Origin: Chiloscyllium plagiosum
Taxonomy: Eukaryota
NCBI RefSeq assembly: GCF_004010195.1
Contig: NC_057755.1
Location: 5,935,474 to 5,999,473 of the forward strand
DNA length: 64,000 nt
Reading direction: 5' to 3'
The translations under genes and the position numbers were made by a program. Every line of letters begins with the position of its first letter. Within the stretch, counting starts at the first letter, position 1. The notes under the pieces are model-generated. The model worked only from the letters and a program-made list of their open reading frames with translations. It searched no databases and had not been told where the DNA came from. Shown in pieces: positions 1 to 64,000 of this stretch.

Positions 1-465
1 CATGGTACATCAAAGGCAACGAGCACTGAGTAGAATATATCCTTTACCTGTACAATTGTCGGCTGCATCATTCTTGAGAAGAATGTTCACGCTATCAATC
101 GTTGTGTCTTTTCAATGTGCGTGGATTGGAAATGTACAGGGGCTTCACATTTGTCACACAGTGATGAGTAAACGAGAATTGAGTTCGCACAATGTTAGTC
201 CTTATTTACTCAACTAAAAATCAGTGCCGGTGGAAACATTGCCCATGTCACAATTGCAGACAAAATTCAGCGCAAGGAACCGAGAGAACCAAGGTTCGAA
301 AGAGGCAGGGTGAGTGAGAGCGCGAAAGGTGAGTGAGAGAGAGAAAGAGAGAGAGACAGAGGTCATCATAATTAAGTAAGCAGAAACAAAATCGGTAAAC
401 TGCTAGCAATAACTCTGTCACATTGTGAACCAATCCCAAGATCGCAAATTATTTTCACTGACATA

Positions 466-720
466 TCACTGACCACACTCTTCTTGTCACTATTCATTCA
501 GAGACATCACTGATCTCAATCTTATTGCTATTGTCCATCCAAATACATCCCTGATATCACTCTGACTGTCACTCCTCATTGGGAAACAACATTGACCTCA
601 CTCCTTTTGTCACTATCCATTCTGATACGTCCATGACCTCTTTCATATAGTCACTGTTGATTCAGATACCTCACTGACCTCATATTTGTTGTCACTGCCC
701 TGCTGAATACAACACTGAAC
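466..720. repeat. Degenerate 41-bp minisatellite, about 6 units
   Basis: Units such as tcactgaccacactcttcttgtcactattcattcagagaca and tcactgatctcaatcttattgctattgtccatccaaataca recur with a 41-nt period. Confidence 0.8.
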
Positions 721-894
721 ATGAAATAAAATCCATCACGAAATGTTTGCGTTCAATGATGACAATACATTTGCACATTAATAGCAAAATATTAAGGAGA
801 GTAACGAGAGGTACAGAAGGTACATGCATAATAAGGTACTCAATTAAGCAAAGGATATGACAGACACTACAAAAATCCTTTTGAAATTTTTGCT

Positions 895-1825
895 GCCATG
901 GATTAAAATTTGATTAAGGTAGAGGCAATAGATAGTTGATATATACCGGGATTTCTCAAACTGGCGACAAGTTGAAAGTGGTGTTCTCCAAGAATCCTTG
1001 TTTTGACCCTTTATTTTCTCATTTTGGCTAATGATTTGGAGATGAGTGCTGAGGGTAAAATTTCGAAATTTTCAAATGACACCAAGCAGGGAGAACGGCA
1101 AATTATGAGGATGATGCTGATCGACTTCAGAGGGACAGTGACAAGTTGGCAAATGGGCAAACACTTGGCACATGAAATTCAGTGCAGAGAAATGTGGGGT
1201 ATTATACTTAGAAGAAGAAACTTGAAGAGACAATGTAGATGGAAAGGTAAAACATTTGAGAAGTAGAGTGGACTTGCTGAGTTTCTCCAGATTTTGTGTT
1301 TCCGTTTGTTTCAGATCTCCAGCCTCCAAAAGCCTTCATACATGATTCTCAGAGAATGGCCCGGCAAGGCCAAGTTCACAAGTGAAACACACATTAAGAA
1401 GACCTCTAAGTTCGCTGAATGTGGAAGAAATGCAACGCACATAAAAAAGCAAGGAAGTGATGCCACACCTCAAAAAGTCATTGGCCACCCCACGGTTGGA
1501 GTGTTGTGTTGTGTTCTGGACACATTATTTAAGGAAGGATGTTAAAGTCCTGCAGCTATCTCAAATGACATTCAACAGAATTAAGTCAGAAATTAGGGAA
1601 TTCAGATACGTGGGGCGATCGGCTAGATTAGACTTATTTTTTCTTGGAACCGAGAAGATTAAGAACAACCTTTATTGAGTTGTTCAACATTGCAAACATT
1701 TTTTACAGATAAAGTAGTATAATCTGTTTCCAACAGTAAGTATGTTAGTAAGTAGGAATCACAATTTTAAGAATATAAGCAAGAAAGCTGGGATTGAGAT
1801 GAGGAGAAATTTCTTTAATCAGTGT
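895..1825 (+). mobile_element. Old CR1/L2-type LINE RT fragment
   Basis: ORF 1003-1266 ..ANDLEMSAEGKISKFSNDTK.. resembles the LINE RT INDL..ISKFADDTK motif; downstream RP-LEYC-FW-like segment near 1490; many stops. Confidence 0.65.
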
Positions 1826-1844
1826 TTTTAGAATTTGGAATGTG

Positions 1845-2095
1845 CTGCCTTCCAAAGCCACAATCACCTCCACCTGGAAGGGCAAGAGTTCCTGGTAGTT
1901 GGGAAAGTGCCACCTTCATGTCCCTCTGCCAACCACTCACCATTCTGACAAGATTATATACCATCGTTCCGACAGTGTTGCTTGGTCAAAATTCTGTAAT
2001 TCCCTCCCTATAACAATGAGAGTCGACCTACATTACAGGGGCTGCAGTGGAATAAGAATGAGCTCACCACCACATTTAGGGGATAGGGGTGTGCT
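1845..2095 (+). mobile_element. LINE 3' end fragment, same family as 39850-40345
   Basis: Shared blocks cttccaaa-c..ccatct-gaagg..cac-cacca..ctgg-tc-aaattctg..gctgcag-gg..aagaa in both places. Confidence 0.55.
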
Positions 2096-2364
2096 ACTGA
2101 CAGGTAATAATTATTGACCAGTGATTGATTGATTAATATTTATTACTTACACCATGAGTGAAAACAAAAGTCAATCTGGTGAATGGCGTGCAGGGGAAAT
2201 GGATAATGTTAGAATGTATTTGCCGCTGTTATCCTTTGAGTTGGTGAAAATTTGGAAGGTTCTATCGAAGGTAGTTTGACGGTTTCACACTCCCCTAATA
2301 TCTTGTACATCAGGAGTGAATTGTTAATTAAGCAAGGATCATTTGGTAGCAATTAGGAATGTTC

Positions 2365-3972
2365 CGGAGTGGGACCATTCGGCACAGCCATTTTAGCGGA
2401 GCGATTTGGCGCGGCCCGTTTGGTGCAGCCCTATTTGCCGCAGACTCATTCAGGCACAGAAGTATTTCAGCGCAGCTCATAATTATTCTTTTTCAGGTTT
2501 AGTTAAAAGCATTAATGAACGCAATAAAAATTAATATAATGTTTATTCTCTTTAGTAAACATGTTAAAAAGAAAAAAGGAAATAAGTTAATTAAGAAAAA
2601 TCTAAAATATGACGTTTATTCAAATTTATGGGCAATCCCTCGTGAATACTCAACATCATTTCTCTCATTAAATCTTCTTACGACTGTTTGTATTCTAGCG
2701 TCTGCTTCCCTAAATTTCTTTAATTTCAATGGAATATGGTGGCCTGCTGCGAGATGCTCATAGTAAATGTTCCTTCCTCTCTTAACTTTTCGTAAACTGT
2801 TAATATTTTTATAAATAATTGGATGTTCCACTCCAAGTTCGCATTATAATCTCCTGTGGGCAGCTCCTGCATGATTGTTTGTTCTTCCTCATTGTTTAAA
2901 GTTTTTTCATATACATTCCACATTCCAACTGGAAAAACCAGTGGACGCCTACCATTTCCTCTGCGTAATGTTCTACTTATATAGTTATCTTTGAGCCAGT
3001 CCAGCAGTGGTTTCAGTTCATTTGGAAGCGCATCAACCAAATGTTTAATAGATTCGCCAATGTTTTCAATCGGAATAAATGCATGACAAAGTATCATTTT
3101 AGCTCTCAAAGGAAACTCCGAGTCAATGTTATACTTGCTCAAGTGTTCCAAACTGGCAAGATGTTTTCTCATATTTTGAGCCAGGTGAAAAAAAATCCCC
3201 GGATTTCTGCAGAAGGATAATGCTGCTGTAAACTTTTGAAATTTGCAAGTTCAAAGTCATAGTTGATACTGTCATGGTGGTATTTAGGCTATATGTCCAG
3301 TAACATTTTAAATAATTTATAATATGTTATTTGTAACTGTCTTCGGAGTAAAGCATACAACAGTGGGAACCTACATTTATGTATTTCCTCTAAAATAAGA
3401 AAAAACTTGTGAAAATAGAGGTGAGGCAATTTTGAATGATCCATCAACATATAACTTTTTTGATTGTTTCAGAAACTCGACATTCCTTTCTCTTTCAAAT
3501 ATAAGAATTGTGCAGGTGGAGCTAGGGCTGTCGACGAGTAAAAATTGTTCTTCATTATATTCATTAACAGATTATGTTTTGAACCTATGTGCATGTCACA
3601 ATATTCTGTTGAAGTTAAAGAAATTCAGGTAAGCAGATGCTAGAATACAAACACGCATAAGAAGATTCAGTGAAAGAAATGATGTTGAGTATTTACGAGG
3701 GATTGCCCATAATTTTGAAGAAACATCATATTTTAGATTTTTTGTAATTAACTTATTTTTCTTTTTAACATGTTTACTGAAGACAATAAAGATTACTTTT
3801 TAAAAATTGTATTGCTTTCATTAATTCTTTTATCTAAGCCTGAAAAGGAATGAATATGAGCTGCGCTGAAATACTTCTGTGCCTAAATAGGTCTGCGGCA
3901 AAATGGGCTGCACCAAACGGGCCGCGCCAAATCACTCGCTCAAAAATGGCTGCGCCGAATGGTCCTCAACCG
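2365..3972 (-). mobile_element. Mutator-like (MULE) DNA transposon, internally deleted, copy A
   Basis: Perfect 9-bp TSD GGAATGTTC at 2356-2364 and 3973-3981; termini CGGAGTGGGACCATTCGGC and GCCGAATGGTCCTCAACCG; ~380-bp inverted repeats; MULE transposase remnants inside. Confidence 0.9.
2616..3560 (-). pseudogene. MULE DDE transposase remnant (N-terminus missing, stops and frameshifts)
   Basis: Motifs LYVDGSFK, FPLLYALL, DFELA, GFFFHLAQN, WLKDNY, MWNVY, RTNNHA, ELGVEHP, EYSRGIAH. Confidence 0.85.
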
Positions 3973-4049
3973 GGAATGTTCCCACGCATCTGGCTGTCGC
4001 TCATTCCTAAATGAAGGTTGTTCGAGATTATTACACGTCCACGCTGACA

Positions 4050-4107
4050 AGCACACACACACACGCACGCACATACAGGAACACACATACAAACACACAA
4101 ACAAACA

Positions 4108-4140
<33 letters not shown>
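4050..4140. repeat. (CA)n microsatellite
   Basis: Direct read. Confidence 0.95.
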
Positions 4141-4167
4141 TTGCGCGTTTTACCGAAGCATGTGCTT

Positions 4168-7100
4168 TGTTCTGAAGATGTGGGTGTACCTTTGAGAGTG
4201 TTAAAACCAGCAAAACTACCGGACTGAGCAACAGGTATTCTCAACAAGGTGATAATGTAATATTGGGTTGATAACTTGATCAGTTCGTTGCTTGGAGACA
4301 AAAACAAATCCGAAGTCGGCCAATCAATTTGCGTTATACCCCGAAAAAAATAACAATACTCAATCTAGTTTGAATGGAGTATATTGACAATCTTAAAAGC
4401 TAATGATTCAATCTGATGCTCTGGGGGATAAGATTGAGGGCAAGTTGAACAGTTGAGAAGAGAACTGCCAAGTCCGAACATGTAACAGAATACTTGAAAA
4501 AATATCTCTCTTAAATGATTCTGGGTAATCCACGATGGAGGACGGGAAAAATTTCTGTCTGTAACAACTGCTACTCTTTTGAGGTATTTTAGGTGCTGGA
4601 GATAATTTCCTGGAATTGCAAGAGCAGCAGTTGTTGTTTTATATGCTGTTGATTTGTTTTGGAACTATGGAGAAATAAAAAGTCAAAACAACATCAAGTT
4701 TAAAAGAGAGAAGAACAGACAAAGGAAGCACACAGCGAGGTCATTGCAAGAGAGAGAGTGAGAGAGGAACTCACATTGCTAAGTGATAGAGGTAGCAGTT
4801 ACTGCCGTTGATGTTGAATTCTCGTATCGCTGAACATCGGAGTGCGTCCGGGAAAATTAAAGAAAGACAGTGAAATTCCTGAATGGGACAAGTCATTGTA
4901 CAGAAGCGGATAATTGGATTTTAAGTGTGGCCTCCAAATAAATCTGCAGTAGTGAGTAGAGTGGGTTCTTTCTTGATTATATGTTTTATTAAGCTAAGCC
5001 ATTTGATGATACTTAGCATATAAGCCATACCTGGAGCAGTGTTTTATAGAGGAGGAAGACAATGTTATTTGCTGGGTCTGGAGATTGACAGGAGCAAAAA
5101 TGGCCTTTAGTAAAATGATATGCTCTTATTGTCGGATGTGGGAGTTTAGGGAGAGCTTATGGGTTACTGAGGTTTACACCTGCACTAAATTCCACTGACT
5201 GCGAATCCTCTCAGATCGAATCGATCAGGCAGGGACAAAGCCTAGAACAAGATAGCACTGATAAATTAAACGACATTTATTTTAATGCAAGAGGCCAAAC
5301 CGGGAAGGCAAACGAATTCAGGTCATAGGAACATGGGATTAGTATATCATAGCAATTACAAAATCATGGCTCAGGAATGGACAGGACTGGCAGCTTAACG
5401 TTCTAGGATACAAATGGTACGGGACGGGCAGAAAGGGATGCATGAAAGGAGGGGAATGGCTTTATCGAAAAGGAACAGCATTACAGCTGTACGTGCGGAA
5501 ATTATTCCCGGAAATATACCCAGGGAAGTTATTTGGGTAGAACTGATAAATAAGAAAGGTATGATCAACTTATTGGGATTGCTTTATAGATCTCCGAATA
5601 CTTGGAAGGAAATTGAGAAACAAATCTTTCAGGAAATCTCAATTATCTGGAAGAATAATAGGTTGGTTATGGAAGGGATTGTAACTTTCCAAATAAAGAA
5701 GGTGCAAAATTTGATGTACTCTTGAGAAATAAGACAAGGCAGGTGATTGAAGTGGCCGGGGTTGGGCGGGGGGGTTGTCACTTTTTGGGCCAGCGAAAAT
5801 GATTCTATTAGTTTTACAATTGTGATGGAAAAGGGTAGACCACATCTAAACATTGAAGTTCTAAAATGTATGATGGGAAACCTTCAGAAATGAGATAAAG
5901 AGAGGCCAGCGAAAAGTATGATCCAGTTAGCGTGAAATGAAAGGCTGGTAGATACAGAGAATGCTGGATGACGAAAGAAAAATGAGGGTTTGGTTATGAA
6001 AAAGAAGGAAGCATATGTCAGGTCTGGACAGAATAGATGGAGTGAATCCTTAGAAGAGGATAAAGGCAGTAGGAATATACTTAAGGGAGAAATCAGGAGG
6101 GCAAAAAGGGGCATGAGATGGCTTTGGAAAATAGAGTTTACGCGAATCCATAGGTTTTTTACAAATACATTAAGTACATAAGTGTTACTAGGAATAGAAT
6201 AGGGCCCCACAAATTTCAGCAAGGCAGTCTTTGTATGGAGCCGCAAAGGATGGGGCAGATACTAAACGAATATGTTGCGTCAGTAGTTACTGAGGAAAAT
6301 GACATGAAAGATATAGAATGCAGCGAAATAGATAGTGACATCTTGCAAAATGTCCATATTACAGAGGAGGAAGTGCTGGATGTCTCGAAACGCATTAAGG
6401 TGGATAAATCTGCAGGACCTGATCTGGTGTACCTTGGAACTCCGTGGGAAGCTGGGAAAGTGATTACCGAGCCTCGTACTGAGATATGTGTATCATCATT
6501 AGTCACACGTTAGGTGCTGGAAGACTGGAGATTGGCTAACACTTGGGCCGAGAAGAGTTAGATGGAGGTTAATTTAGAAAAATGTGAGGTGCTGCATTTT
6601 GGGAAAGTAAATATTAGCAGGACTTATACACTTAATGGTGAGATCCTCAAAGTGTTGCTGAACAAAGACACCTTGGCGTGCATATTTCCTTGAAAGTGGA
6701 GTCGCACTTAGATAGGATAGTGAAGAAGGCGTTTGGTATGCTTTCCTTTGTTGGTCAGAGTATTGAGCACAGGAGTTGGGAGGTCATGTTGCAGCTTTTC
6801 GGGACATTGGTTAGGAGACTGTTAGAATATTGCATCCAATTCTGGTCTCCTTCTTATCGGAAATATATTATGAAACGTTAAAGGGTTCAGAAAAAAATAT
6901 ATATGGATGTTGCCAATGTTGAAGGGTTTGACCTTGTGCGAGAGATTGAATAGGCTAGGATTCTATTCCCTGTAGCATCGGAGGCTGAGACGTGACCTCA
7001 TTGATGTTTATAAAATCATGAAGGGCATGGATAGGATAAATAGACAAAGTATTTTCCCTAGTGTGGGGAGTCCAGAACTAGAGGGCATCGGATTATGGTG

Positions 7101-7725
7101 AGGGAAAATGTATAAAAGAGAGGTAAGGGGCAACTTTTTCACTCAGAGGGTGGTCCGTGTATGGAATGAGCTGCCAAAGAAAGTGATGTAGGTTTGTACA
7201 ATTGCAATATTTAAAAGATACCTGGATGCGTATTTTAATAGGAAGGGTTTGGAGGAATATGGGTCAGTTGCTGGCAGGTGGGAAGGAATGGTATGGACGA
7301 GTTGGACGGAAGAGTCTGTTTCTGCGCCATATATCTCAATGCCTCTATGACTGTAAAAGTACTTTTTCGATCAGTAACTTCTAGCGCAGAAATTCCTAAC
7401 AAATAGAAAAGAAGACACAGTATTATCTGATGAAAAGTACCTGCAGCTGCCTAGTTTTGAGAAAAGAAGAGCTATTTGGAAAAGCTTGATTTGGATTTTT
7501 ATTAGACTAGTATTTTCGAACGAAAGGTAAAAGATAGGTTAGGGAAAGAAATTGTAAATAGTGGTAAGTTAATTATTCTCTGTTTTGCTTTCCGAAATAA
7601 AGTTGTTAATTTTTATTTTATATAGCTCTTGTCCACACATTTCTTTACAGATTACCGCACTGGCTAACTGTTTTCTTTATTGCTGAATTTAAATTAAGCA
7701 GGAGAGTTTATCCCGTGTCGCCACA
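4168..7725 (+). mobile_element. TG..CA-bounded LTR-like element enclosing a CR1-type LINE
   Basis: Starts TGTTCTGAAG, ends ..TTTATCCCGTGTCGCCACA; AATAAA near 7596; flanks GCTT/ACTT may be a decayed 4-bp TSD; CA-rich sequence on both sides. Confidence 0.4.
5095..7352 (+). mobile_element. CR1-type LINE with internal deletions (ORF1 zinc-knuckle remnant, APE endonuclease, tether, RT C-terminus, 3' tail)
   Basis: CSYCRMWE..YTCTK; YFNARG; EVIWVELINKKG..LLGLLYRSPN; EPQRMGQILNEY..IKVDKSAGPD; LVRRLLEYCIQFWSP; tail ctctatgact. Confidence 0.85.
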
Positions 7726-8972
7726 ACTTAAATGCAAACAGTTTCATGCACGCGCTGGAACCCACACAGACACATACTCATACTTACACAATCACATTTA
7801 AAAACACATACGGAAACTAATTTATGCATGCTTCTGCATAACTACACGCATGCACACTAACACACACAGAGTCAGACACAGATACACACACACACACAAA
7901 CACACACACATTGATAATATTATATTTCCTCTTGTCGGGAGAAAATATTTCCCTGTGTTGGGTGTATCATGTGCTATCGCCATGTCTATTGTGTGCTCCC
8001 ACGAGAAGCTGAGGGCCAGCAGAAATCGCGACAAAATCGTTCAGGACTATCAAACCATTCATCATTGCCATTGACTGCAAAACCTGTTGACCTTCCTCGA
8101 AAGAGCTCAACCAGAACCTCACAAAGTCTCTCCTTTTGTCCACAGAAATTATTTTACGCTAAATTCTGTTACGCGTCTCAGCCGTTAACTGAATGATTCC
8201 TTACATTGGAGTTATACTCTTCTGGAATCAGATCTATAATAAACTTGCTAGATTTAAGTACACCTTTGTCAGTGACCGTTTTCCTTCTGCCATCAGTGTA
8301 AGTGGGCAAAGTTTGTCTGAAAATGGAAGAGGGCGTCAAACTGCAGAAAGAATTCTCTACATCTTCAGTGATAATTTCACACCTTGCATTGTCATCAGAT
8401 TGATCTTGTATATGTACTTCTTTTCAACCTGTTCAGAGATGTTGCAGCACCCCTCTTGAGCAGGTGTCAAAAAAACCCAGGTCACCTGCTTGAGAGATGG
8501 GACACTACCCCTTCCCCACAAAACCTCTGTAGCTTCTTGGAACCATCACTAAATGGATAATTGCACTTCACCATCAAATTGTAACTTTCTAAAAGTACAG
8601 TTCTTAAACCATTCACCAGGATGTAACCAATCATGCAGTCTAAACAAACAGGTGAACCAATATTTGAGCAGAATCAGAAAACTGAGATGGAGAGGATGGG
8701 GGTAGGATTGCAAAAAGTAAGAAACTTTGTAGAAATAAAAAGAGTGAGAGAGAAGAGACAAAGAAAACAGAGAGAAGTAAGCAGTGAAGAGAGAGAGAGA
8801 ACCATAACGGAAAAGAGGGAGGGAAAATCAGGCGAAAACACGAGTTTTACATAAAATTAATCAAAGTAAAATGAACAAAGTCCGCAAGTTTAATGTGAAT
8901 AAGACTTACATAAATGATGAGAAATATACCATACAACGGAACAATTTATTTTCAATTTTCAGCAAGACTTAT

Positions 8973-9144
8973 ACAAATGAACAAAGTTAAGAATCACACA
9001 ACACCAGGTTATAGCCCAACAGGTTTAATTGGAAGCACACTAGCTTCCAATTAGACCAGTTGGACTATAACCTGGTGTTGTGTCATTTTTAACTTTGTAC
9101 ACCACAGTCCAATACCGACATCTCCAAATCATGACAAATGAACA
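8973..9144. mobile_element. Short foldback element (56-bp arms, 6-nt loop) flanked by an 11-bp direct repeat; probably inverted termini of a Penelope-like element
   Basis: Arms 8981-9036 and 9043-9098 differ at 5 of 56 positions; ACAAATGAACA at 8973-8983 and 9134-9144. Confidence 0.75.
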
Positions 9145-9659
9145 TGCTAACTTAAAATTTGAACAGAAGTGGGCATTGAAGTGAACGTAAGATTATTAAA
9201 CATGCGTACTTTATATGTCAGATTATGTCAAGGGGCGTTTCTGGCTGTTCAACCATCTCATCGACAGTTCCTTTGTACCGGTGGGAAGTAACTCCTTGAC
9301 ACTTGATGTTAAAGGTGATTATACACGGGCAGTGTCAATGAATACACACACACACACAGTATAATCACTCTCTAGTGGGTACTGAAAATGTTGCACATAC
9401 ACAGATGGTCACTGCTGCTGGAACTTGCTGGGCACTGAGATAATATTCCTACAGGAACAAGATCATTTTGCAATTCATCCTGAGTGATTGTGATTGGTCT
9501 TCTGTTTCTGTCCTGAACTTTGGTGGTTAAGAAAGCGTTCTGGACATTTGCCTTTACGAGGCGAGTACAAACTTTCTGACCAGGCAGGTTACGTTGGAAT
9601 TGTGTAGGACGTTGATGAGGACACAGCTGAAGTACTATGTGCTGTACTGATACCGACAC

Positions 9660-10975
9660 TGTGACAAGGATGTGATTGTGCTAGAGCGAGTACAATGAAG
9701 ATTCACGAAAACGTTACCTGGGATAGAGCATTTCAGTGACGAGGAGAGGCTTAATTACCTCAAGTTGTTTTCTTTGTAACAGAGAAAATTGAGCAGGCAC
9801 AAGGAGTGCATGAAACAAATGTTCTGCTTAGTTGAATAGTCCCTAACAACAGTACATCATTTTCAAACAATAAGCAGGTTTACTGGGGATATTGGACAAA
9901 ACATACAATCAGATAGTGATGATCATCTGGACCGCACTGCCTGGGAGAGGGACCTCAATCTGCAAACCACACAAAGGCTAAAAAGTATTTGGATAAGCAC
10001 TTGAAGTGTCGTGGCATATTGAATGTGTGTGACATGCAATGTGCTGCGATGATCAGTATTAGTTCCACTATTTTTCGCAATGAACATAATTGATTTGTAT
10101 GTGAATATACGAGGTATGGTTAGTAACTTTGCAGATGACAACAGAACTAATGGTGTAGTGTACAGTGAAGAGTACAACTGGACCTTGGACAGATGAGCCA
10201 ATGGGCCGAGGAATGGCACATGGACTTTAATGTAGATAAATATAGGAGTTGCATTTTACCAAGAGAAAGCAGAGCAGGATTTAAGCAGTTAATGATATGG
10301 TTGTGGGGAGTGTTTCTGAACAAAGAGACATCGGTGTGCAGAGAAGATGCAAGTAAACAGGTTAGAGAAGAGTGCGAGTAGTATGATTCCCTTTTATGTT
10401 TCGTGTACTGAGTCTTGGAGTTCGGAAGTAATGTTGTGGCTGGATATGACATTGGTGAGGCCGCTCTGGCAATCGTGCCTTCATTTCTGTTCTTGCTGTT
10501 ATAGGAAATACGCTGTTTAACATGAAAATGTACAGAAACAATGGCAAAGATGTTGCAATAGTTGGAAGATTTGAGACATGGAGATAGCCTGAAAAGGCCA
10601 CGGCCTTTTTTCCCCTGTAGCTTGGTAGGCCAAAGCGTGACCTTCTAGAGGTTTATAAAATCGTGAGGGGCATGAATTGGATGAATAGCCAAAATCATTG
10701 ACAAATGGGGGGAGTCCAAAATAGAGGGCAAAAGTTTAAAGTCAGATGTGCAAGATTTAAAGGGAACCAAAGGGACAACATTTTCATGCAGAAAGTGAGA
10801 GGTACCGAATGACATGCGAGAGGAGGTGGTGGAAACTTATAAATGAAAAGGAAGGGTTGAGAGGGATCAGGCTGAAATGGGACAAGAAGTATGCAGGATA
10901 TCTGTTTGGCATTGACAATTTGTATGAATGGTATGTTTTCTGTACAAATCTGTGACTCCACCGTTGGAATGGTGA
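9660..10975 (+). mobile_element. Decayed CR1-type LINE RT and 3' fragments (at least two pieces)
   Basis: SNFADDT, MSQWAEEWHMDFNVDK and RDLLEVYKI-like motifs. Confidence 0.7.
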
Positions 10976-12120
10976 CTAGGGCAGGACGTAGAACAAAGAA
11001 CAAAGAAAATTTGCAGCCCAAGCAAAAGTCCCTTCGGCCCTCCAAGCCTGAACCAATCCAAATGTACTCTCTTAAGCTGTCGGTCACTTCCTAAGCATCT
11101 GTATCCCTCTGCTCCCCACCTACTCGTGCATCTATCCAGATGCATCTTAAATGAATCTGCCGTGCTTGCCTCTACAATCAAAACGTCCAACACCCTCTTG
11201 TGAAGTACTTGCCGCGTGTATCCCTTAAATATTCCACCTCTAACCTTGAAAGCCTGACCTCAAGTGATTTACTCCTTTACCCTGGGAAAAAGCTTGGCTC
11301 TGTCCACCCTGTCTATACCCTTCATGATTTTGTAAACCTCCATCAGGTCCCCTCCTCAATCTCTTTTTTACTAATGAAAATAAACCTAAACTACTAAACG
11401 TCGCTTCATAGCTAGCATCTTCCATACCAGGCAACATCCATACCAGGCAACACAGCGTCCACATCCTTTTGGCAATGTGGCAACCAGAACTGTACACAGT
11501 ATTCTAAACGCAGCTGAACCAATGTCTTGTACAATTATAACATGACTTTCCAGCTCTTATAGTCAATGCCCCTTCCAAAGAAGGTAAGCATACTATATTC
11601 CGTCTTGACAACTCTATCCAACTGTGCAGCAAACTTCAGGGTACAATGGACCTGCACTCCCAAATCTCTCTGTCCATCAAATTTTCCCAAGGCTTTTCCA
11701 TTCATTGTGTAATTTGCTCTATAATTGGTGCAGTCCTCACTTTTGCCTAGAATTAGCCTTGCCTAAATGAATCGCTTCACATTTGTCTGGATTGAAATCC
11801 ATCTGCCCAAATCTCCAGTCTACCTATATCCTCCTGTATTCTCTGACCATCCCTTACGCTTTCTGCTACTCCAGCAATCTTTGCGCCTTCTGCAAACTTG
11901 CTGATCATATCAACAGTGCCCTCTTCCAGATGATGTATGCATATTACAAACAACAGTGGCTACAACACTAACCCCTGTGAAACACTACTGGTCTCCTTTC
12001 TCCATTTCAGGAAACTCCCTTCAACTTACTCTCTGTCTCCTTTGCTCAACCAGTTCTTTATACACTTATTTACAAAGCCCTGCGCACCATGTGACTTCCC
12101 ATTCTCCATTAGTCTACCAT

Positions 12121-13843
12121 GAGTTTAGGACCATTTGGCGCAGCCATTTTGGCCCAAGCGATTTGGCGCGGCTGGTTTGGTGCAGCACATTTTGCCTCAG
12201 GCTCATTTCGGCACAGATCTTTTTCAGCGCAGCTCACATTTATTCCTTTTCAGGCTTAGTTAAAAGCATTAATGAAAGAAATAAAAAAAAAATGTTTATT
12301 CTGTTTAGTAAAAATTGTATCATGAAAAAAATACAAAATACACAAGTTAATTACGAAAAATCTAACGTATGATATTTATTCAAAAGTATGGGCAATCTCT
12401 TGTAAATATTCAACACCATATTTCTCATTAAATCTTCTTACACGTGCTTGTATTTTAGCGTCTGTTTCACTGAATTTCTTTAATTTCAAAGGGATATCGT
12501 GCCATCCAGATAGCTTTAAAGCATATTCTGTTAATGAATATAATGAAAAGTAATTTTCACTCGCTGACAACGGTAGCACCACCTACAGAATTCTTATATT
12601 TGGAAGCAAAACGAATGCCGTGTTTATGAAACAGTCAAAAAAAGTCGTATGTTAATGGAACTTCCAAAAATTTCACACTTCTATTTTCACTAGAATTTTT
12701 TCTTATTTTAGGGGAATACATAAAGGTGTGTTCCCACTGTTGTATGCTTTACTCCCAAATAAGTTACGAACAACATATGATAAATTATTTAAAATTATTC
12801 TGGAAATACAGCCTGAATGCCGCTCTGACATTCTCAACTGTGGGTTTGAACACGCAAATTTCAATAGATTGCAGCAGCATTTTCCTTCTGCAGAAACCCG
12901 GGGATTTTGTTTTTCACCTGGCTCAAAATATGAAAAAACATCTTGCCAGTTTGGGACACTTGAGCATGTATAACATTGACACGGAGTTTTTTTTTGAGAG
13001 CTAAAATGATACTTTATCATGCATTTATTTCGATTGAAAACATTGGTGAAGCTATTGAACATTTGGCTGATGCGCTTCCAGATGAAATGCAACCGCTACT
13101 GGACTCGCTCGAGGATAACTATGTCAGTAGAAGATTACACAAAGGAAATGGTAGGCGTCCCCCACTTTTTTCCAGTTGGAATGTGGAATTTATATGGAAG
13201 ATTTTTAAACAATGAGGACAGAAACAATCATGCAGAAGCTGCCCACAGGAGATTCCAATGCGAATTTGGATTGGAACATCCAGTTACTTGGAAGTTTGTT
13301 GATGGTTTACGAAAAGATTTGAGAGGAAAGGACATTTACTCTGAGCATGTCGTAGCAGGGCATTTTATTCAGTTGAAATTAAAGAAATTCAGGGAAGCAG
13401 ATTCTAGAGTTGAAACACTCGTAAGAAGATTTAGTGAGAGAAATAATGTTGAATATTTACGAAGGATTGCCCAAAGATTTGAATAAATATAAACATCATA
13501 TTTTAGATTTTTAATTATTAACTTACTTAATTTAAATTTTTCTTTTTAGCATTTTTAGTAAAGAGAATAAACATTAGTTTTATATTTATTGCTTTCATTA
13601 ATGTTTTTAACTAAACCTGAAAAGAAATAAATTTGAGTTACACCTAAATAGATCTGCTCCTAATTGTGTCTGCAGCAAAAAGGGCTGCGTCAAATGGACC
13701 GTGCCAAATCGATTGCGTCAAAATGGCTGCGCCAAATGGTCCCTCTCAGGCTGAAATAGTTCTGCACCTAAATCATTTTGCTGCAAAATGTGCCGTGCCA
13801 CATCGCTCGCGCCAAATTGGCTGTGTCGAATGGTCCCACTCCG
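12121..13843 (+). mobile_element. Mutator-like (MULE) DNA transposon, copy B, inserted in a CR1 LINE
   Basis: Termini homologous to copy A; decayed 9-bp TSD GTCTACCAT (12112-12120) / CTCTGCCAT (13844-13852); LINE RT sequence resumes across the insertion. Confidence 0.88.
12535..13486 (+). pseudogene. MULE DDE transposase remnant
   Basis: FPLLYALLPNK..TYDKLF, GFCFHLAQN, LEDNY, MWNLY, RNNHAEAAHRRF..EHP..WKFVDGLRK, EYLRRIAQRFE; several frameshifts. Confidence 0.85.
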
Positions 13844-15834
13844 CTCTGCCATGGAGATCTGATCAAATGCCTTACTAATGTCCATGCACATGACATCATC
13901 AGCCCTTCCTTCATCTACCAACTTGGTCACTTCCTCGAACAACACTTTTAAGTTGATAAGCCATGATACCCGCTCCCACAAAAACATGTTTCCTATCACT
14001 GATAAGCCCATTCTTTTCTAAATATAAATAGATACTATCCTTCAGTATCTTCTCCAGCAACTTTCCCACCACTGACGTCAGGCTTACTCCTCTGTAAATA
14101 CCCAGAATATCCCTACTACCCTTCTTGTACAGGGGGACACATGAACAAAACTCCAGTCTTCCTGCACCTCACCTGTATTTAAGGATGCCACAAAGATGTC
14201 TGTCAGGGCCACAGCTATTTCCTATCTCCCCGCTCTCAGCAACCTGGGATAGATCCCATCCGCTCCTGGGGATTTGTCCACTTTAATAACTCTAGCCGAG
14301 CCTTACATCTTCCCTACTTATGTCAACATGATCCAGACTAATCAAACTTCAATCTCTAACCTCAAGGTTCATCATGTTCCTCGCCTCAGTGAACACTGAT
14401 GCAAAGTAACAATTCAGAATCTCACACATTCGCTCAGGTTCGACACACAGACTTCCTTCGTTATCCTTTAGTGGACCAATCTCTTCTCTAGTTACCCGCT
14501 TGTTTCTTATATAAGAATAAAATGTTTTGGGAGTCTCCTTATTTCTGCTCACTAAAGCTATTTCATGACCCCTTTTAGCCCGCTGGATTCCTTGTCCTAC
14601 TCTTCCGATATTCCTCCAGGGCCCTTTCTTGTCTTAGCTACCGGGACCTTATGTCCCCTTCCCTTTTCCTCTTGGCTAGTCATACAATTTCTCGTATCAT
14701 CCACGGTTCACGGATCTTGCCGTTCCTATCCTTTGCCCCCAAAGGGACATGCATATCCTGAACTATCTTGAACCTATCTTTGAAAGTCTGCCAATTCTCA
14801 AATGTGGACTCCACTTCAAATAGCTGTGTCCACTCCACAATTCCAACCTCCCGCCTATTTTTTATAAAATAGGCCTTGGGCCATTTTAGCACTCTTCCCC
14901 CAGGACCACTCATTTCTTTATCTACGAGTATTCTAAAAGTTAAAGAATTGTGGTCACTGTTCCCAAACAGATTTCCCAACACAACGTTTAACACCTGTCC
15001 TGGCTAGTTCCCTACTACCGGGTCCAATATAGCCCCTTATCTCGTCGGACGATTGACATACTGCTCTACAAAACTCTCCTGGACGCTTCATACAAATTCT
15101 ACCCCATCCAGACCTCTGACGCGAAGTGTATCCCAGTCAATATTGAGAGTATTAAAACCTCCCATCACCACTACCCTTGTGTCTCCACATGTTTCCATAA
15201 TCTGTTGACCAATTTGTCCGTCGACCTCATGCTCACTGTTGGAAGGCCTGTCATAGATCCCCAACAATGCAACTGCACCCTCCTTATTTGTCAGCTCCAC
15301 CCAAAATGCCTCACTACCCAAGACCTCCATAGTGTGCTCCTTTGGCACAGCCATGATATCGTCTGTGACCAGCAAAGCAACTACAACCCCCCCCCCCCTC
15401 CTTTTTATTTCCCTCCCTGTCCTGACTGAAGCATCCATATCCTGGAACATTTAGTTGCCAATCATCATGCCCTTCCTTCAACCAAGTCTCTGTAATTAAA
15501 ATAACGTCATACTCCCAGGCAACAATCCAAGCCCTAAGTTCATCTACCTTACACACAATACTCCTTGCATTAAAGTAGATGCATTCCAGGCCACCTTTTT
15601 TTGTGCTTATCTGATGTTTGCCTACTCTCCCTTTATTAATGCTGTCGTCATAATTCTTACATTCTCCAATATCCACCTCTCTGCCTACTTGTTTTCGCTT
15701 CTGGTTCCCAGCCCCCTGCTACATTAGTTTAAAAACGCCCTAACAGCCGTAGCAAAAACGAGCCCAATTACATTCGTTCCAGTCTGGTTCACATGTAGCA
15801 CGTCCATTTTGTAATAGTCCCACCTCCCCCAGAA

Positions 15835-16142
15835 CTGGTCCCAATGTCCAACAGATCTGAACTCCTCCCTCCTACATAACCTCTCAAGCCACATGTTCAT
15901 CCTGCCTGTTTTTTTCATTTCTATGCTAGCTAGTACGTGGTACTCGTAGTAATCCCGAGATAACTACATAGAACATAGAACATAGAACATAGAACATAGA
16001 ACAATACAGCCTGGTCCCAATGTCCAACAGATCTGAACTCCTCCCTCCTACATAACCTCTCAAGCCACATGTTCATCCTGCCTGTTTTTTCATTTCTATG
16101 CTAGCTAGTACGTGGTACTCGTAGTAATCCCGAGATAACTAC
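15835..16142. repeat. 133/132-bp direct repeat flanking a 43-bp (ATAGAAC)n LINE-tail insert
   Basis: 15835-15967 matches 16011-16142 except one T in a T-run; insert is atagaacatagaacatagaacatagaacatagaacaatacagc. Confidence 0.9.
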
Positions 16143-16871
16143 CTTTGAGATCCTAACCTTTAACCTCTCTCCTAGCTCCCTGAATTCTTCTTTCAGGATC
16201 TCACCTCGTTTTCTACTTACATCATTGGTGCCTTTGTGCACCAAGATACGTGGCTGGTCACAGTACCCTTTCAGAAAGCTTTGCAGCAGATCGGTGACAT
16301 CCCTGACCCGCGAACCTGGAAGGCAGCATACCATCCTAGAATCCGTTTTTCAGCTACAGGCCCGCCTATCTACTCCCTTCACAATAGAAACCCATATGAC
16401 TATGGTCCTACGATTCTTTTTCCCGCCCATTCCCACTGGGTGAATTTTTGATTTTTTAGACGAGATGGGCCAAAAGGACTCTTCTGCACGGAGTGATTTT
16501 ATGATTCAAAAAAAGTTCAGTGGGACAATCATCATTGGAAATACAATCAATGTTAGGTAATTGATGAGCATTTTTTGTTCAGTAAGTACCTGAGAACAAA
16601 ATCTTTCTCGCAATCCCGGCCTCATTGTAAATAGATAATTCATGATGTTTAACTTGCAGCAATAAAACCTTTGTCGTCGTCATAGGTTCTGTTGAGAAAC
16701 CCATTTTCTGGGTGGAGAATGACAGAGCAATGAAGTGTGGATAATAGGTGTCTACAGGGACAGAGCTGTAATTGTGTATCTGTTAATTTTTAGTGCTAAT
16801 GTTGTGGAGAGATTGAAATTGAGAGTCAAAGCCTCAGAATTAAACAGAAACCGAATGCTTAACTTACAAAG

Positions 16872-17939
16872 TCAGTTTAGCTTGTACTTCTTCGAAAGTT
16901 TTAAAAACAGTCTCCAAAAATCTGTAATTGTGTTCTTCAGCACTTCTCTGAATTTCGTCTGGTTCCCTGCTTAAATGGAAATATTTGGGATAGAATGCAA
17001 AAGCTTCAAGATATTTCCAGTCGCTGTGACGATGTATGCAGGTTTTGTGAAATTACTTCATTAAAAAGAGGTGTTCTTTTATCCAGTCATTGCACAGCTA
17101 ATGTTCGCGATCGGACAAAGTATGATGAAGTTGCCCGATACAGAAGAATAAAAATATGTATTGTTTTGTGTTCTGCTTCTCTTGGTCTTGATGATTCTCC
17201 CCATGCATACCTGTCAGTCCATTGCAGGTTGTGCTCCCATCAAAGCCTCGTTTGATTGTCAATGAGTTAAGCAATGTGGTGAATGTGAAGGGAAGCCAGA
17301 CGACGAGACAACATGAAACCAGTCGTATCCCAGTCGTGAGGAAATGAAACCTCCACTTGGTCTGCAGCCACAGAGCATCTTGTTGATTTTTTGCTGTTTT
17401 CAAATGCAAAGAGAAATGAAATATTCTTTAACCTGATCATAACAGAGAACTTTGTTAGAATGGTGTCTGCCAATCCCCTGGTTAAATAGTAGCTTCTCGA
17501 ATTTTGATAGAGAACCTGTCAAATGTGAACGTGATAGTAAACCAAGTAGACAAATGGATGTTACCAGTGGATAAGTACAAAACAAACTTTCAGATGGGAA
17601 AGGGGCTCAGTAATGGAAAGTGAAAGTTAAGAATGAAAATCTGATACAATATCACACTCAAGAGCATAACCAGCAGATCTGTTGTTGCCATGGTCACGAT
17701 ATCGACAGAGATATGCTTCGAAACTCCACTGTTTCCTTTGCAAAGAATTACAATTGTGACAGTTTTCATGTTAAAAGGAGAGAGCACAAAACTTGAACAA
17801 TCGAAATTTTCATATCTAATAAAGAAAATTAATTCAATTATTGGCAACAATCCGTTAATATTGCTCACCAGGAACACCAAATGCAGAAGAATCGAGAAGC
17901 AAATTGGTGTCATATCAACGGAATAACTTGTTGTACCAT
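16872..17939 (-). pseudogene. GPR139-like class A GPCR pseudogene 1 (exon 1 17869-17939, ~100-bp intron, exon 2 ~17769-16872)
   Basis: Exon 1 ends TTT GGT GTT CCT G|gtgag; exon 2 TVTIVILCKGNSGVSKH..MATTDLLV..PI*KF..WFTITFTFDRF..WLPF..LLNSLTI..NQTKFREVLK; stops, frameshifts and a damaged acceptor. Confidence 0.8.
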
Positions 17940-18474
17940 TTTCTGAGAAGTTGAAACTATTGGATGTCTGAGACTCTGTTTGATGCACAAAAAGAATGAC
18001 TGCAATGGTTGCATTTATTGATGCTTCGGTACTCCATACAGTTAATTATTTAAAATTAACATTGGGGTTAACTGCAAAATGCGTGATTCGGATGCTTGTA
18101 TGGTATGATGCATCACAGTGTTGAAGAAAATGTTGCAGCGACATTTTCAGACAGCAGATTAAGCATCCATGTGGTGTTGTTGAATCTGTTCCTAAAGGAC
18201 TGATGACAGCGGCTTCATGGAGCCTGTTCACTCCAAATAGGAACTGATGTAAATCCTACCAAATAGTGGAACTCAGCAAGTACCAAGGTTCAAACGATTA
18301 TTGAGTTCCTCCAATTAGTGATACCTTTCAATTAAACTGGAGCTGCCCGTAACGGTCTCTTATTATTCACACGTACAAGGCCAATTCATACCATCAGTGC
18401 AAGTGACACTTCAACTCGTTAAATGTAACTGTTGCTTTCATCTCACCACTGTTATAAATCACTCCGAGTATAAG

Positions 18475-19035
18475 CTACGATTGTGCAGAATGTTGGTGGG
18501 ACGACGTCTATAGTACAGTGCCCAATTTTAATCAACCTGTTAAATTAAGGCTATTGGTAAGCTGGACGGGGTACAGAAATGATTTACCAAGATGTTACAG
18601 GGAATGGACGGTTTGCCTTACAATGAGAGACTTTTTTTCCCCCACTGGAGTATAGATGGATGAAGTGGTTCTTTTTAGATGTTCAAAAAATCTTGAGGGT
18701 GATAAATAGTGCGAATTACATGTATGTTTTCCTGAGGGTGGGGATTTCAAGAAAAGGATACAGTTTTTTTAACATAAAGGGAGAAAAAAAATAATAGGGA
18801 CATGCGGGGCAACGATTTTAGACATGGTCTGTATGTGGAATGAATTTCTAGAGGTACTGATAGTTGTGGGTACCGTTGCAACACTTAATTAATATTTGGA
18901 AAAAATTATGAATGGGGAAGGTTTGGATGGATATGTGCCAACACAGGCAGACGTGACGTGATCAGTTTGTGAAATTGTCGTGGACTGGTTCAACTGAAAT
19001 ATCTGTATGGCTCTGACTCTGTGACTCTATGACTG
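18475..19035 (+). mobile_element. CR1-type LINE 3' end
   Basis: RT C-terminal remnant and tail ctctgactctgtgactctatgact. Confidence 0.7.
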
Positions 19036-19169
19036 ACTTTGCTCTTTGGTCCAAACGTATAATTAACCTAGAGATCCTGAGATGACTTTCTCAAGGGTTG
19101 GTCATGTTCCGTTGATGCTCCTTTTTTATTATAAATTTTGAAATGAGGACGTGACGCAACACTTTTTAA

Positions 19170-19700
19170 AATGATTGCTCAGATCGTATGGTGAATGTGT
19201 AGTCATTTCTGAGTATCTTATTTAAGGAAGAATGTTAGCCCCGGGGAGAGGTCACAGGGAATTTACCGGAATCATACCAGGAGTGATGGATTTTAGACAG
19301 AAGAAAAGATTAAGTAAGTAAGGATTATCCCACTTGGAGCAGAGAGGATTGAATTGTAATCTAATTGAGGAGATCAAAATTATGAGCAATTTTCAATGCT
19401 TAAAGAAGGATATTCTGTTTCCACCAGTTAGTGTGTCAGCAACGAGGAATCGTAACTTCAAGACAGCAGGCAAAAAAGCTAAGACTGAGATGAGGAGCAA
19501 TTATTTGCTCAGGGAGTTGATTGAATTTTGGGAAGTGCTATCTGAGAGACTGGTGGAGGCAGATTTTGCAGGAGATTTAGCAAGAGAGCTATATATATAT
19601 ACATTTGACAGTGATGAAGTTTGAGAAGGGACCCGAGAGTGAGACGAGCTGAATGGCTGTTTCGTGAACGAATCCAGACATCAGGGGTTATTTTCAGTAA
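19170..19700 (+). mobile_element. Decayed CR1/L2-type LINE 3' fragment
   Basis: LEQRGLNCNLIEEIKIM resembles LE-RRLRGDLIEVFKIM. Confidence 0.55.
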
Positions 19701-20594
19701 CATAATCCTCTTCAGCAACAATGAAATTCCACAGTTCAGTACGTCATTAATGGTCTTGGATTCTCACACTGCCTTGGGTAAACAACCAAAATAATCAAGA
19801 TCTCTTCCACTCTATTTGCATCCACCTCTATCGTGCAGAAGACACAAAGTTGTCTAAACACAAGCTAACAGATTCAAGAGTATATTCTTCCGAACTGTTA
19901 CTAGACATTGGAACTCTCCATTCATGCATTTGAGTTGATTTCTCTCTCCATGTTCTGTTTAGCTTTAACACGATATTCTGCTTTAATATGCTGATGAATT
20001 CATGTATGGTTTCATTTGTCTGAATATGATACAAAACACTATTTTTTCACTGTATCTCGGTCCATATGATAATAAAAACTCAAGTTAAATCGAACTAGTC
20101 ACCTTACCTGGTGCTGGAGTAATGCTTGTCTTCAGTAGAAATGACAATCCTGTTTGATTATTCACTGTGAGTCGAACATATACTGGAACATAGAGTTTCA
20201 ACATTAAGCTCTGAATGATACTAATATTTAAACATTAAAACAGCGTTTCCCATCTCTGTACAATATTAGTCCCAGTACATACGTTTGTTATGTTTTTTTG
20301 CGGTGGTGATAAGTATTTTACTTAAGAAGAAGTAATAGAATTTATTGGGTATATCAGTCTGCAATGTCAACAAAGTCGTTGGAACATTTTTTGAAGCAAG
20401 GAACTCGCCTAAAGCTGCGTGAAAATGCAAACCAAGAGGCTGTGCTAGAGATTTATTAGAATACGAATGATTCCATCCAAATGCTGTAGCCCTTCCTTTG
20501 CCTTTTAGGTGAGATGATTGTTCAGGCCAGTACTGAACTATTTGTGCATAATATAAAGAGGATTCCCACAGACAAGGCCAAATTTACGTCAATG

Positions 20595-20882
20595 CTGCAA
20601 TTTGTCTTCCTGGAGCAATTTCTGCTTCCATCTCCCAAGTTTCATTCGCTTTATGCTGTGCACCTGCATCTACACTACTTAACTCTGCCCTCATCTCTTC
20701 CTTGCCCATTGGAAGGTGACCATTAATTTGATCGCTTCCTGCAATTTGTCTTCCTGGAGCAATTTCTGCTTCCATCTCCCAAGTTTCATTCGCTTTATGC
20801 TGTGCACCTGCATCTACACTACTTAACACTGCCCTCATCCCTTCCTTGCCCATTGGACGGTGACCATTAATTTGATCGCTTC
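20595..20882. repeat. Two-copy tandem duplication, 144-bp unit
   Basis: 20595-20738 versus 20739-20882; 3 substitutions seen. Confidence 0.9.
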
Positions 20883-23204
20883 CAAGAATTAAATCTGTTC
20901 CTCTTCCCAGCTACTTTCCTTTTCCTTCACCGTTGCATAGCGAAGTAGACAACTCAAACTCTTGTTTTAAAAATTGAAATGCGTCCCCACTATACTACTT
21001 CGTGAGTCAACTCGGAGATTAGTTCCATTTCTCCTCTGGTGACACACATATTTTCTGCAAAATATTTCTCTCCTTCCGAAAGTTATGACAATGTGCCAAA
21101 TATTTAATAAATCATGCAGTATGTGGAGTTCCTCGACAGGGAAATTCTTTCCTGTGTTACTACCATGTCATTCCGTGTTAATATCCATCATTGTGCAACG
21201 AATTCTTTGGATTTCAGTTTCATGGCGATAAAATCCGAGAGCTCCTGGCTGATACTTTATGAGATGTCTTTGGGAAGTTTTGAGTTTGCAGTATTAGTCA
21301 AAATTGTGACACGGGATTCGTACTGACATATATAAAAATATCTTCCCAGGAAAGTCTTCCATCAGTCACTCTACATAAGCATTTCCTTAATTCAAACTTT
21401 GAAACACGTTCCATACAAAGCAGAAAAACAAAGGCACAGAAACCAGGAGCAACAAACAGGCGTTTATTGTTACCTAAGAGGTGGAACACTATTTCAGGAA
21501 TAAATCAAGACATCAGTGGAAAGAAATGGAATGGCGAAAAGATAATCATATAACATTCTCAGATGCAGTTTGAAATGAAACTGGTCTGCTATGTTCATTT
21601 GCCCAGCAGACCAGTTACAGGTAGGATCGTGTCGTACAGTTTCTGGAAATTCTGAATATGACAACGTCGTTCCTGCACGAATAATGTGGCCTGTCATTGT
21701 ACAAGGATTCTGTCAGCTTCCAGTTATGTGGCGCTAAGGTCGCAGAGGCAATGTAAATACCTTGTGAAATTTACTTGAGAAGTTTGAGATTGGAGAATTT
21801 ATCAGTATTAGGTTTTCGTTGATTTTTTAAAAAAAGGAAAATAAAATTGTGAAATAGATTAATTCCCGTTACATTCGATCTGAACTTGAAACTGTCACAA
21901 AAGCACAACTGTGATAAACGTTAAAAGACAAGACACCTTGAATCTGTACTGTCACAAAAATGTGTTGTTTTTCTGCGCCGAACATGACAGACACAACGAT
22001 AGACGTCCTTGATGTTCCCAGGTTCAATTTTATCCTGTTTAATGTTTATATTGTAATTTTGCCTGAACTCAGTTTTGGCGAGGTTTTATTTTCTATGGAA
22101 TGGAATTGCAACGTGTAACTATGGGCAAGTTTAAATATAGACAAGTAACTGACAGAATCATAAATGTGTTGCAACGGAGAATGAGGGCTTTTGACCCACA
22201 TGCTTTTCCATTGTACGTTATCAACTTAAACGTGGCATCAATAATACAACATTCCGAGACCAATTCTACAAGATACTGCAATTATAACGTGTGACCGAAG
22301 TATAATTGAGAGTGAAGTCAAAAATATGACTTGACTGAATGTAAAGACGTTCAGTGCATTTATATAATCAGTATTAGTATATTACATTAACTGCATATTG
22401 TCGTTAAGTTGAACAGTGAAGCATTCTCGATTTTTCAATATGCTTCAAATTACATTCATGGTAATCTTATACAGACAATTGAATAAAATACGACAACTCT
22501 TTTTAATTCACATTCTCCTGAGAGGACTCTCCCGGTGTTTCTAGAACTGGATGTCCGTTAATGTGTGTATATAAACATATATCGTTCAATAGATGCTCAA
22601 CAATTTTCAAAACACTTAATGTGAACACGGACTCCTATCCAATCATGGCAGTGCAGTACATGAAGGATACACCAATCAGCCAAGTCATGTTTCATGATCT
22701 AATGTGCTTACCTGAAAAATCCTTGCAGATGAAAGGATTGTCAGATGGACCCAGTATCAGAATAATGGAAGTAGATTGCGGGATAACATGGCAGATTGCA
22801 TTCTATACAGTTATAACAGAGCTTGATGATGGACATGCAGAACTGCTAATGGAAAGGAAGGATCTCACAGAGTGTTGCATGTGTGCTTGATTGGTGCTAT
22901 ATCGTTGTATTTGATGATGGCAGACTTGGATCACTTCAAAAATAAAATTCATGGAAATGCAGGCCAATTGAGGCTTTCCCCCCTTTGTGTTAATTGCACA
23001 TTTATTCGTTGTTCAACTGAAAATTTTAAATAACAAATTTTTACTGGACAGTTCATTTCCAATGTTTACCATCCTGACTTGTATAAGTTGTTCTTAATTT
23101 CCTTCCATTGGCAATGATGTCAAAATGTTGACCACAGTTTATTGCACTTCATAAGGTTGTCAATTCTAAATCCGGATTCATGGCCTGGTAACACTATAAC
23201 TCAG

Positions 23205-23370
23205 AATCGAGACTGTGGAAAAGCAACAACCAAGGAGCAAGAGAATCGATGTTTTGAGCATCAGCTCTTCATCATGTTGATTCTCACGCTCTTCAAGTGT
23301 TGACTGAACGCCTGTGTTTTTCCCTCAACACACTCTGGTCTCTGATCTCAAGCATCTGCAGTCCTCAATT
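23205..23370. mobile_element. Short inverted Penelope-like terminal fragments
   Basis: ggagcaagagaatcgatgttttgagc..cttcatca is the reverse complement of the 26461-type terminus; followed by a forward ..agcatctgcagtc tail. Confidence 0.5.
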
Positions 23371-23423
23371 TAACTTAGTCGGCTGCACTGTAAGATCTAT
23401 AAGTCATTGATTCATTGAATTAT

Positions 23424-24295
23424 TTAAGTGACCAGAGCTTGCAAAGCTTCCTTGATTTTCTCCCTGAACTTGGACTGAGTCGCTGCGTAAATAAGTGTGT
23501 TTGGGCAACAACTTAAATGCTGGAACATGAATCCCAAATTTTGTAATATCACTGTGGACTCGATATAGTCTGTTCCTCTAAGGGTATAACGAAAGAAATT
23601 TGAAACAACCATAAGCAATAGAAGTATGAAAACACCGGAAATGGTGAAAAATAAATTAACAGACTTCTTCCTGCTTTCCATCTCCGGATCGCTCTGTTTC
23701 TCTCCATTGCTGCGGGTTTTCAGTTCCTTACGGACTTGGCTGAATGCTAAAATGTACATTACAGTCAAAGCATTTATCAACAGTAATAGAGTGAAAGGGA
23801 GCAGTGGGGTTCCAGACTGACGAAAGCTGTCATAACCCACCCATACAGCATCAGTGTAAAAATTCGCTTTTACAAAACAAAATTACGGTATATTTTCAAC
23901 AATTGTCCAAGGCCCATGTATAAAGTACATGGGGATGTTACTGAAACAAAGCAGAATGCAGGTTGTTGGAAGAACTACAGCTGCAATTTTCTCTGTGCCA
24001 AATCGTGCTTTCAGGTTATGGCAACAAACAGCTACAAATTGATCAAATGAGAATGCGATAGTGAACCAGACAGAACAGTCTATGACTGCATAACACAAGT
24101 CATAGTGAACACTACACACAGGAGTGATGTTCAGTAAGAACGGTGATGCTTGGTAATAATAAATAACATATCTCAATACCACCTCAAGTATCATGACGAG
24201 AAGATATGCCATTGCCATAGCCAACATGTAACGAGTGGTGTACTTTGAAATGTCACAATGTCCACGGGACAGAATCAGAATTTCCAATAGATTAA
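23424..24295 (-). pseudogene. GPR139-like GPCR pseudogene 2, exon 2 (TM1-TM7), single in-frame stop
   Basis: Acceptor ctcctttctttctcatacag|TT AAT CTA TTG; ORFs 23883-24287 and 23424-23840 are in the same frame and joined across TAA 23883-23885 (P*FC for PWFC); CSVWFTIAFSFDQF, PLLPF, DPEMESRKKS, SCCPNTLIYAATQSKFRE. Confidence 0.9.
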
Positions 24296-25436
24296 CTGTA
24301 TGAGAAAGAAAGGAGAAACTGCTGAAATTTATTGAGCAAACGTGTTGTATGTCTGACGCAGTCAGTGCAGCAGAATAGAATGCAGAGTATGAAAAGCTGG
24401 ACGCAATGTGAGGATTTCTGGTGTGATCGAATGTGAAAATTCCAATGCCATCTTTAAAATAATTTCAGATTTACCAGATTTTCTGCGAGTGGAGAGAATA
24501 AGTAACCTTTCCCTCAGGCGGTGCCTCACTGAGTGTGGGAAATGTATAGGCTCATCTCTGAGTCATGCATGGATTTTCTGAAGAACAGATTAGATCTTGA
24601 TTTCTTAGTTCAATGAGCTGAGGAGTGGAAGGTTGAATTTAATTTGGATAAAAATTAGATATTATATATTGGTCAAGCAAAACATTTTAAGACTTGCATA
24701 ATTGAAAGTCGGGCCTTTGGTAGCATTTTAAAACACAGAGAACCTGTTGTTCAAATTCCTAATTCTTTGAAGTTTGTGCCACATTTAGACAGGGTAGTTA
24801 AGATGTCTTTTAGTACACTTACCTTCATTGTTTAGAATTTTGAGTATAGGAGTTGTGATCTCATGCTGATTTTTGTGCAGAATGTTAACGAGGTCTCTAC
24901 TGTTGTGCTATGTCCAGTGCTGCGATTGAAAGAATATCATTAGCCCGGAGAGGCTTCAAAAACTATTTAACAGCATGGTGCTATGGATAGTGGCTTTGAA
25001 GTATAAGGAAATGCTGAATAAACTCGCAACTTTTTTCATAGAGCAGAGGAGTTTGCGGGATGACATGTCTTCTTTTCTTTTGATGAAATGGGACTACTTT
25101 GCATTTTTCTCACAGGACAGAAAGTAGAGCCCCTCAAAGATTAGCAAGGTGGTCTTTGTGTGGAGCCGCGGAAAATGGGGGAGATACTAAATGAGTATTT
25201 TGCATCACTATTTACTGTGGAAAAGGATATGGAATATAAGGATTGCAGGGAAATAGATAGAGACATTTCACAAGATGTCTATACTACAGAGAATGAAGTG
25301 CTGGATGTCCCGAAACGCGGAAAGGTGGATAAATCATCAGGACCTGATCTGGAGTACCCTAGAACTCTGTGGAAAGCTGGAGAAGTGATTGCTGGGCTTC
25401 TTGCTGAGATATTTGTATCATCAATAGGTGAGGTGC

Positions 25437-26383
25437 NNNNNNNNNNNNNNNNNNNNNNNNNNNNNNNNNNNNNNNNNNNNNNNNNNNNNNNNNNNNNNNN
25501 NNNNNNNNNNNNNNNNNNNNNNNNNNNNNNNNNNNNNNNNNNNNNNNNNNNNNNNNNNNNNNNNNNNNNNNNNNNNNNNNNNNNNNNNNNNNNNNNNNNN
25601 NNNNNNNNNNNNNNNNNNNNNNNNNNNNNNNNNNNNNNNNNNNNNNNNNNNNNNNNNNNNNNNNNNNNNNNNNNNNNNNNNNNNNNNNNNNNNNNNNNNN
25701 NNNNNNNNNNNNNNNNNNNNNNNNNNNNNNNNNNNNNNNNNNNNNNNNNNNNNNNNNNNNNNNNNNNNNNNNNNNNNNNNNNNNNNNNNNNNNNNNNNNN
25801 NNNNNNNNNNNNNNNNNNNNNNNNNNNNNNNNNNNNNNNNNNNNNNNNNNNNNNNNNNNNNNNNNNNNNNNNNNNNNNNNNNNNNNNNNNNNNNNNNNNN
25901 NNNNNNNNNNNNNNNNNNNNNNNNNNNNNNNNNNNNNNNNNNNNNNNNNNNNNNNNNNNNNNNNNNNNNNNNNNNNNNNNNNNNNNNNNNNNNNNNNNNN
26001 NNNNNNNNNNNNNNNNNNNNNNNNNNNNNNNNNNNNNNNNNNNNNNNNNNNNNNNNNNNNNNNNNNNNNNNNNNNNNNNNNNNNNNNNNNNNNNNNNNNN
26101 NNNNNNNNNNNNNNNNNNNNNNNNNNNNNNNNNNNNNNNNNNNNNNNNNNNNNNNNNNNNNNNNNNNNNNNNNNNNNNNNNNNNNNNNNNNNNNNNNNNN
26201 NNNNNNNNNNNNNNNNNNNNNNNNNNNNNNNNNNNNNNNNNNNNNNNNNNNNNNNNNNNNNNNNNNNNNNNNNNNNNNNNNNNNNNNNNNNNNNNNNNNN
26301 NNNNNNNNNNNNNNNNNNNNNNNNNNNNNNNNNNNNNNNNNNNNNNNNNNNNNNNNNNNNNNNNNNNNNNNNNNNNNNNNNNN
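25437..26383. other. Assembly gap (N run)
   Basis: Ns. Confidence 1.
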
Positions 26384-26590
26384 GTACTCTATACTACTTT
26401 CTCCCCACCCCCATCCTCCTCTCATTTATCTCTCCACCCTTCAGGCACTCTGCCTGTATTCCTGATGAAGGGCTTTTGCCCGAAACGTCGATTTTCCTGC
26501 TCCTCGGATGCTGCCTGAACCGCTGTGCTTTTCCAGCACCACTCTACTCCAGAATCTGGTTTCCAGCATTTGCAGTCATTGTTTTTACCT
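26384..26590 (+). mobile_element. Penelope-like element terminus with hammerhead-ribozyme-like core
   Basis: CTGATGA-A-GGGC TTTT GCCC-GAAACGTCGATTTTC at 26462-26496, after a pyrimidine-rich tract. Confidence 0.7.
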
Positions 26591-28231
26591 GGTAAGGACA
26601 AACCAGGGAATTATAGACCAGTAAGCCTGATGTCGGTGGTGGGCAAGTTGTTGGAGGAATTCCTGAGGGACAGGAGGTACATGTATTTGGAAAGAGAATG
26701 ACTGATTCCGGATTGTCAACATGTCTTCGAGCGTTGGAAATCATGTCTCACAAACTTGATTGAGTTTTTTGAGGAAATAACAAATAGGATTGATGAGTGC
26801 AGAGCGGAATATGTGATCTATATGGACTTCAGTAAGGCGTTCTGTAAGGTTCCCCATGGGTGACTGATTAGCAAGGTTAGACAGGGAGAACTAGCCATTT
26901 GGATACAGAACTGGCTCAAAGGTACAAGACAGAGGGTGGTGGCAGAGGGTAGTTTTTCAGACTGGAATCTGATGACCAGTGGAGTGCCACAAGGATCGGT
27001 GCTGGGTCTCGACTTTTAATCATTTACATAAAGGACCTGGATGCGAGCATAAGAGGTACAGTTAGTAAGTTTTCAGATGACATCAAAATTGGAGATGCAG
27101 TGGACAGCGGAGAGGGTTACCTCAGATTACAACAGGATCTTGCCCAGATGGGCCAATGGACTGAGAATTAGCAGATAGAGTTTAATTCAGATAAACGCCG
27201 AGGTGCTGAATTTTGGGAACGCAAATCTTAGCAGGACTTATTCACTTAATGTCAGGTCCTTGGGAGTGTTGCTGAACAAAGAGAATTTGGCGTTCAGGTT
27301 CATAGCTCCTTGAAAGTGGAGTAGCAGGTAGATAGGATAGTGCAGAAGGAGTTTGGTATGCTTTCTTTTATTCGGCAAAAGTTTGAGTAGAGGAGTTCGG
27401 ACGTCATGTTGCGGCTGTACAGGACATTGGTTCGGCCACTGTTGGAATATTGCGTGCAATTCTAGTCTCTTTCCCATCCGAAAGATGTTGTGAGGCTGAG
27501 AGATGACTTTGCAGAGGTTTACAGAATTATGAGGGACATGGATAGGGCAATTAGACAACGTATTTTCCCTGTGATCGGGGAGATCAGAAATAGAAGGCAT
27601 AGCTTTAGGGTGAGAGGGGAAAGATATAAGAGAGACCTAAGGGGCAACCTTTTCACACAGAGGTTGATACGTTTATGGAATGAGCTGCCAGAGGAAGTGG
27701 TGGTACATTTGCAACATTTAAGAGGCATGTTGATGGGTAAATGAGTACGAAGAGTTTGGAGGGATATTGGCCGTGTGTTGGCAGGTGGGACTGGATTAAG
27801 GTGGGATATTTGGTCGGCATGGATGGGTTGGACCTAAGTGTCTGTTTCCATGCTATACATCTCCGTGACTATGATGTTATGATCATGACAATAAGAATGT
27901 CTGAATGTGCTGACAGAAGCAGGGTAGGACTGTGAGGGAAATCTAGCTGGCATACAAACATAAGGAATCTAATTCTCTCACGTTCCATTCTACACCTGAC
28001 CACCTTTCAAAATTTATCATAGTGTTATTAAAATAATTTAATTCTAAATATGCAGAACGTGTATTCAGCAGATTCTTGAAAATTGGGCCAGTACTAATTA
28101 TTCTGAACGAAGTTTCACATGTACTGCATCTCATACCTGCACAAAACACATAACTCTTTAACATCCCGCAGGACAAAAATTCCTTCCGTTTGCAGTCAAC
28201 CCTCAGTTTAAAGGTAAAGGTTTCCTTATAG

Positions 28232-28700
28232 AGTTACAGATATAGATAGCATGGAAACTGAATATTCAGTCCAACTCGGCCATGCTACCACTTATCTGAG
28301 ATTAATCTGGTTCAAATTGCCAGACGTTGCCCCATGTCCATCTCAACATTTCCTATCAAATGCGCATACAGTAATCTTTTAAATATGATCATTCGATCAA
28401 GCCCAACGACCTCCTTTGGCAGCTCATCCCATATAGCACCAGGCTCTGCATGAGTAAAAGAGAATCCATTTAGTCTCTTCTAAATCTTTCCCTTCTCACC
28501 TGAAACCTATGCCTTCTACTTCTGAAACATTCCACCCCAGGGAAAAGACATTGTCTATTTAGCTAATCCATGCTGTGCATGGTTTTGTGCATCTTCATAA
28601 TGTTACCTCTGATCCTCTGACGCTTGTGGGAAAACAATCACAGACTATTCAGCGTGTCTCTGATTCTGAAATATTCAAACCCCTGACAACATCCTTTTTA
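28232..28700 (-). mobile_element. CR1-type LINE 3' end
   Basis: Reverse-complement similarity to the 3' ends at 7000-7350 and 27500-27875. Confidence 0.7.
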
Positions 28701-29984
28701 ATCTATTCAGAACTCATCCACGTATCAAGACGTCCTACATATATCTTGGATTCCCAGGACTCAGAAACCAGTCTGGAGTACAATGCAAAGTATCGCAAAA
28801 GAACGTCTCCAAATCTGTGGAAATCCAATGTTTCCATCAATAATAAAATAGTCTTTTACGCCGGTCTCCCGATCATTGATATTCTCAGAAGCCTGCGTGC
28901 ACAAACACGTATACACACGCGCACACACACACACACTCAAATCTGTCCGTCTCAGTGTCAACTATATTCGCATTTGAACTATGGTTGAAGAGTTGCTTTT
29001 ATTCAGGTGAATGTTGAAATCCTTACTCACACTTCATTGTCTGTGTGGTTGTGAGCAAATCACTTTCCCTGGGTCGAGCTAAGATTTGGTTAGCCACAGA
29101 AATAAATAATGCTTTGTTGTTGTTGTTTTTTTTTTGCAAATCTCACAGAACTACAGCAGCAATGTTACTTGCCGATTATCTTCTAATATTTAATGTCCAG
29201 CTGTGGCCAATGTCTATAATTGTCACAATAACGGTGACACACAAGAACTGGAATATGCTAGTGTTCCAATATTGGAGAGAAACTTTATTTTTTTTCTTTG
29301 GAGGAAACGAGTCAATCCTATAGTTATGACTGTGTGACAATCAAAAACCTCTGTTGATGATTAGCTTTCTTACTGCTGATAAAACCTTATGTATATTGAA
29401 AAAGATTTGCGTCTGATTAAGGGAATCTTTCATGTGCTAAATGAATTTCAGTGCAAGCCCAAACAAAAATGACATCCTCGTGCTCCAGTATTTTTATATT
29501 CAAAAGTTTTACCAGTGTTGACTGAGGTAAAGCACCCTTAATGATCAATCAATATTCAAAATGACAATTAGCCTGCTTGAAAGCAAGAAATAAATTACAG
29601 AACACATTCGTTATTAATTTGTCAGTTGGTACTATTTGTAATTTGGTAACTTCATAAAGCCTCCGTTTATATGTCAGACATTGTCCTTATTTGAAATAGT
29701 GACCAGACCCGCAACATAATATCACCCAGTATTGTGTTCAACTCGGAACTTCCAAACTCGAAACATTCCCAGAATTCTTCCACAAAGTAGTTGTTGTGGA
29801 CGATGCTGCTCCATCTTTAGTGATACATGTAAGCATATAATAGAACAAATAACTACAAGTGCTGGAAATCTGACACTGAGACAGAAATTTGCTGGAGACA
29901 GTTAGCAGTTCTGGCAGAATACGTGGAGAGAGAAAACATAGCAGACATTTCGTTTTAGGCATGAGATTTCTTCAGAAAAGATGA

Positions 29985-30535
29985 ATGTTGTATGCTTACT
30001 TCAATGAGCTAGATGTATAAGAGCAGTAAAAATTTATTGCTTCTGCATAATGCATTGTTGACACCACATCTGGAGTCCAGTGAATTGTTTTGGTCACCTT
30101 CTTGGGAAGAAAATGAGTAATTTCATTGAATGCAGTTCAGACAAGTAAAATTATCCCTGCTCATGTGGGGTTGTCTTATGTGAAAAGTTGGGAAACTTCT
30201 CACTCCAGAATAGAACAATGCGAATTGATTTCATTGAATCACACTAGATTCTTAAGGGGTTCAACTGGGTAAATGTTGAGAAGATGTTATCCATCATTAA
30301 AGATTCTCAGGTCAGAGGCCATACGCATACAACAAAGGCATGCCAATTTGCGACTGTGATGGAGATTTAATTATTTTCTCTCTCAGAGGTTTATGAATCT
30401 TTGGAAGTCCTTACCATAGAGCGTTGTGCCAGCAGAGCTGTTTAGATAATTTAAAACTGAGATAGATTCTTGATCAGTTGGGGAATCAAAGGAACGGGAA
30501 AGGACATAATCGTGAATGGACATAATGTCGTATCA
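29985..30535 (+). mobile_element. Decayed CR1/L2-type LINE 3' fragment
   Basis: ALLTPHLESSELFWSP-like RT remnant; tctcagaggtttatgaatctttggaa. Confidence 0.55.
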
Positions 30536-31868
30536 ACATTTATCTTTTTGTATGGGTGATTTAGTGAGAAGATACAACTTTATACACGTTCCACTGTATT
30601 CTGTACTTGCGTACTGTTGACAATAAAATCTAATACCGATTGTAATTCGACGGGTTTTACTTCGCATGTCTCCAGACCAAAATGAAAACTTCAGTGTGAG
30701 ACTTTGCAGCGAAGTTGACAATGAAGTGGTTTTCTCGCGAGATATTGATAATACACGGGACATCCACGGAAAGATTCGAAACGGACAGACTTCATTGGGT
30801 GAAATTTAAATGTTGTTAATTCGCACCACTTCAAAGGTATCACCATCGTAGCACTTAAAATGCATCTTGTTGGTGAAATATAGAGGAATGAATTTCGGGA
30901 CATGTGCCAAATGCTGGAAAGTAGAACTACATAAATTTATGATTTCGAGTCAGCATGGAGGATTTTGAAGCAAGTGTTTGTTTCCGTGCTGTACAAATAT
31001 GTGGCTGTGAATCTATGACTCGTCTTTTGATGAATACTTGAGTTAATTTTCTGATTGATGAGACCAATGCAATTTCTGAGTTAGATTTCTTCATCATATC
31101 GGCTCAGGACAATCCTAGACTTGAATCGTAAAATTGGCAAAATGCCTCATAATGGCCATTGTTGTTAAGGTTGAGTTAGGCCACTCTTCATGTAAAGCAA
31201 ATAGAGACCATTGAACATGGAGATATCGCTCTTGGCATAATGTATTTTCATTTTCCATTCTGGACAGTTATTTCTTGATGGAACGGAAGTGACACGGCTG
31301 GTGGGATTTGCACTTCAGTGAAAGTCATTAGTCGATATGAAAAATTCACTTTTTATCAAGAAAAACTGGAATTATATTTAAGTAAAATCCAAAAAGAGAT
31401 GTGCAGCACAATAGAACAGAAAAGCTGACTGCAATGAAGGATATTATAGAATTAAACTGTCTTAATTAATTTCAGTGCGAAGATAACCTCTACTGTAGTT
31501 GCACAGACGAAAAACTACAATAATACCACAGCACTGTGGAAAACTATTGTAATCAGAACAAGGAACCACACATCACAGAAATTAATAGGAAAACATTGTT
31601 CCAAAAATGTCTTTCTGAGTATGCCTGCATTAGCTGATGTCCAACTCAGTCATACTTAGCATGACATAAAATCGATGCAAGCAAATACTTGATCAACAAG
31701 CAGTAACTCGATATCACGTAAAGTGATGGATAAAATTACAGATGCAAATCATCTCATTTGATCCAACAAATGAACTTGTGATATTAGGTCTGTATCATAA
31801 TAGTCCACAGGTTACATTATCAGGAATGGTTTAAAATATAAAAGTCTTCGATTATAATTCTCACTTAC

Positions 31869-31981
31869 CAGGGAGACCCAGGACATCAAGGATCATGTAG
31901 CACACTTCAAGAGGTAGTACATTTGTAAGCAATATCTGCAATAATGTGTGTCACTTTGTACTGCAACCAATCCCTATGCAT
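31869..31981 (-). pseudogene. GPR139-like exon 1 (frameshifted); possibly partner of the exon 2 at 24295
   Basis: ..LEVCYMILDVLGLP G|gtaagt, same phase-1 donor context as the other exon 1 copies; ATG at 31981 is out of frame with the donor. Confidence 0.65.
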
Positions 31982-32239
31982 TTCTGTTGGTATTGTAGAA
32001 ATCACAGATCTATTTATTCATATCTCCTGAACTCTCCATGGTAATATTGTGCTTATGACAATTATCAACGTCATGTTTTCCACTAACAAAACAAAGATAA
32101 CCAGATTACAACCATGTGTTAGATTCCATTTCATTGACGTGATACGTTGCACACACACACACAATTATGCAACAACGACAAAGGAAAAAGATGAACTTGC
32201 AATCTGACAACAATGGTGTTTACTACTCCAGCATCAGAG

Positions 32240-32695
32240 ATAGAGTCATCGAGATGTACAGCATGGAAACAGACACTTCGGTCCAATCCGTCCATGCCGA
32301 CTCGCTATCCCAACTCAATATTGTCCCGCCTGCTATCACATGGCCCATATCCCTCCAAATGCTTCCTATTCATATAGACTTCTAAATGCCTTTTAAAAGT
32401 TGCAATTGTACAAACCTCCACCACGTCTTCTGGCAGCTCATTCCATGCACGTACGAACTTCTGCGTGAAAATGTTGCCCATTAGCTCCCTTTTACATCTT
32501 TCCCCTCTCACCCTAAAACAATGCCCTCCAGTTCTGGACTCCCTCACCCCGGGGAAAATACTTTGTCTATTTATCCTATCCATGCCTGCCATAATTTTGT
32601 AAACCTATGTAAGGACATCCCTGAGCCTCCGCCGCTCCAGCAAAACCAATCCAAGCCTGTTCAGCCTTTCCCCGTATCTCAAATCCTCCAACCCT
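32240..32695 (-). mobile_element. CR1-type LINE 3' end
   Basis: ORF 32305-32592 GMDRINRQSIFPGV.ESRTGGH..GNIFTQK..WNELPE. Confidence 0.85.
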
Positions 32696-32741
32696 GGAAA
32701 CGGAGGGCTTGGAGGACCGGGTCATGGCGGACGGAGGTGTA
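32696..32741 (-). mobile_element. Inverted 46-bp Penelope-like RT piece
   Basis: Minus strand reads YTSVRHDPVLQALRF, the segment just upstream of, and overlapping, the start of the + strand fragment at 33186. Confidence 0.7.
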
Positions 32742-32743
32742 AA

Positions 32744-33189
32744 AAACTGGTGCGGTATGGCAGACGTACCAAGTTGATTAGATTAGATTCAATTAGATAA
32801 GGATCTTTCTGCTTTGACTCCAATCGTGAAGAAGAGTACGTTTATGAACTTTTTCTTACAGTAAACTTTGTAGGAATTCTAAATCCGAATCAATGCCATT
32901 GTCAGCTGTCCGAATTAAGAATCTTTAATTCCCAGTTACTTCTTATCCAACAATCTTGTATGTACCTTGAGAGTTGTTCTGTGCTCAGCAGCCCTGGATT
33001 GCTCAGTTGTTTTTTTTCCAAAGTTGCGTTCACATTTGATCGTTTGTCGCGCTTTGGTGCCAGACGCTTCGGGTGAGATATTGCAATAACAGAATTGCAG
33101 TTATGTTTATCGTAATTATTCGTGTGATTGCTGTTTACAGTCAATTGTTTGGTTTTTTTTTTCTTAGCTCCACAATTGTTATTGACAAA
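32744..33189 (+). pseudogene. Partial duplicate of the intron end and 5' half of GPR139-like exon 2 (copy of 33979-34497, ~76-nt internal deletion)
   Basis: Direct nucleotide match, including acceptor ttacag|TA AAC TTT GTA GGA ATT. Confidence 0.9.
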
Positions 33190-33900
33190 GTCCCTCCGTT
33201 TTTTCGTCTCCAGACGTCCCCAACAATACCCTTCCACCGTCACTCTCATTCGTTTGGCTGAACTGGACCCTTAACAATTTCTCCTTTGAATCCTCCCACT
33301 TCCTCAAGACCGAAGGCGTAGCCATGGGCACACGTATGGGCCCCAACTATGCCTGTCTCTTTGTTGGTTACGTAGAGCAGTTCATCTTCCATAATTACAC
33401 CGGCACCACACCCCACCTCTTCCTCCGCTACATTGATGACTGCATTGGCGCCACCTCGTGCTCCTGCGAGGAGGTTGAGCAATTCATCAACTTCACCAAC
33501 ACATTCCACCCTGACCTTAAATTTACCTGGACCCGCCCTCAGACCCCACCCCTCCAACCGTAACAAGGACAGAACGCCCCTCGTGCTCACTTTCCACCCT
33601 ACCAACCTTCGCATAAACCAAATCATCCGCCGACATTTCCGCCACCTGCAAACAGACCCCACCACCAGGGATATATTTCCCTCCCCACCCCTTTCCGCCT
33701 TCCGCAAAGACCGTTCCCTCCTTGACTACCTGGGCAGGTTCACGCCCCCCTACAACCCACCCTCCCATCCTGGCACTTTGCCTAGCCACCACAGGAACTG
33801 TAAAACCTGCACCCACACCTCCTCCCTCACCTCTATCCAAGGCCCTAAAGGAGCCTTCGACATCCATCAAAGTTTTACTTGCACATCCACTAATATCATT
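33186..33900 (+). mobile_element. Penelope-like retroelement fragment (RT core, internal deletion, linker leading to GIY-YIG domain)
   Basis: GVAMGTRMGPNYACLFVGYVE..FLRYIDDC; PLVLTFHP..AFRK..SL.DYL; CKTC..FTCTSTNII. Confidence 0.88.
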
Positions 33901-34096
33901 CTGGTTTGCTTGAGTCAATAATTTCAATGCAATTTTTCATCATGTAATTTTCAACTGAGTTAATACATTAGTCAGGGGAAACTAGTGCGGTATGGCAGAC
34001 GTACCAAGCTGATTAGATTAGATTGAATTAGATAAGGATCTTTCTGCTTTGACTCCAATCATGAAGAAGAGTACGGTTATGAACTGTCTCTTACAG

Positions 34097-35001
34097 TAAA
34101 CTTTGTAGGAATTGTAAATCAGAATCGAGGCCATTGTCGGCTGTCCAAATGCATCACTCGCGATTTGTTGGCAATGTCTGCAGCAGATCTACTTCTCACC
34201 ATCCTTAATATCTTGCGGAAACGAATTAAGAATCTTTATTTCCCAGTTGCTTCTTATCCAACAATCCTGTATGTACCTTGAGAGTTGTTCTGTGCTTAGC
34301 AGCCCTGGACTGCTCAGTTGTTTTTTTCCAAAGTTGCGTTCACATTTGATCGTTTGTCGCGCTTTGGTGCCAGCCGCTTCAGGTGAGGTATTGCAATAAC
34401 AGAGCTGCAGTTATGTTTATCGTAATTATGAGTATGATCTGCTGTTTACAGTCAATTGTTTTGTATTTTGTATTAACTCCACAATTGTTATTGACAATGC
34501 CCTTGCTTTTGCAACATAATACCAGACCGTTATACATCATTATTTTGGAAAGTCAATGAACGGATTGACATTATAATTATACCTCTTCTATAATTCTGTT
34601 GATTTTGACATTCAATGCTTTGAATGTCAGGCATATCATAAGAGGCAAACACATCCGCTGTCGCCTTCAGAACCAAAAACATGCAAGAATAGTACTGATT
34701 GAAAGGGGTTAAACCCGAGAAAATCCATCATCTTGGTCTTTACATTGTCTGGTAATTTTATAGTATTCTGTATGACAGATGCCATCCCCTCTTAATTTTG
34801 GCCGTAAGTAAACCATAATTACGAAGACAAGACTTTAACCGATCCAACATTTATCTTTCATGTAATTGGATTCATGCTACGACTTCTGAAATTGTGCACC
34901 AGCACCTGCATATGTGCTTAAACACAAACTAAAATCAGAGAGGAGTTAAGCAATGAAGTCAAGTATCTATTTAAATAAATTATTAAACGATGCAAATAAG
35001 T
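34097..35001 (+). pseudogene. GPR139-like GPCR pseudogene 3, exon 2
   Basis: ttacag|TA AAC; NRGHCRLSKCITRDLLAMSAADLL; PVCTL..ALDCSV..VAFTFD; FNALNVRHII; RKSIILVFTLSGNFI; GFMLRLL..TSTCICA*TQTKIREEL; multiple frameshifts. Confidence 0.85.
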
Positions 35002-38000
35002 CGATTTGAAGATATATGTAGCAATTCATGCAACAGGTTGAAAGAGTTCGTGGAATTTTCCTGTCTGCTTTAACTGAAAAAAAGTCCATGTTTTTACCAT
35101 GAGAAAAAGAACACTTGGCCGCTCAAACTGAACGTAATCAGTTGTGCAAGATATTAATGATTTGAATTTCGAATAATATTTCACAGAGACTGAGTATCTA
35201 CAAATTAGGTTGCTGGCCAAAAGCCTGAGTCTTTTTTTTGGATTTCTTTTGAAAACTTTTTCCAAATTCTAATGTATGTATAGTTTTACATTTCTCTTTA
35301 ATAAATTTATGTTCTTGTGCTGAAGGCATAGTGGCAACCTCATGTGAATGCGTTCAGTAACTAACGGCCACGGTAACCATGTCAAAAGATTAAATTTTAA
35401 ATGCTTCAAAATGCTTTCACTCAGACATCTGTATTAGCCTGTGTTGTAGCAGCTGGGAACAAATCATACAATACTTAAATGTGTTTTTCACAATTCACTA
35501 CGATATCTGGATGCTTTGTAAAAACATTAAGTGTCCAGTTGTTCCTCTTGTGACATACCATCAACAACAGTCCAACTTTGAAGCGACCACATTGTCAACA
35601 TTCCTAAAACCTTCTTCTTTGCGTATGCATTGCATTTTGTTTTTACTTAAGGTGTCATAACCTGCCAGTTGAGGTTCGAGTTCTGATCAACAATTGTGGC
35701 TTTAAATAATTACTTTATTTACTGTTTATTTCTAGTCACTATTTACACCACACCGTGTATAAACACTCACCCCAATACAACTGAGCAAGTCGTTGGAGAA
35801 TGAGACTGAGCAACAAAGTGAAAGAAATACTGTGCACAGACACGGACTTATTGTGAAAGAAATCCTGAACCAGCTAGGATGTGCAGAAGCAAACTACTGT
35901 CAATTATTCCAGAATAGGATCGTTGTCTTTGTGCATGACCACACTATACATAAACTATGGTACACAAATAACACTTACAGTGCTGCCGATCTAATCTTTT
36001 TAAAGCCAGCACACACTTTAAAAATTCCGTGGTTTAGAAACAGCGTTCCCTATTGACCCAATCACGTTCCAGCCTTTTTGCAACAAATAAAGATTCGTCA
36101 TTGCAGAACCCACTGTGCACAAACTGCATGATCTCCTTTGTTCAGTGGGTAAGTACCTTGTATATCCAACGGCTGACTCCCCACTGGCTCTCAAATAAAC
36201 CATCTGAGGATTGGACTAGCATGAATGTCAAGTGATTGTCTTAAGTCACTCCTCTCCTAGGATTATCTGCCTGGCGGTCAAACAACTATCGGACAGAATC
36301 TGTGTTCTGACCAGCTCCCTGCAACTGGTGTTTATCACACTCTGCCCCAGTATGCTGCTCAGTGTGTCTAAGTGCAACTCCAAGTTAGTAGAATAATGCA
36401 GAAAGGTATTAGGAAAGGGTTATTAAAATAATGATTGTTTATATTCTTTACTTAGGACTAGAAACAAGTGCAATACATTATGTAATGTTAAGAATTGTAG
36501 CAAGCATTATTGAGTGTTATGTAAAGGATAATGACAGTTTAAAAAGAATTGCAAATTCCTTTAAATTATAAAAAAACATTTCTGATATTTCTATTCAGGA
36601 TAATGAATATTATGGAAAAAAACGCTTGGAATGCATTGTGAAGATTGTAACAAAATTGAATGGATTGAACACTGTTGCAAATTCAAAATACCACAATATT
36701 TGAATGGATGCATTTCCCAGAATCAATTCATTTTGAATGCGTAAAGAGAATTACTGCAGCAGATGCAATTAAGGGAAATTCTTTCAGGAACGGTAATTAC
36801 GGGAAGCATGGATACGTGTCACAATTGTCTCAATTTCTCTGAGGAGAATGAGGCCCATCTCTGAAACTTTATCATAAACCAATAGAATCCGTTGGGTTTG
36901 TGGTGAAAGCAGTTTCTATTGCCCATCCATTTCTGTCCTCCAGAAGGTAGAAATAAACCATTTTCATCAAGGTTACCCTCAACAGTTACAATGGAATAAC
37001 AACACAAGCTGCTGCAAAAGCTCAGTAGGTCTGCAAGCATTTATGGTTCGAAATCAGAGTTAATGTTTCAGTATCAGTGCCCCTTCTTCAGAATGGAAAT
37101 AGCCTGATTTGAAAGTGTCTTGTAAAACTCGTGCATTGGGCTGAATTAATCCATTCATTCCTCCCTTTTTAAGTCTGCAATACTAAACGTGGGAGAGGGG
37201 AGGTTCTGATAACTAAGTGACAAAGCAGTGTGACCGAGAGTTGCTGGCAAAGTGGAGATTTACCTTCCCCGTTACCTTGTGATTATAGAGGAACTGCTTT
37301 ACTGATATCACGAAGTTAAGATGAGAAACAATGATTAACGATTTGATACTCTGGATGGACAGATGTGGTAGATGAGCACTTCTGCTGCAATAGGCAGTCG
37401 TCATTCAACAATGGAAGGCTTCCAGTGTCTGCTGCATTGTGGGAATAATTTCTTTACAACTATGCAGAAAAGAGGAGCTGAAAATCCAATTGGTGATGTT
37501 TCAGGTGCTTGCTCAAGTGATAATGAAGACACAGCGTGTTTTTGGATGCAAAGACCCGATGGTTCAACGGGTATCCTCTGCATTGTATGATTCCATGATA
37601 AGGGAAAGACATGGCTTTGGTTTTTTTGACGAAAAAATCCCTGCACGGACACAGGATCCCGGTAACAATCCACACCCCTTACGAAGAATCAAAAGTCCAA
37701 TATATCTTGCCTTGGTTTGATGTGACTTCCTATCCCACTGCATTAACCGCTCATCAACTATTCGGGATTGCATCCTGGTCTTTTGCTGCCGTCTGTTTTT
37801 TGAAAGGATCATTTATGGGTTGCCGGGGTCTTGGATTAGGTCAACATTTATTTGTCTCCCCATTTGTTCAGAGAGCAGAGAAGAGTCGAACACATTGAAG
37901 CTAATTTTTAGACATGAATGAGCGAATCAGTTCAAGACTTTCTTCCCAAATTAAAATCAGTGATCCTAATGGGTTTTACAATGTTGGTTAATCGATCCCC

Positions 38001-38271
38001 ACTAAGCAAGCAGATAATTACTTCATTCCAACAGTCGTTTACGTCCAGTCTTTACCTGTTCAATTCTTGAGCACTCACCTATCTTTCTTTAGTGCCCTGG
38101 ACTAAAGGTGGGGATTGCACTCTATCCCTAAACGACAGACCGTGGGCCTTTCCAGGGAGCACAAGCACTTCTAGTCTTAATTTGGTGCAGATAAGTGAAG
38201 ATGCAAGATAGAAGATGAATTTAAATTTCCCTTGTTCGTAAATTTTACTCTTGTCTCTGGGTTGTTCCTAG

Positions 38272-40790
38272 TTCACTTTATTAACTAACCGTGCCAATAT
38301 GTAATTGGATATCTCATAAGATTGAACTAGTTGCTGAAATTGAACTGGGCCACTGCATAAAGAAATCTGTTTGTGTGGCAACTGCAAGTCACCAGCATAC
38401 GTCTAACATGTATGAAGATATGTATAGAACCAATGCAATATTTGGGATTGTTCCTGCAATATAATACGCTATGAAGAAAAGAACAAATACTCACCATAGA
38501 AATATGAAGCTGCGGATATCGCGTAAAGTATAATCACTGACCTTCTTTGTTCTCCATTTCTGTGCCATTTTGATTCTCACATTTGATCTGATCCTTCAGT
38601 AGCTTACGGACATGACTAACCACTAAAATACGTCTGACTTTCAGAGCATTGAATAACAGAATTTTAAAAAAAGGGACCAATGACAATAAAACGGCATTAA
38701 ACCAGTCAATCCTTTTCAAGAAGTTCCAGTGTAAAATCTTCACTTGATCTCACAGAATCACAGGACATTTGCTAATGGTCGTTCCAGTGTGAAATGTGTC
38801 ATGGAAGGGGATATTCTTTACACAGAGCAGAATGCAATTGTTGACAGACCAGAGCAGCAGCTTTCACTGTGCAATACATTGATTTGAGCTTCTGGATACA
38901 AATGGCCACAAATCAATCAAAGATAAAAGTGACAGTAAACCAGACTGAACAGTGCTTGTCTGTCTGACTCATCACACACATTACACTGCGCATAGGAGTG
39001 CTGTTCAGGTAACATACAGGAAAATAATGATGATTCATTTATGTCTGTATGAACTCAGTTACCGGGACCAGGAGATCGGATATTATAATTGCTATCAGAT
39101 AGATCGTGGTGCATGAAGATAGGCCATATTTTCCTCGGGCTTATATGACAATTGCCAGTAAATTAACTGCATGTCAGGAAGAAGTACAGAAAAAATAGAC
39201 TGTATGTTACAAGTGAAATATACACTGTCAATCAAGGTAACACTGTAAAAGCATGAAATTTTAGTTGGTGCAAAATGAAACATTGAAGTCAACAAATCTC
39301 AGAGCCCAGATTGAGTCCAAAATACCAATGACTGTGGGTACTGAGTTTGGATGTAACACATCCATGAAATTGTCAATTCTAATACAAGAAACTTTGCTGT
39401 ACCTGGCACCTTACGAACTAGGACACTCGATAAACCAGAAAAAGTTAGGTACCTAAAATACCATAAAGTTAAGTGCATTATTCTGTCCAATTATTCCAGT
39501 TTTCTTCAAAGTTATTTACTTCAATGTTGATGTATTTGTTGCTCAATTGAATATTCAACTAAATATCAACAGTTGCTTCAATTTTGAATCAACCTTTCCT
39601 CAAATACCAATAAATTCAAGTTGTAGTTGACAAGCTGTCTGACATTCTGTGTTTTTTAAGGCAAAGTTGCATTATTGCTTCATTGATTTATGCTGTTAGT
39701 AACAGTGGTATGTATACACTGGGCACTGCTATTTTTAAAGACATAGTGCTTATTTTTACAATGATTATATGCACCTCTTGATTATCTGGAATATTTGATT
39801 TACTATCACATTCCTGATCCCACAGATATTTATTCCTCTCTTGATGCAGGTTCAGCCACACACAACTGTCCCAATACTACCTTTGTCAACCATAACATTT
39901 GTTGGCATTCATCTGTCATCTCTAACTTCATTTCCTTTGTCACGGAGGCTCAGTTAGCAGCAGCATTTTCGTTTCAGGGGATATTTTGCCATAACTCACC
40001 CAGGCTGTTCCTCAGCTCAGAAACTCACCAAAGATGCTCAAACAGAACTTTCCAGACTCACGACCACTTCCATCTAAAAGGTTAAGAGCATCCATTACTT
40101 GGGGACACCATCTCCAAGTTCTCTCCAAGCTACACACCATTTAGAACTACTTGGTCATTCTTAACGATTGCTGGTTCGAAATTCTGGATTTCCCTCGATC
40201 GGAGCGTTGTGGGTTAACCTCCAGCACATGGCTTGCAGCGGTTCAAGAAGGCAAATGACCCTCACCCTCTCAAGGACAACTAGGGATCGGCAATAGACAT
40301 TGGGACCAAGGAACGGCACCAGGGTTCCACCAATGAATAAAAAAAGTCCTTCCGGGCTTGTGTATTGTAGCTCTGATTAAAACTCGACGCTTCTGTTCCT
40401 CTCCTAATTCCTTGCTGTATAGCCTCACATCCATTCATCTATGCCTCAGCTATGTTGGTAAAGAAGATGACTTCTCTGTCTTATTCCTTCCACCTCAGAA
40501 TGTCCTTTGGCAGATTATTCACTTCCATGATTCTGTCATCAGGACAGAAACCTTTTAACTTTAGAGTCTCTTCTGCCACCAAAGTATTCCTGTGCATTTC
40601 CCCCAATGTACAACTCATAACAGACGTTGTCTTGCCAATCTTCTTCCACACCACATAACAGAATGGCTGAATGAAAGACAAATGCATGCAACGCATGGCC
40701 CCATTCACTTACCTGACGCACCAATGATGGAAAGGATCAGGTCATAGACTTTCATGACCATAGAAAATATTCGTACGATTTTCTGTATGC
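38272..40790 (-). pseudogene. GPR139-like GPCR pseudogene 4 (exon 1 ~40790-40713, exon 2 39166-~38272)
   Basis: Exon 1 MVMKVYDLILSIIGAS G|gtaagt; acceptor cctgacatgcag|TT AAT TTA CTG GCA ATT; *ARGKYGLSSCTTIYL; HCSVWFTVTFIFD*FVAIC; FNALKVRRILVVS; SCHTNRFLYAVAQ. Confidence 0.85.
39850..40345 (+). mobile_element. LINE 3' end with A-rich tail, inside a GPCR intron
   Basis: Similar to 1845-2095; ends aatgaataaaaaaa. Confidence 0.6.
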
Positions 40791-41019
40791 AGTTTTTTGC
40801 TGAGGGAAAACGCTCTGAGTGAAAATCTGTGGCATCACATTCCCAGTGAGTTGGATTTAAACCCATAGAATTGTCTGGGGCATACAGTGGTTGCAAAGTT
40901 AACTCCATGCCTGTAAGTAACTTATAGATAACAACATCCAATTAAACCCAGAACGTGGCAGAAATTATTTTGCTCTTGGTTTGGAATCAATACTCCAATG
41001 CTCCAAATACTGCATCTGT

Positions 41020-43222
41020 ACAGTCATATGGTCAGCATGGAAACTAACCATTCTGTCTACGTCGTTTATGCTGACCAGGTTTCATTAATGAACTTTCCCT
41101 TTTTCCTGCGTTTGGCCCAGTATTCCTTCAAACGTTCATTATTCATGTGCCCATCCAAATGTCCTTTCAAATTTCTAATTTTACTCAGCCACTTCCTCCA
41201 GCAGACCTTTCCATATGCACATACACTCTGTTTGAAAAAGGTTGCCCCTCAGGTCTCCTTTAAATCTTTCTCCTCAAAACTTAAACATGTGTCCTCTCGT
41301 TTTGGTCTCCCCTAACCTGGCGAGAAGACCTTGGCTATTCACTCTATCCGTGCCCCTAATGGTTATATCAACTTCCTGTGCTCCAGGGTATGTAAATCCA
41401 ACCTATCCAGCCTCTCCCTAATAATAACACACTCCGGTCCCAGTAACGGACCTGATTAGAAAGGGGACCAAGAGTTTTGGGGAGACGGAGGAGAATTGAC
41501 TTTGGAAACATTTCAGCAATGCTCGCATTTCATATCAGATTCGATAGATTGCATTGCCTCACTTGTTTCTATTGCTTCTGACTTTATGTATATTTCACAC
41601 TGTATGACATACATTGGAGATTGTCAAATTCATTGCTAATTGTGCTATCCATCTCACACAGGCTCACACACCTTAGTCCCCTTTGTGCTTCCAATATTCT
41701 TTCTGTCAAAAGCTTTATCATTGCAACAGCTACACTTCTCAAAAGCCTTCCTGGACGTCACTGCCCTGTGTAAAGATCAGGATGAGCCTATCACAATAAA
41801 ATGCATTCTCTGTGATCACCTTTTGCCAAATTCAGCCAATAACACATTTTACATCAATGTGAAGTCTCAATACATGTAAAAATTTGATCAAACGCAGCGC
41901 ATCAAACTTTCAGAACATTTTTAACACCAAGTAACCTCTTCAAATATATTGAGAGCCTTCAATGGACGGGGCACCTTCAACAATTCGGAAGGTATACACA
42001 CACTTCAATTGAGAAAGGATATAACAGGGTACTTTCTGGATGGCATGAAGTTAAATGCAGTGGATGTCCAAACAGACTTGGACATTCATAAATAATCAAG
42101 GAATCCTCATGTTTTCATCATTCACCCAGTCTACTGAATCCCTATGTAATTTAATGGTACTATTTGCACTGTTGGCAATGCTGCCTAACTTTGTGATTGA
42201 ATGCTGATGAAAGCCTTTTGTCCGAAGTGTCGGTTTTCGTACTCCTCAAATGCTGCTTGAACTGTTGTTCTTTTCTAGCACTACTCTAATCTGGACTGTC
42301 ATGGCGTCATCGTGTCAGAGTCCTACAGCACGGAAACAGGCCTTACAACCCTCACTGGTCTATGCCCATCAAAATGTCTGTCTGCACTGACCCTATTTCC
42401 CTGCACCTTGTCCATATCCTTCTGATCATTTCCCATCCATATACTTGTCTAACTGCCTTTTAAATGTTAGTACTGTACCCGCATCAGCAACTTACGCTGG
42501 CAGCTCATTGCATATTCTATCCTCTGTGCAAAAAAAATGGTGTCCCGTGGTTCCCTTTCATTCTTTCCCCTCTATCCTTAAACTGATGCCGTCCAGTCCT
42601 CGAATCACCAATCCTGGGAAAAAAACACTGAGTGATTTCTCCTTGTCCATGTCTCTCGTGATCTTGTACACCTCTATAAGATCACGCTTGCCGCCCGTGT
42701 ATCTTACAGTTCCCTGCGAAGTGCAGGGAAATAGTGTTTGTGTGGATTGACATGTTCGTCGGCACAGACCTGTTTGGACCGAATGGCTTGTCTCCGTGCT
42801 GTAGGACTCTAAGAAACAATGAACGGGTGCATAGGAAGCAGCTGTTCCTCTCAGTTGAAGGGTTAATGACAAGGGGCATTGTTTCAAAGTTAAAGGTTGG
42901 AGTTTTGGAGAAGATTGAGGAAGAGTTTTTCCACTCGGACGGTGGTAGGGGTCTGGAATGCACTGTCTGGGAGGGCAGCACAAACAGTAATCATAATAAT
43001 CTTCCAAAAGTACCTGGATGAGCATCTGAAATGCCGTAAAATTAACGGCTGTGTGCAAATTTCTGGAGAATGGGAGTTGCGGAGATAGATAAGCACAAAC
43101 TCCATGGGCTCAAAAGAATCCTGCTTGTTGTATTAATCTATGACTACTATAAATATCAGGTTGACATGGACGAGTTGGACTGAGGGACTGTTTCCTTGAT
43201 GAGCATCTCTATGACTCTATGA
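41020..43222. mobile_element. Cluster of CR1-type 3' fragments in both orientations, plus a decayed Penelope-like terminus (42200-42295)
   Basis: RDLIEVYKI and VWNAL motifs; ctctatgactctatga tails; ctgatgaaagccttttgtccgaagtgtcgg. Confidence 0.65.
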
Positions 43223-43454
43223 TAGCTTATCAAGCCTATTTCGAAGGTGAGAGGCAGGACAAGCTGCAGAGATGATTTAAGTGAGAGGGATTATCTGGCA
43301 AACAGGGTATAATTTGGGCGAATATGAAGATAGTAGGAAGAATAAAAACAATAATTTAAACATTGAATAACTGTAGAATTGTACAATATAGATAGATCTG
43401 AATATTCCAATAAGAATTACATTACCTTGAGTGCACAAGCAACTAGTTATTGGA

Positions 43455-43700
43455 TTAGATTTCCTACAGTATGAAAACAGACTATTTAGCCCAACAAGTC
43501 TTCTCCGACCCTCCAAAGAGTAATTCAACCAAACCCATTCCTCTCCATTTACTCCTGACTAACACTATGGGCAATTTAGCATGACCCATTCACCTCACCT
43601 GCACGTCATTGGACTGTGCGAGGAAAGCGGAGCACCCAGAGGATTACCACACAAACACAGGGAGAATGTGCAAAGTTCATACAGAGAGTCGTCGCGGGCA
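43455..43700 (-). mobile_element. V-SINE/HE1-like SINE
   Basis: V-domain-like cacctgcac..ggactgtg.gaggaaa.cggagcaccc..cacagggagaatgtgcaaa; same family as 57805-58040. Confidence 0.75.
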
Positions 43701-43789
43701 CGTTGAGCCAAGGGCCGCCCTGAATGCGAAGATAAATGAAATGCTATCCTCAATTACGTCGAGGAACTGAACATAACAAGTCATACAAT

Positions 43790-45560
43790 ACACCAGTTAA
43801 ACCTCAAGTTGCATTCTGTGTTCAGTTTTGATAGTTTCACATTAAGAAGATTGCACCAATATTGGGAACAATTCAAATAAGGTTTCCTTGAATGTGCAGG
43901 TTAACTTATGGGGAAAGATTGTTAGGTTTATTTTGTTATCACTGAAATTTGGAAAGGGAAATTGGTAGTTAGGTTGTTGAATATAAGATTGTGTTAAATT
44001 TTATTAGGTAAGAGACTGAGGTTTGGCGCCATGCAGTCATGCTGCAGCTGTAGAAAACTCTGGTGTAATTGCTCTTGGAGAATTGTGTTCAGTTCTGGTC
44101 GCCACATTATAGGAAGGATGTGGAAGCTTTGGAATGGGATCAGAAGAGGTTTACTAGGATGTTGCCGGGTCTGGGGAAGAAAGAGTGAGGGACTTAAAAC
44201 TGTTTTCGCTGCAGAGATAAAGTTTGCGAGGTGATATAATAGAGACATACAGGATAATCCGAGGGTGAGATAGGGTGGACAGTGAGAGCCGTTTTCCTCG
44301 GATGGTGATGGCGAGCACGAGGGGACATAGATTTAAATTGAGGGGGGATACATGTAGGACAAATGTCAGAGGTAGTATCTTTATCAGAGGGTTATAGGGG
44401 CGTGGAATTCACTACATGCAACAGTAGTAGACTCTCCAAATTTAAGGGCATTTAACTGATCATTGGATACAGAAATGGATGTGAATGGAATAGTGCAGAT
44501 ATGATGGGCTTCGTATTGGTTTCAGAGATTGGTACAACATTGAGACGAAGCGCCTGCAATGCACTGCAATGTTTTATGCTCTGTGTTTTGAGAACATTAA
44601 TACACTTACGAAGGCATGCACGGTCAGGATATTTATATCTTTTTGATGGTTACAACACTACAGGGAACTATGTTGAAAATGAAATACCCACTGTGAGGAT
44701 AGTGATTAGATGACTTCTATTCTCTCAGGATAGTCTTTCTGCCCCAGAGTGTAATAGACGCATAAGCATTGATCATTGTTAAAGTGCCAGAGGACAATTA
44801 CAGAGAGAGCTGTGTGTTTACAGAGAGATCTGTGTGTTCATTTCCATTATTTTTGGAGAGTTCTTGGTGCTCAGGTCCATTATTCCCTGAAGGTGGCAAT
44901 GCAAGTTAGTGGAGTGATCAACAAGGCATACGGCATGCTTTGCTTTATTGGACGGTGTATTGAGTACAAGAGTTGGCAGGTCATGTTACAGTTCTGCATG
45001 ACTTTCGTTAGACCACACTTGGAATGTAGTGTCCAGTTCAGGTGACCACATTACCAAAAGGTTGTGGATGCTTTGGAGTGATTGCAGAGGACGTTCGTCA
45101 GAATGCTGCTTGGTATGGAGCGCAATAGCTATGAGGAGAGGTTGAATAGATAAGTATTATTTTCATTAGAAATACGGCGGTAAAGGAGGGAAGTGATGGC
45201 GTTAAACAAAATCATGAGATGTATGGACAGGGTGGAGAGTGAGAAGCTTTTTCCCAGAGTGTGCAACTGAACGACGAGTGGTCATGATTTCAAACTGAGA
45301 GGAAAAGATTTCGGGGAGGCGTGTGTGGAACGATCCTTACACAGGTTGATGGAGACATTGAACATAATGCCAGCGGAGGTTATTGAGGTGCAAATGATAG
45401 CGTCACTTAAGATCTATTTGGGCAGTTACAAGAATGGACAGCGAGCAAAGGGATGCAGACCTTTAAAAAAAAAGAAAGCAGTTTTAGATAGAAGATCTGG
45501 ATCAGCGCATGCTTGGCGGGCAGAAGGGCCTATTCCAGTGCAGGAATTTTCTTTGTTATT
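43790..45560 (+). mobile_element. Several CR1-type LINE 3' fragments
   Basis: KAYGMLCFIGRCIEYKSWQVMLQ..VRPHLECSVQF and repeated 3' regions. Confidence 0.75.
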
Positions 45561-45564
45561 TGTT

Positions 45565-45750
45565 TTTCGCTCCGGTGTCCTCCCACAATCAAAGAATGTG
45601 CAGGTCAGGTGAATTGGTGGTGCAAACCTTCCCATAGTGTTCGTTGCATTGGTCAGGAGTAATTATAGTCTATGGGGATGGGAATGGGTGTGTTACTTCT
45701 CGGAGGATCGTTGTGGACTTGTTGGGTCAAATGGCCTGCTTCCGTACTTT
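45565..45750 (+). mobile_element. V-SINE/HE1-like SINE, 3' half
   Basis: gctccggtgtcctcccacaatcaaagaatgtgcaggtcaggtgaattgg..gtggacttgttggg. Confidence 0.7.
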
Positions 45751-46646
45751 ATGAAGGTAATTTACATCCAGACAAATCTTTGCCAAGTATAGGAATCGGA
45801 TATTATCATCAACAGATGGAAATATAAACATCAGGGAAAACACAATGAGTCGTGACATCAGAGAATCACAGAGGAGGCCAGAGGAGACAAAATCTTTGCC
45901 TCACGGTGAAATCACCAACCCATAGGTCAGAACTGTAGATTTCGAGTCTCCAGACTGTGCCTGATCCTTAAATACACGTTCCTAGCTGAGTCCTTCTCCT
46001 GGTCTTGTGCCACAGCAATCACCCTGTTCACGATCTGAATTTGGCCGGTCAGAGAGCCATGATTTCTCATTGCGGAAAAAAATACGAAATAGAATGTCAA
46101 AAAGTAAAAAGATTATATGTATGTTTATAGCTATACATGTGGGTGAGATGACAGTTGGATTTGCCCCTTCAGTTCTATGTCGGGCTATTGATTCTACAAC
46201 TTGACTCATCACAAGCTAAACACACTCTCACACTCATGTTTACACACAGACACACACACTCACGTATACACACACATTCACACACACGCAAACACTTGCA
46301 TACGCTGTCCTAAATACACATGTACACATATACATGCACACTTGTCCACACACACAAAGTCATATACAGAATTGCACACAGAGACAAAAGCAAACTCTCC
46401 GATAAACATGCACAGACACAGTCACTCTCACACGCATACAGTCACACAAACACACAGGCACATAAAAATAGCGCTTCATAAAATAGCTCAGTTCTTCTAA
46501 CTTTCTAATGTACCTCCACCCAAAACAGATTGAAAATGCCCGTTTCTCATTGGTGTGGTTTACCTTTGAGAATGAGGTACATATCCCATTCCTAACTTGG
46601 AAGCATTTCTACGTGCCTCTGTGATATTTTCAGTTGTGATTCTGAA

Positions 46647-49448
46647 TCAGTTCAATAATTGATGTAATTGGAAATTCACCAACTTTGTTAACTGTTCTCT
46701 AAACTTAGAATGAGTCGCCCGATAAATAATTGTGTTTATGCAGCAGTTCAAAACCTGTAGCACATCACCCACATTTTCAAAAATGTTTTATGAATATGTG
46801 TAATATTTATGATCCTTTCGTTGCATGCTATAATATAAAAAGTATATAGTATAAGTCAGCCACAAAGGAATGAAATTGCCGGATATTGTGAAGAGTAAAA
46901 TCACAGACTTCCTTCTGCTCTCCATCCCTGGGTCACTACGACTCGTTCTCTTGCTCTGACCCATCAATCCATTTGGGACTCGATTAGCCACTAAGATGTA
47001 ACAGCATTGAGCCACAGAACCAAAACAAATGGAAGCAATGGAGTTAAGACTTTATCAAACAAATCGAAACCCATCCATTTAGGTTGAATAAAGTACTCTG
47101 GTTTTAAATCACAGAACCAGGGGACATGTTCAATGATCAATCGAGGTTCAAATATGTAGTAAATTGGAACATTCATTAAACGGAACAGAATGCTGGCTGT
47201 CATTAGAATTCCTATGGCAGTTTTCTGAGTACAAAAGTTTGCTTTCAATGTCTGGCAACAAATGGCCACAAATCTATCAATGGAGAAAATGACAGTGAAC
47301 CATACAGAACAGTCAGTGGCTACCCTACTCACAACGTTAATAACAGTGCATACTGGAGTAATGTCCATAAAAGAACCAAGGAAATAATAATAACGGATCC
47401 TCCACAGAATAATCTCGCTGGTAATGAAAAGCAGATCTGCCAATGCCATGGCCACCATGTAGAAAGTGTTGCACTTCGGGAGACCACACTTACCCCGAGA
47501 GAGAATAATAATCGCCACCAAATTAACTGAAAGTCAGAAAGGAAAAATGGTATCTGTTATCTTAATTAGTTCTTTAGCCCAGTGATTATGATGCTGCATT
47601 TTAGTACCAAAACCAAATCAGAATATAAAATGTCAAGCGACCTCAATGTTTACAATTATCATCATGTGTTCCACACACTGCTCGATTGTGTACTACACCA
47701 TTGATTAATGATATACAGATGATTACATGACAATTTTCACATTTAAAAGTAATTGGTGTGAATGATTTGGCTTGTCTTGGATGCGTTGCATTTAAGATGA
47801 AACAGTCTTATTAGACGTTACACAAGACAAAGAGAATACAAGGCTGAAGGAGTAGCTAATCAACATGGATAAGATTCTGTGGGGCAGGGCAAGGCATGAA
47901 TACGGTGAATGCATTCAGTGTTTTTTTTTCCTGGGGTTGGGGAGACGAGGGCATTAGTTAAGGTGAGATGACAAATAATGAAAGGGAATGTGAGGGAATG
48001 TTTTAACATGGAGAGTGGTACGCATGTGGCATGAGCTGTGAGCAGAAGTGGTTGAGCGGGTACCTTGAAAACATTTGAAAGGCATTTGGACATATACATG
48101 GATATAAAAAAGGTTGGAAGGATATGTGCCGGGTGTAGGGAAATGGGGTTACTATGTATGGACATTTGAGAGGCCTGTCTCTGTACTGTCAGATTCTATG
48201 ATTCCATTACTCTGTGACAGGGTGGATAAAAGCAGCTGTTCCCCTCAGCCGAAGGGTTAATGACTTTAGTTTAAAGTGAAAGACACGAGATTTTGAGAAG
48301 AATCGCAAAAGATCGCTACCATTCAGAAGGTGATAGGGATCTGAAGTGGACTCCCTGGAACTGCAACACAAGCAGGAAACCTCATCATCTTTAAAAAGTA
48401 CCTGGGTGACCACTTTCAATGTCCCAGCATTTTAGGCTACGGGCCACGTTCTGGAGTAGAATTAGTGTATTAAGATCAGTACAAACATCATTCGCTTTCT
48501 GCTGTACGAATCTAAGACAATAATAAATGTTGTCAACAGCATATTGTCATGTGGATCAAGTGTTTCTGTCTGGTAACCAAGGAATCATCTCGCTCCTAGC
48601 TCTGCGATCTACAAATTATATAATATCGAACGTTCCAACCTTATATACCACAACTGAGCAAAACATTCAATTTGTTCAATTTCATCCAATTTACTGGATA
48701 TATTACTCATTGCACTCGGTAAGGTATGTGTTCTCAAATTCCAATTTTTGTCATAATAAAGTACAGTTGTGTCTCCTCGTGGGGCTGTACATCACTGAAC
48801 GACAGCTACAAATTGATTAATATAAGGACACTGAATGATCCGTACGCACAGGTCACCTCCAGGATACTCAGGTTTTGAGCTGATAGTTTGAAACTAATAT
48901 CCCACCAAGTACCTGCATGATTTTCTAAACAATATAATTCCACAGGCGTAGACTTTCCCTAGACAGAAAAAAGGCAGCAGAGCATTTTGCTCCTGAAATT
49001 GAATCTTACTCGGTTGAATTTTACACTGACGAGTACTGAAAGGAAAACAAAATCCTTCAGAAATTTCCCTGTCCTCAGGACCATTTCGCCATCCCAAGTC
49101 ATTTCTATAAAAGGTCATAAATTGTGAACTTCAGAAAAATGTTGATCTTAATTTAATCCAATGTAATAAAACTCAAAATTCAGGAGACATTTGAAAACTA
49201 TGGAGTTTTGTATTCAGTAGTGAAATGTTAAGGCTCAACTTCAATGGGATAAAACTTAAAATTCTGGAGACCTTTAAAACTAAGGAGTTCTAAGTTCAGT
49301 AAATACATAAAAACACTCACACGTAGTTTTTTCTTAAGATTCAAGTTGAAATATAAACGACAGATCCCCATTTCTACACATATATTCGTCACATCAATGA
49401 CTCACCAGGAACACTCAGGACAGCAAGTGTTGCATAACAGATTCTCAT
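46647..49448 (-). pseudogene. GPR139-like GPCR pseudogene 5 (exon 1 49448-49406, exon 2 47526-46647)
   Basis: Spliced MRICYATLAVLSVP|VNLVAIIILSRGKCGLPKC..MALADLL..TPVC..DCSVWFTVIFSIDRFVAICC..PWFC..PLLPF; frameshift near 47000; TAA 46788-46790; NCCINTIIYRATHSKFRE; canonical gtgagt donor and tttcag acceptor. Confidence 0.9.
47860..48520 (+). mobile_element. Two decayed CR1-type 3' fragments in a GPCR intron
   Basis: Similar to other 3' ends in the window; tails attctatgattc. Confidence 0.6.
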
Positions 49449-50499
49449 GGCACGGATAAATGCATCAAATATGTTTCCATTCAAGGTTACTATCCCTCCG
49501 TGCTGTGGGAAATTCTCTGCCTCAAATTACGAGTTATGACAATCACTGAAACTTTAATTTCTACCAGGTGAGCACCTTCAGGGAATACTGAAATTTCAAC
49601 ATCGTCAAATTAAATTTAGAAAAACACAAATTTACACATTTACAACCGCTAGTTCAGCCGCTGTTGTGCTAAAATATATTTAGCATTTGGAGTCACTAAT
49701 ATAATTTGGCAGATCGTATTTATCCCATTCAACATTGAAATGACCCATTGTGCAACCTGGTTTGCTTATCCTTACGACAGAATATAAATTTAAACAGGAT
49801 TGGGCATGTTAAAGTTGAACTTAAAAACGAACATGGGAACACGGTGAATTCCCACTTTACTCAGTAACCTCACATCTGACTGTATACTGAGAGGAAATCT
49901 GATCAACATGTCCTTCAAGTCCTGAGAGAAACTGCGCAAGGGTGAAATATACTTGGTATTGTTTGCAATAATTCTGTAACCTGATTTACAAAGTAATGAT
50001 TACTAACTCGGTAAACTCTAATCCTCTGCATCAATGTCACGTCGTCAGCAATGCTTCCTGCTTTTGTCAACCGAACCAGCAGACACGATCCTCCCTGATA
50101 TGTGAAACACGTACCCTCACAATCTCTGGCAAAACCAGATGATTGAATCTTTTTCACCACTTCCTTCACAATTAGTGCATTCATCATCTATGTTAGTGCG
50201 TACGGACGTTCACTCAATAACATTCATATGATGTAAGCTGCTCTGTTTTAACTTCTTTTCACTTCACCTGAGGACGTACTTCAACAGCTTATTATTATAA
50301 ATAACCCCATTGCATAACCGTGTGTCGTAAGATTTCTGACATTGTTATGTATCAAGGCAGCATTGTGTTCATAATTAACCTTCGCATCTTTAATTATAAT
50401 GCTAATAATAAGGCGCTGGAGGAACTCGGTCGATCTGGCAACCTCTGTGGAGAGAGAAACAAACTGAACATTTCAAGTCTTGTGATGAGCATGCAGCTG

Positions 50500-51320
50500 C
50501 TTAAAACATAGAACCGTCGGAAATAGATGCAGGAATAGGTCATTCGAACCTGCTCTACCATTCCCACCCATATGGAAAGAGTGCTCCCACTGTTCGGGGA
50601 GTCCAGAACTGGGAGGTCACAGTCTGAGCATAAGGGATAACACATTCAGGACTGAAGGATCATAGCCGATCATGTATTCCTAATATCCCATTCCCACGTT
50701 GTCTCCATACACGTTGACACCGTGAATGACATTATGAACGTGCAGCTCCCTCTCCAGCTGAAGGGAGTGAGTAGAAAACAGATCGATTATGTTGCAGCTT
50801 TATAAAGAGGTGGTGAAGGCACACCTGCAGTACTCTGTGCCGTTCTGATCTCTTTATATGAGAAAGGAAGTGGTGGCACTGGAGGGGGTGCAGAGGAGGT
50901 TCACTGGGGTGATTCCAGAGTTGGACGGGGATGGTTTCCTTATCAGAAGAGTCTGATTGACTGGGATTATGTTCATTGGAATTTAGGAAGATGAAGTGGG
51001 AATGCTAAAGAAATGTACAAATTGTGACACGAATAGATAAGATCGAAACAGACAGTATGCTTGAACTAGAACAAGAGGACATAGCCTCATAATTATGGGG
51101 AAAAAGATTTAGAACTGATTTGAAAAGGAGCTTCTTCAGCCAGAGGGTTGCAAATATGTTGAATCCATTGCCCCGTGAAGTAGTTGAACTTGCGCATTCA
51201 ATGATGTTAGGGCTAAGATGAATAGATTTTTGAACAGTAAAGGAATGAAGGATGACAGTGAGAAGGCAGGAAAGTGGAGCTGAGGCCACAGAAAAAAAAC
51301 CCACCCATAATCTTATTTAA
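50500..51320. mobile_element. Nested CR1/L2-type LINE 3' fragments
   Basis: VKAHLQYSVPF*S-like RT remnant; ttcttcagccagagggttg. Confidence 0.6.
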
Positions 51321-52059
51321 TGGTGTATGTCAGAAAACAGTGCTGAACCCTCCTATTAATGAAACCAAATACCAAGAAAAGCTCACCGCGTCTCTGGTCT
51401 TTCCAATTTGTCAGCTGCAAAATATGTTTGGCATTCGATTTGATTAGTTCCTGAAGAAACAGAAAATAAGATACGACTTAGAGCCACATCTGCCTCAGTC
51501 CGTTTTACAAATCAAGCACAGCTATACCCCAACATTACTTTGACAGACATTTACATTTTTGCAGTCGATTGTTCTCGAAGGAACCAGGAAGCCCCAGGTT
51601 ATAATTTGACCCCTTGGGAAGAGACGGCGTCGTGGTATTTCTGCTGGGTGTGTCATCCAGCAGCGGCAGTGATTCTCTCTCAAAAGTAGAAGGTTTGGGT
51701 TTAAGACCCACCTCTTTATGAGGTGCATCATAAAATGACAGAACGCATTAATTAGAGAAAGCAAAACGACCAGATACTTATCGCCATTCTGAAAAGCATT
51801 TCTCTATTGCCACTCTCTGTCTCCCATAACATTTCGTCAACGCTTATAAATTGTGACTTGCACATTCATCTGCTGTCACATCCTGGTGGCTTGATGATGC
51901 AGAGTCATTGGTGTGTGTTGAACTCTTACACGGGCTGGGATTACAACAAAAGACTCATCTCTAAACCTTTTCCCCCGGACCCCACCCCACCTGTGGCCTA
52001 GGGAATCTGAGGAGAAATCACTATGTGATCTCTCTAATGAGGGGGACAGCCTTTTGACC

Positions 52060-52445
52060 TGTTGAGGCTTTGGCTGCATTACCGTTTCTCTGCAAAAGCA
52101 GCTTGTATTGGAGGAATGCTACATTATCTTCTGCCTGGGCATCCCATAGCCCTGAAGACTCAAACTGGAGTTCTCTAAATTCAAAAAACTCCATCCCCAT
52201 CCCCCGACTCCCTTCCCAGCTCCTCTGGGTCCATTCTACGGCTCCATGCAACCAACTCGATTCTGTAGTTCCATTGATCATTTACTTGTCCTCAGTATCC
52301 CCAGTTCACAACCCTGACCTCACCATGACCTTTATCTTCAGCTCCTTCTACACCCATGCCCAGTCCTGAAGAATGGTTACACCCAAAACATCGACCTCTG
52401 CACTTCCTGGTGCTGCCTTACTTGTGTTCTTCCAGCAATCTTGCC
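52060..52445 (+). mobile_element. Penelope-like 3' end with decayed hammerhead-like core
   Basis: LEE..IIFCLG..PE..N.EFS-like endonuclease C-terminus; C-rich tract; CTGAAGAATGGTTACACCCAAAACATCGAC. Confidence 0.6.
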
Positions 52446-52800
52446 TATCAAATCTTTCAGACATATGTTAGTGTCCAGCCCAGTCCAAAATGAACTGAAA
52501 GCCTGCAGCAATGGAGAGAAGCAAAGCAACATAAAGATGCAGAACAGGCGAAGTCTGCCATATTTCTTATCAGCATCTCTGGGTCGCTTGATATTTCAGT
52601 GGTTGATGTTGCTCATTATTTTTCGTTACACATTTAGAGAAGCATGTTACATAGACTCTGAAATAATATTGCAAACTTTTAGATTCATGCTCTTGAAATT
52701 GAAATTCTGGCAAATACAATTATTTATACAGCAGCTCAGTATACGTTCAGGGAGAAAATTAAGAATTTTTTGAATGTTCTCATAATTTACCCAATTAATA
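52446..52800 (+). pseudogene. GPR139-like GPCR 3' fragment (ICL3-TM7)
   Basis: RHMLVSSPVQNELKACSNGEKQS..MQNRR..FRYTFREACYIDSEIILQTFRFML parallels ELKTRSNGEKQSDPEMESR..FRYTLRGTDYIESTVILQNLGFM of copy 2. Confidence 0.8.
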
Positions 52801-52869
52801 AATAATAGTGGTTAGCACTGCTGCCTCACATCGCCATCTACCCGGGTTCAACTCCCGCTTCAGGCGAGG

Positions 52870-54095
52870 GATTATGCATGAACATGAGAGAAAATGTGTG
52901 CACAAGAGGAAGAAAGGTTATGAGGGTGAGAGAGTGTGCATGTAGAAATGAAGGTGCGCATGAACATGAGATACTGTGTGTGAGAGAGTACCTGCATGTG
53001 AAAGTCTGCATGTGTATTTGTGAGAAAGAACGTGTACGTGTGGGAGCCAGTATGTGCGAGAGAAAAATATATATGCCTGTGCAAGAGAGTGTTTTCAAGC
53101 ATGCATGCACAAGACAGTGTTTGCATGCAAGAGAGTATGTATGTAAGAATGTGTGTGCAAGCGAGAGTTTGTGCGTGCAAGAGTGTGAAGAAAGAGAGAG
53201 AGTGCATACAAGAGAGTGTGCACGTGCAAAAGAGAGTGTGTACATGCAAGAAAGCTTCTGTGTGTGGGCAAGAGAGACTGCAAGAGAGAGTGGGCATGTG
53301 GAAGGGTGTGCATGCGTGCTAGAGAGAATGTGCATGAAAGAGACAGTGTTTGTGTGTGTGAGGCCAATACCGCATAATCCTGCCCAAAGGAAAATAAAGA
53401 TTATGTGCAAGAAAGAAAGAGATTGCCGGTGTGCATGAGCGAAAGTGAATGTATATGCCTGAGAGTGCGTGGTGTCCGAGAGAGTGAGTGCGTGCATGAG
53501 TTTGAGAGAGACTGTGTGTGAGAGAGGGTGTATGTATGTGAGAGAGTATGTGAGAGGAAGTGGCTCAGAGGGTGGGCTTGGTTGTGTGTGTATGGGTGTG
53601 TGTATGCGAGTGAGTGTGAGTGAGCGTGAGGCACTGTGTGAGTGTGAGTGATAGTGATGTTTTTGGGGGTGTTTGTGTGAGAGAGCTCGAGAAAGTGAAA
53701 CAGTATATGCACACGTATGTGAGCGCACGTGTATGTGTGTGTGTGCGTGTGTGTGTGTGTGCGTGTGTGCATCATCCTGCGAGAGGGAGTGAATGAATGG
53801 GAGTGATGGACGCTGAATTCTTTGTGGATCACTGCTCGGACAGGGACACAATCACATGGATTACTCACAATCACCTTATAGCATGACAGCACTGTCACAG
53901 AAACTATGTGCACACACACGCATCCACACAGGTCTCACTCTCTCTCACAGACACAGACATACACACACAGGCTCGGTATCATTCTCCCTCTCACAGAATT
54001 AGACACACAACACACTCACACACACAGACAGACATCGTGTCTCCCTCTATCTCTCTATCTCTCACACACACAAACACACGCGCACACAGACTCGG
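52870..54095. repeat. Degenerate (TG/AG)n then (CA)n low-complexity region
   Basis: Direct read. Confidence 0.85.
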
Positions 54096-55779
54096 TGAAG
54101 AGAGTTGTGGGGTTCAAGCTATCTCTGCAATATTAACCACAAGGGGAGAGTTCAAGTTTGGGGTTGGGGAGATAAAGGAGCGAAAGGAAGGAGTGGGAGC
54201 TGTTACACATTCTGATCTGCAGATGTCACTGCCTCCTTTTCTCACTGCAACTCCCATCTCTACCTCCGTGTTCCCAACTCTCTCTGTCAATTCCCATCCC
54301 CGACATTCCCCTGCAGATTCCCTTCCTACACCTCTCTGGATCCTCGTTCATCTCCGGAACTGTTGAATTATTTACTCTCCCCACACTTTTCTCTGACTCT
54401 CACAAACCTGTGGGATCTTGTTGTGCCTGACTGAGGATGATTCTGCCTGTCTAATACCATCATTCACCGTGCCTTCCCATCTATCTGTTGCCAGCTGTTG
54501 TTCTCTTTCTCTCACTTTCTCTCTGTTCTTTGTCATTACCCTGGGTGTTTGGTTCTCTCTGCCGTATTTTATCCCTGGGCTTGACATTCTGTTTGTCCTC
54601 TGGTGATGCCCTCTGAGAGTCGGCATCAATAATTCATTATTTGAGGTTCCCCTGTCCTTTGTTGTCTCTTTCTGGCCTTTCTCTCTTTTCCTGGTGTCAC
54701 AATCAGCCTCTCCCTCTGACTCACTCAGCAGTTTCCTGTCCCCCCGCTATCTGTCCCTCATCTCTCTCGCGTTCTCTTCCCCTTACTACATGGCACTAAC
54801 GTCTCTCGATCCATCTCCTCCCTTTTTATTGTCCCTCAGCTCCTTTGATGTCTCTGTCCCCTCCCTGTTTGTCCCTCACCCCTCTCCCTTTTTCCCCTCG
54901 ATGTTAGCCACAAACCTGTCTCGCCTTTTCTGCCGTCTCTCTCTGGCCCTCATGTCTCTCCCATTCTCCCCCTCCATATCTGTTTCTCCTTCCCCTCCCC
55001 TCATTCTGTCCTGCTGTTCCTCTCACTCGAGTCGCTTTCACCATAGTACCATTTGATGCGGCACACGCTGGAAACACATTGGGATGTTGCTGTTCCCTGT
55101 GTCTCCCCTTGTTGTTCAATGCGGTGGGGAGAGAGGGTGTTGGAGGAGATAAAGCTCCTTTATCAATAACCATTGTGGGGGAGGTGCAGGAGAATGAAGA
55201 CACGCATTCGAAACGCCAGTGCAGACTGGTGATTGGGAAAAAGTTTTTTGATTGGTAAGGTTCGAAAATCTGAAGAGGGCAGAAAAACAGCGGGGACAAA
55301 ACGCGGGCAGTTAAAACCTTCCCACCACCCCACCACCCCTCCCCCATTTTGACTCCCCATAGTTCTGGGCAAAATTGGCCGAGCAAAATTGTTTGAGTGT
55401 GTATTCTGAGACGTACAATTTGGCTGGGGTGCGCAAAATTGTGAGACAGAAAATACTGGACATTACAAAGATTGGGACATCGAATATGGAGGGCAAATCT
55501 GTGGGGGAGATCCATTTATTTAAGGGAATGAAGCTAGCCCGAAGCCGCAATTAGAAAGTAGGGTGAGGAGGAAGGGAGGTGATTTGTCAGGGGGTGCAAA
55601 ACTTGGGACAGGTACAATTTCCCGGTGAATGTAATGAGGTGTGTAATTGGGGAAAGGGACATACTGGGGGAAGATCGGATAAAGCCATCTTCTCAGTGAA
55701 TGTGGGGAATGGTAAACCAAAACGGTGGAACAATTTCCCACGGCCAACGCACCCTAACCTGCACATCGCTGGATACAAT

Positions 55780-56030
55780 GAGGTAACAGCATGGGCAAGT
55801 AAGCACGCCAATCTACATGAACGCACATCCCTGAACACTATGGGACAATTTAGCACGGCCAATCCACCGTAACCTGCATATCTCTGGACCTTATAGAACA
55901 ATTTAGTGTGGCCAATCCACCCGAACTTGCACATTCCTGGACTATTGAGGAAAGCCACGCAGAGGCGAAGAGAATGCGCAAACACCACACAGACTTTCGC
56001 CCTCTGGTGGCAATCGAACCCGGGTGGTGG
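55780..56030 (-). mobile_element. V-SINE/HE1-like SINE with internal duplication
   Basis: caatttag..ggccaatccacc..c.tgca occurs twice, then gaggaaa.cc..gagaatgcgcaaa..cacacaga..aatcgaacccggg. Confidence 0.65.
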
Positions 56031-56164
56031 GAGCAAAAGGATGGGGAAGAAGTTCGGGTGGCGTCGGAGTTAGGATACCAGGGTGGCTGGGCAAGACAGA
56101 CAGGCAGAGGGAAAGAGAGACCGAGAGAAAGATAAATTAAAAAAAAATAAGAGAAAGAGAAAAG

Positions 56165-56714
56165 NNNNNNNNNNNNNNNNNNNNNNNNNNNNNNNNNNNN
56201 NNNNNNNNNNNNNNNNNNNNNNNNNNNNNNNNNNNNNNNNNNNNNNNNNNNNNNNNNNNNNNNNNNNNNNNNNNNNNNNNNNNNNNNNNNNNNNNNNNNN
56301 NNNNNNNNNNNNNNNNNNNNNNNNNNNNNNNNNNNNNNNNNNNNNNNNNNNNNNNNNNNNNNNNNNNNNNNNNNNNNNNNNNNNNNNNNNNNNNNNNNNN
56401 NNNNNNNNNNNNNNNNNNNNNNNNNNNNNNNNNNNNNNNNNNNNNNNNNNNNNNNNNNNNNNNNNNNNNNNNNNNNNNNNNNNNNNNNNNNNNNNNNNNN
56501 NNNNNNNNNNNNNNNNNNNNNNNNNNNNNNNNNNNNNNNNNNNNNNNNNNNNNNNNNNNNNNNNNNNNNNNNNNNNNNNNNNNNNNNNNNNNNNNNNNNN
56601 NNNNNNNNNNNNNNNNNNNNNNNNNNNNNNNNNNNNNNNNNNNNNNNNNNNNNNNNNNNNNNNNNNNNNNNNNNNNNNNNNNNNNNNNNNNNNNNNNNNN
56701 NNNNNNNNNNNNNN
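56165..56714. other. Assembly gap (N run)
   Basis: Ns. Confidence 1.
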
Positions 56715-57105
56715 GAGAGAGAGAGAAAAAGAGAGAGAGAACCACAGAGAGACAGAGATTGACACACACACACACACTTACACACACAGAGAAGCAGAAA
56801 AGACAAACAAAGGGAGAGAGAAAGAGAGCATAAGGCAGACAGGCAGAAAGGTGAATGAAAGCCAACACTGTCTATTCGCGATAAGGCAGTCATGTGCAGT
56901 GAAAGTGAAACAGAGACTGAAACGGACAGGGAAAGAGAGAAGGGGTGAAAGTGAGGGAGAGACAAAAATAAGGCAAGTAGAGAGAGTAAGGAGACAATCC
57001 TCACCACCCCAGCTGCTCCCGAAGCTCATGGTGTAACGCAACACATGGAGAGGTATGAAAACCAAACACATCATTCCAACTGCACCTAGCTCCCTCTCCC
57101 CATGA

Positions 57106-57143
<38 letters not shown>

Positions 57144-57272
57144 GCTTCAGTGATCAAATTCAAACACAGCCGACACACTCTCACTCACACACAGAGACGG
57201 ACTCAGAGAGATAGTAACTCACCGAACACACAGAGACAGACTCAGAGAGACAGCAACTCTCTTGATCCTCAC

Positions 57273-57345
57273 CTCTGGGCACTCCGCATGGCAAAAGGCT
57301 GATGCCTGCCTGGGGCAAGGTTTAAATATACCCAGGTCTGCCAAT
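57273..57345 (-). promoter_or_regulatory. Candidate core promoter and short first exon
   Basis: Minus strand: ATTGG (CCAAT box 57341-57345), TATATTTAAA (57330-57321), TCAG initiator-like with A at 57300, GCCATG at 57289, 17 coding nt, then AG|gtgag. Confidence 0.35.
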
Positions 57346-57804
57346 CAAACACCATCTCCTCCCAAATCACAAACCATCCAGTCAGCTTCAAGCTCTCGCT
57401 ACCTAGGTTACAGGGAGACTGGGAGAAAGCCGCAGGTCATTGGTTTATACAAGTGCTGTCCCTACCCCTCCACACACAGCTGATGGTTCAAACCCTGAGC
57501 CGACCCAGATACAGAGTCACAACACAAATTCACACGAGCGTTTTCCACAAGATTACCACAAGACGTTTGCACAACTTAACACGCAATTCTTTGTAATATT
57601 GAGACAACATTTGTGCCCATGTGAGCACGGGCTTATTGCACAAGTTAACGCAACATTTTTGTCCAGATTGATACAACATGTTATGACCAAAGTAACTCAA
57701 GTTTATTCCACATATTTACACATTATAATTGCTCAATGCAACACACTTTTGAGGATATTGATGCAACAGTTTTTTGCCCAAATGTGCACAAATTTATTGC
57801 AAAG

Positions 57805-58040
57805 TTTAGATTAGATTACATTACAGCGTGGAAACAGGCCCTGCGGCCCAACAAGTCCACACCGACCCGCCGAAGCGCAACCCACCCATACCCCTACATT
57901 TACCCCTTACCTAACACTATGGGAAATTTAGCATGGCCAATTCACCTGACCTGCACATCTTTGGAATGTGCAAACTCCACACAGTCTGAGGCGAGAATTG
58001 AATGCTGTGAGGCAGCAGTGCTAACCTCTGTGCCACCGTT
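57805..58040 (-). mobile_element. tRNA-derived V-SINE/HE1-like SINE
   Basis: Head GGTGGCACAGAGGTTAGCACTGCTGCCTCACAGC (A-box-like), LINE-like 3' tail (TCTAA)n. Confidence 0.85.
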
Positions 58041-59387
58041 CCGCCCAACTTTTTGCAAAGATTAATCAAACTACAATGAACCACTGAGGTCTGCAAGTTT
58101 GCTAAGTTAGCGTTTTATCAGAATGAGGAAATATCTTCTTTTGTTTTCTTTCTGTGCCACATTTGGTTCACTTCCTAAATCCGGCCATGAAATATTCATG
58201 GTGCAAAGACTCCCACGAAGCACATTGGGAAAACTTGATGCAAGTTGCGGCAGAAAATTTACTTAAAGTGTGATATCCCAGTGACAAATAAAATGAGCTG
58301 CAGGAAAGAGGAAACAGATTCACCAACTTCTGCCAGAAGGTGAAGCTGGAGGCTGGCGATCAATGAGAATCTGATGCCCCAGGCTGAGCCACAGACGCCC
58401 TCTGGAGTTCATCAGAAAAGCTGCAATTCCCATCACTGTAACAATCGAATTCTCTCCCCATCACACTTCCAGGACACAACTAGTCAACGCATGGCAAAGA
58501 CCTTTTGATCCCCCATAATGCATGCCCCTCTTTTGAAGGTTTCTTTAAATCTGAGCCTATCCTTGTCAGTACGAGTGGAGACAGCCTCCCATTCCATGAC
58601 ATCACGGCCTATTGTCTGTGTCAATGCCACTTGCCCAGTTACATTCATACTCTGCGATCTTACTAATGATCCCACGTTCCATTCCACCCTTGCACAGCTT
58701 TCACCCGTTTATAATGCAGAATCTATACAGCTCTGCCTTCAAACGTATCAATCCCTCCACTTTCAGTGACTTTACAGAAAGAAATTATAACAGACTCATG
58801 AACTGAGGGACGAAATTACTTATTCTCAATTCGGTCTTCCATGTGTTCCCCTTATATCCGCACAGAAACCAGGAGCTCTTGCAACTCACATACAAAGAGA
58901 TACCCCTTCCTTTTACAAACTGTCTTCATTTCAAAGGTCATTAATTCTTTTTATTCCAGGACTACGAAATCAGAATATAACATAAAGAAAATAACCTCGA
59001 AAAATGTCTAACAGTGTAGGAAAGCTTATATTTCCAGTGACAATAAAGCTACTTATAAGCCATGCTTCCCCAACGTTCCCATCACCAGAATTAGGTCAGC
59101 TCTATCTCTCTCTCACACACACACACATTGCCTGTCACTCTCTCTCTGTCTCTCTACCTCCCTTTCTCTGTGAATCTTCAATGTTCAATGGATCTGTCTC
59201 CAACTCCATTCCCTAGATAATTGTCACCTCACCAATATTCTGAACTTAACTCTGATTGTACAGTTGTTTGTATTTAGTTGAGTGCTGGAAACATGTGTGC
59301 ACACATACGCACAAAAGTACACACACATCTGTATACACACGCACACATGCATTCACATACACATACATACACATGCACAGACACATA

Positions 59388-60211
59388 TGTTTACATAAAC
59401 ATATACACACACAAAAGCACATATGCACACACATTTATCCACACATGCGCACACATACATGTACACACGTACACACATACGCACGCATGAATTCACACAC
59501 ATGTACACACATGAATCCCCTGACTCCTCGACTTCACAAAAATAGTGCCACAGCACAGTACAATGGAACAGATGGACACACTAGATAAAATGCAATTTCT
59601 GAGTAGCGCCATTTTACTTAGTGACAGTTAATGAATTGCACTCAAGACCACTAAACCCTGATGGATATTCACAAAGTACAACAGCAATGTGATGAACGCT
59701 TCTACTCCCAGTTGTGACACGGGTTTTGTAGAGCTACATGAAAAGATATTCCGAGGATTGTCAGACCTCAATGTTTCTGAACCAGTGGTTGTGCATTTCT
59801 GTTTACATAAACATATACACACACAAAAGCACATATGCACACACATTTATCCACACATGCGCACACATACATGTACACATGTACACACATACGCACACAT
59901 GAATTCACACACATGTACACACATGAATCCCCTGACTCCTCGACTTCACAAAAATAGTGCCACAGCACAGTACAATGGAACAGATGGGCACACTAGATAA
60001 AATGCATTTTCTGAGTAGCGCCATTTTACTTAGTGACAGTTAATGAATTGCACTCAAGACCACTAAACCCTGATGGATATTCACAAAGTACAACAGCAAT
60101 GTGATGAACGCTTCTACTCCCAGTTGTGACACGGGTTTTGTAGAGCTACATGAAAAGATATTCCGAGGATTGTCAGACCTCAATGTTTCTGAACCAGTGG
60201 TTGTGCATTTC
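59388..60211. repeat. Two-copy tandem duplication, 412-bp unit
   Basis: 59388-59799 versus 59800-60211; about 4 substitutions seen. Confidence 0.92.
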
Positions 60212-62107
60212 AGCACTGCAGGACAATGCTCCAAGGAAATAAATCAATATCAGGAAGTCTGTGAGCAACACACAGCGGTTTATTATAATCTAAAATGAGG
60301 ACCAAACGTTCATGGGAAAAAAACGACATTTCAACAAGCAAGTGCGTGCCTGAAGTGATCATGTAACACCATCAGATGTGGTTTCAGAATTTAAAGATCT
60401 GAAATGTTTACACTGATTTTCAAAGCAACCAAGATGCTGCAAGGATTATGCAGTACAATTTCCGGAGACCCTCAATAAGAACAGTTCTTGCTGCATTAAT
60501 AATGTGTTCCATCATTGTACAAGCAATCCGTCTGATTTCCGTCCAGTCGCAATAAAATCATAGAGCCAGTGACTGATACCTTGGTGGGATTTTATTAGTA
60601 ATATCAAATTTGCAACATTGGTTAACATTATATTGTCCAAATTTGTTTTAATAAAAGGCGGAAATCAGAATATGAACTTGACATAATTCCAGTTTCATTT
60701 AATCTATACTTGGCAACCAACCTCAGTAACACAACTCCAATCAACATTGAATGAAAAAAAACTCATTAATTATGTACTGTCACCATGTCAACTCAAGCAT
60801 CACGGACTGAACGATACAACTAATCGATGTTATCAGATCCTTCTATGAATGAGACCATTTAAACTTACACTGTCATTTTGGATGGATTCTCCTCAGGCCA
60901 TCTTCGTTTTCTCTGAAGTCAATCTGCCACAAGAAACTGTGAAAAATCAGTTCCATTAATCGAGGCAGTTAATTCACAGAATAACCGAAATTGTTCCAGA
61001 TTATAATGTGGGCATTCGGCCCATCGTGCTTTCTAATTGTACATCATCATCTTAATAATGACAATAGCAGTAAAATGCAACGAGAATAATATTCAACATG
61101 CCACAATGGTAAACTGAGAGGGAAATAAAATTAACAGTGAAGATTAAAATATAATTTCACTGAAACGAAAGGAAACGTTTGCATTTTGTGTATTTATATT
61201 CTGTACTTAATTGCTCTATTTCAAAAATACTTAATAAATAAAATATCATTATGGATATACTTAAACACTAAATAGGTTCAGTTCTTTACAGTTGCATACG
61301 AAGCAGTGGAGACACTGTGGAGTGTTATTCAATCCAGCTAAACAAACAAATATATTTCTGACTTGTACGAAATGCTATTTGCATGTATCTATTATGATCA
61401 ATGTTAATTGCATTTTGAAATTACATTAAAATATTGCTGACTGTTCAGTACTCTTGCACTGTAGTTGCCTGAGCTAATCTTAAGGACCAAAAGGTAACAG
61501 GTCGACCGAGTGTCAGAACAGTTGGAGGAGATTGCAACGAATATGAAATAATGCTTTCTGCACCATTGTTATACCAGAGCTGGATGATGTACGGGCAGAA
61601 CTGGAGATGGAAATGAAGGATTTGAAAGAGCGCTGATTCAGTGATTTATTCGTGATTGATCATTGTATTGGATGATGGCTGATTTCTATCACTTCAGATA
61701 TAGGATTGTAAAATTGTTTAAGGATATCTAAATGAAAGAAACTATTGCAGAGGCGGGGGAAAAGTGTCACTGCAAATATACTTACAATTATTTAAAATCC
61801 ATTCACTTCTGAAGATTTCTATAATTTTTAACTCTTGTTTTCCATTTATTATTGGCACATTTATGCAGACCTCATCTGCAAAGGTGAAAATCGCATTTGT
61901 GCTGGAGTGAACATTTCCAATGTTGACCTGTATGAGGTGCACTTAATTTTCTTCCCACCAAGCAATGTTTATTTGCGATGCCATCATAACTATGACCATA
62001 GTTTACTGCATCTAAGAAGAAGGATCAATCGGATTTTTATGAACTGGAAACGCCGTAAAATATTCGAGTGCGCTTTCAGATGTACAGCTTCTTCATTTAT
62101 TGGGAAA

Positions 62108-62981
62108 TTATGAAACCAGAGATATACAGACGTTCTTGATTTTCTCTGTAAACTTGAACTGAGTTACTGCATAAATACATTTGTTTGTGCAGCAACTTAA
62201 ATTCCGCAACATGATTCTGAAATTTCCAAGTATTATTTTAGATTCAGTGTAATCTATAACTCCAGTAGAGGAAAGAAAGGAGTTTATTACAAATATTAAA
62301 CATAGAACTATGAAACTACCAGATATGGGTGTCCTCTAAAATGGCCGCCTTCCTTCTGCTTTCCATCTCTGTGTTTTTTGTGTTTCTAACCACTTCTTTG
62401 AGCCTTCAACTCCTTATGGACTCTGCTGGATGCTAAAATGTGTCTGACAGTCAAAGCAGTGATCAACGGAATTAGAGCAAATGGAAGAAGTGGGTTTACA
62501 GCTTTAGCAAAATAATCATATCCAAACCATCTGCGATCAGTATTACAACTTGGTTTTGCAGAACAAAACCATGGTACATTGTTAACTATCTTCTAGGGCT
62601 CATAATTAAAATAGATGGGAACATTTTTCAGGCGAAGCAGAATGCAGGTTGTTGAAAGCACCACAGCTGCAATTTTCTCTGTGCAAAACAGTGCTCTTAT
62701 TTTATGGCAACAAACAGCTGCAAATTGATCAAAAGAGAAAGCCATGGTGAACCGAACAGAGAAATCTATGACTGTATCAAACAATGCATTGTGGACACTA
62801 CATGCAGGAGTGATGTCGAGGAAAAATTCTGGAGTTTCATAATAATAAACAACTTTTCTCAACATGACTTCAAGTATAATGACCAGAAGTTTTGCCATTG
62901 CCATCGCCACGGGATAGTGAATTGTGCACTTTTAAATGCCACAATATCCACGGGATAGAATCATAACTGCCAGAAAAATAG
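62108..62981 (-). pseudogene. GPR139-like GPCR pseudogene 6, exon 2 (exon 1 not seen in window)
   Basis: cacaagcag|CT ATT TTT CTG GCA GTT; ILSRGYCGI*KC; DITPACSVH..DFSVRFTMAFSFDQF; YEP*KIVNNVPWFC; PLLPF..ALTVRHILASSRV; SCCTNKCIYAVTQFKF. Confidence 0.88.
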
Positions 62982-64000
62982 CTGCTTGTGAAACAAAGGA
63001 AAAGACGATGGAAGTTAATCAGCAAACGTCTTTTTTATCTGACACGGTCAGTATAGAAATGTCGAAGCAATCTTAAGGTTTTTGCAGCTGTGAAATGTGA
63101 AATTTTCGATGCCAAAGCTAAAATGACTTCAGAATTACCAGGTTTTCAGGTAGCGGAGAGGTGTTGATTCCTCAAATACATGTGCCTTGTCTTGATCAGT
63201 GTCTGATTGAGATTGGGGAGAGTGCAGGCTAACACTCGAGTCATTATTTGAATTTTCAGAGATACAGTCACCTCTTAATCTGTTTGATCCTGATGGAATT
63301 GTTTCTCATTTAAAACTGAACTTCTTCACGGACTCCTGAGGGAATTAAGCTTTTTCTCCTTAAGCCTACACTCAATACCACTGTTCCTAGCATTACTGCC
63401 CAGTCATGGTTCACTCCTCTCTACATTTCGTACACAACTCCGAATCAGATGTTTTCCCTGAATGGATGGCTTTTCGCCTTCTTTCGATGCAACAGGTCTT
63501 TTCTAGTTATCAATCATGTGTCTCCATCCTCTGCCAGCATGAATGCCTGTGTGAGCTCATGAAATTGGAAAGAGGAGGAGGTGGTCCGGCCATTCGAACC
63601 TGAGTTATGTTCATGGCGATTCGAATTATCTCTAATTCCGTTCTAGCCCTAATCGCCAGTTACTCATTTATACAGCAGAATCAATCTAACTGTCTGAAAA
63701 AGACTGCATTCCTCTCCTTTTAGTGTATTTACAGCAAGAGAGTATACCAGACTAACGTTGAGATGAAAATTAGTGTTCTTCTCTATCTTGCATGCGTTTG
63801 GTCTTACACCTCGAAGAAGCCCCGTGCTATTGTGACTCCCACAAGATGAAAATATCCTTCCATTTGCAAAGTACCATCAGCATAACGTTCATCGTTTCCA
63901 TAACTTGTTTTCCCAAGATTTAGAAGGCAGACTAAATTACAACGGAAAGAATATTAAAAACCTCTCTGGTAGTGGGGGAAAAGCCAATTTTTCCAACTAA

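Follow-up and report, generated by a model that had tools for sequence, protein, structure and literature searches.

The genes considered here are related to GPR139 and GPR142, orphan class A receptors that respond to L-Trp and L-Phe. Beside these, Rinne et al. 2019 (PMC6504862) placed GPR210A/GPR210B, three gene sets from coelacanth, gar and fish that are without a human orthologue; sharks are absent from that survey, in which the words 'shark' and 'cartilaginous' have no matches. Cartilaginous fishes have been reported to have a 'relative paucity' of GPCRs, with MAS1 and its relatives absent (PMC8455134), and a further study credits them with only 20-62 known olfactory receptor (OR) genes (PMC10869828). 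Here we describe eight dead copies of a class A receptor family of cartilaginous fishes in the shark Chiloscyllium plagiosum. By analogy with known chemoreceptor families, its intact members on balance probably form a chemosensory repertoire.

The window, meaning the whole stretch of DNA analysed (64,000 nucleotides), was searched throughout with a profile of 70 elasmobranch proteins and with frameshift-aware alignment. As the first-pass annotation had proposed, this recovered six near-full exon-2 copies and two partial copies on both strands, exactly eight in all. The controls, the window reversed and five block-shuffled versions of it, gave 0 profile matches. A ninth candidate at 60486, a match to the SCCxN motif, was rejected because no profile match was found there. 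The features of the locus are as follows.

9555..49607, forward strand: segmental duplication block, colinear with C46:6,028,963-6,068,672, to which 31,283 bases align at a mean identity of 82.4%.
16926..17760, reverse strand: exon-2 pseudogene of a divergent subfamily (the 16.9-kb copy), old and heavily decayed, with 5 stops and 4 frameshifts.
23406..24296, reverse strand: exon-2 pseudogene (the 23.4-kb copy) with a single premature stop, at 23883.
31869..31935, reverse strand: decayed exon 1 of the 23.4-kb copy, with a phase-1 GT donor and an intron of ~7.6 kb.
32032..32043, reverse strand: O/E-like promoter site, decayed, that lies upstream of the preceding exon 1, the factor being putative.
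32928..33195, forward strand: partial copy covering the TM2-TM4 region, located by profile and frameshift-aware alignment.
34096..34966, forward strand: exon-2 pseudogene (the 34.1-kb copy) with 5 stops and 7 frameshifts.
38271..39167, reverse strand: exon-2 pseudogene (the 38.3-kb copy) with 7 stops and 6 frameshifts.
40713..40779, reverse strand: decayed exon 1 of the 38.3-kb copy, with a phase-1 GT donor and an intron of ~1.5 kb.
46633..47527, reverse strand: exon-2 pseudogene (the 46.6-kb copy) with 1 frameshift near 47001 and 1 stop at 46788.
49406..49472, reverse strand: exon 1 of the 46.6-kb copy, with a phase-1 GT donor and a non-ATG where the intact sibling starts.
49574..49585, reverse strand: O/E-like promoter site belonging to the 46.6-kb copy, decayed and differing by one change from that of the sibling, its position read by hand from the sequence.
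52417..52796, forward strand: partial copy covering TM5-TM7, with 3 frameshifts, 2 in common with its twin at C46:6,080,353.
62129..62976, reverse strand: exon-2 pseudogene (the 62.1-kb copy) with 2 stops and 2 frameshifts.

All eight are disabled, in agreement with the earlier reading: the near-full copies carry 9, 1, 12, 13, 2 and 4 exon-2 lesions in order from 16.9 to 62.1 kb, and the partial copies are incomplete. The label 'exon 2' was also correct, as seen from the three exon-1 remnants with phase-1 GT donors listed above; for the 62.1-kb copy, no exon 1 was found within 8 kb. The motifs said to be shared by the copies stand as a family-level consensus, but not letter for letter, with exact matches in the six near-full copies numbering 3 for CSVWFT, 3 for PLLPF, 3 for KFRE, 1 for DPEME and 0 for LSRGxCGLS. 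The least damaged copies have intact siblings elsewhere. That of the 23.4-kb copy lies at C46:6,039,294 (90% nucleotide identity), and an alignment read by eye indicates that exon 1 of the window copy is frameshifted relative to it; the nearest to the 46.6-kb copy lies at C46:5,846,396 (87%). Since the frame of the 46.6-kb copy ends at the identical residue on a second contig (C33414, 99% identical), misassembly is an improbable cause of that lesion.

The copies have spread by multi-gene block duplication, and several were already dead when copied. Parts of the 9555..49607 block recur at 5.83-5.85 Mb, and two further stretches, 5.87-5.89 and 6.01-6.02 Mb, carry parts of it in inverted orientation. 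The 16.9-kb copy has 3 lesions in common with its block twin at C46:6,032,950, the 34.1-kb copy 4 with its twin at C46:6,051,687, and the 38.3-kb copy 8 and 7 with twins at C46:6,057,337 and C46:5,833,461, respectively. On a smaller scale, the partial copy at 32928-33195 is a local duplicate (~290 bp) of the 34.1-kb pseudogene, with 91% nucleotide identity and identical frameshifts. The window exposes the engine of the expansion, in which live and dead genes are copied together.

Beyond the window the family is very large. Exact counts of two motifs in the assembly gave 1,289 and 1,908 against 0 and 25 for controls, the overlap of the two being determined by hand from the places listed, and at least 387 stop-free family frames were listed. 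We estimate that the assembly has 4,300-7,100 copies, of which 1,400-2,600 have intact frames, haplotype duplicates included; this corresponds to an estimated 1,000-2,000 intact members within a total of thousands. Around the window, 464 kb held 46 copies with 6 intact, and across 1.264 Mb sampled 14 of 63 copies were intact. The birth-and-death array suggested by the first-pass annotation is borne out by the copy counts, the broken fraction and the duplicated dead copies; the lineage-specific expansion is far larger than it guessed, and the intact paralogues it wished to see counted are many. Its mention of numerous 'probable GPR139' models in shark annotations likewise matches the RefSeq labels. 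The RefSeq/UniRef entries 'probable G-protein coupled receptor 139' from sharks, rays and Callorhinchus milii belong to this family (57-69% identity to the 46.6-kb copy), and a chimaera member (P0270) nests inside it. Other automatic labels are 'vasopressin V2 receptor-like', 'capa receptor-like' and 'CCR3-like'. A literature search that took in some of the supplements found no paper describing the family as such, and the 12 of 24 whale shark supplementary files searched held no match. The family is apparently undescribed, masked by a misleading automatic label.

The family consists of class A (rhodopsin-like) GPCRs. Four of its proteins scored above the cut-off for PF00001 (7tm_1), at 66-107 bits, and an AlphaFold model has seven helices plus helix 8 (mean pLDDT 69.9). 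Foldseek gave TM-scores of ~0.6-0.7 to class A receptors without discriminating among them, GPR139 ranking 4. Activation motifs are retained almost throughout 120 proteins (D 119, R 120, F/Y 119, W6.48 118, N7.49 118, Y7.53 118, Cys3.25 116). Each gene has two exons, the first being short (~22 codons) and giving a short N-terminus.

Among PDB entries, GPR139 matched the family profile best (E 1.7e-16) and is the closest solved structure by sequence, in keeping with the earlier note's 'GPR139-like'; GPR139 and peptide receptors are the nearest solved relatives by profile, and the ESM Atlas returned as leads only the family's own clusters and FMRFamide-receptor-like ones. By sequence, tree and a shared phase-1 intron just before Asn1.50, which the family has in common with this genome's GPR139 and with a conserved paralogue, the family belongs in the GPR139/142/GPR210-like clan, which holds its nearest vertebrate relatives, with GPR139/142 a sister group in the tree. 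The proposal that the copies are themselves GPR139/142 members did not hold. The genome has its own single GPR139 at C21:58.73 Mb, 85% identical to the human protein but only 20-24% (~22%) to family members, and the AU test rejected the family plus GPR139 as a single clade (p 2.6e-10; LG+G4, as for all trees, without a mixture model). GPR139/142 lack the cysteine at 3.25, whereas the family has it (116/120) together with an ECL2 cysteine. Nor is the aromatic amino-acid site shared: the Trp/Phe-binding residues of GPR139, all six of which are kept in 5/5 GPR142 proteins, occur in the 120 family proteins 0 (E108), 9 (F109), 16 (H187), 118 (W241), 2 (R244) and 2 (N271) times. GPR139 orthology was rejected on the tree and shared amino-acid ligands on these residues, and the trees set the family apart from GPR139/142 as a lineage of its own.

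Two other genes lie closer. In the tree, a gene conserved in coelacanth, teleosts and sharks is nearer to the family than GPR139 is; its single shark copy, at C26:36.6 Mb (64% to coelacanth), stands apart from the expanded family, and it fits the description in PMC6504862, so it is likely the GPR210 group of Rinne et al. 2019. An amphibian and sturgeon 'probable GPR139' gene (Pleurodeles XP_069092602, Xenopus tropicalis P0408) is sister to the whole family with support of 100/99, and has the same DPEM-RR motif in ICL3. No separate one-to-one shark match to it was found, the best reaching 30-36%. Unlike the family it is apparently unexpanded: each species among the 20 amphibian clusters listed has it a single time, and these sequences are 66-74% identical. 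Among other receptors, no OR, V1R, T2R or class C Pfam family matched at E 0.1, 7tm_1 alone passing its cut-off, and no OR or TAAR was among the best 60 of 113 PDB matches; by profile match the family is not a member of OR, TAAR, V1R, V2R or T2R. The available part of the flatworm PROF1 paper (PMC3261222) showed no link to the GPR139-related clan.

Variation within the family is concentrated where residues face the pocket and in the extracellular loops; the scaffold on the G-protein side (DRF, W6.48, N7.49, Y7.53) hardly varies. At seven pocket positions named in the GPR139 papers, mean entropy was 3.05 bits, compared with 1.13 for other TM positions and 1.54 for outer helix halves, a value reached in 0 of 20,000 random draws. 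Among 33 disjoint pairs of intact genes, dN/dS was 0.38 overall, 0.29 at non-pocket TM sites, 0.49-0.58 in the pocket (p 0.012 against random TM) and 0.66-0.80 in extracellular loops, and no site class exceeded 1; intact genes are under purifying selection.

OR promoters combine a TATA box with an O/E site. In the family's promoters a TATA box at a set position is accompanied by an EBF/O-E-like site, which would be bound by EBF/Olf-1 factors. Using a consensus that we take to be the O/E site and allowing 2 mismatches, we found it at -135..-75 in 13/31 held-out promoters, even though sequence lying farther upstream cannot be aligned; upstream windows gave 0-2, and none of 300 shuffles gave more than 4. 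According to PMC5608512, Lhx2 as well as Ebf motifs are present in promoters and enhancers of mouse ORs. The homeodomain site typical of OR promoters showed no overall enrichment here (11/31, with shuffles reaching 11), and adjoins the O/E-like site in 4/31. As a predictor the composite of O/E-like site plus TATA performed poorly by itself, 2/21 matches preceding a recognised exon 1, and three shark V1R/ORA loci taken as a positive control had uninformative upstream regions.

One subfamily is transcribed, being present as polyadenylated RNA in a single-cell library of unknown tissue. Within the 2% of that run that was read, no read matched at ≥95% the intact gene closest to the best copy of the window; no exon 1-exon 2 junction was found among the joints and loose ends listed, the second gene's exon 1 lying outside the stretch, and the sequencing runs listed for the intact gene tested included no RNA run. 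Run X6 had 0 reads on both stretches, and run X7, presumed to be RNA, was left out of the evidence, as were summed contig depths in run X1 as a measure of copy number. A catshark olfactory top-50 list contained no GPCR at all, known receptors included, and so is uninformative.

The pocket variability and promoter module lend the chemosensory idea indirect plausibility, and it is favoured because family size and turnover match those of chemoreceptor families; the short N-terminus and the selection results also speak for it. Like the OR, TAAR, V1R/ORA, V2R/OlfC and T2R repertoires, this is a large birth-and-death family in clustered arrays on several chromosomes, with many pseudogenes, a hypervariable pocket on a conserved scaffold and an EBF-like promoter site. 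It differs from them in sequence and in a coding region split by an intron in TM1. In our reading, a two-exon class A family has multiplied to thousands of copies in the cartilaginous fishes, and its intact members on balance probably serve as chemosensory receptors, each variant being predicted to detect different ligands, perhaps peptides or derivatives of amino acids carried in the water. Expression would be in olfactory cells or in chemosensory cells of another kind. More specifically, and more tentatively, sharks and rays may possess a fifth, unrecognised olfactory or chemosensory family, derived from a GPR139-related orphan that is single-copy in amphibians and comprising 1,000-2,000 intact genes with an EBF-type, OR-like promoter module.

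The same promoters could also serve an immune or barrier-surveillance repertoire, expressed in leukocytes or epithelia and sensing microbial or damage peptides in the manner of mammalian formyl-peptide or MRGPR-type receptors. EBF is a B-cell regulator, and in B-cell progenitors it recognises an essentially identical motif (literature comparison). The O/E-like site is flanked by forkhead-like and C/EBP-like sites, named for the factors that presumably bind them, and hypervariable pockets with fast turnover would fit immune receptors too. The reported absence of MAS1 and its relatives (PMC8455134) would leave such a role vacant. The transcripts in the single-cell library of unknown tissue would also be compatible with it. 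Known vertebrate immune GPCR families have tens of members, not thousands, and the pairing of TATA box and O/E site resembles OR promoters; we consider an immune role unlikely.

Less likely again, by analogy with rodent MRGPRs, is peptide and irritant sensing in neurons that are somatosensory or related to the lateral line (trigeminal, dorsal root or skin sensory cells). EBF factors are active in many neurons, and the peptide receptors among the nearest solved relatives, as well as the missing MAS family (PMC8455134), agree with such a role. Known MRGPR expansions are, however, far smaller than the shark family.

Genomic drift would account for most of the expansion if segmental duplication on small, repeat-rich chromosomes had added copies without new function. 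This would suit the ~3/4 of sampled copies that are broken (49/63), the block duplication of dead copies and the death of every copy in the window. The selection results make this improbable, with dN/dS between intact paralogues at 0.38 overall and 0.29 in the scaffold. Drift also fits poorly with variation focused on ligand-facing sites, a promoter module conserved across otherwise unalignable DNA, and diverse subfamilies kept in sharks, rays and a chimaera. Carriage by transposable elements, with copy number reflecting element activity instead of host function, might explain one subfamily scattered over many chromosomes at 76-82% protein identity, but was rejected as very improbable: across 30 copies the homology of the flanks tapers off in the upstream direction, with no shared sharp termini (the one sharp boundary seen is specific to the query copy), the intron is kept, and no transposase-like long ORF was seen by eye beside three copies (200 kb).

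The small OR complement and GPCR 'paucity' attributed to cartilaginous fishes sit oddly with the reputation of sharks for smell. Whatever the family's function, an estimated 1,000-2,000 intact class A receptors overturn the claim of paucity. The apparently single-copy sister gene of Xenopus and axolotl offers a tractable model for the ancestral function. If the chemosensory reading is right, a chemoreceptor repertoire of vertebrates would have arisen independently in this family, at 20-50x the known olfactory repertoire of sharks and rays and near the largest mammalian OR repertoires, and the question of shark smell would become directly testable.

A profile of 70 elasmobranch homologues, combined with frameshift-aware alignment, recovered the eight copies placed by the first-pass annotation, six near-full (16.9, 23.4, 34.1, 38.3, 46.6 and 62.1 kb) and two partial (32.7 and 52.4 kb); none appeared in five shuffled windows or in the reversed window. 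Every copy is disabled, as had been proposed, with 1 to 13 exon-2 lesions in each near-full copy. Damage is mildest in the 23.4-kb copy (23406..24296), which has one exon-2 stop and a frameshifted exon 1. The motifs described as shared hold as a family consensus, but match exactly in at most three of the six near-full copies. Genes of this family have two coding exons, with an exon 1 of about 22 codons and a phase-1 intron immediately before Asn1.50. Of 14 intact genes, 12 have a recognised exon 1 at 1.5-6.3 kb upstream, and the window itself contains three decayed first exons. In the C8 subfamily, exon-1-like pieces with a longer N-terminus were observed tens of kb from exon 2 (C8 40.06 and 40.17-40.25 Mb; stretches L073, L084-L091), some without a nearby exon 2, in a 22-kb inverted duplication (92%).

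Around the window we counted 46 copies in 464 kb, six with an intact exon 2. The segment at 9.6-49.6 kb has a colinear counterpart 80 kb downstream, to which 31 kb align at 82% identity; portions recur three further times, two of them inverted. The 38.3-kb copy has 8 of its 13 lesions in common with one twin, the matching copy in another block, and 7 with a second; the 34.1-kb copy has 4 of 12 in common with its own. Because twins carry common lesions, entire blocks must have been duplicated with already dead genes inside. The 23.4-kb copy has an intact twin and, unlike the lesion-sharing copies, was disabled after block duplication. Against their nearest intact siblings, dN/dS is 0.92 for the 38.3-kb copy and 0.73 for the 46.6-kb copy. 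The proposed birth-and-death array is upheld: what the window shows is a graveyard of dead members from a receptor family that is real and very large. Other repeats observed in the window are as follows:

2364-3970 and 12123-13750, an element of ~1.6 kb present twice in opposite orientation (82% identity between the copies), both copies being flanked by terminal inverted repeats of ~370 bp
20595-20883, a 144-bp unit present twice, 97% alike
59388-60211, a 412-bp tandem duplication of CA-rich sequence at 99% identity, which may be either recent or an assembly artefact

The 1.6-kb elements may be decayed Mutator-like DNA transposons, as suggested by a weak match to MULE transposase that falls below cut-off (E 0.01).

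Protein searches of the genome returned 5,496-8,437 first-look candidates, and two exact motifs occurred 1,289 and 1,908 times versus 0 and 25 for controls. The second motif was also present in 52 of the first 63 listed first-motif matches, counted by hand, which places the union near 2,100 loci. Among the matches listed in four genome searches are at least 484 distinct loci, at least 387 of them with a reading frame free of stops over 295-400 residues (one row scored so on the strength of a separate protein search). Contigs C1-C51 hold 259 of the 387, and realignment of 92 found 82 intact. Ten intact genes found independently in sampled regions had no overlap with the 484-locus list (0/10), which must therefore miss a large part of the family. 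The motif count calibrated on sampled regions gives an estimated 1,400-2,500 intact frames out of 4,300-7,100 copies, and recapture about 2,600 intact frames; as the samples are small and partly non-random and haplotype duplicates are counted in, our working range is an estimated 1,000-2,000 distinct intact genes. A small contig (C33414:742-1281) matches the 46.6-kb pseudogene at 99%, its reading frame stopping at the identical residue, and on this basis counts are probably inflated by haplotype duplicates among the unplaced copies. Copies are densest on C8, C37, C44, C46, C49 and other small contigs, with none in one 100-kb sample of C47.

Transcription was evaluated by aligning roughly 2% of the reads in a single-cell poly(A) run (X5; same species label, no tissue assignment) at 80% likeness. 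A C8-subfamily gene received 211 paralogue reads, with sense coverage across the coding-region end and 3' UTR. Nine reads end in an A-run about 30 bases past an AATAAA whose position is kept in 10 of 14 copies compared; this A-run may be genomic in some paralogue. Antisense paralogue reads over the intron-exon 2 boundary (L075:6900-7450) accompany the sense polyadenylated 3'-end reads. For the 46.6-kb copy, the intact sibling (C46:5,846,396) drew 151 reads, mostly on repeats, and none at 95% or above in this sample. The sense and polyadenylated C8-subfamily reads show transcription and processing of some family members.

The scaffold hardly varies among 120 family proteins, and the most variable positions are those aligned to the GPR139 ligand pocket. 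Mean entropy is 3.05 bits at seven TM pocket positions, drawn from two papers (PMC12775434, PMC5430874), versus 1.13 at other TM positions; a wider 18-position set, picked after viewing the alignment, is given less weight. Among 95 intact exon 2s, 33 disjoint pairs give an overall dN/dS of 0.38; by region it is lowest in non-pocket helices and inner loops (0.29), intermediate in the pocket (0.49-0.58) and highest in outer loops (0.66-0.80). These values show purifying selection on intact genes, with ligand-facing sites relaxed or diversifying; no site class exceeds 1, the mark of positive selection. The Trp/Phe site of GPR139 is not kept in the 120 proteins, so the amino-acid sensing suggested earlier is not transferable from GPR139.

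Many shark models do carry the label 'probable GPR139': it is attached to nearly all of the top 120 out of 568 homologues, every one of them elasmobranch. Twenty divergent representatives include 18 from sharks or rays and one from a chimaera. True GPR139 is a separate gene, matching human at 85% and family members at 20-24%. Relatives closer than GPR139 emerged when proteins clustered at 50% were searched with a profile: one gene from a salamander, one shared by coelacanth and teleosts, and several from amphioxus. In a 42-row tree (LG+G4; outgroup, six proteins taken as invertebrate FMRFamide-receptor-like), the family is a single clade (99/92) with the salamander gene as sister (100/99). Both join a group with an anchovy gene and the gene conserved in coelacanth, teleosts and shark (99/95), amphioxus genes branch next (96/93), and GPR139 and GPR142 fall outside; a clade of the family with GPR139 is rejected (p 2.6e-10). 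OR, TAAR and TRHR were compared by profile alone. In the 20 amphibian clusters listed, each species has the sister gene a single time; it also occurs in sturgeon, and no one-to-one match was found in the shark genome. Given this amphibian and sturgeon gene, restriction to sharks, rays and chimaeras applies to the expansion and not to the lineage. Rinne et al. 2019 (PMC6504862) name GPR210A/B in the GPR139/142 neighbourhood, and a GPR139 review ties that receptor to MIP, proctolin and FMRFamide receptors; the accessible parts mention sharks and cartilaginous fishes, respectively, nowhere. A conserved, apparently single-copy shark gene (L182, G000:C26:36,600,769-36,601,743), at 64% to coelacanth 'probable GPR139', likely represents the GPR210 group in sharks; it keeps Arg6.51, and Trp6.48 is absent from its bony-vertebrate relatives. 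The family is catalogued under the wrong name and stands outside GPR139, OR, TAAR, V1R, V2R and T2R.

Upstream of exon 1 in 12 intact genes, a TATA box near -90 was conspicuous, together with a site of TCCC core lying 15-30 bases farther up. A particular 26-bp satellite was looked for above the window's first exons and not seen there. Forty further upstream regions gave 33 with exon 1, 32 with sufficient upstream DNA and, after removal of one near-duplicate, 31 held-out promoters. With a general O/E consensus, and position windows fixed after all promoters had been viewed, an O/E (EBF)-like site was called at -135..-75 in 13 of the 31; windows farther upstream gave 0-2, and none of 300 shuffles gave more than 4. 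Forkhead-like (9/31), C/EBP-like (7/31) and TATA (9/31) motifs were also positioned, no homeodomain enrichment was seen overall in this set, and DNA farther upstream had no common 9-mers at the median. Four promoters of one subfamily (L236, L255, L257, L259) carry TAATT and then directly a TCCC site, an arrangement that resembles, going by the published description, the composite of adjacent Lhx2 and Ebf sites at mouse OR enhancers (PMC5608512).

The literature searched, which excluded most subscription papers and some supplements, held no publication on this family, and by term search GPR139 goes unmentioned in the main text of four genome papers (catshark, zebra shark, whale shark and bamboo shark). 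EBF is reported to be active at mouse OR genes and the identical motif is bound in B-cell progenitors (PMC5608512); the latter would suit an immune receptor repertoire, which we consider unlikely. A somatosensory receptor set is more doubtful still. The whale shark paper describes cartilaginous fishes as having a paucity of GPCRs (PMC8455134), and Policarpo et al. report 20-62 olfactory receptor genes in 10 such species and a vertebrate OR maximum of 2,399 (PMC10869828). The most likely reading, towards which we lean by a little, is that this family constitutes a putative chemosensory receptor repertoire.
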